From contig CAJFCJ010000005.1 of assembly GCA_904063045.1 (NCBI GenBank), forward strand, positions 181,310 through 245,309: 64,000 nucleotides of DNA. Reading direction: 5' to 3'. The position numbers were made by a program, and so were the translations under genes. Position 1 is the first letter of the stretch, and every line of letters starts with the position of its first letter. Below, in pieces: positions 1 to 64,000 of the stretch. The notes below the pieces were generated by a model. That model was not told the DNA's origin. It saw only the letters and a program-made list of their open reading frames with translations, and searched no databases. The DNA comes from Dimorphilus gyrociliatus. Its lineage: Eukaryota > Animalia > Annelida.

Positions 1-614
1 ATTTGTTGCTCTGGATAACGTACCATCACATCCTATTCGTCGTCTTGCTCCAAGATTTCTATACTTCCTTTTCTAGCTTCATCGTAGAGATTAATAGGAT
101 CGTGTGGAACGAAGTCATTCCACCTCGTCATCCAAGTGTAGGTAGTTCTGTTGTAATAGAAAAAAGAGCCAAATAACCTAAGGGAATAGCTGATCACGTG
201 ACGAACTACCTGGATCTAGCATTGTCCTTTCTCGGATGATACACATTCTTCTGAAAGTCTAGAGACATTACTGATTTTAGTAAATAAAAACTAAAGGTAC
301 GTTCAGTGTCTATTAGCAACTCGTCCTCAGCAATTGCAGGCTTTGATAAATCAATACTTTGGCCAAACGGCATACAAAGAAATAAATACAACAAGCGCTT
401 TCAATAAACACTTCGGATTTTGCTATCTCAAAGTCATCAAATAATCATGTTCAATTTCCATTTGAACAGCAATCCAAAGTATTCAGGCCCGGTAATTCTT
501 TAAAGAAAATCATATGACGAATATTGTTGGCTTAAGATCCTTCGCAAAAGAGAGCCAAGAGTCTTACTCTCCTGAATATACGGATAACTATAATCTATGT
601 TTATATTATTAGCT

Positions 615-1738
615 ATGGAAAATATTTCACACTTCATTAGCTCTTTTCAGACATAAATTGTATCGTAGTTACACTCAAGGGATTTATATAAATGTCTATC
701 TATTAATATATTTGACAATTGTTCATCAAACTAAATTCTATAAATTATATGTCAATGTATTTATTTTCTAGAACAAAGTCCAAGGGATTTCCTCTGCAGA
801 GAAGTTTCAAAATATGGACTTGACATATTGAATACTCCGATTTGTATAGCCAAACTGCAGCACTTGAACACAACACAGGAAGATTTTATTCAAGAATTTG
901 ATCAGGATGCTGTAGTATTTCGCAATGAATATAAAGCAAAGACTAACAAACTCTTGAATCAGTCTTCTTCAGTATTCCTTATATGTACCATACAAACCAT
1001 TGGAGAACGGAATTTGCTGCTGATTTATGTCACTATTCCTCGATGCCAAACAAGCATACAGCGTCTCTTTGATGTTCGACTTCTAAGAAGCAGCGATAAT
1101 ATAACTCAAGTGGTTCAAGGAAGCATACATCCAATATACAAAAAAGTTATTGGCTATACAGTTCTCGGGAATAAACATTCAAAATCAATCATCGCTTGCT
1201 GTACGTTGATATCAAAATGAAACTGGAATATAATTTTTACGTTGATATTATTAATATTCCCAGCCTCCGTCTATATGACTTAAATACACATTTAGAGAAA
1301 AAATGGGACATAAGTGAACCTAAATATTTTAAAGGGGATAAGCTGTTTATAAACACATTCGCCGATCATATCAATGAAGCTCAAAAGTATAATGACGAAT
1401 TCTTGAGAAACTGGAAGAATGAAAACAGATCAACATTAAGAGTTATAGAGAAAGTATCAGAAGTATACTCCAGAATTTTAGACAGCAATCAACTGCAATA
1501 TTTTATTGAAAATATTGATAATATACGGTCGAAATTCCCGAATAAAATGTTTGAGATGTGCTATTCAGTATTAGAGGAAGATTTTAGCACTTTAGCGGAG
1601 TTGTGTGACAAGAACCCTAGGATTCCGTTTGGGGTTCGGCTAATGCCTCTATGTAATGTTGAACACTTGTTCTCATCGCAGATGATTGAAGGAGATAGGG
1701 AATTATTAACCTTCATAAAGTTTAAATATGGAGCATAA
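615..1738 (+). pseudogene. Unknown family, copy 1 (frameshifted)
   Basis: ORFs 828..1220 and 1196..1738 together match the continuous 318-aa ORF 12345..13301, so there is a frameshift near 1190-1200. Splice acceptor TTTTCTAG ends at 771. A decayed first exon (ATG GAA AAT, MENI) starts at 615 and has an early stop. Confidence 0.75.
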
Positions 1739-1760
1739 TGCTGTATATCAAGGGCATTGA

Positions 1761-3171
1761 ACAAAGTGTGTTGTTATGTCTCGACTCCGCCCTCTTACTT
1801 GCCAGTCCAAAGAAAAAAAAGACTTATTAATATTTCTCTCCTAAGAGTGGGCTCCATTTCACTTCACATTAACAACTGTACTTTCCTTCCGTAGAGTTGT
1901 CGATAAGTACTGTACACGACAAAATTATAGGATTGAGGAGGTTGTATGCATACCCTTTGCCTTTTTTATTGCATTTAGCCTTCTTTCAAAATAAAAGAAC
2001 TTGAAAATGTTGTTTTCTTTTTATTAATAAAATTAAAAATATAATAAATTTGAAAAGTTGAACTAAGAACTAACATCTAAGACTTTGCAGATTTATAGAA
2101 ATCTTTATCTGATATCTCTTCAAATTTTTTGTATTTTCTAAGACAAGATCAGCTTCTCTTTTTAACTCGTCTAAAAGATTCTAAAATGATTTTGCTGTTT
2201 CCAGCACTTACATTTAACCTGTTTTGAAATCCTTCCACACCATTGTAGGCTCTTATGGCAACATCAAAAACAGACCATAATGAGCATGGCTATATTCTGT
2301 TTTAATTGCTTGGCCATTGCAAAAATTAACACTATTTCATTTTGATGTAATAAGTCACATTGGAGGAAGCCATCGGCAATAAAAGAATGATTATGTATAA
2401 ACGCCAAAGATTCTGCTTCTTTTGGTCGATTTTTCCCTCTGCAATAATTAACAACCTGCTTTCAAATTGTAATTTTTGGAAAATTTGAACTTTATTCACA
2501 TTGAAACTTGTTCAAGTAATTAAAAAGACAAAGAACTATTACGATGTAATCTATAGTTCATATACAGTATATACTGATTATATTAGTATATTGATAAGTA
2601 TGATTAATAATAATTCAAATGTCATATTTTTTAATTTTCGACTAGTAACTTTCACAAAAAGGCAACATGATTCCAAATGCTGTTAAGGTTGAGTTCATTG
2701 TTCAGTGTTGGCTGTTGCCAAGAACCTTGTTGAAGATCAGTTCTTCTACGATAACAAAACGATATAATTTACTGTATGTAACCGTATCAAACGGTTGCTG
2801 TATTCTAATTGACTACTAATTGGTATCGATATAATCACGTGTGGATACACTTGATTACGTAACTACGAGATTGCATCTCGCGGTGAACGATTTCGAGATT
2901 TAACACTTTGTATACATAAATATATATATATATTGCCCCCAACCGTAATACTACATTTAACTCTGGAGATCTTGGAAGTTCTCCAACAAACCTAATAACG
3001 GGATGACAAAATAAAAAAGAACACAGTAGGTAAAACGCGATTCTAAAACAGTATACAAAGTACTGAACAAAACAAATTTGATTAATTATAAAATACTTCC
3101 AAATTAACAAGTTTCAGTGTTTTTTTGCTGGCAAGTAAAAGGGCGGAGCCGAGGCACAACAACACACTGTG
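1761..3171 (-). mobile_element. Mutator-like (MULE) transposon remnant with ~45-bp terminal inverted repeats
   Basis: 1761..1805 (ACAAAGTGTGTTGTTATGTCTCGACTCCGCCCTCTTACTTGCCAG) is an inverted near-copy of 3127..3171. Minus-strand translation of ~2220-2460 gives FLQCDLLHQNEIVLIFAMAKQL and WSVFDVAIRAYNGVEGFQN, resembling MULE transposase motifs, with stops and frameshifts. No clear TSD. Confidence 0.5.
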
Positions 3172-3243
3172 TATGTAAGGATTCAGCTATTCAGAAGAGA
3201 ACTTGTCAAGTGTATATCTCAGTTGGCTCTCAAGAACATTTTA

Positions 3244-4371
3244 TTATTGTTCGTTGGCCGAGAGATCTGAGAAAAAATACTGTTCGGTTAATTTGAACTC
3301 TTCCGGACTGTTGAACGACATTAGATTTATTGCTCGATCTCTATTCATGTACGGAGGTCGAAATGGCAACCATGGATATGTTCTGCATAATTCTTCGTAC
3401 ATCCCCCAGTTTTCATCAGACAAAAATTGCAGTGTCTCCTCAAAATACCCGTTTTGCGTTGTCAATTGTTGACGGATATTTGGTATATTCTCCACAAAAT
3501 ATCCCAACTTATTTTGTCTATAGGCTTCAGTATAGACGTGTGATATGTTTATCAAGATCTCAATCAGACCCATATATTTTTTGATTAGTGCAGTAATGAC
3601 TGAATCAATACTATCCCGAATTTGTATCAGATAGTTACCCAATTCCTGAATGTAGTATCGATGTCCTGGAGAGAGCTGTGGTTCGGGTATGTTTAATTCC
3701 CTCTTTGCATATATGTAGAGTGTTTCTAAAGAATTTCCAAATGTGTTTTTATCAATGTCCCTCATTAAACAGCAACTAAGAGGGACAATTAGATCAACCT
3801 TTGGAAAGTGACGAGTATCAAAATCCAAATCTCTATCGCCAAATGTAGAGATACCTACTACATTGAGAGTGATGTTTTCCCTATCGAGCAGGCTCATCAA
3901 GTACTCGAACGTTATTTGTTTTTGTTCTTTAACCTCAACCTCGATGAGGTAACTTGTTCTATGATTCTCACCCAAATTTGTACAACACCCGAACAAGCGA
4001 AATAGACATTTCGTGCTGTGTCTTTCAATAGAACATTGTAAAAATATTTTTCCACATTTTCCGAAGGTTTGTTCCCTTAGCTGTTGAATTTTATTGAAAC
4101 GTTCAATTGTCTTTTCATAAAAATGCCGCTCAAAGTCATTTCTTATTCTTAAAGTATCAAGATAAACTGCATCCTTAGACAAACATCTTTCCAACTTTAA
4201 ACCTTTCGAAATTTTTATTTCGAACAAGGCTTTTAATACATTAACATGTAGGTCAGAAAAGAGATGAGACATTTCTTCGCAGGGTTTAATATATGCATAT
4301 ATAAATGCGCGTGCGCAATAAGAAAAACCACGAACCCTGATAAATTTATCGAAATATTTTTTTCGTAACAT
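3244..4371 (-). CDS. Unknown family, divergent intact copy 2 (375 aa)
   Basis: Open 375-aa ORF that aligns by eye along most of its length with the 12345..13301 protein (RNDFERHFYEKTIERFNK vs QEDFIQRFYQHAIQFYNK; NKLGYFVENIPNIR vs NQLQYLIENIDNIR; ELCRTYPWLPF vs ELCDKNPWIPF). Confidence 0.8.
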   Translation of the reverse strand: MLRKKYFDKFIRVRGFSYCARAFIYAYIKPCEEMSHLFSDLHVNVLKALFEIKISKGLKLERCLSKDAVYLDTLRIRNDFERHFYEKTIERFNKIQQLREQTFGKCGKIFLQCSIERHSTKCLFRLFGCCTNLGENHRTSYLIEVEVKEQKQITFEYLMSLLDRENITLNVVGISTFGDRDLDFDTRHFPKVDLIVPLSCCLMRDIDKNTFGNSLETLYIYAKRELNIPEPQLSPGHRYYIQELGNYLIQIRDSIDSVITALIKKYMGLIEILINISHVYTEAYRQNKLGYFVENIPNIRQQLTTQNGYFEETLQFLSDENWGMYEELCRTYPWLPFRPPYMNRDRAINLMSFNSPEEFKLTEQYFFSDLSANEQ

Positions 4372-5589
4372 AATAAAAAAAATAATAAACTAATTAAAAT
4401 AATTAATTAAAGTAATTATTTTTAAGTTTTTTCAACCTTTACGCAAGTTGATATCAAAATGGCTACTCGCCGACAATACAAAATGTCTGCCAACCCGCTC
4501 TACATATACTGTATATATTTTGCTTGAACTGAGAAGAAAATTAATCTTTTTCTAGTTTTTAGAGTCATGTGATAATGTTAACTGTTGTAGAATCTTATAA
4601 TATCAGTCATGGTAACAATTTCAATCAAAAGCGAAAAGTCTTTAAAACTAATTCAATTTTTATATTTTTCAGCGAGAAATTCGATGAGCGAGAGACAGAG
4701 ACAGAGACAGAGAGATAGAGAGAAAAAAATGTGAGAAATACCGCTGATATCGTAAAATGAATACAGTTAACTGAAGAGAGGGAGAGGGTTGGAATGATAC
4801 TTTAACGATACCTTCCAATGTCATTCCATTGCCGAAAGTAGAATATCCACATTTTTATACACCTATTTTATATATTCTCATCAAGTTTATTGGTCTTTTA
4901 ACTATCAAATTAACATGGTCTTTCCTAAATAGAAATATCATAAAAACTGCCACGAATATCAAAGTTTTCTGTGGAATATTCCATATCATTCAATAAAGAG
5001 ATTTCTAAAGCATATTTTAATGAATGATTTAACAAGCAATCCACCAACCACCAACAGAAAAGTCTGTCTATTAAATACTTCTATTTTATTCATATTGATC
5101 ACTTCTTTTTTAGTCATATTTTTCGCGCAAAAAGTAGTCCTATAATTTTCCTTTAATTATATATAAAGTTACATTGATCTGTTCAACGTACACCTTTTTT
5201 CAATAATTTTTACTTTCCATTTGTCTTGAGCCTAGAAAAAGACGTTTTATGTGTTTGCTGTGACGAAAATGTGCTGGTTGAAAGATAAGATTAAATCCTA
5301 CGAAGATTCTTCGATCATAAAGATTTTGAAAAGAGAAACTTTGAAGCAAATCGAGGCGAAGAGTTGAAAATGATGATTTTCAACAGTGTTTCGAAGAATG
5401 TAAAAAGTCTGTTACTTGTGCTCTTACATCTGTTTTTAAATAGCTTCTAATAGTGGTCTAATAGCGATTAAATGGCGTGTTTTCTTCATATTGTAATAGA
5501 TAGATCCTTGATAGTCTCGATATCTCGTGATTCCATTCATCGTTGGTCCTTTCTGGTGTAAACTGCCGCTACAGCTTCATGTTCATAAC

Positions 5590-6706
5590 CTTGGATTTAA
5601 CATATTGAATAGTATGATTCCTATAGCTAAATTGCAACGCTTGATCATGACAAAGGAAATTTTATTCAGCGTCTTTTTGATGTTCGACTTTTAAGAAGAA
5701 ACGATGAGGTAACTCAAGTGATCAAAACGACGTTTACTGACAATAGCCATTGTGTAACGTTTGGAGGTCGACTAGTATCGCTTTGTGAAGTAAAAGACTT
5801 ATTCTGATCTGCGAGCAATTAATCAGATGTGGTATTATTAATCATCGTAACGTTCAAATATGCTAACAAACTTTCGCATTATATTGTGAATACATCATCT
5901 TACCTACTTGCCAAAAAACTGTAAAAAGTGATTAGCATGAAATTCTTTAACAATTCGAAAGATTGATATTATGGATTGAGAATCTATTGTATATTATCTG
6001 ATTATCAGCCATGTCTAGCCATCAAATTTGTTTGGTCGTTAACTTGTATACTGTACTAATATTATTGTCTTTTATATACTGTATTATTTCTTAGTTCGTC
6101 AATCCAAATCGGGTGCTGGACACCGCTCAACGCTGAATGACAAACTTAACCTTGGATTTGGATTTGGAATCGTTTGATATCATTATCAAACTGGAATATG
6201 CTTTTTGTGTTGATATTATTAATATTCCCAGCCTCTGTCTAAATGACTTATACACACATTTAGAGAACAAATGGGGCATAAGTGAACCTGCATACTTTAA
6301 AGGAGATCACCTGTTTATAAACACATTCACTAATTATATCAATGAAGCTCAAAAGTATGATGATAAATTTTTGAGAAACTGGAAGAACGAAAACAGGTTA
6401 GCAATAATAGTCATACAGCAAGTGTCGGAAGAATACTCCACAATTTTAGACAGCAATCAACTGCAATATTTTATTAAAAATATTGATGATATACGATCGA
6501 AATTGCCGCATAAAATGTTCCAGAACTGATATTCAGTATTAAAGGAAGACTTTAGCACTTAAACGGAGTTGTGTGAGAAGAATCCTTGGATTCCGTTTGG
6601 GGTTCGGCTAATGCCTCTATGTTATGTTGAGCATTTGTTCTCATTACAGATGGGTGAAGAAGATAGGGAATTATTAATTTTTATAAAGTTTAAATATGAA
6701 GCCTGA
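5590..6706 (+). pseudogene. Unknown family, copy 3 (deleted, interrupted, internal stops)
   Basis: 5590-5730 carries N-terminal fragments (AKLQR, IQRLFDVRLLRRND). An unrelated ~420-bp insert follows, then ORF 6137..6529 and further homologous sequence with stops, ending FIKFKYEA* at 6706. Confidence 0.75.
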
Positions 6707-7013
6707 TACTATTCTCTATAGTATTATACAGATATAGATTCCATATTTTTGGTTGTGTGACAATAACTAAGTGATAATGTTAAGATACTTACGACAATGG
6801 CCAAAACAACAGCAGTTGGAAATTCATGGGACCAAAGGATTTATTTCGTAGGTTTTCGTTAAGGGCCGTTAGATACTTGGCGAAACACTAGCACCGAAAT
6901 CGGCGAAGTAGCCAAAGGTGGAGAACCCTCTGGTCTATGGCATAGCAGGTAGTCCACTTTAAGTTATCGGATGTAATATTGAAGATAACAATTATATTGA
7001 ACGTTCAAAAATC

Positions 7014-7870
7014 ATGAATGAAAATATCAATTTTACTAAAATGCATGGTCTTGGAGATGATTTTATTATTGTTGAATTCGATAATCTTGAAGAGAATCAA
7101 TTAGATTATAGTTCGTTAGCTGTTCAAGTATGTGATAGAAAGTTTGGAATTGGTGCCGACGGATTAATTATTGCTAATCCACCAGAAATGAAATTAATAC
7201 AGTTTCAAATGCTAGTTGGAGAATATTTAATTCTGACGGTAGTGAACCCGAAATGTGCGGAAATGGTATTAGATGCTTTTCAAAATATCTCTTCTCAAAG
7301 GATAATACCAAGTACAGGAAACTGTTGATTAATACTCTTTCCGGTGTAATTCTATGGGAAATTTTAGACGATGGACAAATTAGGGTGGACATGGGTCCGC
7401 CTATTTTACAATCATCCAACGTTCAAGCAGAAGTTTTAAGGACAAATATAAAAATAAAGGATAAAGAATTTCCAATCAATTTGATCAGCATGGGAAATCC
7501 TCATTGCGTAATTTTCACCAAAGAGGATACTGATAGTCTTGCTATTGAATATGGTCCAAAAATAGAATGTCATAGTATTTTTCCATTGAAAACAAATGTA
7601 GAATTCGTTAATATAATTTCGAATAATCGTAGTAAAATAAGTATTTGGGAAAGAGGTTGCGGTATTACAATGGCTTGCGGTACAGGAGCTTGCGCATCAG
7701 TTGTAGCAGCAGTTTTAAATAAATTAACAGAAGAATCGGTAATTGTTGATTTACCAGGTGGTCAATTAAAAATTGATTGGAATGGTTGTGAAAATTCAAG
7801 TGTCTTTATGACCGGAAATGCTGAATTTGTATGTTTCCGTAAGTATTCCATATTAAACGTAAAAACCTAA
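7014..7870 (+). pseudogene. dapF: Bacterial-type diaminopimelate epimerase, split by a single -1 frameshift
   Basis: Motifs FTKMHGLGDDF, CDRKFGIGADG, RIFNSDGSEPEMCGNGIRC, SMGNPHCV, NVEFV, WERGCGITMACGTGACA; both catalytic Cys are present. Adding one A to the run at 7186-7188 joins ORFs 7014..7328 and 7253..7870 into 285 aa. No introns. Confidence 0.93.
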
Positions 7871-8544
7871 TAAAATATCAAAGATATTAGAAATATTTAG
7901 TCATTTGAAAATTATTCAAATTTCATTCAAATTTCTTGGATAAAAATGTCAGATTGATTGAATTATTTTCTTTTCCTACCGTTAGATATTTGCTATTGTT
8001 TGTGTTTGTTCCTTGCAATGCCAACGCCATAAATAGTACAGTATATATTATTGTAGAATAAATTTCATTTATACAGTTGAACAAGAATGCTTTTCACTAA
8101 TACATTAAGAACAAATAAACAAAAATACGACGTATTGAATGATGCTCTCTCTTTTGTCTATTTTCAATCATTCAATAAATTGGTTACGAGTGAATAATTC
8201 AATAATAACTGTTTTTACTGTCATTTTCACCATTAACATTTATATCTTAATTTTTGTTGTTTTACTACTCAGAATTAACTGATTTGTTAGAGAGAAACTG
8301 AAATTAGAATGTTGAAAGATACTGCCACTTCTTCGTGTTAAAACTTATTAATTAATAAAGAACTTCAAAGTCTAAAATTATGAAATGTTTTGTGTTGTTA
8401 ATAGTAAATAAATTGTATATAGTATAAATACGGCTCAAGTTTATGAATAATGAAAATGGTAGGGAAGAAATCAATAAATGAATTGATTTTCTTTGTTTTT
8501 TCGTGGAATACTATAAATACCTGAAGAATTACGATCAGAAATAT

Positions 8545-10262
8545 CTAATTGAATGAAAAAACATGTTTGAATAATAAATTAACTAGTATCCTGAAATACA
8601 AACTAGTAAATTGAAGGCCAAAAATGTCTATATCTTTTATGATTATATCCTGATTAGCTAGTAAACTTATCTTAGTGATGTTCAACTGTTGAAATGAATC
8701 GCAAACAGTTTGAGCTCTTCTTGTTATTACGGATAAATTAAAGCATATTTCAATATCATTTCCGGAAAAAACGCAAGCTTTGATCTCCTTCCCTTTTTGT
8801 ACAGTAGCAGTTGTGTCTAGAGAAGAAAGTTCAAAAGTCAGTGTTTCTCTCAAATGATTAACTTTTATATATAAATATACATGTAACGCATATTGTATCA
8901 ATGTAGTCTACATTAATGTTGAGTGTTAATTCGTCATCTTTTGTCAATGAAATACTAAAGGTTCCTGATATTTGTACATTATTCTTGTAAAACGAATAAA
9001 TTCCATGAGATTTTTCAATCTTGACATCTATTGGACAATTGACTATTGTAAAATGAAATGAAAAAAGATAATGTTTAAAAGTCTACTTACCGTTCATTAA
9101 AGTTGTATTCGTAATGTTCCTATTATAAATTACCACTTCGGATGTAGATATAAAATTCGATCCAGAGCCATATGATGTTGAATGTGGCCGAAAGAGAACA
9201 TATCTTCCAATAAGTGATTTATTATTATGTATGACAAACGTCTCCCAAATCAATTCAGTAGAAACTTGAACTTCTGAAATTAATTTGCATTGAGGTGATT
9301 CTAAAGAATCGGAAATATCGTTTAAAAACACTTCAATATGAGATGCGACGCTTGCTGAAAATAGGTAGTAGATATATAATAAAGGGTACAGAATATTTTA
9401 ATCTATAAAAGGAAAAAAGTATAATTACAAATGCCTCTTGCTCTGGTCATTACAATTGTTTCAATTTGATATAAATTCAACATATCAATTCTCAAAAATG
9501 CTCCTACATTTTGTAAAGTGGAACTCTTTAAAAAGCTACTAAAGTTCTCATCATAAAGCTTTGATATTAGTATATCATTCTCGTTTGTGTAGAGAAATAC
9601 CTTACTTGTAGCCATTTGAAATATAACATTATCTATAAACAAATATTAAGGAGGATCTTTGGTACTAGCTTTATTTTGTCTCTTACCATCTTCTTTGATG
9701 AAAGTTCCTCTAATTCTTATTATAGAAATTGCCAGTATATTTATATTTATCTTTTGAACCCTTAGAAATCTTCCAGTGCAACTGCAATTCTTACAAAAGA
9801 AATTTTCAGGATTGTTTGCTGCCTGCTGTGGAATGAGTGATGTTTGTTGAAAGCATAATTGTCCTCCGATTAGCAACTTAGTTTCTGTATAAACTTCAAA
9901 CATGTCAAGATTACCTGTAAAAATATGATTACTTATATGTTATTGATTTTAATAGGCAATCAAAGATTATAGTCTTTACTTGCGCTATCTCCATTAATTA
10001 CGCAAACTTCTGTTATCGTGTATAGTCCTTGAAGGTCAACAGCCCACCAAGGACGGTTCGAGTAATCTACTATAGACTTTGCAGTTTTAAAGATGGCATC
10101 CATCAAAGCTCTACTGGCATTATTATTCTTAACAGCAGTGACTTGTTGGTATGCTGGACGATTCGTTGCAATATTATCTTCAATAGAAATATAACAAAAA
10201 CTAAAAGATAAATATACAACAACCAATTGAATTGTTATAAGAAGATGATGTTCTAATTTCAT
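8545..10262 (-). CDS. Secreted multi-exon protein with tandem F-type-lectin/F5-8C-like domains
   Basis: Hydrophobic N-terminus, then NIATNRPAYQQ...ASRALMD...RPWWAVDLQGLYTITEV (fucolectin-type) and further discoidin-like segments in ORFs 9646..9903, 9403..9642, 9083..9331 and 8545..8901. The 3' end is uncertain. Confidence 0.65.
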
Positions 10263-11104
10263 CCTTATAATCTATTGAAATTGTTGGAAAGGGAAAGAGT
10301 TGGACAATACAAGTTGAACATTTATAAACTGTTCAGTAATAATAAAGAAAAAAACATAGTTTCTCAATATAAATAGACTAACGAAATGTATCGATTCATT
10401 TATGTAAATACATATGTTTTTTATATACATAGTTGTCATGATAGAACATATACAACACACAAAGTATCATCAAATAAAGTTATTATAATCCTTTTAAGAT
10501 AATCATTAGTTTAAATACGATAGCTTCAATAGATTTTATAGAAAGTTTATTGAATATCTAAATGGCAATGAGATTAGAAACAATGCGAGAAATATGTCTT
10601 TCCATGTATTCTATTCGCTAAACACATTATATCAACTTCCTTCTCATATGAAGATCTCTTTTATGACCGTGCAAAGCAATGTCTTCACGGAACACGTATC
10701 ATATGACTGACGACACAGCGTCCGGTGAATTTTTTATGAAGGTTTCTGCTCTGGTCGCGAGCTCCACGTAGTTGAACACCTCCACTTTTGCTGTTTAGAT
10801 TAAGTAGGATTGATTGTTCAGAATTCCGTACATTCTTTTGCAACTGTGTTTCTGATATTGAGGGCAGTTTGTCTATTACTTTTCACCTGGTGGTTGCTTC
10901 ATTTAATACCCAGAATTTCTACAAGAGCCTCGCTAACCCTGCATAGTACTTTGTTTCAAGTAGGTCCTTCACTAAGGGATATCCTACATTCAATTTCCTA
11001 TCTAGTGGCAGAGGGCTTTGCTTGTCCTGGTGTGCCTTCAACTTTCTAAGTTGTACGTTCATCACCTCTTCAACCTATATAATTGCATATTTGCTATCCT
11101 CCTA

Positions 11105-11940
11105 GGAGGATAAACAGCTTATCTCCTTTAAAGTATGCAGGTTCACTTATACCCCATTTGTTCGCTAAATGTGTATGTAAGTCATTTAGACGGAGGCTGG
11201 GAATATTCATAATATCAATGTAACAAGCATATTCCAGTTTCATTATTATATGCTAAGTAAGCGATCATTGATTTTAAAATGCTTATTTCCGAGGATTGTG
11301 TATCCGATAACTTGACGCATTATTGGATTATCGTTTCTTTAATGACCTGAGTTATATCATCGCTTCTACTTAGAAGTCGAACATCAAAGAGACGCTGTAT
11401 GCTTGTTTGACATCGATGAATAAAGACATAAATCAGTAGTAAGTCCTCTTCTTCATTGGTTTGTATGGAAAATATGAGAAATACTCTTGGAGAATGATTC
11501 AAGAGTTTTTTAGTTTTTGATTTATATTCATTATGGGATGTTTCAACATCTTGATTACATTTTCGAATAAAATCTTTGCGTGTCGTTTTCAAGTATTGCA
11601 ACTTTTCTATAAAGATCTCAATATTCAATACGTTAGGTCCATATTCCAATGCTTCTCTGAAGAGAAAATCCTTTGGGCTTTCTTCTGAAAAATTGACAAG
11701 ATGAATGTATAATACGCTATTTGGGTTAGGATTAAATATCAAATTTTCTATTCTGCTAAATTCCTGCCAATTTCGCGTATAAAATTATCACTTATCGAAT
11801 TTCTATTTAGAACAATAAATAGACAAAAATGACCTGTTTCTTCATAAGGGAAAGACACTTGGTCCACTTTTACAGATGATGCCAAGTTAATAGCTGATAT
11901 TGTATTTATAGAACGAGGTTTTTATTTTGTCCATGATAGA
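11105..11940 (-). pseudogene. Unknown family, copy 4 (truncated)
   Basis: ORF 11320..11742 is homologous to the N-terminal half. 11105-11250 encodes MKLEYACYIDIMNIPSLRLNDL...FKGDKLFI and then stops abruptly. The first-exon remnant at ~11830-11940 is frameshifted. Confidence 0.75.
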
Positions 11941-12344
11941 GAAGGTTATCTTAGACAAGCCTCGACAGTAACCAGTGGATGATCCAGAAAAACGGTTGTT
12001 GATGCCAAATATCATTGGATGGAAAGAGAAAGAGTGGACACCGAGTGGGAAATATTTATGACAATGAGAGCATTTGAAGAAATAGCGAAGAAAGATGTAA
12101 ATTAAAGGTGTAAAACATCCGGACACCGTAAATTTTGATATGCCAATTTTTAAAACACTCCAAAAATGTTATCTTTGTTTTAGATGAGAAAAGAGTTATG
12201 AAATACTGAAAAAAAAAACTAGAGCGAATTATCAGGAAAATATTTTTTATTAATTTTCATTGTTTTTTTCTTTATCCGAACGTCGTTCACCGTTGATCGC
12301 TAACAAGCATCCAGGTGTGGGATGACGAACTATGACTTATAGTA

Positions 12345-13543
12345 TTATGCTCCATATTTAAACTTTATGAAGGTTAATAATTCCCTATCTTCTTCACTCA
12401 TCTGTAATGAGAACAAGTGTTCAACATTACATAGAGGCATTAGCCGAACCCCAAACGGAATCCAAGGGTTCTTGTCACACAACTCCGCTAAAGCGCTAAA
12501 ATCTTCCTCTAATGCTGAATAGCACATCTCAAACATTTTATTCGGGAATTTCGACCGTATATTATCAATATTTTCAATTAAATATTGCAGTTGATTGCTG
12601 TCTAGAATTTTGGAGTATTCGTTTGACACTTCCTTTATAATTCCAATTGTTGATCTGTTCTTACATTCCCACCTTTTCAAGAATTCGTCAGGATACTTAC
12701 AAGCTTCATTGATATAGTCGGCGAATGTTTTTATAAACAGCTTATCTCCTTTAAAATATTTAGGTCTTTTTATGTCCCATTTCTTCTCTAAATGTGTGTA
12801 TAAGTCATTTAGACGGAGGCTGGGAATACTCATAATATCTGAATAGAAAGCAGATGGCAGTTTCATTATGATATCAACATACGGCAAGTGATCAATGGCT
12901 TTAAAATGAGTACTTCCAAGGATTGTATAGCCAATAATTTTATTGTATATTGGATATATACATCGTCTTATAATTTGAGTTATATCATCGTTTCTTCTTA
13001 GAAGTCGAACATGAAAAAGACGCTGTAAACACGTTTGCCTTTGAGGAATAGTGACATAAATGAGTAGCAAATCCCGTTCTCCAATGGTTTGTATGGCACA
13101 TACAAGAAACACTTGATGTGAACTACTCAAAAGTTGTTCCGTCTCTGATTTATATTTATTATAGAATTGAATAGCATGTTGATAAAAGCGTTGAATGAAA
13201 TCTTCCTGTGTCGTGTTCAAGTGTTGCAACGTTACTATACAAATCAGAGTATTCAATATGCGAAATCCAAATGTTAAAACTTTTCTCAAGAGGAAATTCA
13301 ATGGGGTTTGTTCTGGAGAATCAAATGCAGTATTTGAAATATAGATCAGTTTTTATTCTTAAACATATAAAGAGTAATACAGTAGTATAGATTTGATAAA
13401 ATGAGATAGTTGATTTTATGGAATTTTCTACTCTACTAAATTGATTAAACAATAAATAAACAAAAATGACCTATTTCGCCGTTAGGGTAAGATACTTGAT
13501 TCACTCTCACATATGAACCAGTAGAGTTTTCCATATTTTCCAT
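12345..13543 (-). CDS. Unknown family, intact two-exon copy 5 (~346 aa)
   Basis: Exon 1 is 13543..13471 (MENMENSTGSYVRVNQVSYPNGEI, phase 1, GT donor); intron 13470..13313; exon 2 is 13312..12345, in frame with the 318-aa ORF. The acceptor position matches copies 1 and 4, and the donor matches copy 4. Confidence 0.8.
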
Positions 13544-14382
13544 AACAAACTTTCAGATCAGAATTCCTAATTTAACAGCATGTAAAATGCACTGACTCCG
13601 AGTTCATCTCAAAATAGATACAAGCTTATCAACATATTCTTATCCTATAAAAAAAATAGGTGTACAAGCTTGTTGATTTTCTTAAGAAAACACAAGTTTT
13701 TCTTTGTTATAACCAAAATTGAAGATTAAGGAGGAACACATTGAGAAATTACAAATAAAAATTGTTATCAGCAAGACAATTGTCTTGACAGTTTACTAAT
13801 TTGTCCTCAGAACTTTATCATATATAACTTTTTTTATCTACTGTATATGCGAGATGACGTGTTATAGTGAAATTTGAAAGTTAAGGAAACAAAATTTGGA
13901 AAATTGTGGAAAAGTATTTCTACATTCATTAATGTATGTTTTTAATAAGGATAAAACTATAAAAATTCATTCAAATACTTGAACAAGTTTCAATTAATAT
14001 TAGCTTGAAATTTGTCTAATTATTAATTTAAGATTTAATAAAGATAATATAATAATCGTTTAGGTTAATGGGATTGCAATCTTCCTAAAATATAAACCTA
14101 ACAAAGTAAGAGACAAAGATAAGATAATAGACGAAATCTTCAGAGCTAGTCTTACTACGTAGAGGTGGGTACAATCTGAAGTTGATAGGAGTTTCTTTTT
14201 TTTACTTTGCTATTGTAGGAGGTTACATGAAATCTGTGGCACAGTCTTGGAATTGACTAATAGATTGACCAGTTCGGCAATCTGGTGAGTTAGCCATTCT
14301 ATATAATATAGGATCTTTAGGGGAGATGTTTTTCTAAAAGGTCAATACAGCTATAATTTATGACGTATACCACTGCACCATT

Positions 14383-14790
14383 TAAGTTCGTCATTCCGGT
14401 GTCCGGCACCCGATTTGGGTTGACGAACTAAGAAATAATACAGTATATAAAAGACAATAATATTAGTACAGTATACAAGTTAACGACCAAACAAATTTGA
14501 TGGCTAGACATGGCTGATAATCAGATAATATACAATAAATTCTCAATCCATAATATCAATCTTTCGAATTGTTAAAGAATTTCATGCTAATCACTTTTTA
14601 CAGTTTTTTGGCAAGTAAGTAAGATGATGTATTCACAATATAATGCGAAAGTTTGTTCAGTATATTTGATTAAATGCTTGAAGATCAGAATAAGTCTTTT
14701 ACTTTACACAGAGATATTGGTTGACCTCCAAACATTACACAATGGCTATTGTCACAAAACCACGTTTTGATCACTTGACTTATATCATCG
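14383..14790 (-). repeat. Inverted copy of 5700..6148
   Basis: Reverse complement matches the insert in copy 3, including the adjacent family fragment (DDISQVIKT) and the GTTCGTCA...TGACGAAC mini inverted repeat. Confidence 0.85.
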
Positions 14791-15386
14791 CTATATCAAG
14801 TAATGGAAACAATTTAACCTATGACTTGGTAAACAGATTAGATTTACTATGATCACGACAACAATAATAGGCTTAAAGTTAACAATCTCTATTATCTCAA
14901 TAGTAGCATAATTTTCTTTGTATAACTAATCCAAGGTTTTTAATGTCTTCTTTCTCGTACCATTCAGTTTTCAGAACAAGATTATTATAATTTGTATAGA
15001 TTTTCATAGGCAAATGTATTTCCTAAAAGTTTGAAAAGTTGATAAATTTAATAATTGCAGTTTTATCCAGGCTAATGGGTGTTACTAAATAACAGATTAT
15101 ATATAGACATAGATAGCTAGAAGGTAATCTGTTAAAAGAAGAGAGGATAGTACACTAACCGTAAATAGAGTTCCCGCAAAAGAGAATTGATTTCCATGTA
15201 AATCAATTAGAATTTGAGTATATTCTTTAGAATTCAATAGGAATCTTTTAACGGAATTATCATTAAAATCTCTTGTAATTTTCGATTTAAAACCACTTAT
15301 TGAATTACGAATCGTAAATTTCGTAATATTTAATGCTAAATTATGGAATTTAATTAAAAGAAAACAATTAGAAAAACGTTCAATTT

Positions 15387-18300
15387 TTAATGAATGTTCA
15401 AAGATTGAATACTTTTTCCAATTGCTTGAATTTTTATGTTTTCAATTACATTTTCTCTATAAAAACCAAAAATTATTCAATAAATATTAAATAAGGGGAA
15501 AAAACGTACTTTTGCAGTTTAATATTTTGCAGTCTTTGTTTATTTAACCTTACAGTTTCTTTTAGGAAAAAAAAACAACAGCAATAGGTGGAATTAATTG
15601 GTAGAATTAGTATAGAAAACCACGAATAGACTACTTTAACGTCGGTTGATAGTTGAAATGAATCGATAACATCTAAAACCACAAAATATATATATATATA
15701 TAGATAGCATTAATAGCAAGTTTGTGTAATGAACGATTCTATTAACGAATTATAAGGAAATTAGTCCAAATGAAGAGGTTAATAACGGCCGAAAAGAATG
15801 TTTGATATACAAAGTTTTCGTCGTATAACTCGGAAAAGTCTATGTCGAATCGAGACGCTTTGTATTTGCTGAGTAGAACCAATATAAAAACATTTGGGAA
15901 GACGACTAAAGTGATGAAAAAGTATACAAATTTACTGTTGCTTATAGATGAATTTCCGAAATAGTTTGTTAAGAAACAACTCGAATAACTAGATTCATAG
16001 GCCTAATTAAAAATGATGAGATTATTAACGCATTTCACCTATTGATTATATAATAATTACGTTCTCTTTCAACGTAAAAGAATATATTAGAAATCCTCCA
16101 ATAAAGCATAATTTCAGTATATAAAGATATTTCAGTTTTCCAGAAAAGAAACTCTTTGTATTGGATGCCGAATTGATTAATTTAAATATTGTTATCAATA
16201 GACTAGTATAGGATGAACCGAGAAATGAAAAACTATTGAATATTGCCGCTAATTTACACCGGAAACTATTTAACCATTGAGTTTGTTTATATATATAATC
16301 GTCACCAATTTCAATATGGAAACTAACTATAATTAAACTATGAAAGATAAGTAAAAACTGGTAAAAGATTAATGAAAATAATAGAAATTTATAAAAGTTC
16401 TTGTAGAATTTTCTCATCCAAAAAAAGGTGAATAAACTCGTAACGAAGATTAGTAGAAAGTAAATAATAATTACAACTAATTTAATATTTGTTAAATATC
16501 TTGAACAGTAGTTTAAATCCTTGTTTGAACGACCTTGATAATGACAATTTGTATTTAATAAATAAGTTGAACAGCAGATGAAAAATTCATTAGTAAATAT
16601 TTGTTTAATCTTTTGATAACCTTGAAATATATTAAATTTTTCAATTGACCTAAATTCTGTTGAATTTAAATGAAGATTTTGTAAATTAAGTAAATAATTC
16701 AAGTCATTTTTTCCAAATGTTAAAATAATTGAATGAATAATTTGTAAATTCCTTAAATTTTTCAAATTAATGAATGAATCATTCATTAATTGTAATTCCA
16801 TAAAAGATAATTGTAATGTAAGTAGTGAAGAGAGATGTTGAAATGTCTTATCAATTATACGAATTGGAAGTTTCTCCAATTTAAGGAATTGAAGTTTCTT
16901 CATATTTTGAAAGGTTGTTGAATTAATATCATTTAAAATTGTATTAGATATTTCCAGAATAGCCAGATTAGAGAATTCTTTAATTTTATCGCTTGACCTC
17001 AATTTACAATTTGAACAGTTAAAAAGAATTATATGAATATTTGAAATCTGTTTTAAAAGCTCTTCCGGTCTATTAACATCAATTAATCGAAGACTTTTTA
17101 CAATAATTTCCCGTTCAATTTTTTCCCTAAAACTTGATTGAAAATTGCATAAAATCTCGTATCTTTCTTGACAAACGCAACTTTTCGGGCAAGTAAAGAA
17201 TTTTTTACAATATAACTCATCGTCGCCGCGTTTACAGTTGATGACGTCATCGCAAACATTATTAAGATATATGTAATTAGAATTTTGACATTTGAATTGG
17301 CCAATAGGAAAGAATTTGTCTTTTGATAATTAATTAATTAATACGTTACGAAGGGTAAGTATTATAAATTTTTGGATAATTGAGAAAACGTCAGCAAACG
17401 TTGACGTTTTAACCCTAACCCTAACGTTTTCTCTCACTCCTAAAAAAAGGATTTAAATTCATACCGCAATCAATTTCATCGTCGCCAAATGGACAATGTT
17501 TTATTCCATCGCAAAATTGATAGATTTTTATACAATAATCCAAATATAGACATTGAAAAGTTCCTTTTGAACATGTCTGTTTACATTTACTCAATTGTAA
17601 ATAAGGAGGATGCACTTTCGTTAAAAGTCTTCCAATAGATGAATAGCTAAGATGACAGAGGTATTGATTTGTGAGAGTTTCATACGCGTGTCCTATATTG
17701 TAACAATCGTTAATTTCTTGTATTGCTTTGTTGAATTATTTTAGAATAGTTTTAAGAAGAAATTAAAAACACTTGAATATAAAATTATATATATATATAT
17801 ATATATGTTAAACTTAGGCCTTCTTCATATGCTAAACAATAAATATTTTCATCTTCGGACGATGAACAATCAATTTTTAAATCGCAGTAAAAATGATTTG
17901 AAAGACATTTTGAATCGCAATTCATAAAATTTCTGTGTTTACAATCCTCTAATAAAATGTTTAAATAGAGTTTTATATTGAAATTTAAAAGTTAAAGTTT
18001 ACCTCGATCACAAATTTCATCACTTTGATCAAAACAATTAATTACACTGTTACAAGTTGACGTTTTATCAATACATTGTCCACTTGCGCATTGAAATTTT
18101 GCTGTATTTTCGCAACTTTCATAGACTAGACGTTTTAAAGGTAAATTATTATTAATTATTAAATTTATTAATTAATTAATTACCGCAATTCTCTTCATCT
18201 TTTCCATTTGAACAATCATTTCTAGAATCGCAGAGAAATTTTACCAATACTTTCTCTGTGGTACTACATAAGAAATAATGAAAATTATTGCATTCAATTT

Positions 18301-21185
18301 CATCTTCTCCATTTGGACAATGTTGAAAATTATCGCAAACGTAAATTGAATTAATAAATATCTTTGCAGATTTGCAGAAGAATGTTTCATGTAAAAATTT
18401 TAAATTCGTATTTTGGAAATGAATCGATCCATTTTGAAATGGAAAATTTTCAACTTTTAATAAAGAAAAGAAAAGATAAAAGATCGTTCAATCATTTTAT
18501 GAATTGTTACTTGAATAATGTTCGCATATTGCTACTTGAAAATTGTCAGTATCGCAGGTATCTTTTAAAACTCCGCCAAAAGCGTAGAGTGAATGACAAG
18601 GGGATAATTGACCAAATTGTCTAGCTCTTTTGATGATTTTCCGATAGCAATACTTTCTGTTACATAGTATTAATTACTAATATAATTACGTATAAAGTCA
18701 GTCATACTCTGATTTAGATATTGTACCATACGACCATGGAGCTGATATTTCCAATGGGAAGTTGTTGGATGTTTCAATTTTATTACCAAATTGATCAATT
18801 ACTATTGAAGTATCTATATTATGTTTAAATAAATGTAATTAATTAGATTAGTAAAAAAAATAGCGTTTAATTGTTCTACTTAGATAAGCGTAATGATATT
18901 CATTCTTGGAGAAGAAATTGTCGGTATCACGATTATTCATTAAAAGGATATCGATTAGATACAAGGATTCGTCGTGAAATGATATTGAAAATGATGTTTT
19001 ATTTAATTTTAAACATTCTAAATTCGATTCTAAACTCGTCATTTTTCTCTTATGATTGATTAACTTGTAACATTTTGTCACGAATATAAATTCATCATCG
19101 TCACAGGCTTCTTTAGAGAAAAGGATAAAACAAAAAAATCATATTTAAATAAGATTCAATAAATTGATATTCAAACAAGATTAACTGGTATAGAGTGTTT
19201 TGTTTGAACATTTAATCGAAACTATTGGAAATCTAACAGCTTGTCTCTTTAAATATCTTTGATAGAGTATATTTTTAATAGGATCTTCCAGAGTACAATC
19301 TTTAAAATTCTTGGCAAGACTACAATTCAAATAGTATCCTTCGAAAGGTTGATGATTTGATATCTTTCTATAATTGTCTATATTCCATGAAGAGCCGTAT
19401 TTATATCCAAAATGGTTGCAAGTAGCCTATATTTAAAGAGTATTCTGTAGACAAATTCTCAAAAAGAAACAATAATAAACAAACTGTTGCCTCCTTAAAA
19501 CGAAAATGATAAGCAGATACTGCATACCAATGTTCTCCATCTAAATATTGTAAATTTCCGCCTATTTCAATTGGCTTATTTTCAGAATAAGGGTAGAATG
19601 TCTCGATTTTCGAAGAATATTTCAATTTGAAAGGTAAATCTATATAAATAAAAATAACGGTTATTAATATTATTTCTCATCTTTTAAGGTTTGTCGCTGA
19701 CCTAATTGAATTTGAACTGATTTACAAAACACTTTCATACATAGATAATCGTACTCGTACTTGAATTTATTATCAATTACGTCGATTGTTAAACGTCTCG
19801 AGTGAAGAGAATGCTTAACAAGCATTATTAAATCATTAAAATTTTTCGCGTGTTCTTCATTGCAACTTTCCAGTTTATACTTTGGAATGGTGTTTGAAAA
19901 TTGACTGCAAATTCTGATTACTTGTTTCGATGTTATAGTTTCGGTAGTTTCTTTCTCATACCTAAATGCTATTCATTTTAATATATCACCTATTTCAATA
20001 TTAATAGTAATAAATATACATCTTTCAATAATGATTGGATAACGTCCGTAGCTCTTTGATACAAATTCAATTTCGCCTGTAAAGTTGTTATTTATTCGAA
20101 AATAAGCGTCTTATTAATAAACAAATAGAATATTTCATTAAGATCATTTTAATCGTTTTTTAATATAATAAAATTTCCTTTACCAATAGTATAAAATCCT
20201 AAGAAAACAATTTGTAAACAATCCATTGTGACCCATATTGTTCTATTTCTTAAAAAATAAGATTCTGAAATATTGGTTACATTCTGACTGTAAGCAATGT
20301 CGTTCATTTGGTAGATATCTATATTGTATTCTTCGAATTTCTTTATGAAAAAGCATTGTTTTTCTGTACAGAATGATGGAATTTTTTCATTTGAACAGAG
20401 CCTATACGAATTATTCAAATATCTTAAATATGGAACGTTGGCTAGAATAGAATTTTCGGATGCATTCGATATGAAAATATCTATTGGAGAAAAGGGAAAT
20501 CAATATACTGTATATAGTGTATATTCAAGCGGTAACGGTACAGGGAGAGGTCACTCGAAAACATTGAATACAATAGATTCTATTCTTTTTCCAAGTTGAA
20601 TTTGTACAAGTTTCTATACGTTTTCTATTAGAATTAAAGGTATAAAATACATTGTTATTAATGGTAGAATTGCTTGAAATCTATAATATAAATAATATAT
20701 TACAATTGACAGCCATTTTCTTGACAATTCATTAAAATTTCATCAGATGCTTGAATTATTAGAATAATAAAAACTGGTATAAAAAAATGTATGATTATAT
20801 TTACCGTTGGTCTTATCGCAAGTATAGAAATTTGCCTTTAATCCATCAAATCCCATCGATGAGCATATTTTAAGATGAAGGAATTTGTATTGAAAATGAT
20901 TAATATCATATTTCAAATGATAAAATTCCAAATCATCATTTGGTCTAATCATTAACGAACCAGTTTTATATCTATCATTCTCCTCTTGAATAGGATATAT
21001 ATTGAATTGTACCGAATTATTGAATAGATTGATACTTAACGAAGAAGAGTTTTAAATAGGAGAAGAATAGAAATATTTGATTGATTATACTTAAAACTAT
21101 ATTTCACATTGCAAACTTCTGTATTTAAAGAACATTTAAAGAAGAGGAATATTAATACAACAATTAAAGAATGTTGAATATTCAT
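15387..21185 (-). CDS. LDLa-LRR class A GPCR (GRL101/LGR-like), gene 2, multi-exon
   Basis: Signal-like MNIQHSLIVVLIFLFFKC at 21185. Six LDLa repeats lie between ~17200 and ~18350 (e.g. CDGIKHCPFGDDEIDC, VCDDVINCKRGDDELYC), followed by LRRs and TM1-4 in ORF 16046..17002 (CKLAAIFNSFSFLGS) and TM7 SWFSILILPINS near 15600. Exon limits are approximate. Confidence 0.8.
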
Positions 21186-21795
21186 ATGGTAGAGTGTTTT
21201 ATTCAAAATAGCCAAAGGAACATATATATTTTATAAATGCATTGAGACACGTATATGGAAAGAAAAAATAACTAATAAAGCTAATAGGTCTAAGTAATTT
21301 CTTTTCTATTTTCTCTTATTCATTATAATATCAGCTTTTAATAAATTACCATATGTATTTATATCTCTTTTATCATTATCACCTTCTACTGGACTCATAT
21401 TTTCATAATTCAAATAGAGTACCAAAGCCTCCTTTAATTAAATATATCATTAAATGTCAAAATAGGCTTAATTGTTGATATTTACCTTTGTTGTAAAATT
21501 TTTAAACGGTATCATTTTACCATTAAAACCAAAGTTTTGACTATGAAAATTTGTTAATATCGAAGCGTATTTTGAATAGAAATTATAAATATCAATTAGT
21601 GATTTGAAATTCTTTGCAGTTTTTGACCTTTGCGGTATTTTATATTCATTTAAAGTTTTCTTTATAACGAATTTCAAAAATTTCAATGCTGAATGAGTTG
21701 ATTGGTATTTAACAGTTTGAAAGAGAGTATTGCTGTATAAACATTGATATTGAATACATACTATACAATGTATATAGGACTATAAGTGTTATTTT

Positions 21796-24700
21796 TTACT
21801 TTTTTTTCGCTCTTACTGTTGTATTAGTTGTAATTTTTCTATGAAATTCAAAAGTTGAATAGATGATTGGATTAAGTATTGAATTTATAGGTAAAAGGAT
21901 TATAGCTATCCAAGGAAAAATGGATTTATTCAATGAATTCTTTGAAAATAACGACCTTATTGCTAAAAAGAAAGAAAGAAAGAATAGAACAGAGAATATT
22001 TTAAAGGGTTTCTTATTAATGAAAATGAAATAATTTTACAAAGTAGGAAAATTAGTAGAGAACTTAAAATATTCAATAATGCAATATTGAAACTATTAAG
22101 CGTTACATTTCGTTGAAATGACGACATATTCGTCTTTCCAGTTCGTTTTGAACTTGTTATAACGGATTGAACTAGTAGAATATATAATATAATAACAAAT
22201 ACATTAACAATAAAAATGATTAGGGAATGAAAAATGAATCCAAAGAGCCATCCATCGTGTCTTTCGCTATTCAAATGAAGACTAATACATACGGAAGATC
22301 TTGAATAAAAGTTCTTTTAATTGAAACGATTAATAATTAATATAGAATTGAATATATTAATTAAAAACCTTATGGAAAACGAGAGGAAACGATAAGAATA
22401 ACGATATTACGATAAATTTGATGATAATTAATAATTTTACGTTAACGACTTTTGTCTTTAACGGAGAAATAATTGTTAAACATCTGTTTAAAGAGATAAT
22501 AAAGATACAAAATGTTGAACCCATTATTGAAATTGAATAGAACATTCCAGCCATTGAACAACTTGTACTATTTCGCCATTTTGTATCATTTTCAGGGTAT
22601 TTATCATTTAATAAAATATCATTTATAAGTATTATAGCTAGATAGAAGCTCATGAAACAATCGTAAATGCATAGACAAATATTTGGTATTTTTGATAATG
22701 AAATTGAAGTTTTAAGATTTAAAATCAATACAAATATATTGCCAAAGAACGATAAGGCCCAGAAAAATATTCCCATATTCTTTTGAAAAGGAGAAAGAAT
22801 ATTCTTACATCCTCTTCTAATGTTTTCTGGAATATCTATCTCTCTACAATCATTAATTCGCTTCTTAAACTTTCTAACTGTACAGCAAATACTTTCAGAT
22901 GTTGTCGATACAATTTCAATATTAGTTAGATATTTTAAAAAGCTATATTCTTGATAAATATGAAATTTTGTATATTGGAAATTGATTTCTTTAAGATTAG
23001 ACATTCCTTTTAAAAAATTCTCTTCAACAGATAAAATCATTGAATGTTCAATATTTAAATATAATAGATTTGATAAATTTCTAAAATATGCATTCAACGA
23101 TAGCAATCTACAGAATGATAAATCCAATTTATGAAGAGATTTCGGAAAAGAAACGCTAGATTGACTTAGATTTGTATTTTTCAATATAAGAATTTGTAAA
23201 TGAAAACTATTCATTAAATCCATTAATAATATGGTTTTTATACTATTTCTTAGATCCAAAACAACTAAATTCGTTAAAATTCTAATTGTACTTAGATTCA
23301 AGTTTATTGAATTTGATAAATTTAAATAAATCAGATTTGTTTGAATGAAATATTTTGAAAATATAAAATTTGAAGCGTTAAATGAAATTAATTTTAAACT
23401 TTTGACGAATAAACGACTTGAATGATTCAATAAACTATTTTGAATAGTTGAAATACTACATTCAATAGAAAAGTATATTGTACATTTACAATATTTTGGA
23501 CATTTGAATGATACATTGCAATACTGTTCATCCGATCCATCGTGACAATCGACAATTCCATCGCAAACCGATTTCATTTCAATATGGGATTTACCCTTTA
23601 AACACTTGAAGTAACCTTTCGCTTTAAATAGATCTATCAAGGAGTCTATAGTAAAATATTAATACATCAATTAATAATCATCATTATTACGGCAATTCAT
23701 TTCGTCATCTCCTAAACTGCAATGTTTAACACCATCGCAAATATTCTTAATAGAAATGCAATAATTCACATCAAGGCATCTGTATTCACCTCGTTGACAT
23801 TGTATCGTATTTGGACAGTGCAATAAATCGAAGAAAGGAATATGTGGTTTAGTAATCATTTTACCCATTGAAGAATATTTTAAAAGGCATCTAGTACTAC
23901 TTCTATTGAAATATTTGGATTTTAAATCGTCAGATATATGCAAACACTTTTCATCGGTATCTCCCTTTAAACTCAGATATATTGAACATTTTCTAGCATC
24001 TTCATCCGCGTCATTTTCGCAATCGCTTTTGAAATCGCATACTTGGTGTTGATGTATACAAGAGCCTCCACACGAACTAAAACCTTGTTGACATCCTGAA
24101 TATACAGTATATTAATAGAATTGTATTCGATTAACGGCCTGCTAATCTCCTAATGTATTAACATTCAAGTTTCATTCCCACTTTAAAAGCTACTTTGTAC
24201 TGCAATTGCAGTATTGAATTTTATGTAAACTATTTACCAGATTTACATATTTCGTCGCTACTATCAAAACATTCGCGTTCACCATTACAAAACTTATTAG
24301 AATTGATACATTGCCCATTTGAACATCTTGAATTTTTCGCACATGTGTCAAAAGCTAAATTAATAAATAAAAGATTTCAGTGAAAATTTGCAGTTGAAAA
24401 AGGAAAACTACCGCAATCTATTTCATCCTTTTTATTTGAACAATGATTAACGTAATCGCATACGTAAATAATTGGAATTTGTTCAGTTTCTGAACAGATA
24501 AAATATTGAATTTGAGAACAATTTAATTCATCTTCTCCATTCAAACAATCGAATACACCGTTACAAACGTGAATTGAATTGATACAATTTTGTTCGTTAT
24601 AACAATAGAAACTATTGTTTGAACAATTAATTTTAGAAGAAGGAATACTTATGGTTCCATTAGACAGGAGTGTAGTATTAAGATCTTAGTTGAATATATA

Positions 24701-27460
24701 TCGTTCTCATTAGAATACAACTATAAAATCCTTAATATATTATATAAATATAAATATATGTTTATACAGATAGTTTTCTGACAAATCAACTGGGAATATA
24801 CTGCAGTTTTACAGTCTTTCCTTATGGTTCCATCGTAATATTCATTCCATAAACAATTTAAACCAATCCTATAATTTACATTCCTCTCTAACAAGTTATG
24901 AAGACAAGTTTTTCTAATTGTTTCAATTGATTAATTATCGTTAATATTTTCTGAATAATTCTTTTACTTTGCTTCAAAGTTTTTATGAGAAAAAAGAGGG
25001 GAAATTATATCCAATGGAACGTCTTCGGATGAAATATATCTATTACCAACATTATCAGTCTTTTCTTTCATATCTGAATTATTGGGGAGAACGTACAAGT
25101 TGTAATGGAGTTCTTTTACGCGTTAAAAACTTACCAATATGAAATGTTAGTATCTCTGATTGATATTGTAATTGGAAATAATTTCTATTAGAAGAAGCTT
25201 TAGCTAGGATAATATCGCCAATGAAGATTATTTCTTCAGTAGAAGATATAGATAATGATGAATATTTTCTATTATTACATTCGAATAATGTAGATTTTAA
25301 ATCTCTTTTATAACTAGATCCAATTAGAGAGTAACACTTATTTTTAAAGATATATGAACTACTTGAACAGGGATTTGCTTTAATATGTTCAAAAAGAAAT
25401 AAGCTGCGTTACTCTTTTCGATTACTGTATATAGATTATCTTACTTTTCCTCATTTCAGACTCATTCCAGCAATGAATATGAACGTAAGGAAACTTCTTT
25501 ACTCCCACCTTTCCAAGAAACATATCTAAAGCAGAAATGGCGTTCAAATCATTAGTATAGTATTTTTTCCCGTTGCTATATAGAGAGTGAGAAATGTAGG
25601 CTGAACATAAAAATTTTCTTGAACACTGCTTCGTTATAGTAAAGTCTATTGTCCTCTCAGTTGAAGGTCTAGATTGTAATGTTCCATAACGATAGCCAAA
25701 CTTTTTACAAACCGCCTAAGTTATTAAAATTCCATTAAAAATAGATTATATAGAAAGAGACTAAAGACTTTTTAACCTTAACTCTATCATAAGAGAATTT
25801 ATAAGTAGATATTTTAAACCAAAACGCTCCTTTATAAGCTTCTAGAATACCATTAAGACTTTTAGGTTTTGTCTTTGCATTTTGCCATACGGTTGTATTC
25901 GTATTGATGTCGGATACTCTTAAAAATGGCGACCAATTACCGTTACCTTTTAAATGAATTAGATCTCCATTTCCGGTTGTAAAGAAACAAACAAAAAGAA
26001 ATAAATAAAGATTATTACCTACATTCGAACTGATAAATTCCAAACACCAATAAGATTTATTAAAGTTAAGTTTGCCGTTTGAATCAATTTCGGGTTCAAT
26101 AATCACTTCCGGTTCGTTACCATACAAAGGTGTAACGAATATCTTTTCCATATTAATTATCTTAGAATTCTTACAATAAACATATCGAAGTTTTTTAAAA
26201 GATCTTTCAACAGTGAAATATTTATTAATAAATTCAATTTCTCTATTCGACCAAAACTTTAATGAACTTTCTGAATATTATATATTAAACTATTGTTTAA
26301 ACGTATTATACAATTGTTAATTAGATTATATATAATGACTTTTTTTCAATAGAATTGGCATTGGTCCAAAACTTTTCGAATTAAAGTAGACGGTATTATC
26401 AGGGAATGAATCAAAGTTTGTTTGATTTTTAACAAAATTCGAATCAATCTTTAAAAATATATGAATACATTGAGTTCTTGCAGTTGATACGTCAAGTCTA
26501 TTTGTCCATTCAAATTGCGCTAATTCCTTTGCTTCTATAGTTATATTACTAAAACGTTGACTTATGTAGAAAATAGTTTGACCTTTGTCTTTAAAATATT
26601 TATAATCTCTTCCAGTATAGCATTGGTTACCATGACAAACTCTATCGGATGTTTTAAACAGACGTTGCCCCTGACATAATCTATAATTTTTACCATCCTT
26701 TCGTGCATACATCAAATTATTCCGGTTCTTTAAACCTTGATAAAACGTAAATACGTCTGTTGATTAATAAAAAAACATAATAAAAGAAATAATTAAATTA
26801 ATCAATTTATTGTTTTTTTACATGGTTTTGATGGTTCAAAACAGGCAATTTGATAAGTTGTCCTAATAGACTCTCCAAATTTACATGAAGATAACTTTAT
26901 TCTATAGAATATGATATGAAAATTATAACAAAGATATAGATAAAACTTGAACAGAACACAAAATTCAAATATTTACATTTTACATCCATTTTTATCGCAT
27001 TTGCTATAAGCTATATGTTTTTCTTTTGGAGAGAAATTCAAAATTTATATTCAATCGGTTTGAACGGAAGAAAATTTATTCAAAATTCAATTCTTACTGT
27101 AATAACTAACTACTGTATAAATATTTGCGTTTAGACTATCTTTATGCCAATCCGTACATAGATCATAATAGAAATATCTATTATAAATGAAATGACTAAG
27201 ATCGTAAATAAGATAATACGATTCATCATCAATTTGAATAGTTGGAAAATAGATGCCAAATTCAGATTTATCCCTATATCCTGCAAATTTTATATACTTT
27301 CCATTCAATTCAAATGATTTACTAGATAAAAGAGGTAGATTGTCAATTGGTATTGAAAAAATAGAAGAAAAGAATTCAACTTGTATTGTCTTTCGTTACA
27401 TTCTTGACAATTGTTCATTTCCAATACATTGGCAATTAATAATAAAATAATAATTATCAT
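21796..27460 (-). CDS. LDLa-LRR class A GPCR (GRL101/LGR-like), gene 1, multi-exon
   Basis: Signal-like MIIIILLLIANVLE at 27460, then a long ectodomain and six LDLa repeats at ~23500-24600. LRRs and TM1-4 are in ORF 22357..23640 (WRNSTSCSMAG, SLNRCLTI), TM5-6 in 21963..22274, and TM7 WIAIILLPINSILNPIIY is followed by a stop at 21796. Confidence 0.85.
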
Positions 27461-28558
27461 CCCTATAGATAAGGAACTATTGAAAATATTCCAAAAATTT
27501 CTCTTTGTTTGAATGATTTGAATGAAAATATGACCAAAAAAAAAAATTTCATATATTTTTAATTTATTAAAACAAAATGGCGCAAACATTAAAATAATTC
27601 GAATATTTTTAAGTGTCTTTCTTCTTAATTAAACGTTGAATATATAAATTACTAGAAATGATATACAATGAATAATCGTTAAAAATTCAATCTTCTTCAT
27701 TAATTAGACATTCCGTTCTATTGATTACTTCGGAAAATAGTCGTATACACTCTTAGTTTTTTTAGTTAATTTATAAGGTTTCAATCTCTGCCTACAGAGA
27801 TATTTCAATTAAACTTTTACTCGAAACTTAAAATATAGTAGCCGGTGTTTATTGGCTTCAGAGAGAGAGAGAGAGATATTAAAGAGTAAACCCTTGTAAT
27901 ACAACCATACCAAACTCTTCTCCTCTATGTAAAGGTCTATAGACTACCTCTTTATTCTACATAGGCTAAATAGGTAAAAAAAAAAGAGGCTTTAACAGAA
28001 TATCTTTCAACAGTTACTGTTGAGTCAACGTTTAAATAGTACTTTTCAATGAATTTGAAAAGTTTTCTTTCCAAGAACGACTTTATTAAACGAACGATGT
28101 AAATAAGTATTCTTTTTCAGAATTGGTAGACTTCCGGTTATTTGACACCATTATAATACTGTATGTAGTACTATTAATAAACTCAAGGATTAATTAGTAT
28201 ATATATATATAGCTTTCGGTGTTCCATTTTAAAACCAAGCCCTGATATCCTAATCTGTTTACATAAAAAGAAGGCAGTAAGATAAGGTTAACAAAAATAA
28301 CCCAAAATTAAGCCTAGCAATGGAATTAAGAACGAATTTAAACGTATAATAAAAGAAAAATGTTTCGTTGAATAGAATCTATACAAAAGTTTCTTTTCGC
28401 AACTAAGATTCTCTAAAGAGAGGGAGGCTATTATTATATTCAACAATCAACAGAATAACACAATAGGCCTAGATCTAAATTATATCCAAATATATATACT
28501 GTTTATATATACTGTATAATCGCTAAAATTCCATAAATATTTTTTTTTCAAATACTTA

Positions 28559-28620
28559 CTCTCTCTCTCTCTCTCTCTCCCTTTCTCATTCTCTCCTTCT
28601 CTCTCTCTCTCTCTCTCTCT
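28559..28620. repeat. (CT)n microsatellite
   Basis: Interrupted CT dinucleotide run upstream of the ZYG11-like gene. Confidence 0.9.
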
Positions 28621-28933
28621 TTAAAAAGAAGTATAAAGTTAAAAAATAAACTTTTTGCTCTATTTCTATAAATATTTTAAATAAATTTACTTGACCTGAA
28701 AAGAGAAATAAAAAAAAGAAAGAAGAATCACCACAAAGTATACAAATCAGAAAAAAAACACTCTTGACACTCTTAATTAAATAGAGAAAGAAAAGTAGTT
28801 GATAGTATAGGTGGCGTTGGTGTTGTTTTCTATTTTTTTCTCACTTTTTTTTCCATTTCTACCTTGTTATAATAAATAGCAAAAGTCTGGTTTTTAAATA
28901 GGAATATTTCGCAATTAATGAAAGATATTCGCT

Positions 28934-30831
28934 ATGGATAGTTTAAAGGAATTGGTATTTAAATATCTATTAAAAAACTATCATATTCTATTAAGAGAGA
29001 AGAAATGTACTTTAAATTCAATACTGGAGGAATTAATTGAACGTTTGGATGATTATTTCTATGGAATACCTGAAGATTTATTCAAATTTCTTAAAAATGG
29101 TCAAAACTCTATTAAAAGGATAAATATACACGGAAATCGAATTACTAATCCTCAAACTTTATCGTTTCTAAAGGATTATCAATTAAATAGTGTGATTATT
29201 ACTCAAATGAATGTAATTTCGTTAAGCAATTGGATTGAATACTTGAATATTGATTACTTGGAAGAGTTATCATTAAAGAAATGTAAAATATATAAGAATA
29301 TACCAAATAATATTGAAATATTCTTTAAAACTGCACCAAAGAGATTTAACGATTTCGCTAATATAGAAAATGAAATTGGTCATATTTTTCCGTTATTCAC
29401 CAATTTAAAATCATTGAATTTATCATCAACTGCAATAGATAATGAATTTTTATATTTTATATCAAATAATATAGAAACTATCGAAGATTTAAACATTTCA
29501 AATACTTTAATAACCAATTTAACACCAATTGAAAATATGAGAAGATTAAAAATATTGGATTGTTCGTCTTGTTTAAATTCATCTATACAACAAACATATT
29601 CAATTCTCTTGAAGATGAAAGATCTTATCTGGATTGATTTATCGTTAAATTTTAAAGAAATTCATAATTATCAAATTATTGAAGATTTATTAACGAATGG
29701 CAATTGGCAATCTATAAAAACTATCTTACTAGGTCGTCTTCAAAACTTGTCTGTAGATATTTTAAGGTTGTAGACTATAGGCTTGGAATAGAATAAATAT
29801 GATATATATTACGGTCAATGACCTTTATCAACTCATTTCTTTTTATTGTTTCCAGAGAATTTCTCTCCAGACACAATGGTATAGAAACTTTTGTCGTTAA
29901 CATTGAAAATGGACAGTTTGTTAGCGATGACAAGCATACGTTTATTAATTTATCAACACAAAACTATCAGGTACTTTTAAACAACAATATCGTTTATATA
30001 GGATAAATATTTTAATATGCAAATTAGATTGAAGAAAATAGCGAAGACAAGGTGAATAACCTTTTAAAGATCTACTATAAGTCGGTGAAAAATAAGGAAT
30101 ATATCCATCGTTTAATCGAATATTGGGGTTCAACTTTTGATAGAATTCTTCTAAACACCAATGAAATAGACGTAATAAACGTAAGCCTATAAAAAAAATT
30201 AAATGTTCAATTCAGTTGAACGATGAATAATATTTCCTCTCTCTTCTCTTCTTTTTAAGATATTTATCGATTATATCGAAGATTTTAAATATAACGAATT
30301 GAATTGTCAAAAGAATATCAACACTTTTTGGGAAATTTTAAAGATTCTTTATTCAATTCCAATTAATTGTTTAACATTTGAAATTCAATGTAAAATTTTC
30401 ACTTTTTGCTATAAATTCTTTATAGAGATGAAAGGAAATTTTCAAAAATATCCATCTTTTCAACTTTTATTGTTTATCTTAAAGAAATATCAAAAATGCG
30501 ATTATTTGGTTAAAGATAAATTCTATTTAACAATTGGATTATTTGAAGTTTTACTTTGGAAAGGTGAAAATTGCCAACAAAAAGCCATTGAGATACTTGA
30601 AGAAATCTTAAGAAACTATTACATATTAAAGGTAAAAGATCTATTCTAGGGAATAAGATATTCCTTTACTTAATCCTTATTTAACAGTTGCCAGAGAATT
30701 TTGAAAAGGAAGATGTTAATCTTGAACAAACACGCTTCAATTTTGAAGAGAGAGAAAATATTGGATATCAAAAGAAAACAAAGAAGAAGAAGAGTAAACG
30801 GTTTAGAAGTATTTTTTCATTAAGTAAATAA
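28934..30831 (+). CDS. ZYG11/ZER1-like BC-box LRR protein, about five exons
   Basis: N-terminal MDSLKELVFKYL (BC-box-like) and ZYG11-type LRRs (LKSLNLSSTAID, IEDLNISNT, LKILDCS). Short introns near 29767, 29970, 30181 and 30632; helical C-terminal exons end FRSIFSLSK*. Confidence 0.65.
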
Positions 30832-30989
30832 ATGTATCAAAAGACAAACTCTGCAAGAGTTTACGGTCCACGGGCTGTTAATTCCATTTATAATTACTAC
30901 TACTACTACTAATACCATTGACTGAAGGTTTCTATTTATCTGTTTTTAATAACAAAACTATTTTGAATACATGACTATTTAATTCACTT

Positions 30990-31350
30990 TTGCGTTACTA
31001 AAGATAAAACTCGGGATCTTTAATGAGAAAAAAGATGACTCCTACTATAGAGATCTTTTTGTTCTCTTCTTTGTACCTGAAACAATACTTATAACAAACG
31101 CTCTGATGTTTAATGCATCGATAGAAGCTTCTCGAAAGGGAGCGAAACTCACTTCATCAGCAAACGTCAAAGAAGATAATAAAGATCGAAACGAGTCTAT
31201 TATGCTTATATTAATTTCAACCTACTATGCATTATGTTCAATACCAAATGCGATGCTATTTATATATACTTAAGATATAATTTACCAAATCCAACAATGG
31301 AGTATGCTAGTTTTTTAAAGAGAATGGCTCTACTCGCAGAACATTTCCTC
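30990..31350 (+). pseudogene. Class A GPCR fragment (TM5-ICL3-TM6)
   Basis: Translation YYRDLFVLFFVPETILITNALMF...KDRNESIMLILISTYYALCSIPNAMLFIYT*; flanking frames are disrupted by stops. Confidence 0.6.
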
Positions 31351-31962
31351 AAAACGAATGAGTAACGATAGTTTGTCACAAAACAGTTTGTCTAGCTAAT
31401 TACGTTTGAATGATTCGTACCCAGGAAATTGTAATTACAAACTAATATAAATAGATACGTCATAACTTATTAAAGATAATTTCTGCACTAATACAAACGA
31501 AATTTGTTCCTTTGAATATTAGTTTTGTGAGTTGAGTACAGATAGATAGTTTCTTTAAGATACTCTATAGAATCACCGATTGAATTCTATCAATTTAGAG
31601 ACAAAGTGATTCAAAACTAAAAAAGAATTCAAATTTTCAAGGTTAACTATTTTAATGTTAATCTTATTGAATAGGATAAAAATACGAAACTGGAATTATT
31701 AAAACTGCTTGTGATTTACTGCAATAAAAAGTTTAACATTTCGTATTCAATTGACAAACAAAGGATACTAAATATAAAATCATTGTATTGAACACTTGTA
31801 AGACAATTAATGACAGTTGATTTTGAACTTTTTCAGTTTTTTATTTATATCGAAAAAGTATTGTGATTTGTTACTAATCGATTGTTAGCACTTGTTTTTA
31901 AATGAAAAATGATAAAGTCTAAAGAAATTCGTCATTCGCTTCTATTCTCTTGGTTTAGGACA

Positions 31963-32946
31963 ATGAAAAGTTATATTTTCATTATACTGATACTTCGTCT
32001 TAAATTATTTAATACAAAGATGTATAGATCGTGTATTCATGCTTTATTAGATAATGGGAATAGTACAGGAGTTTACGAAATTCAACCATTTAATTATGGA
32101 AATTACGCTAATATTTCGTGTTCTTTAATTGAAGAGAATGTTGTTTTAACTGAACTTGCGACTAATTCAAATCCGAATGAAGCTATTTTTAGTTCAGAGA
32201 TAGGTAAAAGCGTTAAAAAGAATTTCTCATATCCAAACTTGAATGAAACCGAAGTAATAGAATTAATGAAATATGGCGGAATTTGCTCTCAAAGTATGTA
32301 TTTCTATGGTATTGGAATAAATCAAGCTAGCCTTCATTTTAAATTCTCTGATGGAACTGTTTATCTGATGAATAAGCCTCGCGATGGCATATGTAAATGT
32401 ATAATAGCCGAAAATTGTTCCAGTAAAAAGAAGACTAGACGATGTATTGTAAAATATATCAACACAACTATTCCCATGATAAATATGACTGGAGAGTTAG
32501 CTGTCTCTTCCAAAAGATTACCTCTTACCAACGTAGAGTACGAAGATGTAGACGTTACTGGAAGATATATTTTCCATCATGTTAAACCACTTAGCTGCAA
32601 AGCTCCACTGAAAAGAAATTTTAAATCGATATTCAACTCACAGTGCAATCCAGATTATAATCTTTTGGAAGATAAGGATAAAGATACTTGTATTAAATTT
32701 TCCAATTCATTTGCATATTTGGAAATGTCATATAGTCAAGTGATTAATATTTATTCGCCAACAATTGAAAATTTAAGTATAAAAGTGTATACAAAGCTGA
32801 AAAGTGGTCGTTTAGCAGTTTGTTTATTAAGTAAAGATAATACTTTTATATGTTTTGCAAAAGCAAGTGGCATATATATGCATATTCTAAATGTTAAAGA
32901 ACAAGATGTGATTATATGCGAAATCTCTTCATCAGTCTTTATATAA
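31963..32946 (+). CDS. Secreted protein with a CASPR/neurexin-IV-type fibrinogen-like domain
   Basis: Single-exon ORF; the second Met starts a hydrophobic leader. YRSC..NGNSTGVYEIQP..ISC..Y..CSQ..DG..CKC..C..LPLT..DVD..PLSC follows the CASPR fibrinogen-like Cys pattern. Confidence 0.6.
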   Translation: MKSYIFIILILRLKLFNTKMYRSCIHALLDNGNSTGVYEIQPFNYGNYANISCSLIEENVVLTELATNSNPNEAIFSSEIGKSVKKNFSYPNLNETEVIELMKYGGICSQSMYFYGIGINQASLHFKFSDGTVYLMNKPRDGICKCIIAENCSSKKKTRRCIVKYINTTIPMINMTGELAVSSKRLPLTNVEYEDVDVTGRYIFHHVKPLSCKAPLKRNFKSIFNSQCNPDYNLLEDKDKDTCIKFSNSFAYLEMSYSQVINIYSPTIENLSIKVYTKLKSGRLAVCLLSKDNTFICFAKASGIYMHILNVKEQDVIICEISSSVFI

Positions 32947-33314
32947 AGATATTAGGGTTAGGGTTAGGAGAAAACAGAAGGAAAATCATTGATTAATGAA
33001 ACGATATAACAATCATCTAAATGGGATTTTTGTTATTAATATCGCCTATATGTTATAAGTGTTACTTGTTAATTAACTGATTGACGAAAGACGTTTCGGT
33101 TCATTATTAATAATTAATTAGCTAATCTACTAAGCCTATACCCTAATTGCTATCAACTTACTTCATATCTGTTTGTTATACAATTGATTAATTAATAAAA
33201 AGAAGAATAATTGATGACTCAGCATTTTTTTTTCAATTGTAAAATCTCTTCGTCTTTTTTAGAACAAACATATTGTTCATAATTATTCTTTTTGTTTTTG
33301 TATTTTTAAGAAAC

Positions 33315-33386
33315 GACTCCGTGGCGCAACGGTAGCGCGTCTGACTCCAGATCAGAAGGTTGCGTGTTCAAATCACGTCGGGGTCA
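33315..33386 (+). tRNA. tRNA-Trp(CCA)
   Basis: 72-nt cloverleaf GACTCCGTGGCGCAACGG...GTTCAAATCACGTCGGGGTCA, anticodon loop CTCCAGA, eukaryotic type, no encoded CCA end. Confidence 0.97.
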
Positions 33387-34297
33387 AGTTCAATCTTTTG
33401 TTCTTTTTTTTTTTATAGGCCTATTTTATTATTAGACGCGTATAAAATTCATGGAAATTATGCATTATTGCTGTTTTTATGAATATATATATATATATAT
33501 ATATATTATTTATATTTTGTTTCTTTAATACTTACTACAATCAGTAATCTTCTCGTAATAATTAAAATTTGAATCATTTACAAAGTTAATAGGTCTCGTG
33601 TGTCTATTTTCGTTGTTCAAGTAGCAATGACCCAATATTTTTTGATAATCAATTGACCTTTAACACGATTCATTACAGAATAAATAGATAAAGAGAAAAA
33701 GAAAAGGTACAAAATCTACCTGCAATTTGGGTAAATTTTACAAAGATTTTTACAATCTTCTAGCGAAAGTTCACCGTGTTGCGCTCCATTGAATTCTGTT
33801 GCATATATAGTACTAGCAGCCATGGCCTTATTGATAAATTCTTCATAAGAAATACAAGCTGAAAAATTTTGTGAACAGAGTTCAAAAAAAATGAATAATT
33901 AGAAGAAAATATTCAAAAGTAAAACAACCTGTTTGTTGAGCTTGTATTAAGAATAATTGTTGTATAAAGTATATAAACGCATAACGAGTTTGAATAAAAT
34001 TGAACATAGTGTACTGAAAATGATCTCTTCTTCTTTCTGCCTCTCTCTCTCTCTTCAACTGACTATGTTCATAGGCATCTCATATAAGATAATTACTGCA
34101 TATTTAATGAGTTGTAATAATTTCCAAAGTCAACACGCTGTATAAATTTTATTTTGTATTGAGAATGTTTTTATTAAATTATCATAGATAAACATTAAGG
34201 AATAAGAAACTTAGGCTTAATTATTCTATTTTAAATATGTTAATGACTTCCCTTTTTCTTCTGCGATGAGGTAAATTATGAAATTTTTGATACGAAA

Positions 34298-34330
34298 CTG
34301 ACTTCAGATCAGAAGGTTGCGTGTTCAAAT
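34298..34330 (+). pseudogene. tRNA-Trp fragment (anticodon arm to T arm)
   Basis: 32 of 33 nt identical to the tRNA-Trp at 33315; anticodon changed CCA to TCA; no D arm or acceptor stem. Confidence 0.75.
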
Positions 34331-35275
34331 TATTCTTTACAGAAGGAAAGAGACTAGACGGTAAGGACGGAAGTCTGAAAGAGAGAGAGAGAGAGAAACT
34401 TAAAAATAACACTTGTATGCTATGCGTAGGTGTTGTGATAGTCTAATAATTCCATTTGAGATCAATGAAATATAGGTTGTTTAAATTGAATTAGATTTTT
34501 TAATAAAACATAAAACAATATGCAAAACAAACTATCTCTTTTCTATTTTTCTATGCTTCTTCCTATTCAAATACAAGTTCTTTATTATAGTTTCATCTTT
34601 TAATTCAAAGCAATAAGCTATTTATTAATAGAACGATTAGTTTCATTGTCTTGGAGAAGCGGCTTCTACAAAGTATCTTTTCTCTTGTAGATTTTATCTA
34701 AACGATTTAAACAATGCATTAGTCGCTTGAATATTGGTACTAAATATCATAAAGAAACAATGTAATGTACAAAAAGAGAAAGTCAACATTTCAAAAGTCA
34801 ATGTTTGTTCGCTTGAATACAATGAAAAACATGATGAATATACTATTACGTTTTTAACAGCATTTACGACGTATTGGTTTAAAAGTTTTCGCCATACAAT
34901 GATCTACTTTTATAATTATTTGATAAAAATACTCGTTAGTTTCATTTCCATAAGAATAATAGGTAAGTTAATTAACTATTAATAATTATACAAATTACAG
35001 GTAAAAAATTTTTCAATAATTTTCAAATATATGTTCAGGATTTGAACATATTTGGTTTGGGTGTTTAACACTTAATTTTAACCTTTATATTAACCCTATT
35101 TTGCAATTAAAATCATAATTGTATTGTCTTTGATTTGCGAAAGGAAGAATATAAATATGTAAATCAATCTATTAAAGCAAAATCTTTTATTACTTTTAAT
35201 TATTCTATATGAAGAATAAAAGCTAATAGTTAAACCTACAAAATTCCTTCAATTAAGTTTCAATATCTTTTTCAG

Positions 35276-38200
35276 CAATGTGTACATTAGATACAGATTG
35301 TATTTACGATGGAAAATGTATTAATGGAACATGTAAATGCGATAATCCAATCTTGAAAGGTTCTTGTCATTTAGGTAAAAAGAAATTCATTAAAATTATT
35401 ATAAATTATTCAATATAATAAACAATATATAGGCTCAAAATATTTGATTATTCAAGAAGAATGTTCTATTGAAAGTTTAACCTACTTTAAGGCGTCTAAT
35501 TTGTCGGATTGCATTGAGAATTGTACTTCAAACGACAATTGTACAGCTGTTACTCTGCTTGTAAATTTTAATGTTCTTTTTTGTTTTTTAAAACAAATTT
35601 GCTCATTTCCTTTATCACCTCCCTCAAATTTGCCTGATAGAATATATACTGTTCTTTTTAAAGGTAGATAATAAGTTACTGTTCTAGTCGTTTATTATAT
35701 ATATATAGAAAACTTTGAAAATTTATTCTAGATTCTGAACAATCGTTATGTGGACATGATGATTTGAGTACAACCCATATAAGGGAATGTATTGAATTTT
35801 TATGGAATAAGCATACACATTGCTCATCAAATGGATTAGGATTGACAGACAATATGAATAAATGGTTGGGAAATATGACTGTATTTTCAATTAAAGAAGA
35901 AATGATTGAAATAAGTAAAAACTCAGTTCATTTTTCAAAAGTAAACTCTCAAACAGCCAGTAAAGAATTATATAGAAGTTTATGCTACGGAAATCTATCG
36001 CCTGGAAGATATAATATAGCTTTTGGAAAGAAAATACTTCATAATATGGTTTCTAGTTCGTCCTCAACAATTTACAACATTAATCATCTAGTCGACGGAG
36101 TTACTAATCCAAATGCTAATTTGGGCGGTTGTCTGCAATTGTTTAAATCAAATTTACCGACTCTATGGTTCGCTATCGATTTAAAAACAAATTATATTGT
36201 AAGAAGAGTAATTATCTATCCACAGAGTAAACAGATAGGTTAATTATATTATTAATATTTTCTTGCTATTCAATTATTTATGAATTCTAAATTTTTCATG
36301 TTTGAATAGGCGATCTAGAATTAAAAATTACTGTCTTAGAAAATGAACCTGTCGATAGTATCAATCCAAATCTAATTGATCCTTATCAAATCTGCACTCG
36401 AAACGTTACAATTTCATCGGATTCCGAAAGAAAAACTATTGATTGTCAAGCTAAACTTTTACCAGCAAGATATACAGTCTTTTTCACAGAATCTATTGAT
36501 AATCTAACAATATGCGAAGTGGAAATATTTACAAGTAAAAAAAGAATATATATAAAAAAAGAGAACATTATCTTTGCATTGAAATTTCTCTTTTTTTTTT
36601 GTAAATCTCGATTAAAAAATACAATTTAAATTTAATTTTCTAACAAATATTTAGGTGATTTAGCTTTGAATGGACAAACTTTTACATCTAGTGTAAAGAA
36701 TGAAGCTTACGGGGGTTTTGCCGTTCAAGACGCAACCAGTTCTATTGGCTTTAATTCAAGAGATCAAGCGGAAAATTGGTTTAGTGTACATATAGATGGA
36801 AAATATATTATCTATGGCCTAGATATATTTGGAATAGACTACAAAAAATTAAAAATATACGTAATTAATAGAAATTATCTATTGGATAAAGAGACAAACG
36901 ATTCGGAATTATGTAATAATTTTAAAAATGAAGGCTATTTCGAATATTTATTCTGTCAATGTAAAAATCATTTAATCGGCGAATTTATTGTAGCTAAATC
37001 AAAAGCGTATTTAAATATTAAAAATCTACAAATATGGGGATTATTTCAAAATGATTCAAGTATAAAAATAATTTGAATTTCAAGGTTAAATCTCTAACAA
37101 AATCTCTTTTCTTTTATATTCTTAAAGGTTTAGTTAATATTGCTTATAAAAAACCTACTTGGCAATCTTCAACATATATTTATTTCTTTTCAAAACCGTA
37201 TTACTCTTATTACGCAACAGATGGACAAAATAATGACAAGTTCTCCAGAACTTTGTTTTCTTTCAATCATCTGTGGTTTTGCGTTGATTTATTATTAATG
37301 TATAGAATTGATTATATTGGAATTCAAACAATCACTTCTAACAACTACAATAAAGTCTTTTCATACAAATTCAAGATTATAGAGAAAAAATCAAGAATAA
37401 ACGTTAATGAGAAACTTTTAAATTCGGATTGCTATACAAAAGATCAAGCTTCAACTGACGAAATTGGTGAAACAGTGGTATGGAATTGTTCATTTGCTAT
37501 TAAATACGGTCGATATATATATATAGATAGTTCAAGTCAAATTATAATTAATGAATTATACGCTTATGGCAAACAACTAGAGGAAAATTTACAAGTTTTA
37601 TCAAAAGTTTCAACTGTTGATGTTACTTCTAACAAACAATATCACAGTTATCAACATTCGCCATTAAAGATTATTGACGGCAATTTCAATAACATAATTC
37701 CTACTGAATCGTGTACTCTTCTAACGGCGAATGGAGAAAAAATTTTAAAGGTAAATCTCGATAATAAATATCACGTGACTCAAATAGTTATTCAACCTTT
37801 GTATAAGCTTTATTCAGGTAGGTTAATTTATGAATATTATATTCAAGTTTAATTAAATGAATATTCATTATACAGACGTATTCAAAAATGTTGACGTATA
37901 CGTTAAAAATGATACTAATAACTTGCAAGAACTATGTAAAAAGATAACGTTATCTGGGTTGATTCGTAATCTTTTAATAATAGATTGTGAAAGGCCTATT
38001 TACGGAAATCAAGTAATACTAATAAGGAAAGATAATACAAAACATTTATCAATATGCGAAATAAAGATATACGAAAAAGTATATCTTAACGATAAGGAAG
38101 ATCAGTATAATCGGATGAAAATTATGAAAAATACAAGATTAATAACAGACGGTTTTTGTTTAATTAATGAAAAAGTTACAAATCTTATTAATTGTTTCTT

Positions 38201-38372
38201 ATTGTGTAAAAGAAAACAATGTATAACGTTCTCATTTAATCTAATTCAACGTTTGTGCTGTTTATCTTTATATACAGAGTTGAATAGTTACTTTGAAGTT
38301 TCTTACAACGATCTAATTGGACAAGTCTATTCAATGGCGCCCTCTAACTATAATTTATGCAGTAGTTTTTAA
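35276..38372 (+). CDS. EGF-like, PAN, four F-type-lectin/F5-8C-like domains, PAN; paralog A, multi-exon
   Basis: Cys-rich exon CTLDTDCIYDGKCINGTCKC; PAN (SDCIENCTSNDNCTAV); four NIA/LA...DG...W(F)x(I/V)DL...ICE(V/I) units; C-terminal PAN (CFLLCKRKQCITFSF). The 5' start was not located. Confidence 0.7.
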
Positions 38373-38528
38373 TTAGAATACATAATGAATAAACTATTTG
38401 TATATATCAATTTTTATTTAAAGTAATAAACATAAATATTGTTCCAGTTTTAAGATATCACGAATATGTCTCTTCTCTCCCACCATTCAATATCGCTCAC
38501 AAGTAAACAAATGGAGTAGTTATGAAAC

Positions 38529-40028
38529 ATGATCTCTCTGAAAAGTCTCTCATTACGAGTTATATGTAAAAATTTATTGAATCTATATCATATTTGTTTA
38601 CGTAATAATTTAACAATTTGCGATAAATTAGGCAATCAAATATTCGATTATATTAACATTAAAAGGATACATTTAAAAGAAGATGATCTATTGTTATTTT
38701 CAACAGAAATTACAACTTTGACTGAAATTCATTTAAATAAAGAACTTTTGGAAAATATTGGTAAAAGATTCCAATTCTTGAACAATCATTCAATACGAAA
38801 ATTATTTCTATATAACTTTATTAATATCGATTATTTAATAGAGCATATAGATCCTAGAAATATTGAAAATTTACTGATTAATAACTGTTCAATAACATCG
38901 GATTATTTAGGTAATTTGATGGAAAATCAGAGAAAACAATTTAAAGAAACAAACTTGAATAGAGATGTTTGTAACAACTGGTTTACAAACATTTCAACAA
39001 ATTGGACGTTCAATTTGAGAATATTTATCGTTCAATCTTGCGAACTTTCCTACGAAATGGGAACTTTTTTGGGTCGTCAACAACAATTATCATCATTAGA
39101 AATATGTAATGGAAACGTTAAAGAAAATTCTAAACGTTATTTCCTACAGAATATCCCTTCCTCTTGTTCAAATCTAAGTAAATTACTTATGAGAAATTGT
39201 AACCTATCTTCCGAAACGGCAATGTATTTAGGTTTATATATTAACAATCAGAAACAGCTCGACTCCTTAAAGTTGATGGGATTGGATTTGAGATATAGTA
39301 TTGGCGATAATATCTTTAAGAATATCTCTTCAGAGTGCTGCAATTTAAGAGAATTGAACCTAAAATATAGTAAATTATCATTGGAAATGAGTGAATATTT
39401 GGGAATATTTATCAAACGGCAATCGAACTTGATAAAGTTAAATCTTTCAAGAACGAATCTGGAAGGCCAACTAGGAAGAAATGTATTTAAAGACAAGTCA
39501 TCCGTCTGCCGTCTAGAAGAATTATACTTAAATAATTGCAGATTATCGCAAAGTATGAGTAAAAATTTAGCAATTTTCATAGCCAACCAATCAAGACTTG
39601 CCGTATTAAGTTTAAAATGCGTTAACCTAACAGAAGCAATTGGAAATAATTTATTTCATCAGGAGAAATCGAAATGTTGTAATTTACTTCAATTAAATCT
39701 AGCTTGTTGTAATTTATCAATGAAAATGTGTTGGAATTTAGGTCATTTTATTAATAGTCAAACGTTACTTAACAAGCTTAATCTATTGGGAACAAATCTT
39801 GAAGATCAATACGGAAGGTATCTCTTTCAGAATATCTCTTCAAAGTGTTGCAATTTAAGAGAATTGAATTTAAGTTATTGTAAATTATCACCGGAAATGA
39901 GTCAATATTTGGGAAAGTTTATTGGAAATCAAAAAGAATTGTCTATATTCAAATTTGAAGCAACTAATCTTAATGGTAAAATTGGAAAAGATATACTTTC
40001 GAATATTCCAAAATCGTGTTCAATATGA
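38529..40028 (+). CDS. ZER1-like BC/Cul2-box N-terminus plus RI-type LRR protein (499 aa)
   Basis: SLKSLSLRVICKNL start, DDLLLFSTEITTLTEI block, then six 57-aa (28+29) LRR pairs; single exon. Confidence 0.85.
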   Translation: MISLKSLSLRVICKNLLNLYHICLRNNLTICDKLGNQIFDYINIKRIHLKEDDLLLFSTEITTLTEIHLNKELLENIGKRFQFLNNHSIRKLFLYNFINIDYLIEHIDPRNIENLLINNCSITSDYLGNLMENQRKQFKETNLNRDVCNNWFTNISTNWTFNLRIFIVQSCELSYEMGTFLGRQQQLSSLEICNGNVKENSKRYFLQNIPSSCSNLSKLLMRNCNLSSETAMYLGLYINNQKQLDSLKLMGLDLRYSIGDNIFKNISSECCNLRELNLKYSKLSLEMSEYLGIFIKRQSNLIKLNLSRTNLEGQLGRNVFKDKSSVCRLEELYLNNCRLSQSMSKNLAIFIANQSRLAVLSLKCVNLTEAIGNNLFHQEKSKCCNLLQLNLACCNLSMKMCWNLGHFINSQTLLNKLNLLGTNLEDQYGRYLFQNISSKCCNLRELNLSYCKLSPEMSQYLGKFIGNQKELSIFKFEATNLNGKIGKDILSNIPKSCSI

Positions 40029-40091
40029 TTGATAATCGTTCTGTTTTTAATATTAAAACAATACACAATTGATAAACATTGAAATGATTTA

Positions 40092-41459
40092 TTATAAAAG
40101 TAGGCTAAAATCTTTAAAAACATCTGTAAAATCTTTATGAAACTGTAATTTATATTCCAGAACTGAATGTTCAGGATAAGCAGATGTAAGTATTAATTTT
40201 CCGAGGCAAGGTTGTTTCATATGTGTACGAGATGTATATGATATTTTAAGAGTTCCGAGTCTCTGGCATGAGTTGATTAGTATATGGCACAATTTATTAA
40301 ATTCATTATGTATCCTCATATCGTAACTTATGTATAAAAAATGTAAATATTTGCAATTTTTCAGTAAATTCCCTAAATATTGAACTTGTCCTCTGTTCAA
40401 TGAACAATTGTTAACGTAGAGATTCTTTAACTTTAAAAATGACGACCTTAAAGATGTACAAATAGCTTTAAAACCGCTTTCCATACCGGTATTAAAACCT
40501 AAATTCAATTCTTCCAAATCAGTTAGATTTTGAAGTAAATCTGCAAGATTATAGGCTTGCTGTTCGTTTAATAAACATAGAGAAACGTCTATTTTTCTTA
40601 ATCTGCAATTAGATAATTTCAATCCGTAGCACACATCTTTAAATCCCATTTTCAAATCTTGATTAAGGCTTAGATCGATTGATTCTAAGTTTTTTGAATT
40701 TTGTAATAAACTCCCTAAACACATTGTTTGTAAATCATTGATTGAACAATGAGATAAATATAGTTTCTTTAGATTTAAACAAGATAATCTAAATCCATCA
40801 CGAACTGCTCTAAATCCATCATCCGATATACAATTTAAACTTAAATCCAATGATTCCAATTTTTCACAATTTCTCAACAAACGACCTAAATATTGAGCAT
40901 TTTTTCCATTAATTTCACAAAAGCATAAATCGAGCTTCTTAAGCATTGCGCAAGAAGATCGAAGTCCATCGAAAGCGAGTATAAGATTTTCACCTATTTC
41001 ACTGTTGAAACTCAAATCCAAACATTCTAAATTGCAGCAACGTTTCAAGAACTCCCCTAGATGGCGAGTCTGTTCAATCGTCGTTAAACAATGTCGAAGT
41101 GATAATTTCCTTAATGATCTTGGATTAATATTTACGATAATCCCTTCTAATTCGTTAATATCTTTAATATCTAGAATTTCAATTGGATGATCTCTTAAAA
41201 ATTCAAAGTTTTTAACAACAGCAATTTGCTTTTCGCAAAAAGAAACATTCGTTAAAGTAACAACATTCGAACTAAAGAACATTAAATCATCGTTTGAAAG
41301 AGAAGAATAGTTTGAATGCTTTAAGTGTTCAAATATAGAATTACTCACTTGAATAGGTAAACGATATTTATAAAAGACGCATATTTCATAAATTTTAGAC
41401 AAATTATTAACAACAGACACTATCGATAACGTCCTTAAAGATTCCACATACATAATCAT
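40092..41459 (-). CDS. ZER1-like BC/Cul2-box N-terminus plus RI-type LRR protein (455 aa), second subtype
   Basis: VESLRTLSIVSVVNNL...RLPIQVSNSIF...DDLMFFSSNVVTLTNV, then repeats of LESLDLSxN / LKKLxLxxC. Confidence 0.85.
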   Translation of the reverse strand: MIMYVESLRTLSIVSVVNNLSKIYEICVFYKYRLPIQVSNSIFEHLKHSNYSSLSNDDLMFFSSNVVTLTNVSFCEKQIAVVKNFEFLRDHPIEILDIKDINELEGIIVNINPRSLRKLSLRHCLTTIEQTRHLGEFLKRCCNLECLDLSFNSEIGENLILAFDGLRSSCAMLKKLDLCFCEINGKNAQYLGRLLRNCEKLESLDLSLNCISDDGFRAVRDGFRLSCLNLKKLYLSHCSINDLQTMCLGSLLQNSKNLESIDLSLNQDLKMGFKDVCYGLKLSNCRLRKIDVSLCLLNEQQAYNLADLLQNLTDLEELNLGFNTGMESGFKAICTSLRSSFLKLKNLYVNNCSLNRGQVQYLGNLLKNCKYLHFLYISYDMRIHNEFNKLCHILINSCQRLGTLKISYTSRTHMKQPCLGKLILTSAYPEHSVLEYKLQFHKDFTDVFKDFSLLL

Positions 41460-41793
41460 CTATAAAGAATTCTTCTTCTCTTCCTTAATCTAACAATAAC
41501 TGCAGTAAATATAAGTTTGAGTGATAATTGGGTGAAATCGAAGCAAATTTTCAATAGAATATCATATTGGAATGGAATTCGATTAGTAATTCAAACATTT
41601 TTCTCCTTTAGCCTATTATATTAAAAGTATAAAAAGCATAGATTGTCAATTTTACTGGTTGGCTATGGTGTTGAAAGTCTACTTTATATCTTCTAAATAC
41701 AATATAAAAACGTGATAAAAATTTATTATCGTCTTAAGAAGACGATTATAAATGAATAGTTTTATGTGAAAGAGAAAAAAAATAAATTGAACT

Positions 41794-41865
41794 TGACCCC
41801 GACGTGATTTGAACACGCAACCTTCTGATCTGGAGTCAGACGCGCTACCGTTGCGCCACGGAGTC
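41794..41865 (-). tRNA. tRNA-Trp(CCA)
   Basis: Exact reverse complement of the 33315..33386 gene, followed by a T-rich terminator. Confidence 0.97.
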
Positions 41866-43287
41866 GTTTCATACTAATATCATAAATTATCTCGGCACAG
41901 AAGAGAAGAAGACGATTTTCCAGATTGGTTTAGTCATTTTTTTAATCTTCCTGTTCCTATCGAAAAGACGACCAAGGCATATTTAATCTTTATTTACCTT
42001 CAATTATTAGAAAAGAGAAGTTTAGATACTGTAAAATAGGATTTAGTTAAGATTATCGCACTAAATCCCTTAATATTTAACAGTATTATTTTCATTATCA
42101 TTTCAAGAGAATTTACTAAAATGATTACGAATGTATTGAAGCATTAATATGCGGATTATTAGATTAATCGTTGAATAGGAAAAATCTCTATTCAGAGATA
42201 TTAATATCCTTCATAGTTATAGGTAAAGTTAAGTTTGAACACAACCTAAAGATGACATCAAAAAGAATGAAACTATTCAATTCTACGTGTCTATTGGATA
42301 CATAGATACCTTTGCGTGAATACAATATTCATCATCATCATCTAGGCTTAAATTTCAGAATTCAATTACTCTTGGGACGGATTTACAATATGGGAACCTA
42401 GTCAAAAATATGACCATTGCCAAAATTGGTACAGCAATGTCCCCCTAATCAGAGGTGTTAATATCTTCCGATGCTCTCAACTAGATAGATGATTTGAATG
42501 GTCAATACGAAGCGAATAATAGCTAATATGAGATAATGATGGAAAATCAACTCTAACCAATTAAAGTAAACTATAAAGACTTTTATCATCGTCTCAACTT
42601 GGAATATCTTTGAGAGGAAAAGGAGAAAAGAGACTTCGTCATCCAACTAGGTCATACAGTAAAAATATACAGTACTACGTAAAACTGTATATATCCAAGG
42701 CTTGCATGTATTTTAATTATATTTGATTACATTGCAAAAGGAAATATTTGTGTTCTCTTTACATTTGTATTATTTATGAAGAAAAGATTGAATAGTAAAT
42801 TTACATAAGCGATTTCTTTTAATTGTCTTGAATGATGGTTATTTCATTTTCATAGCATATCTATTCTATTGGTACATAGTATAAAAAATTCAATATTTGA
42901 AGGAAAGACGACAATTGTAAACACTAGAGTTGTTCAATGTAAATTAATTGAATGATCAATATTTTTTCGTAGAGGCTTGCTAATATAATAAAAAAGTTTC
43001 TTGGATTACTAATTACATTGAAATATGGCTTTCAACTTGTATGTTATTAAATATATAGTGATTTTTATAACAATTGATATTACTGGTACGAATAAGGATA
43101 TTGTTTCTTTCAATAACATTTATAGTACATTCAAATTTTACCGATAGTTTGCTGCAATGACAACAATGATTGCCCGTACGACAGTAATTGTATAAATAAT
43201 ATCTGTACCTGCTCTCATCCTTTGCAAAATGAAATATGCCATTTAGGTATAAATTCAAAATATTAGTGTTCAAACATTTCTTTTAAC

Positions 43288-46200
43288 ATGATTTATTATT
43301 ATTCAATTATTCAATCCGAAGGAACGAAGTATGCATTTTTTAAAGAAGATTGTAACCTTGGTGACATATCTTCGTATCCGAATTCTCCAAGCATTTCCTT
43401 TTGTGTAGAGAAGTGTAGCTTGAATGAAAATTGTACTACTGTGGTTGTAGGTTTTCGAATAGGTGGTGGAATAACTTGCTTTTTAAAATCTCATTGCGTA
43501 TATCCTCTTAGAAACTATACTGGAGTTGACTTTACTGAAATACATTCCATTATTGCAAGAGGTAAATTTTTTAAACAGTTTATAATTATGTTTCAAATAA
43601 ATCATTCAATCTTTATTCAAAAGACAATGAACTATCGGTTTGCGGTATTGAAAATGCGTTTGTTACTCATTTGCGAGAATGTATAGAATTTTTGTGGAAA
43701 ACTTATACCAATTGTTCAATGAGAGGACTCGGATTAATGGCAAATATTAACCGCTGGATGGGTTTATATAGTTTAAGGCAAATCAAAAAGGAAATGATGG
43801 AAATTAGTCAAAATTCTACTCATTTTAGTCAACCTTGGTCTAGAAAAGGACAAAAATTCATTAGAACTTTATGCTACGGACGTCAATCTTCGGGAAAATA
43901 TAACATAGCTTTTAATAAAACAATACAAACGCTTAATTTCGTTATTTCTGATCCAGTCCATATTTGGAATACTGATCATTTAGTTGATGGTATTTTGAAC
44001 TTTAATCCGAATGCAGGTGGTTGTAGCCAAATGACATTCAACGGACAAATGATGAATCGGTTTTCTATTGATATAAAAGAAGAATATTTAATTGAAACAA
44101 TTTTACTATATCCATCAAAGATCTTAGGTTTAAAGGAAGAATATCTAATGTAATTACTAATATAAACTCTCCCCTTTTCAGAATCTTCTATAGAATTGAA
44201 CATTTATATCTCGTCTTCTGGAATTGAAGATAATTTTTACGAGGCAGGGGAAGGCTTTTTCTCATGCGCCCTATTACAAATCATTCAACCATCAATTGAA
44301 GTGAAAGTAATTAATTGCGAAGATGATACTAGACCGGGAAGATTTGTTATTTTTGATTTAATATTCCCTCAAACAATTACTATATGCGAAATTGAAGTCT
44401 ATACAGGTAATAGTATAGATTAATCATAACAACTACCAACAGAAAAATCTTTAAGCTCTGTTTTTCAACTTTCAAGCTGATTTAGCTCTCGGTGGAGAAT
44501 CGTTCTCTTCCAGTGCACTTTCCTATAGTTACTTAGCTGTACAAGAAAAATTTCCTGTTCATGTCGGCTTTAATTCAAGACTTGAAACTTTGGCGTGGTT
44601 TAGTGTATATTTACACGGAAAGTATCTTATTTACGGATTAGATATCTTTAAATTAGGTTACAACCATCTAAAGGCTTTTACTGTAAATCGAAATTTTATA
44701 TTGGATCAAAAAACCCAGGAAAAGGAATTATGCTCTGTTTTAAATTCAGTAGATTCTTTAGATTACTTATTTCTTCCATGCGAAAATCATTTAATTGGCG
44801 AATTCGTTGTAGTAAAGAGTGTTAATTGGTTAAATATAAATAGAATTGAGATATGGGGATTATTTCAAAATGAATCTGGTAAGATATACTATTATAATCT
44901 TTGTATTAGAAAATAAATAGAGGCGTCTCTTTTTTCTAACGATATCGACAACATTGCCTACGGAAAACCTGTCTGGAGACATTCAGCTCTAGATTCTTCA
45001 ACAGTGAACGATCACTACGCTTATTATACAACTGATGGATTTAATGGACCAAATTATACTTCAACTAAATTATCAGACAAACCCTGTTGGATTATGATTG
45101 ATTTATTGAATATATACAGAGTTGAGTATATAGGTATTCAAATGATGCCATTCTGTTCAGGTAAAATGAAAAATACCTTTAGTTTCCTTTCTATTTTTTT
45201 CAATTTTTGAACACAATGGTAACAGATTGTTACCTAGACTTGGTACTTTCAAAGTATCATTATCATCTCTTCAAAATATTAAAAGATAAGGATTCAATGG
45301 ATAAATATAAGGTTATTCAAAAATCTGATTGCATAACCAATGATTATCTTAATCAGAGTAATTTGGGGAAAACTGTAATATGGAATTGTTCTCTATCATT
45401 TACATATGGTAGATATATTTTCGTTCAAAACAAAGCAGATGGCGTTAGTAGGTTGATCATAAATGAATTATACGCTTTTGGAACTTTACTCAAAGATAAC
45501 AAGGATTTTATGTATGAAATTCCATTCTTGGACGCATCTTCTAACATTAAACATATACCTTCATTGAATTCTCCTTTAAATATAATTGATAATGATTTTA
45601 ATAATATACCATCGTCACCTTCCTGTTCAACACTTGATTCTGTTGAGAAGAAAGAATTCTTTATCAATCTGTTGAGCTATCATTACGTATACGATGTTAT
45701 TATTCAACCAAAACTTTCTAATGACGGTTTTTATATACAAAATATGAACGTATTCGTTCAAAATTCAACAGAACAAATTAAAAGGCCTTGTGGATTTTTT
45801 GTGTCGGGTTTGGAGGATACTGGAGCTATTATTAATATTAATTGCGTTGAACCGTTACTAGGCAACCAAATCATTCTGATTGGAGATAACAAAGAGAAAC
45901 ATTTTAGTATTTGTGAGGTTAAAGCTTTTGGAGAAGTTTTTCAAGGTAAAAATGAACGTCTAACTTATTGTGTTTTGGGGAGATTTCATTCCAGTATGTT
46001 GACAAATTTACATAACAATCATTTTATATGCTGAACTGTATTAAAATCTCTCTCTAAAATAAAGTCAACGACAGAAAAATTGGAACACCTCGAATTTTGA
46101 TATGCCAAATTTTAAAAATCTTTTTCATTATGAAAAAAGATTATTTTTCTTTTTTTCAGTGTTTAGTATTAGGTTAAACTTGCAATTTTATATAAATTTC

Positions 46201-47136
46201 TTTCAAAAAGCAGTTAGGTAAGTTTTATAAAATTTTTTTTCATAGAAATGACTATTGTTTTATGATTATTTTTCTTATTTAGCCAATCGCAATGATTATT
46301 GGAACACAGCCTTTGTCAGATTCTTTTGTAATTGAAGTTTTGTCTTTTAAGCTCCCTCTGAATTGTTCGGAGACTTACATCTACTTCTAATTCCTTTAAT
46401 ATCTTTGCTACTGTCATCCTTTCCTTTAAATCTTTCAGTTTCTTCACAATCCTTTTCATCTCGCCTATCTCTCTGTCTAAAGGCTTCTTTAGACCACTCC
46501 TATTGTTTTGCTTTGGCTGTTTATACTTCAAGATATCACTAATTAATGATGGTGCCATTCCTAAAACTCTTGCCGTTGCCCTAAATTTCTAAACATATTT
46601 CGCTAAAATATTCACAAAATGTGATGATTTTCTCAAATTTTTTTCAATATTGTGTAAATTTAATTCTTTTTCTATATAAATTTAGACAAAAAAGACTACT
46701 TTACAGCGAACAAATAATTTTAACCTTTAATTAAAAGTTGGCCTACCAAAATTTACAATGTCCACATTTTCTTGTCGTTTACTTTATATAGCTAATTACT
46801 ATGCTGTATAAGAGCTAAAACTCAATCATTCTTTCCTTAAAAGGATACAAGAACGAAACTGCTCTACTACGTCAAATGAAAATATATCGAAATACGAGAT
46901 TATCGAATAGTTTCTTTTGTTTAATTTCAAGCTTTAAAGAAACGATTATAAGCTGCTTTAAACTATGTACAGATAATAATTGTTTGTTATTATCTTTCGA
47001 TGTTGTAAAGAAACTTTGCTGTATCTCTTTGGTAAGAAGTCTGGAATTATATTTTCAGAATTATGCTAATAGTTTTATTGGGCAAGTTCGTAATGAGACC
47101 AGTGAAGTTTACAAACAACAATTGTGCAATTATTAA
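43288..47136 (+). CDS. PAN, four F-type-lectin-like domains, PAN; paralog B, multi-exon
   Basis: Exon-by-exon homology to paralog A (RECIEFLW, GKYNIAF, TICEIEVY, ENHLIGEF, NIAYGKP, SICEVKAF). The last exon 46850..47136 is separated by an intron holding a Tc1-like element. The 5' start is uncertain. Confidence 0.7.
46062..46784 (-). mobile_element. Internally deleted Tc1/mariner element
   Basis: Imperfect ~55-bp TIRs (AAGTCAACGACAGAAAAATTGGAACACC.. / ..GTCCACATTTTCTTGTCGTTTACTT) flanked by TA on both sides. ORF 46316..46558 encodes a Tc3-type HTH (VSLRTIQRELKRQNFNYKRI); no DDD/E domain remains. Confidence 0.8.
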
Positions 47137-47507
47137 TTGACAAACTAGCTAAGACAATAAATAGAAAAGTCGATGTTTCTATACAATTCAAAAAACTCTT
47201 GAATGCGCTTTTTCTAAATGTATAGTTAACTTTGAACACAATAATAAATTGCTTTATGATCAGTTGAGAAAGAATTTAATCATCTTGATTTTTAGATTAG
47301 ATTAAGTAGAACAAGGAAGAAATATGAATGATAGTAACTGTTTTAAAGATTAGATTACAGATTTCGTTTATTTTAACTAAATGAAAAAGTAAAGAACGAC
47401 TATAATACTAAATCAAATTAGATAAATTTTTAATTTGGCATTTTCATACAAAGTCAAATAGAATAGAATTCTCAATTCTGAACATAGAGATGACTCTAAT
47501 TCTGATC

Positions 47508-49454
47508 TTAAACTATTAAAAATAATGACATTGACGAGTATACTTCATTATTAGCTATACAACCTGTGTAATCTACATGTAGATTGTCTCCTGCATTCAT
47601 TCTAACCAAGCCTGCTTTTGATATTAAATCAGACCCGGCACTCTCTGATCTTCTTCTATATAACCTAAACATTTCAACTTGATTGACACGAACAGAAACC
47701 TCTGCAATGCTGTATCTCTGAACAGCGATGTTAAGATCAACATAATAAGTACCATCTTTCGGGGCTATATACACATCGGAAGAGTTCCATGAATATGTTG
47801 TATCGTGTAGAATTCTATTAAAGTTCATTCTATAAGTTTGACTGCCGCAAGGTGAATGAACACCAGGACCTTGAGTCACATATAAAATAGGTGAGCTTTC
47901 GTTCAATCTAAAAGCAGAAAGATAAGTAGAATCATAAGAATAGTCTTGATATCCCTGTAAGAAATATTCAAAAGTCCTATAACCACTCTCAAATTGACAA
48001 ATAAAACTTCGCGATAGTTGAGTGTTGTCATTTCTATGAGGATAATTACGAACTATCTGTTCACTTGCAGTGCTAACAGAGTCTATCAAAATCGAAGCAT
48101 TTACAGCAGAATTACTACTGGTACCAACACCAAAGCTAACAAAATAATATCCAGTTGCACCTGCCGTGAATGTACTATACCCATTAGAAATTTGAAAGCC
48201 TCTAATACTGCCAATAGAAGTCATATTAAGAATACCGTCATGTCTACCACTTGAACTAATAGCAGCATAGATATAATTGTCAGACGAATATCTGAAACCG
48301 AGCCACGAAGTATCTTTTCCAGTATCATCTCCAACTAAATTTGCGCTGCTTAATCTTTGATAGATATGTGGTCGATATAGGCTACTCAGAGTAAATAAGC
48401 CACTTCTGGTTGTTAAATCAAAAGAAGATGTTAGCCGTTCTCTCGTTAGGCCAATTGTTCTGCCAGCATTTTCTAGAGCAAGTCGAATACCGCTGTTAAA
48501 TGCAACAGTAGCAGTCATAGACATATAATATAAACCAGACTTTTTTATATTTAATGAATTGTCTCCAGAACTAAATAAATCATCTTGATTTATATCAATC
48601 GAGCTCCATCTGACTTTTTCTATATTGAATGAAGTAGTCCTTTGTAAAGATACCATAAATGCTGGTTCTCTGTAATATCCACAATCGGGTGTTCGACAAC
48701 CTTCCACTTCAATTGGTACACCCGGACATTCGGCACCGCCGTTTATTGGTGGAGGATTATTACAGTTTCTTGTTCGAGTTCGTATTCCATCACCTCCACA
48801 ACTCGGTTCACATTCACCCCAAGGTGACCATTCAGACCAACCTCCTGGTCTTGGACAGTTCGCATCTTCCGCTCGAACACAAAGCTTTACGGTACACGTT
48901 CTTGGATTAACTACAGGGCTAAAAAAGAAACCGGGAGGACATTGTTGGGGCCAAGATACCCCATTTTCGCAATGATAATAGATTCTACAATCGATTAAAC
49001 TCGGAACTGTTGCATTAAGATTTGGTGCACATTCGTCCGTTTTTGTAAAACAAGGAGTTGAAAAATCTTTCTGGTTTGGTTCGCATTGTTGAGGTTCTTT
49101 ATGGAACACCTCATTATTGGACGTTGGACAATCAGCATATTCAGGTGCAACACAAGTTATAATTGTACAATCTAACGTTGTAAATCTAAAGAAAAGACCA
49201 AGAGGACAGTTCTGTGGATAAGCTTTACCATTGATACATTGATAATAGGCACCGCAAAATTGCGGATCTCTGTAGGCTCCGTCAATTGGTCTGAAGTTGT
49301 TGTCAACAGGACAATTGAATGAACTTGAAGGTGAAAAGAGCGTTGTAAAGAAGACTGTATACGAATATTCGTAAAGTGTATTTAACAAATCGATGGAGTG
49401 TAATAATAAAAGTTAAAGGAACTTACAAGCTATAATAAAAGTATTCCTTTTCAT
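47508..49454 (-). CDS. Secreted CBM14x2-TSP1-C1qx3 protein, copy A
   Basis: Exon 1 is 49454..49427 (MKRNTFIIA), then a 72-bp GT-AG intron and exon 2 49354..47508. Two peritrophin-A Cys motifs, WSEWSPW...RTRTRNC TSP1, and three C1q-like domains (AFMVSL, SGLYY, APKDGTYY, LVRMNAGD). Confidence 0.9.
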
Positions 49455-49815
49455 CTTTCCAGCTATATTTTCAAGCATTTAATGAGAGAATTTCAAGCGA
49501 TAACCATAAATTTATAGTATAAATTGCTTAGAAGATATGCGATAGCATAGATATTGTATAGCTTTATCAAGCTTTTAAGATATAGCTAGAGCATGTAGAG
49601 GACGAAAACTTTGCTGGAATAAGAGTCTGTATCAGTGTTTTATCTCTAAATGAATATGATAGTGTTTAAAAAGAAGAAAGAGGTCAATGTATTGAATAAG
49701 GTAACTTTTGAAATGGTAAAATATTTGGCAAGATATAATGTATTTTGTAATTTATTAGAACCATAATTTCGTACAAATTGTTTAGAAAGTACATGTATTT
49801 GAAAGTTAATAGGTT

Positions 49816-51765
49816 CTAAGACACTAATAAAAGAGACATTGATGAAACCATATCAGAAGTTGATATACAACCATCATATTTCGTTGTTAAAATATCCCCT
49901 TTGTTCATTTGTATTAATACCGATTTAGATATTAATTCTGAATTTTCATTATCAGATCTCCATTTCAACATCCTCATTGTCACTAAATTATTAACTTCAA
50001 CAAACACTCTTAAATGACTTCTATATCTAACGACAACGCTTATATCGATATAATATGTACCGTTTACGGGTGATGTATAGGAGAAATTATTAAAATTCCA
50101 CGAATTTTTTGTATCCATGCTTTTTCTATTAAACTCTATCTTGCTAGGCGATATTGTACATGATTGTGAAGATGACATACTTTGCCAGACAAATAGAATA
50201 GGTAAACTATCATTCAATTTATATGCTAACAAATAAGTAGGAAAACCTTCAGATGAGTTATGTCCTCCTTCAATAAAATACTCAAAGCTCGTATCATCGT
50301 CAATCAAACGAATGAAACTACGAGATAATTGATCGGAACTATCAATGTGTTTACTGTTACGTCTTATTCTTTCATATGGATTATTTGCTGAATTTATGAA
50401 AATGGAAACATTTACATTTTCTGCTGAAAAAGGTCCAATGCCAAAGTTAATAAAATAGACTCCACCTTCTCGACTAATAAACCTTCTATTCGAGTTAACA
50501 GCCATAAAATTTCTCATATTTATAATAGAGTCGAGAGCAAGATAGCGTTCATCAAAAGTGCTCAATTCGGAGCCAGCGAATAAATAATTATTAGATGAAT
50601 ATTCAAATCCTAACCAGGAAGTATCCTTTCCAAAATTATCACCTGCCAAGAATGAAGAAGGCAGTCCTTGGTGAACGTATGGTCGAAATAAACTGTTCAA
50701 ATTGAATAGACAATTTCTAGTTATCAGATCAAAACTTTTCTCATTTCTTTCTCTCTTTAAACCCATTCTTTTACCCAAATTCTCAAGGGAAAGAGAAGTT
50801 CCACTATTTCCTCCTATAGTAGCAGTTATAGAAAAATAATATAAACCAGACTTTTTGATATTTAATGAATTGTCTGCAAAATTAAATAAATCATCTTGAT
50901 TAACATCAATCGAACTCCATTTAACTCTCCCCTGAGAAAGAATTGTGCTCGTCTGTAAAGATACCATAAATGCTGGTACTCTGTAAATTCCACAATCGGG
51001 TGTTCGACAACCTTCCACTTCAATTGGTACACCCGGACATTCGGCACCGCCGTTTATTGGTGGAGGATTATTACAGTTTCTTGTTCGAGTTCGTATTCCA
51101 TCACCTCCACAACTCGGTTCACAATCGCTCCAAGGTGACCATTCAGACCAACCTCCTGGTCTTGGACAGTTCGCATCTTCCGCTCGAACACAAAGCTTTA
51201 TGGTACACGTTCTTGGATTAACTACAGGGTTAAAAAAGAAACCGGGAGGACATTGTTGGGGCCAAGATACTCCATTGTCGCAATGATAATAGATTCTACA
51301 ATCGATTAAACTCGGAACTGTTGCATTAAGATTTGGTGCACATTCGTCCGTTTTTGTAAAACAAGGAGTTGAAAAATCTTTCTGGTTTGGTTCGCATTGT
51401 TGAGGTTCTTTATGAAACACCTCATTATAAGACGTTGGACAATCAGTATATTCAGGCTTAACACAAGTTATAATTGTACAATCTAACGTTGTAAATCTAA
51501 AGAAAAGACCGAGAGGACAGTTCTGTGGATAAGCTTTACCATCGATACATTGATAATAGGCACCGCAAAATTGCGGATCTCTGTAGGCTCCGTCAATTGG
51601 TCTGAAGTTGTTGTCAACAGGACAATTGAATGAAATTGAAGGTGAAAAGTGCGTTGTAAAGAAGACTGTATGCGAATATTCGTAAAGTGTATTTAACAAA
51701 TCGGTGGATTGTAATAATAAAAGTTAAATGAACATACAAACTATAAATAAGATGCTGTTTTTCAT
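49816..51765 (-). CDS. Secreted CBM14x2-TSP1-C1qx3 protein, copy B
   Basis: Exon 1 is 51765..51738 (MKNSILFIV), then a 72-bp intron and exon 2 51665..49816; same architecture as copy A. Confidence 0.9.
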
Positions 51766-53170
51766 CCTCTCTAGCTACAATTTTATTATTTTGTATGAAA
51801 GAACTCGTTATAATAACTTTGAAAATTATCACCAAAAAATTGCCTAAAAGATACGCCCAAGATACTTTTGTTTCTTATCGGTTTTAAGACTTTGTTCTGG
51901 GATGTTATCTATACTAATTATTTAATTTCTACTTTGCAGTTTACTTTCTTATAGTTAAGCATAAATAATTTTATATCGTTATCAGTAATAGGCTAAGATT
52001 GGTAAGCAATGAATTCTAAATATGCAGCATTTTGTACTTTCGTTTTGTGAAATTAAATATATTTATCTTTAAGTTGGATTAATTAATTGGTTGATAGGAC
52101 CAAATTACGCAATATCATCATGTTAAGACCATAGGTTATGTAGTTCAGTAAAACATTTACAAACTTGAATGAAAGAATATGGAAAGGAAAAACTCTTAAT
52201 CCAGATTTATTAAGTGTAGACAGCTTTACTCGAGACGGGAGTATCTATTTTTTATTGTTACGGCTTAAAGCATGTCTTCTATCACTCCTCTACCAGGTTC
52301 CAATACATCAGCAGCATATGCTAACTAACCAACCTAGATAGGAGGTCTTTAGATTATTTCGGTACTAGAGAGTTCTAGGGTTGTAGATATTATTATATTG
52401 ATAATCAATACAGATTTTACGGTCAATGAAAAACTTCCTTTATTGGAAGTTTATAATTGTATTGCTGTATACGTCTGAAGCTTATAATGTATATGTTTTA
52501 AGTATATTTGAGAGATTTGTTACGGTTGTTCCAATAAAGGTGTCTTTCGGCTCGCCTCAACAGCAACCTAGAGGAGAGTTCTACGGTATCCATATTCTGT
52601 GTTCCAGAGGATAAAAAGTCAACTACAGATAACGCAGCTAGCTACACTAGTAGAAAACAAATAAGCATATTGGATAATCTCGAAAATGTGTGATATCGAG
52701 CTCAACAACTGCAGTTTTAGAAAGTATAAAATAAAGATGGAGAAATTAAAGATAAAGTTTCATGATAAGATTTGCGGTTGGTTTTAATATAGTTGATGTA
52801 GGCTTACCACAGACTGAAGAAATAGAATCTCTTTGTTCCCTTTTGCTGTTTATCTACTATGTATTAGGTTAGTTGTCGTTTAACCTATGGTAAAATAATA
52901 ATATATAGTATAGATTGTTAATTTGATAAATATGAATAGAATTGAAATAATGAATCTGGTAAGATATACTATTATAATCTTTCTATTAGAAAATATATAG
53001 AGGCGTCAACAATTTTAACCTGTAATTAAAAGTTGGTCTACCAAAATTTACGATGTCCACATTTTCCTGTCGTTTACTTTATATAGCTAATTACTATGCT
53101 GTATAAGAGCTAAAACTCAATCATTCTTTCCTTAAAAGGATACAAGAACGAAACTGCTCTACTACGTCAA

Positions 53171-53431
53171 ATGAAAATATATCGAAATACGAGATTATCG
53201 AATAGTTTCTTTTGTTTAATTTCAAGCTTTAAAGAAACGATTATAAGCTGCTTTAAACTATGTACAGATAATAATTGTTTGTTATTATCTTTCGATGTTG
53301 TAAAGAAACTTTGCTGTATCTCTTTGGTAAGAAGTCTGGAATTATATTTTCAGAATTATGCTAATAGTTTTATTGGGCAAGTTCGTAATGAGACCAGTGA
53401 AGTTTACAAACAACAATTGTGCAATTATTAA
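53171..53431 (+). pseudogene. Orphan duplicated last exon (PAN) of lectin paralog B
   Basis: Identical translation to 46876..47136, but upstream exons were removed by the duplication and deletion. Confidence 0.85.
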
Positions 53432-53802
53432 TTGACAAACTAGCTAAGACAATAAATAGAAAAGTCGATGTTTCTATACAATTCAAAAAACTCTTGAATG
53501 CGCTTTTTCTAAATGTATAGTTAACTTTGAACACAATAATAAATTGCTTTATGATCAGTTGAGAAAGAATTTAATCATCTTGATTTTTAGATTAGATTAA
53601 GTAGAACAAGGAAGAAATATGAATGATAGTAACTGTTTTAAAGATTAGATGACAGATTTCGTTTATTTTAACTAAATGAAAAAGGAAAGAAAGACTGTAA
53701 TACTAAATCAAATTACATAACTTTTTAGTTTGGCATTTTCATACAAGTCAAAATAGAATAGAATTCTCTATTCTGAACATAGAGATGACTCTAATTTTGA
53801 TC

Positions 53803-54796
53803 TTAAACTATTAAAAATAATAACATTGACGAGTACATTACATCATTAGCTTTACAACCTGTGTAATCTACATGTAGATTGTCTCCTGCATTCATTCTAA
53901 CCAAGCCTGCTTTTGATATTAAATTAGACTCGGTACTCTCTGGTAATTTTCTCAATAACCTAAACATTTTGACTTGATTAACATGAACAGAAACCTCTGC
54001 AATGCTGTGTCTCTGAACACATTTTTTCAGACGTTTGACAATCTTCCACTTCAATTGGTACACCCGGACATTCGGCACCACCGTTTATTGGTGGAGGATT
54101 ATTACAGTTTCTTGTTCGAGTTCGTATTCCATCACCTCTACAGCTCGGTTCACAATCACTCCAAGGTGACCATTCAGACCAACCTCCTGGTCTTGGACAG
54201 TTCGCATCTTCCGCTCGAACACAAAGCTTTATGGTACACGTTCTCGGATTAACTATAGGGCTAAAAAAGAAACCGGGAGGACATTGTTGGGGCTAAGATA
54301 CTCCATTTTCGCAATGATAATAGATTCTACAATCGACTAAACTCGGAACCGTTGCATTAAGATTTGGTGAACATTCGTCCGTTTTTGTAAAACAAGGAGT
54401 TGAAAAATCTTTCTGGTTTGGTTCGCATTGATTAGGTTTTTTATGAAACACCTCATTATTGGACGTTGGACAATCAGCATATTCAGGTTCAACACAAGTT
54501 ATAATTGTACAATCTAACGTTGTAAATCTAAAGAAAAGACCAAGAGGACAGTTCTGTGGATAAGCTTTACCATCGATACATTGATAATAGGCACCGCAAA
54601 ATTGCGGATCTCTATAGGCTACATCAATTGGTCTGAGATTGTTGTCAACAGGGCAATTGAATGAAATTGAAGGTGAAAAGAGCGTTGTAAAGAAGACTGT
54701 ATACGAATATTCGTAAAGTGTATTTAACAAATCGGTGGACTGTAATAATAAAAGTTAGAGGAACTTACAAGCTATAATAAAAGTATTCCTTTTCAT
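53803..54796 (-). pseudogene. CBM14-TSP1-C1q copy A' (nonsense mutation and ~1-kb deletion)
   Basis: A-type exon 1 at 54796; TGG changed to TAG at 54293; TSP1 is fused out of frame to the end of the last C1q domain at ~54020-54033 through a short filler. Confidence 0.9.
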
Positions 54797-55153
54797 CTTT
54801 CCAGCTATATTTTCAAGCAATGAATGAGAGAATTTCAAGCAATAACCACAAATTTATAGTATAAATTCTTAGGAGATATTGCATAGATACTGTATAGCTT
54901 TATCAAGCTTTTATGATATAGCTAGAGCAGGAACAGGACGAAAAATTCGCTGGAATAAGAGAGTCTCTATCAGTGTTTTATCTCTAAATGAATATGAGAG
55001 TATTTAAAAAGAAGAAAGAGGTCAATGTATTGAACTAGGTAACATTTGAAATGATAAAATGTTTGGCAAGATATAATATATTTTGTAATTTATTAGAACC
55101 ATAATTTTGAATAAATTGTTTAGAAAATACATGTATTTGAAAGTTAATAGGTT

Positions 55154-57103
55154 CTAAGACACTAATAAAAGAGACATTGATGAAACCATATCAGAAGTTG
55201 ATATACAACCATCATATTTCGTTGTTAAAATATCCCCTTTGTTCATTTGTATTAATACCGATTTAGATATTAATTCTGAATTTTCATTATCAGATCTCCA
55301 TTTCAACATCCTCATTGTCACTAAATTATTAACTTCAACAAACACTCTTAAATGACTTCTATATCTAACGACAACGCTTATATCGATATAATATGTACCG
55401 TTTACGGGTGATGTATAGGAGAAATTATTAAAATTCCACGAATTTTTTGTATCCATGCTTTTTCTATTAAACTCTATCTTGCTAGGCGATATTGTACATG
55501 ATTGTGAAGATGACATACTTTGCCAGACAAATAGAATAGGTAAACTATCATTCAATTTATATGCTAACAAATAAGTAGGAAAACCTTCAGATGAGTTATG
55601 TCCTCCTTCAATAAAATACTCAAAGCTCGTATCATCGTCAATCAAACGAATGAAACTACGAGATAATTGATCGGAACTATCAATGTGTTTACTGTTACGT
55701 CTTATTCTTTCAAATGGATTATTTGTTGAATTTATGAAAATGGAAACATTTACATATTCTGTTGAAAGAGGTCTAATGCCAAAGTTAACAAAATAGACTC
55801 CACCTTCTCTACTAATAAACCTTCTATTCGAGTTAACAGCCACAAAGTTTCTTATATTTATAATAGAGTCGAGAGCAAGATAGCGTTCATCAGAAGTGAT
55901 CATTTCGGAACCAGCGAATAAATAATTATTAGATGAATATTTAAATCCTAACCAGGAAGTATCCTTTCCAAAATTATCACCTGCCAAGAATGAAGAAGTC
56001 AGTCTTTGGTAAACGTATGGTCGATATAAACTGTTCAAATTGAATAGACAATTTCTAGTTATCAGATCAAAGCTTTTCTCATTTCTTTCTCTCTTTAAAT
56101 CCATTCTTTTACCCAAATTCTCAAGGGAAAGATGAGTTCCACTATTTCCCCCTATAGTAGCAGTTATAGACATATAATATAAACCAGACTTTTTGATATT
56201 TAATGAATTGTCTGCATTATTAAATAAATCGTCTTGATTAACATCAATCGAATTCCATTTAACTCTCTCCTGAGAAAGAATTGCGCTTGTCTCTAAAGTT
56301 ACCATAAACGCCGGTTGTCTGTAAATGCCACATTCGGGTGTTTGACAATCTTCCACTTCAATTGGTACACCCGGACATTCGGCACCACCGTTTATTGGTG
56401 GAGGATTATTGCAGTTTCTTGTTCGAGTTCGTATTCCATCACCTCCACAACTCGGTTCACATTCACCCCAAGGTGACCATTCAGACCAACCTCCTGGTCT
56501 TGGACAGTTCGCATCTTCCGCTCGAACACAAAGCTTTATGGTACACGTTCTCGGATTAACTATAGGGCTAAAAAAGAAACCGGGAGGACATTGTTGGGGC
56601 CAAGATACTCCATTGTCGCAATGATAATAGATTCTACAATCGATTAAACTCGGAACTGTTGCATTAAGATTTGGTGCACATTCATCAGTTTTTGTATAAC
56701 ACGGATTTGAAAAATCTTTCTGGTTTGGTTCGCATTGATTAGGTTTTTTATGAAACACCTCATTATTGGACGTTGGACAATCAGCATATTCAGGTTCAAC
56801 ACAAGTTATAATTGTACAATCTAGCGTTGTAAATCTGAAGAAAAGACCAAGAGGACAGTTCTGTGGATAAGCTTTACCATCGATACATTGATAATAGGCA
56901 CCGCAAAATTGCGGATCTCTGTAGGCTCCATCAATTGGTCTGAAGTTGTTGTCAACAGGGCAATTGAATGAAATTGAAGACGTAAAGAGCGTTGTAAAGA
57001 AGACTGTATACGAATATTCATAAAGTATATTTAATGAATATGTTAACTGTAATAATAAAATTTAAATGAACATACAAACTATAAATACGTTGCTGTTTTT
57101 CAT
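55154..57103 (-). CDS. Secreted CBM14x2-TSP1-C1qx3 protein, copy B' (intact)
   Basis: Exon 1 is 57103..57076 (MKNSNVFIV). Exon 2, 57003..55154, was translated by hand and is open and in frame with ORF 55154..56758. Confidence 0.88.
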
Positions 57104-58271
57104 CCTCTCTAGCTACAATTTTATTATTTTGTATGAAAGAACTCGTTATAATAACTTTGAAAATTATCACCAAAAAATTGCCTAAAAGATACGCCCAAGA
57201 TACTTTTGTTTCTTATCGGTTTTAAGACTTTGTTCTGGGATGTTTTTAATACTAAATATTTAATTTCTACTTTGCAGTTTACTTTCTTATAGTTAAGCAT
57301 AAATAATTTTATATCGTTATCAGTAATAGGCTAAGATTGGTAAGCAATGAATTCTAAATATGCAGCATTTTGTACTTTCGTTTTGTGAAATTAAATATAT
57401 TTATCTTTAAGTTGGATTAATTAATTGGTTGATAGGACCAAATCACGCAATATCATCATGTTAAGACCATTCGTTATGTAGTTCAGTAAAACATTTACAA
57501 ACTTGAATGAAAGAATATGGAAAGGAAAAACTCCTAATCCAGATTTATTAAGCGTAGACAGGTTTACTCGAGACCTGAGTATCTACTTGCTATTCCTACG
57601 GATTAAAGCATGTCTCCTATACACCAACAACATATCCTAACAAATCAACCTAGATAGGAAATCTTTAGATTATTTTGGGTACTAGACAGTTCTAGGGTTG
57701 TAAAGATGATTATATTGATAATCAATACAGATTTTACGGTCATGAAAAAACTTCCTTTATTGGAATTTCATAAATGTATTGCTGTATATGGGCGGAAACT
57801 TATATAGTATATGTTTCAAGTATATTTGAGAGATTTGTTACGGTTGTTCCAATAAAGGAGTCTGTTGACTCGCCTCAACAGCAACCTAGAGGAGAGTTCT
57901 ACGGTATCCATAATCTGTGCTCCAGAAACTAAAAAGTCAACTACAGATAACGCAGCTAGCTACTTTAGAAGAAAACAAATAAGCATATTGGATAATCTCG
58001 AAAATGAGTGATATCGAGTGCAATAACTGCAATATTAGAAAGTATAAAATAAAGGTGGAGAAATTAAAGGAGAAAGTTTAATGATAGGATTTATAGTTGA
58101 TTTTAATATAGATGATATAGGCTTACCACAGACTGAAGAAATAGAATCTCTTTGTTCCCTTTTGCCTGTTTATCTACTATTTATTAGGTTAGTTGTCGTT
58201 TAACCTATGCTAGCATAATAATATGTTATTGGACAGTAAACTGAATAGGATAAACTATAAATATGTATATA

Positions 58272-58343
58272 TCCCAGATGGTCTAGGGGTTAGGATTCCC
58301 GGCTTTCACCCGGGCGGCCCGGGTTCGATTCCCGGTCTGGGAG
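58272..58343 (+). tRNA. tRNA-Glu(TTC)
   Basis: TCCCAGATGGTCTAGGGGTTAGGATTCCCGG CTTTCAC CCGGG...GGTTCGATTCCCGGTCTGGGAG, 72 nt, followed by an oligo-T terminator. Confidence 0.96.
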
Positions 58344-58543
58344 AAAATTTTTTTTTCTCTTATCAATTATATTGGCGACTATTATCAGTTTCAATAGACA
58401 TTTTCTGTATTTTGTATTTAGAAATCTATACAAATAATAATTTCTAGAGTCGAACATATGAAATGACAGTTAAAAACAGATATTGACACTTTATAGTAAT
58501 GGCTATAATTGAATTCTACCAAGTATAAGACAGCTATATAAAC

Positions 58544-58576
<33 letters not shown>

Positions 58577-58856
58577 TATATTTTTTATATATACATTACT
58601 ACATTCAATCTATAAATAGCAACAATACGAATTTCTGTCTCTAAAATCAACAATTGAATAATTGATCGTATATATCGTATTGTTTACAAATTGTTAAAAG
58701 TACCAGTTTGTTTTTGTTTAAAAGATAAATGCATTGAAGTTACTTAGTTTAAGTTGACTTTTCTTCTCCTTTTCCTCTTTAGTATGGCAGATAAAAGAAA
58801 AAAATCAAAAAGATCTTTTATTGATGGCTTTTTTTTGGTTTAATGAATAATGCAGG

Positions 58857-60218
58857 CTATTTCCTAATGAAATTGTCCGTTAAATTTGTATGTTGAAGCT
58901 TTAACGTTTGAAGTTTCTTTTGATATCTGATAAAACTTTCCAGTTGTTCAGACATATCTGACGATAAATTACAAAATTTCAAATCCAACTCTTTAACATT
59001 GCAGACCGATGACGAAATATTCTGGAATAAATATTTTCCAGTATCGGCTTTTAAGTTTGTATAATCTAACTTTAATGTATTGAGTTGAGTTTGATATCCA
59101 ATGAATCTACCTAAATACATACTCATATTAGATGAGAAATTGCAACATCCAAAATCGAGAAATCTTAGATTGCAGCAGGATGGAGAGATATTTTGAAAGA
59201 TATTCTTTCCAATATCTCCTTCTAGATTTGTACAAATAAACTCCAACATATCTAGTTGGGTTTGATTGCCGATAAACTTGCCCAATTCTATACTCATTTC
59301 CGGTGTTATTTTATAGAATGCTAGATGAAGCTTTTTCAAATTACAACAGGACGATGGAATATTCTGGAGGATATATTTTCCACTTTCACCTTTAAGAATA
59401 CTGAACTGCCAGATGAGGGTATCGAGTTGTTTTTGATGTTGAATAAACTTGCCTAAATAGGAACTCATACTAGGTGTGAATTTACAATAGGCAAGTTCAA
59501 GTTTTGTTACATTACAACAGGATGATGATATATGTCTGAATACACTTTTACCAATGTCACTTTCGAATGTTGTATGGCTAAGATAGATCTTTTTAAGTTG
59601 AGTTTGATATCCGAAGAATTTTCCAAGATATTTACCAGTTTCCGATGATAATGAACAACCGTTTAATTTGAATTTCTGAAGATTTTTACAAGATGAACAA
59701 ATCCCTTTGAAGATATTTTTACAAAAATCCTTTTCAAGGTTTGTATGAAGGAATGAAAGTTTTTTTAAAGCTGTTAAATTTCTGAATATATTCAATTCTT
59801 CAATTGATTCAACAAAACACTTGTTCAATACTAATTCTTCAATGAAATTCTCATTTAAATACAACCATACATCATTCATATCGTCGACATTGTATATATG
59901 CAATACCTTAATGGGATGATTCTTAAGAAATTCAAAATTTTCCAATTTACTCTTCATTAGGCAGACATTCGTCAGTGTCATAATCCTATATGAAAAGAAT
60001 TTCAGTTCATCTTCGTTAAGATAATCCCTCTTTTGACAAGCGTAATCGTAAATAAGATTGGCTAGTTGTTGAGGATATACGAAATTATATTTTATGCAAA
60101 CTTTACTAAGTGGATATAAACAAATAGATATTGCTCTTAAACATTGATTTTTCAACGAATACGATATTTTCTCGTAAGTCTTATCCATCGACGTTTTAAA
60201 AAAGAATGTATCAGCCAT
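58857..60218 (-). CDS. ZER1-like BC/Cul2-box N-terminus plus RI-type LRR protein (453 aa)
   Basis: SLKNQCLRAI...YPQQLANLIYDY...DELKFFSYRIMTLTNV, then five 57-aa LRR pairs. Confidence 0.85.
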   Translation of the reverse strand: MADTFFFKTSMDKTYEKISYSLKNQCLRAISICLYPLSKVCIKYNFVYPQQLANLIYDYACQKRDYLNEDELKFFSYRIMTLTNVCLMKSKLENFEFLKNHPIKVLHIYNVDDMNDVWLYLNENFIEELVLNKCFVESIEELNIFRNLTALKKLSFLHTNLEKDFCKNIFKGICSSCKNLQKFKLNGCSLSSETGKYLGKFFGYQTQLKKIYLSHTTFESDIGKSVFRHISSSCCNVTKLELAYCKFTPSMSSYLGKFIQHQKQLDTLIWQFSILKGESGKYILQNIPSSCCNLKKLHLAFYKITPEMSIELGKFIGNQTQLDMLEFICTNLEGDIGKNIFQNISPSCCNLRFLDFGCCNFSSNMSMYLGRFIGYQTQLNTLKLDYTNLKADTGKYLFQNISSSVCNVKELDLKFCNLSSDMSEQLESFIRYQKKLQTLKLQHTNLTDNFIRK

Positions 60219-60783
60219 GGAAACACAGCAGTAGCTGAATTATCGTTATACTTTGCCAAGAAGAAACACACTGTACCAGTTTATTTTTTCGAAAATATCT
60301 CTGGAATTTCTTTAATAGGAAATCCTTTGTTAAATTAATAAATCCAGTTATATTTTAGATAATTGATTGAAATTCTATTAATTTTATTAAAGAAATTAAC
60401 AATATCTATGTAAATATTTGTAAAAATCGATGAAAATCCTCAGCATATATGTTAATATTTTATACAAAAGTATACACTGTATATTGTACTGTTGTTTCCT
60501 TATGAAAGTAGGGAAAAAGACAAAAAAGCCTACCAGTTATTACTGTTATAGTTAGAATCATATTTCCAGTTTATTTAATATTCAATATAGTCTACAAAGA
60601 GATTGTTTATTCAATTCAATATTCAAGTAAAAAACATACATATATACTTTTACATGTTTGTTTTTTATATTGAAAAAAACAACAACAACAACAATAATGA
60701 ATATTCATTAAGTCTTTGAGTTAGGCCTAAATTTAATAATCCTAAATCCAATTCTTTCTTGTCTCTAAGACCTATTTAACAAC

Positions 60784-60816
<33 letters not shown>

Positions 60817-60995
60817 CAGTATATATATATAGAAAGAGAGAGAGAGAGGGGGGAAAGTTTTGACATTGTTTTTCATCATCAAATGACTAAGAAACGAATT
60901 GTTAATATGTTAAAAGAATAAAGAATATATACACACAATCAGTATATAGAGAATATGTTAAAAAAAAGCAAGTTAAAATAAGCAAAAGAAAGTTA

Positions 60996-62207
60996 TTAAT
61001 AAGAAATATTACATTCGGAAGAAGATAGATAATGATTATGAATTTTCTCAACTTCGCTTATTGGATTTGTTAAATACAAATCTAATTTTTGTAAATTATC
61101 CTGATTTCTAATTACTCTTCCCAATGGTTCAATCATTTCCGGTGAGAATTGGCACATTCTCAATGAAAATTCTTTAAGATTATTAAAATTCGAAGGAATA
61201 TATTTAAAGATATTAATTCCAATTTCATCTTTAAGGTTAGTATTTCCAAAATCTAATTTTTGTAATTGAATTTGTAGGCCTATAAATCTTCCCAAATATT
61301 CGCACATGTCGTAAGAAAATTCGCATTTACTCAATTTAAGTATTTTAATATTACAGCATAAAGATGAAATATCCTTGAATAGATTCTTTCCAATTTCACC
61401 TTTAAGAATGATATTAGATAATTCCAATTTATTAAGGTTTGTTTGATAGCCAATAAACTTTCCAAGGAGTTGACCAATATCCGATGTAAATGAACAATCG
61501 TTTAAATTAAGTTCTTTTAGGGAAGAGAATGCTGGTGGAATATTCCGGAATATATCTCTTCCAAGTTCACCTTTAAGGTTTGTTGAACAAAGATTTAAGA
61601 CATTAAGCGTAGTTTGCTTTCCAATAAATGCTCCCAGACAAGCGCCAATATCTGATGATAATTTACAACATATTAGTTCGAAGGATGTTAAACTACAACC
61701 AGATTGAGAGATGCTCTTTAGGAAACTATTACCAATCTCTTCGTGTGAATTAAATTGCCTTAATGAGAATTTACTTAAATTTTTTACTTGTTTAAAAAAG
61801 TCAAACATAACTTTTGAATTAATAAAACAAGATGCAAATTTTAATTCCTCTATATATAATGGATTAACATTCCTTATTAAGCAGTCGAGATCAATAGCTC
61901 CGTGGATATATACGATTTGAACGGGATGCGAATTCAAAAATTCAAAACTCTCCACATTTTCGAATTTATAGCCTAGTAGTTTAATTTTCGATAGTGTCAT
62001 CATCTTTGAGGAGAAGAATAATAAATCATCGTTGCTTAGGTATTTTTTACCCTTTAGAGAATAGTCAAAAATTAATTGACTTATTACGGGAGGAATATGA
62101 ATGTTTTGAAATTGGTAGAGATGATAGAGATATTTCAAGTTTTTTGTTACAGACTTTATCGAAAGAATCTTCAACGACTTTAATTCTCCTACCAATAAAT
62201 TATCCAT
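60996..62207 (-). CDS. ZER1-like BC/Cul2-box N-terminus plus RI-type LRR protein (403 aa)
   Basis: SLKILSIKSV...IPPVISQLIFDY...DDLLFFSSKMMTLSKI, then four 57-aa LRR pairs. Confidence 0.85.
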   Translation of the reverse strand: MDNLLVGELKSLKILSIKSVTKNLKYLYHLYQFQNIHIPPVISQLIFDYSLKGKKYLSNDDLLFFSSKMMTLSKIKLLGYKFENVESFEFLNSHPVQIVYIHGAIDLDCLIRNVNPLYIEELKFASCFINSKVMFDFFKQVKNLSKFSLRQFNSHEEIGNSFLKSISQSGCSLTSFELICCKLSSDIGACLGAFIGKQTTLNVLNLCSTNLKGELGRDIFRNIPPAFSSLKELNLNDCSFTSDIGQLLGKFIGYQTNLNKLELSNIILKGEIGKNLFKDISSLCCNIKILKLSKCEFSYDMCEYLGRFIGLQIQLQKLDFGNTNLKDEIGINIFKYIPSNFNNLKEFSLRMCQFSPEMIEPLGRVIRNQDNLQKLDLYLTNPISEVEKIHNHYLSSSECNISY

Positions 62208-62751
62208 ATCTCGATCACGCTCTTTTATTTTCTATAAAACGTTCGCATCACTGAGCGATAATTCAGTAGGATGTGGAACTCTCCTACTGGAACTGATTTC
62301 ATTTTAACGTTTCGTCTTGACGTTTTTTTTTCTTTCAGTCAATTTAATTTAACGTTAAAACTATATATTAACTTATATTATGTAAATATGTGTACGTAAG
62401 CAAAATTTACGAATTTAAAATTGTTAATAATAAAGGGTGAAAAAAAGAAGAAGGTAACAATAGACTTTATTTAAGGCGTATAGCTTTATTTTTATTATGA
62501 AAATGGGACACCGTAACATCTTTGGAATATTATTCGACGCAGAGAGAATACATATAAAATCAATATTTGCATACGCTTTCTAGAGTTTCAAAGTAATTAA
62601 ATTAACTAGGTTGTACGTATGAAAGTTTTTCATAATTACAGTCGAAAAGTATTCATATATGTACCATAAACTTATTTTTTATTATTTCATTTTATCGCTC
62701 AAAGACTAATGATCATTTATTAAATGGTATATATTAAGTAGTAATATACAA

Positions 62752-64000
62752 ATGGATACAATTGAGAATTCTTGGAATATATTCTTATCATTAAGAAGTC
62801 AATGTTTAGAATTTATAGCAAAAAATTTGCTCAATATTCGTAAACTTTGCCAATTTCATAATTTTATTGTTCCCCATCAATTAGGTGATCTTATCTTTGA
62901 ACACGCGAATAGAGAAAATGAATTTTTAACTAAAGATGAATTGAAATTATTCTCATCGAATATATTAACATTAACAAAAGTGAATATAGACAAGGAAAAA
63001 TTTGGTAATGAAGAGAATTTTGAATTTTTAAAAAATCATCCAATTTGCAGTTTTCATACTTCAAGTTTTGATTATTTAGATAGTTTAATGTTGAATATCG
63101 ATGCAAAGAATATCAAAGAATTATCATTATACAATTGTTCTATAAAATCGAGTCAAGTTTCAGAGTTTTTTAAAGCGGCTTCTTCGTTGAGAAAGTTGAA
63201 AATTAATAGTATGAACCTTGAAGGTGAAGAATGTAAAAATATCTTTAAAGAATGCCTTCCGGTATGCTGTAATTTGAAGGAGATTCACTTGAATTTTTGT
63301 CAATTATCACCGGAAGTTGGTGAATATATTGGAATATTTATAGGTCATCAAACTCAATTAAGTATATTAAATCTTTCGAATACAAACCTCGAAGACGATA
63401 TTGGTAGATGTATGTTTGAAAATATTACGCCATCTTGTTGCGGTGTAAGAGAATTGAATATGAAAGGTTGTAAATTCTGTCCAAAGATGAGCGGATACCT
63501 GTGCAAATTTATAGGATATCAGACTCAACTCGTTACGTTGAATCTAGAAGATACAAATCTAAAAGGAGATATTGGAAGAAATCTCTTTCAAAACACGTCT
63601 CCCTTGTGCTGTAATATTGAAAAATTGTATCTTATCTACTGTAAATTTTCACCGGAAATGAGTGAACATTTAGGTAAATTTATCGGAAATCAAAAATACC
63701 TTAAAGTAATTAATTTTAAAGGAACAGACCTTAAAGGAGATATTGGAAATAATATCTTTAGAGATACAATTCCTTTATCCTATAATCTAAGAAGTATTGA
63801 CCTAAGCCATTGTGAATTTTCCAGTGAAATGAGCGAAAATTTAGGAAAGTTTATTGGAAGACAAATTCAGTTGACAAGGTTAAAATTCTTTTTATCAAAT
63901 CTTAAATCGGATATTGGTATGAATATTTTTCGTAACATTTCAAAGTCTTGCTGTAATTTAGAATATTTGAGTTTAAGTAGTTGTTACTTGTCGTTGAGAA
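62752..64000 (+). CDS. ZER1-like BC/Cul2-box N-terminus plus RI-type LRR protein, runs off the window (absent from the ORF track)
   Basis: ATG at 62752: MDTIENSWNIFLSLRSQCLEFIAKNL...VPHQLGDLIFEH...DELKLFSSNILTLTKV; LRR units recur every 171 nt (~63270 to ~63954). Confidence 0.85.
   Translation, partial: MDTIENSWNIFLSLRSQCLEFIAKNLLNIRKLCQFHNFIVPHQLGDLIFEHANRENEFLTKDELKLFSSNILTLTKVNIDKEKFGNEENFEFLKNHPICSFHTSSFDYLDSLMLNIDAKNIKELSLYNCSIKSSQVSEFFKAASSLRKLKINSMNLEGEECKNIFKECLPVCCNLKEIHLNFCQLSPEVGEYIGIFIGHQTQLSILNLSNTNLEDDIGRCMFENITPSCCGVRELNMKGCKFCPKMSGYLCKFIGYQTQLVTLNLEDTNLKGDIGRNLFQNTSPLCCNIEKLYLIYCKFSPEMSEHLGKFIGNQKYLKVINFKGTDLKGDIGNNIFRDTIPLSYNLRSIDLSHCEFSSEMSENLGKFIGRQIQLTRLKFFLSNLKSDIGMNIFRNISKSCCNLEYLSLSSCYLSLR

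Follow-up and report, generated by a model that had tools for sequence, protein, structure and literature searches.

A bacterial diaminopimelate epimerase gene in the annelid Dimorphilus gyrociliatus: probable transfer from a Melainabacteria-type donor, and signs of decay

What is a gene of the bacterial diaminopimelate (DAP) pathway doing among animal genes, and does it still encode a working enzyme? The question is raised by a short segment of a stretch of 64,000 nucleotides from Dimorphilus gyrociliatus, here called the window. It is well established that animals lack the DAP pathway. Its epimerase, DapF, interconverts LL-DAP and meso-DAP, and this enzyme alone is useless to an animal unless meso-DAP gets further use. 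A sequence-only reading of the window had proposed that the gene, dapF, came from a bacterium by horizontal transfer, and had left two alternatives for its present state: a decaying insertion, or an intact gene with a sequencing error.

A DapF coding sequence in two frames

Positions 7014-7870 (+) carry a full-length diaminopimelate epimerase coding sequence split over two reading frames. The N-terminal piece, at 7014-7187 (+), is read in the frame of position 7014 as 58 amino acids, MNENINFTKMHGLGDDF...GADGLIIANPPE: it matches positions 1-51 of TIGR00652, the NCBIfam equivalog model for DapF, with an E-value of 2e-11, and Pfam DAP_epimerase (PF01678) with an E-value of 3.7e-7. The C-terminal piece, at 7190-7870 (+), lies in a second frame that is open from 7178 and ends with a TAA at 7868-7870; it matches positions 55-264 of TIGR00652 with 217.9 bits, for a cut-off of 114.65 bits. 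On the gene as a whole, the Pfam domain scores 159 bits in two stretches (E-value 5.8e-47). The full-length DapF announced by the sequence-only reading is thus borne out by the matches of both pieces to the two models. Neither piece has an internal stop codon, and the assembly has no uninterrupted reading frame: the break is at 7185-7194.

Aligned to bacterial DapF and to the nearest solved structures, the Arabidopsis chloroplast DapF (PDB 3ejx) and 9mro, the C-terminal piece displays the binding motifs NSDGS, GNPH, TNVEF and ERG. Both catalytic cysteines (Cys73 and Cys217 in the numbering of H. influenzae) are present in invariant columns, one in EMCGNG, at codon 7256-7258, and the other in ACGTG, at codon 7676-7678. 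Five of the six substrate-binding residues have their equivalent (Asn64, Asn157, Asn190, Glu208 and Arg209), the sixth, Asn11, being replaced by Asp; the alignment shows the equivalents of Asn66, Asn164, Asn197, Glu215 and Arg216 intact.

The break itself is a perfect tandem duplication of five nucleotides, GAAAT/GAAAT, whose copies at 7185-7189 and 7190-7194 (+) can be read directly in the sequence, GAAATGAAAT, and which shifts the frame 58 codons into the gene. It is the sole 5-nt tandem repeat of this kind within dapF; such repeats cover 0.25% of the positions of the window, and the chance of one falling within the frame-switch interval of about 12 nucleotides is approximately 0.03. With one copy omitted, the protein reads ...NPPEINTVSNASWRIFNSDG... 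and aligns without a gap to the bacterial ...NPQEIKADTDTSWRIFNSDG...; the loop from GxDGx to NSDG is then 19 residues long, the most common length in the donor clade (76 of 124 sequences). The sequence-only reading had placed a frameshift of one nucleotide in the A run at 7186-7188, and had given a repaired protein of 285 amino acids. That length holds under the 1-nt model only, with a loop of 21 residues that is found in one sequence of 124; omitting one GAAAT copy yields a read-through of 283 amino acids, and both claims are corrected accordingly.

Does the duplication belong to the worm, or to the assembly? The duplication, both junctions and the coverage are those of the published assembly, which is based on PacBio RS II and was polished with Quiver and Pilon. 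A duplication of five nucleotides by slippage is a normal mutation and not a typical long-read error, and a 5-nt assembly error that survived this polishing is unlikely: the frameshift is thus probably real. Of the two alternatives for the state of the gene, the decaying insertion is therefore favoured and the sequencing error disfavoured, since a GAAAT duplication is not a homopolymer slip and the assembly is polished.

Origin of the gene and its surroundings

The best database match of the protein is the public entry for the locus itself, DgyrCDS3188, to which we return below. The next 119 of the best 120 matches are bacterial DapF, at 49-60% identity, the nearest bacterium standing at 57-60%; the named ones among the best 120 belong to Melainabacteria or Gastranaerophilales, and no metazoan protein other than DgyrCDS3188 is found among them. 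Melainabacteria, or Vampirovibrionia, are the non-photosynthetic sister group of Cyanobacteria.

Plant and insect DapF were left out of the trees. In a tree of 102 rows, the worm protein, read with an X at the break, belongs to a clade of 37 rows (SH-aLRT 99) that takes in all rows of Melainabacteria, Gastranaerophilales and Vampirovibrio. A more careful tree of 58 rows gives a Melainabacteria clade of 24 rows with support 100/100, and places the worm protein within it, in a subclade of 13 rows with sequences of the GWF2_32_7 type (94/93). Next to it, photosynthetic Cyanobacteria and Negativicutes make up a group of their own. The phylogeny that the sequence-only reading had called for thus nests the protein within a bacterial clade; the cyanobacterial or Terrabacteria affinity that it had seen by eye was close, but the donor clade is that of Melainabacteria, with Cyanobacteria standing apart. 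On these trees, the donor is a Melainabacteria/Vampirovibrionia-type bacterium.

The worm copy has much in common with the DapF of Melainabacteria and Gastranaerophilales, for example that of Candidatus Melainabacteria bacterium GWF2_32_7: a common length, the two-domain DAP_epimerase architecture, 54-60% identity, the active-site motifs Pro-Glu-Met-Cys-Gly-Asn-Gly and Ala-Cys-Gly-Thr-Gly and, once one GAAAT copy is omitted, the loop length. Unlike them, it is frameshifted, has an Asp for an invariant Asn and a 6-residue loop deletion, and its terminal branch exceeds the median by a factor of two to three; it also sits in animal DNA, without the neighbours rpsF-ssb-rpsR. In the closest Melainabacteria-type contigs (4247-6213; 6001-7920), dapF is directly upstream of this conserved operon, with rpsF about 135 bp downstream, and none of these genes is in the window. 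This synteny is a marker that could help to recognise the donor lineage.

The host scaffold, CAJFCJ010000005.1 of assembly GCA_904063045.1, is 4.55 Mb long, and the window contains no N. Upstream of dapF, positions 6137-6712 (+) hold a member of a host-specific multi-copy family that is truncated and interrupted; the public set annotates no gene there. This copy shares 86.6% identity with 1206-1742 and 83.4% with 12339-12877. Its similarity ends at 6706-6712, that is, 302-307 bp 5' of the ATG, in agreement with the host-family pseudogene that had been reported some 300 bp away. Downstream, an annotated host gene of 470 amino acids occupies 8471-10262 (-) in the public gene table: it contains introns, is convergent with dapF, and its end at 8471 is 600 bp past the dapF stop. 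The sequence-only reading had seen here an intron-containing lectin gene at about 700 bp; the gene is confirmed, at the distance just given, but the lectin label is weak, the discoidin signal being a faint match of one exon to F5_F8_type_C_2 (E-value 0.0026, Pfam search exon by exon). At the level of the assembly, dapF is physically linked to host genes, in a scaffold of 4.5 Mb and with host paralogue DNA 302 bp upstream.

The upstream family has no Pfam match; its copies, with 83-87% DNA identity, are found at 828-1738, 3244-4371, 6137-6706, 11320-11742 and 12345-13301, over a span of 615-13543. A 150-nt inverted repeat with 92% identity, at 6000-6149 and 14382-14522, has family copies immediately downstream; it may be a small repeat element, or else belong to the unit that was duplicated. 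Further along, at 16046-17002 (-), a long ORF has leucine-rich repeats (LRR_8, E-value 1.6e-6) and, after them, hydrophobic stretches that resemble membrane segments. It has the appearance of an exon from a receptor with such repeats, which would confirm that animal-type genes are nearby.

How far does the bacterial DNA extend? When the flanks are compared by tblastx to 80 bacterial loci, similarity is limited to approximately 6990-7870, and no remnant of bacterial neighbour genes is found; the flanks have no Rfam or tRNA match either. There is no paralogous empty site to define the ends of the insert, the similarity of the family copy to its paralogues stopping at 6712. A direct repeat at 6853-6879 and 7966-7992 (74% alike, with an exact core of 10 nucleotides) was considered as a target-site duplication and rejected, since a repeat like this is expected by chance in 3 kb. 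Base composition was also discarded as a means to tell host from donor: the G+C content of the donor clade, 31-39%, is as low as that of the host.

The horizontal transfer proposed by the sequence-only reading is well supported, because the protein is nested among bacteria at 100/100, nothing but the ORF is bacterial, host paralogue DNA lies about 300 bp away, and the scaffold is 4.5 Mb long. On the evidence of the assembly, we hold it very probable that the dapF of D. gyrociliatus stems from a genuine transfer from a bacterium to an animal.

Decay, constraint and the public gene model

The GAT codon at 7056-7058 (+) encodes an Asp in place of an invariant Asn (Asn11 in H. influenzae, Asn13 in Anabaena, Asn15 here), in a column that contains N in 197 of 197 homologues: the Asn-to-Asp change that had been noticed in the motif MHGLGDDF is real. 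In the enzymes of H. influenzae and Anabaena, the side chain of this Asn forms a hydrogen bond with the reactive alpha-amine of DAP (PMC8225329, PMC12039745); with an Asp, a hydrogen bond to the substrate amine could still be possible. The worm gene also departs from the consensus at 5 of the 62 columns with a conservation of 97% or more in the donor clade, where the clade median is 0 and the 95th percentile 1, and at 4 of the 58 columns conserved over all 199 homologues, where the median is again 0. Its terminal branch measures 0.68-0.72 in the two trees, against a median of 0.25-0.31. The other 57 of the 62 clade-conserved positions are intact, including both catalytic cysteines, and a working gene would fit this count too.

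A simple simulation of neutral evolution, started from dapF with one GAAAT copy omitted, leaves the frame without a stop in about 20% of trials at approximately 8% amino-acid drift, and in 2% at approximately 19%. A brief period of neutral evolution since arrival thus fits the data. However, neutral drift in the worm cannot account for the distance of about 40% to all bacterial DapF known so far. This distance must have been built up under selection, be it in a donor lineage that has not been sampled or in the worm, during a functional phase. Because the rest of the frame has stayed open and no other catalytic residue has been lost, we infer that the inactivation is recent, or that only a short drift followed arrival.

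The locus is already annotated, as DgyrCDS3188 (CAD5114034.1, UniProt A0A7I8VHI9), with a DAP_epimerase domain. The window and the public locus are base-for-base identical over the 18.3 kb compared, and the exons 7041-7238, 7301-7838 and 8273-8301 translate exactly to the public protein; for this identity check they were joined by script, and the joined sequence was kept out of all searches. The model takes the second Met (7041) as its start and reads 17 out-of-frame codons in the first frame before its first intron, 62 nucleotides long, at 7239-7300 (+). This intron, GTAGTG...AAAG, has a weak donor and restores the DapF frame; it removes the active-site segment with the equivalents of Asn66 and Cys75, deleting WRIFNSDGSEPEMCGNGIRCFSKYLFSK and with it the first catalytic Cys. 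It is probably a work-around of the gene predictor for the frameshift, and likely an annotation artefact. The 3' intron, of 434 nucleotides at 7839-8272 (+), has the consensus GTAAGT...CAG and is followed by a terminal exon of 9 codons (8273-8301). Since PASA evidence was given weight 10 in the annotation, there could be a real transcript behind this second intron. No independent copy of the locus came to light: the ORFs of 205 and 104 amino acids were not found by exact look-up in an assembly collection, and a word search gave no near-identical fragment of the 104-aa ORF. Nor does a collection of 5.8 billion proteins, which seems to be without read-level calls for the species, hold an intact full-length version.

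Three other explanations compete with that of a young pseudogene. According to one of them, dapF is whole and functional, with the extra GAAAT as an assembly error or a variant of the haplotype sequenced, and it converts dietary or microbial LL-DAP into meso-DAP, from which a separately acquired LysA produces lysine. A frame open on both sides of a single break, the conservation of both catalytic cysteines and of the equivalents of Asn66, Asn164, Asn197, Glu215 and Arg216, and an assembly based on PacBio RS II all agree with such a gene. On the other hand, a perfect 5-nt tandem duplication in an assembly polished with Quiver and Pilon is unlike the typical long-read error of one nucleotide, an invariant Asn is replaced, conserved sites have changed in excess, the branch is long, and the protein collection, with the reservation just stated, offers no intact version: we regard a working gene as unlikely. 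It could also be supposed that DgyrCDS3188 is expressed and spliced as annotated, into a protein of the DapF fold that lacks the first catalytic Cys and is non-enzymatic or has a different role. Its introns of 62 and 434 nucleotides are of the GT-AG type, the 3' intron has the consensus donor GTAAGT, transcript alignments weighed heavily in the annotation, and the size of the shorter intron matches the species median of 66 bp reported in the genome paper. Yet that intron has the weak donor GTAGTG and begins 17 codons past the loss of DapF homology; out-of-frame filler and deleted core strands are what a predictor produces in order to keep a frame open, and the spliced product appears quite improbable.

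There is finally the possibility that dapF is not in the worm at all, but in a bacterial contaminant that a chimeric read or a mis-assembly has fused to host DNA. The donor clade has a G+C content as low as that of the host, so filters of the Blobtools type, based on composition, would be blind to it. The scenario requires, however, two chimeric junctions within 300-600 bp of a gene of 857 bp, in a long-read contig inside a 4.5-Mb scaffold and in a window without N; no bacterial gene is found next to dapF, though its relatives carry rpsF 135 bp downstream; and an essential gene in a living bacterium would not be expected to carry a frameshift and to have lost an invariant residue. We give this explanation very little credit.

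The young pseudogene remains the explanation that we prefer. A single dapF would have passed from a Melainabacteria/Vampirovibrionia-type bacterium to the nuclear genome of D. gyrociliatus, and would have been inserted between a copy of the host-specific family and the host discoidin-like gene. The 5-bp tandem duplication would then have disabled it, along with the loss of the invariant Asn and the excess of changes at conserved sites, and it would now be decaying. Taken as a whole, the statement that a Melainabacteria-type dapF was transferred and is now a young pseudogene seems to us rather probable, with less assurance than the transfer itself.

Known transfers of dapF and what the worm copy may mean

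A transferred dapF is a textbook element of the metabolic patchwork between sap-feeding insects and their symbionts. The gene was transferred to the mealybug Planococcus citri and to the whitefly Bemisia tabaci, alongside a transferred lysA, and serves there in endosymbiont-linked synthesis of lysine and peptidoglycan (PMC6838666, PMC8659303, PMC4607527): these are transfers in sap-feeding insects, of the kind that the sequence-only reading had pointed to. Like these insects, the worm has a dapF of bacterial origin in its nuclear genome. In the insects, however, the gene is intact, expressed in bacteriocytes and complements obligate endosymbionts, whereas the worm copy is broken, belongs to an annelid that lives freely and is not known to have an endosymbiont, and has Melainabacteria as its donor clade. 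The choanoflagellate Salpingoeca rosetta also has dapF among its candidate transfers (PMC7971027). The resemblance lies in a bacterial-type dapF in a bacterivorous holozoan without a full, vertically inherited DAP pathway; the difference is that the host is another one and not an animal, the event independent, and the candidate reported as intact.

Our literature search brought up no publication that deals with dapF in Dimorphilus or in any annelid. In the genome paper, horizontal transfer appears only in the reference list, and the accessible part of its supplements makes no mention of dapF. What is new is the annelid host group, the unusual donor and the decaying copy, a transfer from a bacterium to an animal being in itself fairly ordinary. 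For users of the databases, DgyrCDS3188 merits a flag, its first intron being probably an artefact that masks a frameshift.

A gene caught in mid-decay illustrates the birth and death of genes transferred into animals. It is tempting to go one step further. Meso-DAP is the common isomer of bacterial cell walls, and the direct substrate of LysA. A bacteria-eating annelid without endosymbionts may have gained the last two steps of lysine synthesis, with dapF from Melainabacteria and lysA from Bacteroidota, and used them to salvage lysine from the DAP in the walls of the bacteria that it eats; since meso-DAP feeds LysA directly, dapF would be dispensable, and would now be in the process of being lost. 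This scenario is a tentative one, and we consider it doubtful. If it is true, genes of the DAP pathway acquired by transfer would here serve nutrition outside the setting of insects and their symbionts; it also suggests an idea that can be tested: small bacterivores may harvest lysine from the cell-wall diaminopimelate of bacteria.

Follow-up and report, generated by a model that had tools for sequence, protein, structure and literature searches.

Intronless genes of Dimorphilus gyrociliatus that join a ZYG11-type head to NLR-type leucine-rich repeats probably mark chosen proteins for destruction

The window analysed here is a 64,000-nucleotide stretch of the genome of Dimorphilus gyrociliatus, a tiny worm of marine habitat. 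The first-pass annotation had reported five single-exon genes with a shared N-terminal motif in it, and it was found by checking the open reading frames (ORFs) that all five are intact and intronless. Each encodes a head of about 110 aa at the N terminus, followed by five to eight super-repeats of 57 aa (28+29), and all five ORFs end within this leucine-rich repeat (LRR) array. In-frame stops lie 0 to 13 codons upstream of the ATG in each gene, and the spacers measure 157 to 777 bp for four of the five.

Gene 38529 (38529..40028, + strand) encodes 499 aa, with the head at aa 1 to about 110 and seven super-repeats of the ribonuclease-inhibitor (RI) type at aa 111-493; its BC box, SLKSLSLRVI, is located at 38535-38564, and its Cul2 box has C in place of proline. 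Gene 40092 (40092..41459, - strand; 455 aa) consists of the head and five RI-type super-repeats, with the BC box SLRTLSIVSV at 41412-41441 and the Cul2 box LPIQVSNSI at 41334-41360. Its LRRs are of a more divergent subtype (Pfam LRR_6, E 1.4e-9), and the ORF exactly matches a 455-aa protein of a public collection, P0009 (100% identity over all 455 aa). The head of gene 58857 (58857..60218, - strand; 453 aa) precedes six RI-type super-repeats and contains the BC box SLKNQCLRAI (60129-60158) and the Cul2 box YPQQLANLI (60051-60077). Gene 60996 (60996..62207, - strand; 403 aa) encodes the head with the BC box SLKILSIKSV (62148-62177) and the Cul2 box IPPVISQLI (62070-62096), and then five RI-type super-repeats. 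The 335-aa protein P0001 lacks the BC box because its alignment with gene 60996 begins only at an internal Met, at 62003. A word-based protein search with the head returned just one match, a protein of 335 aa with 100% identity to a part of the query sequence. Gene 62752 (62752..64000 within the window, + strand) forms a divergent pair with gene 60996 across a spacer of 544 bp; it encodes 582 aa in the full contig, where it ends about 500 bases past the window, and comprises the head (BC box SLRSQCLEFI, 62788-62817; Cul2 box VPHQLGDLI, 62869-62895) and eight RI-type super-repeats.

The only Pfam families found in the five window genes and 37 long paralogs were LRR_1, LRR_4 and LRR_6. In these same proteins there was no Pfam match to NACHT, Death, TIR, CARD or any death-fold domain, nor to the ARM family PF22964 (ZER1-like_2nd), and no F-box family was detected in a scan of the window genes at E values up to 1. 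The highest Kyte-Doolittle mean over 19 residues was only 1.51, and therefore no transmembrane (TM) segment is indicated. These results agree with the earlier description of the proteins as devoid of NACHT, death-fold and TM domains. The window itself contains no NACHT match; the genome has 98, of which the nearest is about 5 kb past the window end on the minus strand.

A different kind of gene begins at 28934. Its exon 1 (28934..29767, + strand) encodes a degenerate VHL-box head and ZER-type LRRs, for which the ZER-type LRR profile gave an E value of 3.9e-24. In BLASTP this ORF aligned with exon 1 of the canonical ZYG11/ZER1 gene at E 2e-18, colinear over 277 aa, and the shared N-terminal motif can be aligned across it and the five window genes. 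The splice donor, AG/GTTGTA at 29767/29768, shares its codon position and phase with the AG/GTATGT donor of the canonical gene, and a candidate acceptor, ttccag, ends at 29855. An exon-by-exon search for downstream exons drew a blank in Pfam, in tblastn from the retrieved relatives and in BLASTP against canonical exon 2. By these alignments, 28934 is a genuine ZYG11-like paralog. The first-pass annotation was right to call it ZYG11-like, but it is not an identifiable ancestor of the five intronless genes, as had been suggested: it is one of about 80 ZYG11-like loci, which form a separate, well-supported clade. The canonical ZYG11/ZER1 gene of this genome was identified by four exons above the ZER1-like_2nd cut-off and is spliced. 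Weak ZER1-like_2nd matches at two further loci were not accepted as a sign of ZYG11 kinship: one locus, on contig C12, has an ORF that looks like a beta-catenin, and the other, at C6:652 kb, has an ORF that looks like a kinase with ARM repeats.

It had been proposed that the head of the five genes parallels the BC-box and Cul2-box N terminus of ZYG11 and ZER1, and both profile comparison and structure prediction indicate that it is homologous to the VHL box of these proteins. An hhalign comparison of 37 heads of the RI class with five canonical ZYG11/ZER1 first exons (two of the five above the Pfam LRR_Zer-1 threshold) gave a probability of 98.3% and an E value of 2e-14 over 100 colinear columns, and BLASTP of one head against a canonical ZYG11/ZER1 exon gave E 4e-5. 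The AlphaFold2 (AF2) model of the gene 60996 head (pLDDT 93.5) shows three helices ahead of the LRRs. Plain Foldseek with this model returned nothing with an E value as low as 0.001 (ZYG11B ranked first by TM-score, 0.61, with E 0.26), so re-alignment was needed. Residues 10-170 of human ZYG11B could be superposed on the model with an rmsd of 3.3-3.6 Å: for 9bid_A, Z was 8.8 and rmsd 3.6 over 140 aa (model 7-150 on chain 13-170), and for 9lk2_A, Z was 8.4 and rmsd 3.3 over 143 aa. These Z scores are little above those of generic LRR matches, and a chain of FBXL17 reached 8.9 but with an rmsd of 7.5; the ZYG11B chains were the only PDB matches with both full span and low rmsd. Among PDB sequences, head HMMs did not retrieve human ZYG11B; profiles A2 and A6 gave chance-level matches only, and profile A4, which includes the first LRR, pulled in RNH1 and NLRPs. 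Therefore, the link between the head and ZYG11 depends on the ortholog in the worm genome and on structure.

The two boxes were evaluated quantitatively in the 37 long paralogs. The published BC-box consensus was present in 22 of them, the other 15 missing the strict form, and the published Cul2-box consensus (phi-P-x-x-phi-x-x-x-phi) in 34. Both boxes occurred in order in 21/37, and in 19 of these the spacing was fixed at 27 residues. Shuffled controls gave 5% for the BC box, 14% for the Cul2 box and 0.4% for both in order, so the shared N-terminal motif is far beyond chance. In human ZYG11B, L18 inserts into Elongin C and the L18S substitution abolishes activity, and F50, P51 and V54 contact Cul2 (PMC13201589; bioRxiv 2024.06.24.600508). 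Across 70 paralogous heads, which have diverged to about 30% identity, the BC-box Leu is present in all and is the sole invariant column; the Cul2-box Pro is kept in 66/70, and relative to it the residues at -1 (69/70), +3 (69/70) and +7 (70/70) are hydrophobic. The heads retain the positions with which ZYG11B touches Elongin C and Cul2. The linker between the boxes is a helix in the worm head model, in contrast to the long loop typical of ZYG11B (PMC13201589).

The body of the proteins is, on profile and modelling evidence, an LRR array of the RI/NLR type. The 57-aa repeat was confirmed in every window gene, and a profile that includes the first repeat matched RNH1 and NLRP1. The full-length AF2 model of gene 58857 (pLDDT 89.3, pTM 0.88) matched the LRRs of RNH1 and NLRPs at Z 25-26, and in Foldseek at E 1e-12; FBXL17, FBXL2 and SKP2 also occurred among the structural matches of the worm models. 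The ZER-type LRR profile matched none of 38 long ORFs (at least 344 aa) and about 22 short ORFs, including 28934. Together with the absence of PF22964, this supports the view of the first-pass annotation that alternating 28/29-aa LRRs, of the RI/NLR type, take the place of the ZER-type LRR and ARM body. The closest LRRs within the genome (29-46% identity) belong to NACHT-LRR genes and lie downstream of a same-strand NACHT at at least 19 loci; at two loci, C43 and C98, the NACHT and LRR matches have the same reported open-frame length. The probable source of the array is the worm's NACHT-LRR gene set, through domain shuffling. Variability among the repeats is highest at the x residues of LxxLxLxx, on the concave face, a pattern that is common in LRR proteins generally and is no test of selection.

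A genome-wide count of heads gave 143 matches, of which about 43 fall within long open frames, and so the family is large, as had been anticipated; about 20 of the matches outside the window are fragmentary or interrupted by stops. In nearly every ORF, 0-5 residues separate the first Met from the start of the head, and in about 65 paralogs the head comes directly after this Met. If near-identical or truncated copies and one pair at 61% are set aside, distinct paralogs are at most about 46% identical, and for this reason dS is saturated. The predicted partners are present: there are two Elongin C genes, the C-terminal 53 residues of which differ from human at three positions, none of them a BC-box contact, so that the BC pocket of both is identical to the human one, and a Cul2 gene is located at C9:714371-716388. 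The family genes sit among chitin-binding/TSP1/C1q genes and NACHT genes.

We consider it fairly likely that the RI-type family encodes CRL2 substrate receptors in which a ZYG11-type head carries an NLR-type LRR horseshoe, each paralog with its own specificity; dozens of intronless worm genes would then probably serve to mark chosen proteins for destruction. In this model, the head would recruit Elongin B/C and Cul2-Rbx1, and a protein captured on the concave side of the repeats would be ubiquitinated, with degradation as the expected outcome. The LRR horseshoe would thereby stand in for the ZER-type LRRs and the ARM domain that reads N-degrons.

What such receptors might recognise can be read in two ways. 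The first, which is possible but doubtful, is that their targets are endogenous proteins of the germline, embryo or cell cycle, with no part in immunity, and that copy number rose through germline competition or selfish elements. Two precedents are of this kind: PRAME, which has the same design and is amplified, positively selected and germline-expressed (PMC4878042, PMC1262708), and the Caenorhabditis zyg-11 family of 19-37 genes, which gave rise to the antidote zeel-1 (PMC3144186). Against these stand the kinship of the worm LRRs with the NACHT-LRR genes of the genome and the neighbourhood of chitin-binding/TSP1/C1q and NACHT genes. Moreover, the worm paralogs are old, being at most 46% identical, unlike PRAME amplification, which consists of recent bursts. 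The NLR-type repeats and the gene neighbourhood make immune targets plausible by analogy. A fuller version, which we hold to be rather unlikely, is that about 40 genes of this 78-Mb genome form a second effector arm of the invertebrate NLR repertoire, in which arrays derived from NACHT-LRR genes and placed on a Cul2 head would recognise microbial or viral proteins, with direct ubiquitination and destruction of these proteins as the result instead of NACHT oligomerisation.

It is improbable that the head recruits no ligase and merely caps the LRR solenoid with helices, the proteins being LRR-only binders (decoys or regulators of the parent NLRs, or RI-like inhibitors). Such a role would fit the 15 of 37 long members that miss the strict BC-box consensus, the lack of the Cul2-box Pro in gene 38529 and the resemblance of the LRRs to those of NLRs. 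It would also fit the absence from the worm RI-type proteins of the ARM domain, which in ZYG11B makes further contacts with Elongin B and C (interfaces 2 and 3, PMC13201589). A mere cap, however, needs no solvent-exposed contact residues at a fixed 27-residue spacing, nor does it account for a BC-box Leu that alone is invariant among heads at about 30% identity, or for a Cul2-box Pro and hydrophobic partners kept in 66-70 of 70. Finally, the idea that these are decaying duplicates, or pieces of larger spliced genes (e.g., NACHT-LRR) mis-read as single-exon, could draw on the partial match of P0001 and on the fragmentary heads elsewhere, but it is highly improbable given five intact ORFs of 403-582 aa despite at most 46% identity, the stops close upstream of the ATGs and the short spacers, the heads directly after the first Met in about 65 paralogs, the lack of NACHT in the window and the exact match of ORF 40092 to a 455-aa public protein.

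If the heads do recruit Cul2, the CRL2 receptor family would have been built by keeping the ligase-docking head constant and swapping everything that serves recognition. With a body probably drawn from the animal's own immune-sensor repeats, NLR-type recognition would be linked directly to ubiquitin-dependent degradation, in a parallel to the mammalian PRAME family that is probably independent. The ZYG11 family, which usually has one to three genes per animal, would run to well over 100 loci here, in a genome that is among the smallest of any animal, and the worm would offer a compact, intronless set of natural 'degrader' scaffolds. To our knowledge, the targets of the PRAME family are still largely unknown.

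The closest known system is ZYG11/ZER1 (ZYG11B, ZER1 and C. elegans ZYG-11), the CRL2 receptors of the Gly/N-degron pathway, in which a homologous VHL box is likewise followed directly by LRRs and of which the same worm genome has a canonical ortholog and the ZYG11-like paralogs. The window genes differ in having an RI/NLR-type array instead of the ZER-type LRR (PF25013) and the N-degron-binding ARM (PF22964), and in being intronless, whereas the canonical gene is spliced. The F-box/LRR proteins (FBXL, SCF receptors) similarly place a small helical adaptor-binding head directly before a substrate-selecting LRR solenoid, but no F-box family was matched in the window genes, their motif fits a BC box and a Cul2 box, and the predicted adaptor is Elongin C, not Skp1. 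They also differ from the SOCS-box (Cul5) receptors, since the Cul5-box motif LP-phi-P was found in 0/71 heads and the Cul2-box pattern is present instead. With NACHT-LRR proteins they share the alternating 28/29-aa LRR type, and the worm NLR arrays are the closest relatives of the body; lacking NACHT, death-fold, CARD and TIR domains, their predicted output is ligase recruitment and not nucleotide-driven oligomerisation.

The first-pass annotation went too far in naming this a candidate for an undescribed system, since expansions in Caenorhabditis (PMC3144186) and in mammals (PMC4878042, PMC1262708) were already known. The Caenorhabditis zyg-11 family (19-37 genes) arose with domain shuffling; the zyg-11-like LRR region was preserved in its copies, three of which acquired a TM domain at the N terminus (PMC3144186). 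In the worm, by contrast, the head was kept and the whole body exchanged, and the count is higher, with 143 head matches. PRAME is a germline-expressed CRL2 receptor (PMC4878042, PMC1262708) that contacts Elongin C and Cul2 through a VHL box at its N terminus (PMC4878042); the body shows homology to ribonuclease inhibitor, with a PSI-BLAST E value of 1e-12, and the family is strongly amplified in mammals, with positively selected sites clustered on one face (PMC1262708). Compared through these published descriptions rather than by sequence, the likeness lies in the design, with RI-type LRRs placed behind a head for CRL2 docking, and in the many gene copies. Neither PRAME nor LRRC14 was among the PDB or Atlas matches of the worm proteins. 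Because the worm heads fall with ZYG11/ZER1, and the LRRs behind them with NLRs of the same genome, an origin independent of PRAME is likely.

The window spans C5:181310-245309 of the Dimorphilus gyrociliatus genome, which is 78 Mb in length and AT-rich. The first-pass annotation had placed five single-exon genes in the window, with a common N-terminal motif, alternating 28- and 29-aa leucine-rich repeats (LRRs), and neither NACHT nor transmembrane (TM) domains, and each of these points was upheld. All five genes, named by their start positions, were found to be uninterrupted ORFs: 38529 (38529-40028, + strand, 499 aa), 40092 (40092-41459, - strand, 455 aa), 58857 (58857-60218, - strand, 453 aa), 60996 (60996-62207, - strand, 403 aa), and 62752 (from 62752 onward and past the end of the window, + strand, 582 aa in the full contig). 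Each ATG is preceded by an in-frame stop 0 to 13 codons upstream, and four of the genes lie 157, 544, 544, and 777 bp from neighbouring ORFs; genes 60996 and 62752 are divergent, with a common spacer of 544 bp. The N-termini can be aligned across about 110 residues (the head), and 5 to 8 units of 57 aa (28 + 29) per gene are present C-terminal to it. A Pfam scan of the five genes returned LRR_1, LRR_4, and LRR_6 only, the 98 NACHT matches of the genome all fell outside the window, and no 19-residue stretch of the head-LRR proteins had TM-like hydrophobicity.

The match of a 335-aa protein from a public collection (P0001) to gene 60996 begins no earlier than an internal Met at 62003, and therefore the BC box and Cul2 box of the head are missing from P0001. 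If P0001 is the public model of this gene, public gene models may hide the head.

The identity of the head was evaluated against the one canonical ZYG11/ZER1 gene of the genome, located at 583.8-586.4 kb of contig C6, of which four exons score above the Pfam ZER1-like_2nd cut-off. In BLASTP comparisons with its first exon, the ORF at 28934 in the window gave a colinear match over 277 aa (E 2e-18) and the head of gene 60996 an E value of 4e-5. A profile of 37 heads, built solely from long LRR genes, matched a profile of five canonical-type first exons (two of the five above the Pfam LRR_Zer-1 threshold) with 98.3% probability and E 2e-14, over 100 colinear columns starting at the N-terminus. 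Residues 1-150 of the 60996 protein were modelled confidently with AlphaFold (pLDDT 93.5), and the model contains helices at 12-22, 24-34, and 40-52, followed by LRR strands. It superposes on human ZYG11B in Elongin BC complexes, with Z 8.8 and an rmsd of 3.6 Å over 140 residues for 9bid_A (model 7-150 onto chain 13-170), and Z 8.4 and 3.3 Å over 143 residues for 9lk2_A. Human ZYG11B was alone among solved structures in matching over the full span with low rmsd; the other matches mostly covered the LRR part only, and those that spanned more had higher rmsd or lower Z. Sequence HMMs of the heads alone did not reach human ZYG11B, and therefore the link to ZYG11 rests on the worm ortholog and on structure. 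The first-pass reading of the head as a ZYG11/ZER1-type N-terminus is supported by the profile match and the superposition.

The residues that would dock the head to its partners were also compared. In ZYG11B, the pocket that receives Elongin C L104 is formed by C22, L23, L26, F50, P51, V54, and L58 (PMC13201589), and three of these residues, F50, P51, and V54, are in contact with Cul2 as well (bioRxiv 2024.06.24.600508). Only one column, the BC-box Leu, is invariant among 70 paralogous heads (70/70), which otherwise share about 23-33% identity. A hydrophobic residue at +8 is likewise found in all 70, the Cul2-box Pro in 66, and hydrophobic residues at -1, +3, and +7 of this Pro in 69-70. The published BC-box consensus (S,T,P)Lxxx(C,S,A)xxx-phi (PMC4878042) is present in 22 of 37 long members and the consensus phi-PxxphixxxPhi in 34; both occur in the right order in 21 of the 37 (0.4% of shuffled controls have both), with a fixed 27-residue spacing in 19 of these 21. 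All five window genes have the strict BC box and four the Cul2 box, gene 38529 having C instead of the Pro. The Cul5-box motif LP-phi-P was found in none of 71 heads.

Partner genes are present in the genome. Elongin C is a single gene in most animals; here there are two, at C7:4250133-4250234 and C9:2345401-2345505, with two exons each and nearly identical proteins. The C-terminal 53 residues have three differences from human, none at a BC-box contact. The extra copy might supply the enlarged family of receptors. A Cul2 ortholog was found at C9:714371-716388 (top PDB match Cullin-2, E 7.6e-60), and Cul5, Cul1, and Cul4 are likewise present. Against human, Cul5 scores 592 bits over 399 aa and Cul2 206 bits over 414 aa, only 29 bits more than Cul1. 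Cul2 is the far more diverged of the two, and it may be evolving fast together with its receptors. The head-LRR proteins are predicted to be substrate receptors of the Cul2 ubiquitin ligase CRL2, a role that is well motivated but unproven.

The repeats behind the head are of another type than those of ZYG11. When the head profile was extended over the first repeat, it matched the LRRs of ribonuclease inhibitor and NLRP1. For the 58857 protein, the full-length model (pLDDT 89.3, pTM 0.88) matched NLRP5/14/2, NLRC4, and RNH1 with Foldseek E values of about 1e-12 and Z 25-26 over some 390-400 residues. The genomic LRRs nearest to those of 60996 (29-46% identity, E down to 1e-42) lie within large open frames, and at least 19 of these loci are preceded, on the same strand and within a few kb, by a NACHT match. 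On contigs C43 and C98, the reported open-frame length is equal for the NACHT and LRR matches (2,436 and 2,449 aa, respectively), which we read as NACHT and LRR in one frame. The LRR body is therefore of NLR type, with a probable origin from NLRs. Across 26 repeat units, the positions with the highest entropy are the x residues of LxxLxLxx, which lie on the concave face; this is expected of a binding surface, yet it is also typical of LRRs generally. Taken together, the reading of these genes as a ZYG11-type head on NLR-type LRRs is strongly supported.

The genome-wide count proposed in the first-pass annotation gave 143 matches to the head profile: some 43 are in frames of at least 390 aa, another 80 or so in frames of 240-389 aa, and the remaining 20 or so are fragments or stop-bearing. 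We collected 73 head-bearing ORFs from the window, 60 fetched loci, and a small number of others, and in nearly all of them the head begins 0-5 residues past the first Met. RI-type (ribonuclease-inhibitor-type) units were found in 34 of 38 ORFs of at least 344 aa and ZER-type LRRs, the kind in ZYG11/ZER1, in none of the 38; the latter were confined to short ORFs, about 22 of them, among which is 28934. Of 37 long members scanned with Pfam, none returned a NACHT, Death, or TIR domain, in line with the expected absence of NACHT and death folds. Once one pair at 61% and the copies that are near-identical or truncated are set aside, the nearest long paralogs have about 46% identity; the long paralogs are old.

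Of the short heads, 21 group in the head tree as one clade (support 98/89), the canonical gene and 28934 among them, and the long-class heads fall outside it. An AG|GT donor closes the first exon of 28934, matching the canonical gene in codon and phase; no later exons were recognisable when searched exon by exon. The earlier suggestion of a spliced ZYG11-like relative at 28934 therefore stands on the BLASTP match and the donor; 28934 is a ZYG11-like sister within the short-head clade, and not an ancestor that can be identified. Seven ORFs of 243-301 aa (L015, L016, L017, L021, L067, L068, and L074) have neither RI-type nor ZER-type LRRs detectable, and their heads join the long class; they may represent a third body type.

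An exhaustive profile search of 1.84 billion representative proteins returned 240 at the cut-off of E ≤0.001. Twenty matches were traced to source, one to D. gyrociliatus and 19 to Logan assemblies, and no member from another named species was seen among these 20 (150 of the 240 were listed). The family member DgyrCDS8598 of D. gyrociliatus was among the matches, and eight further matches were 100% identical to D. gyrociliatus loci. Contigs fetched for four proteins all came from runs SRR23372216-231. The organism of these runs is a relative, with a rhodanese-domain protein at 61% identity, no introns in the gene there either, and a GC content of about 25%. This organism has its own canonical ZER1 gene, a head + RI-LRR gene of 776 aa, and tandem arrays of head-bearing genes of about 590 aa each. 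One 18-kb contig (L080, SRR23372229) holds seven genes of about 590 aa head to tail on one strand, an array denser than any in the window, and one of the seven (P0057) carries the head. Another protein, P0125 (834 aa), has a Macro domain at aa 118-214 (E 2e-13) followed by a ZYG11-like head at aa 253-346, and would be a further domain combination in the family.

In the window, paralogous ORF blocks of unassigned family flank the convergent pair 38529/40092 on the + strand, at 35764-38372 (159, 259, and 171 aa) and 43671-46034 (160 and 275 aa). Three tandem genes at 47508-57103 (- strand), which by the look of their sequence are of chitin-binding, TSP1, and C1q type, lie between both groups of head-LRR genes. 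Elsewhere, ZYG11-like head genes are intermingled with NACHT genes, of which the genome has at least 98 matches, in clusters at C5:250-585 kb (NACHT at C5:250346, 324439, 337444, and 377918, for example) and C16:971-1036 kb; such intermingling gives the exon shuffling proposed here an opportunity to occur. Some long members have truncated copies as well: L025 (C95:66207-66509) is 88% identical to L026, and L065 (contig C53) is 98.5% identical to L073. A NACHT match lies about 4 kb downstream of L025 on the same strand, and L025 could be either a splice partner or a pseudogene. An immune role for the head-LRR family is plausible, although speculative, because of the NLR-type repeats and this neighbourhood of chitin-binding/TSP1/C1q genes and NACHT genes.

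The worm design is thus a ZYG11-type head on NLR-type LRRs, intronless and in about 40 copies, beside about 80 ZYG11-like genes. The long class differs from ZYG11/ZER1 proper in having neither ZER-type LRRs nor an ARM domain, and from NLRs in having no NACHT, and it is a member of neither. In described architecture, as distinct from sequence comparison, it resembles PRAME (VHL box + RI-like LRRs): PRAME carries at its N-terminus a VHL box that binds Elongin C and Cul2 (PMC4878042), and its body is homologous to ribonuclease inhibitor in a family that is strongly amplified and positively selected (PMC1262708). The number of zyg-11 genes is one or two in most animals and 19-37 in three Caenorhabditis species, and the antidote zeel-1 arose from a Caenorhabditis zyg-11 copy that gained a TM domain (PMC3144186). 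We found no description in the literature of a ZYG11-type head joined to NLR-type LRRs, a combination that brings together the themes of PRAME and of the zyg-11 expansions.
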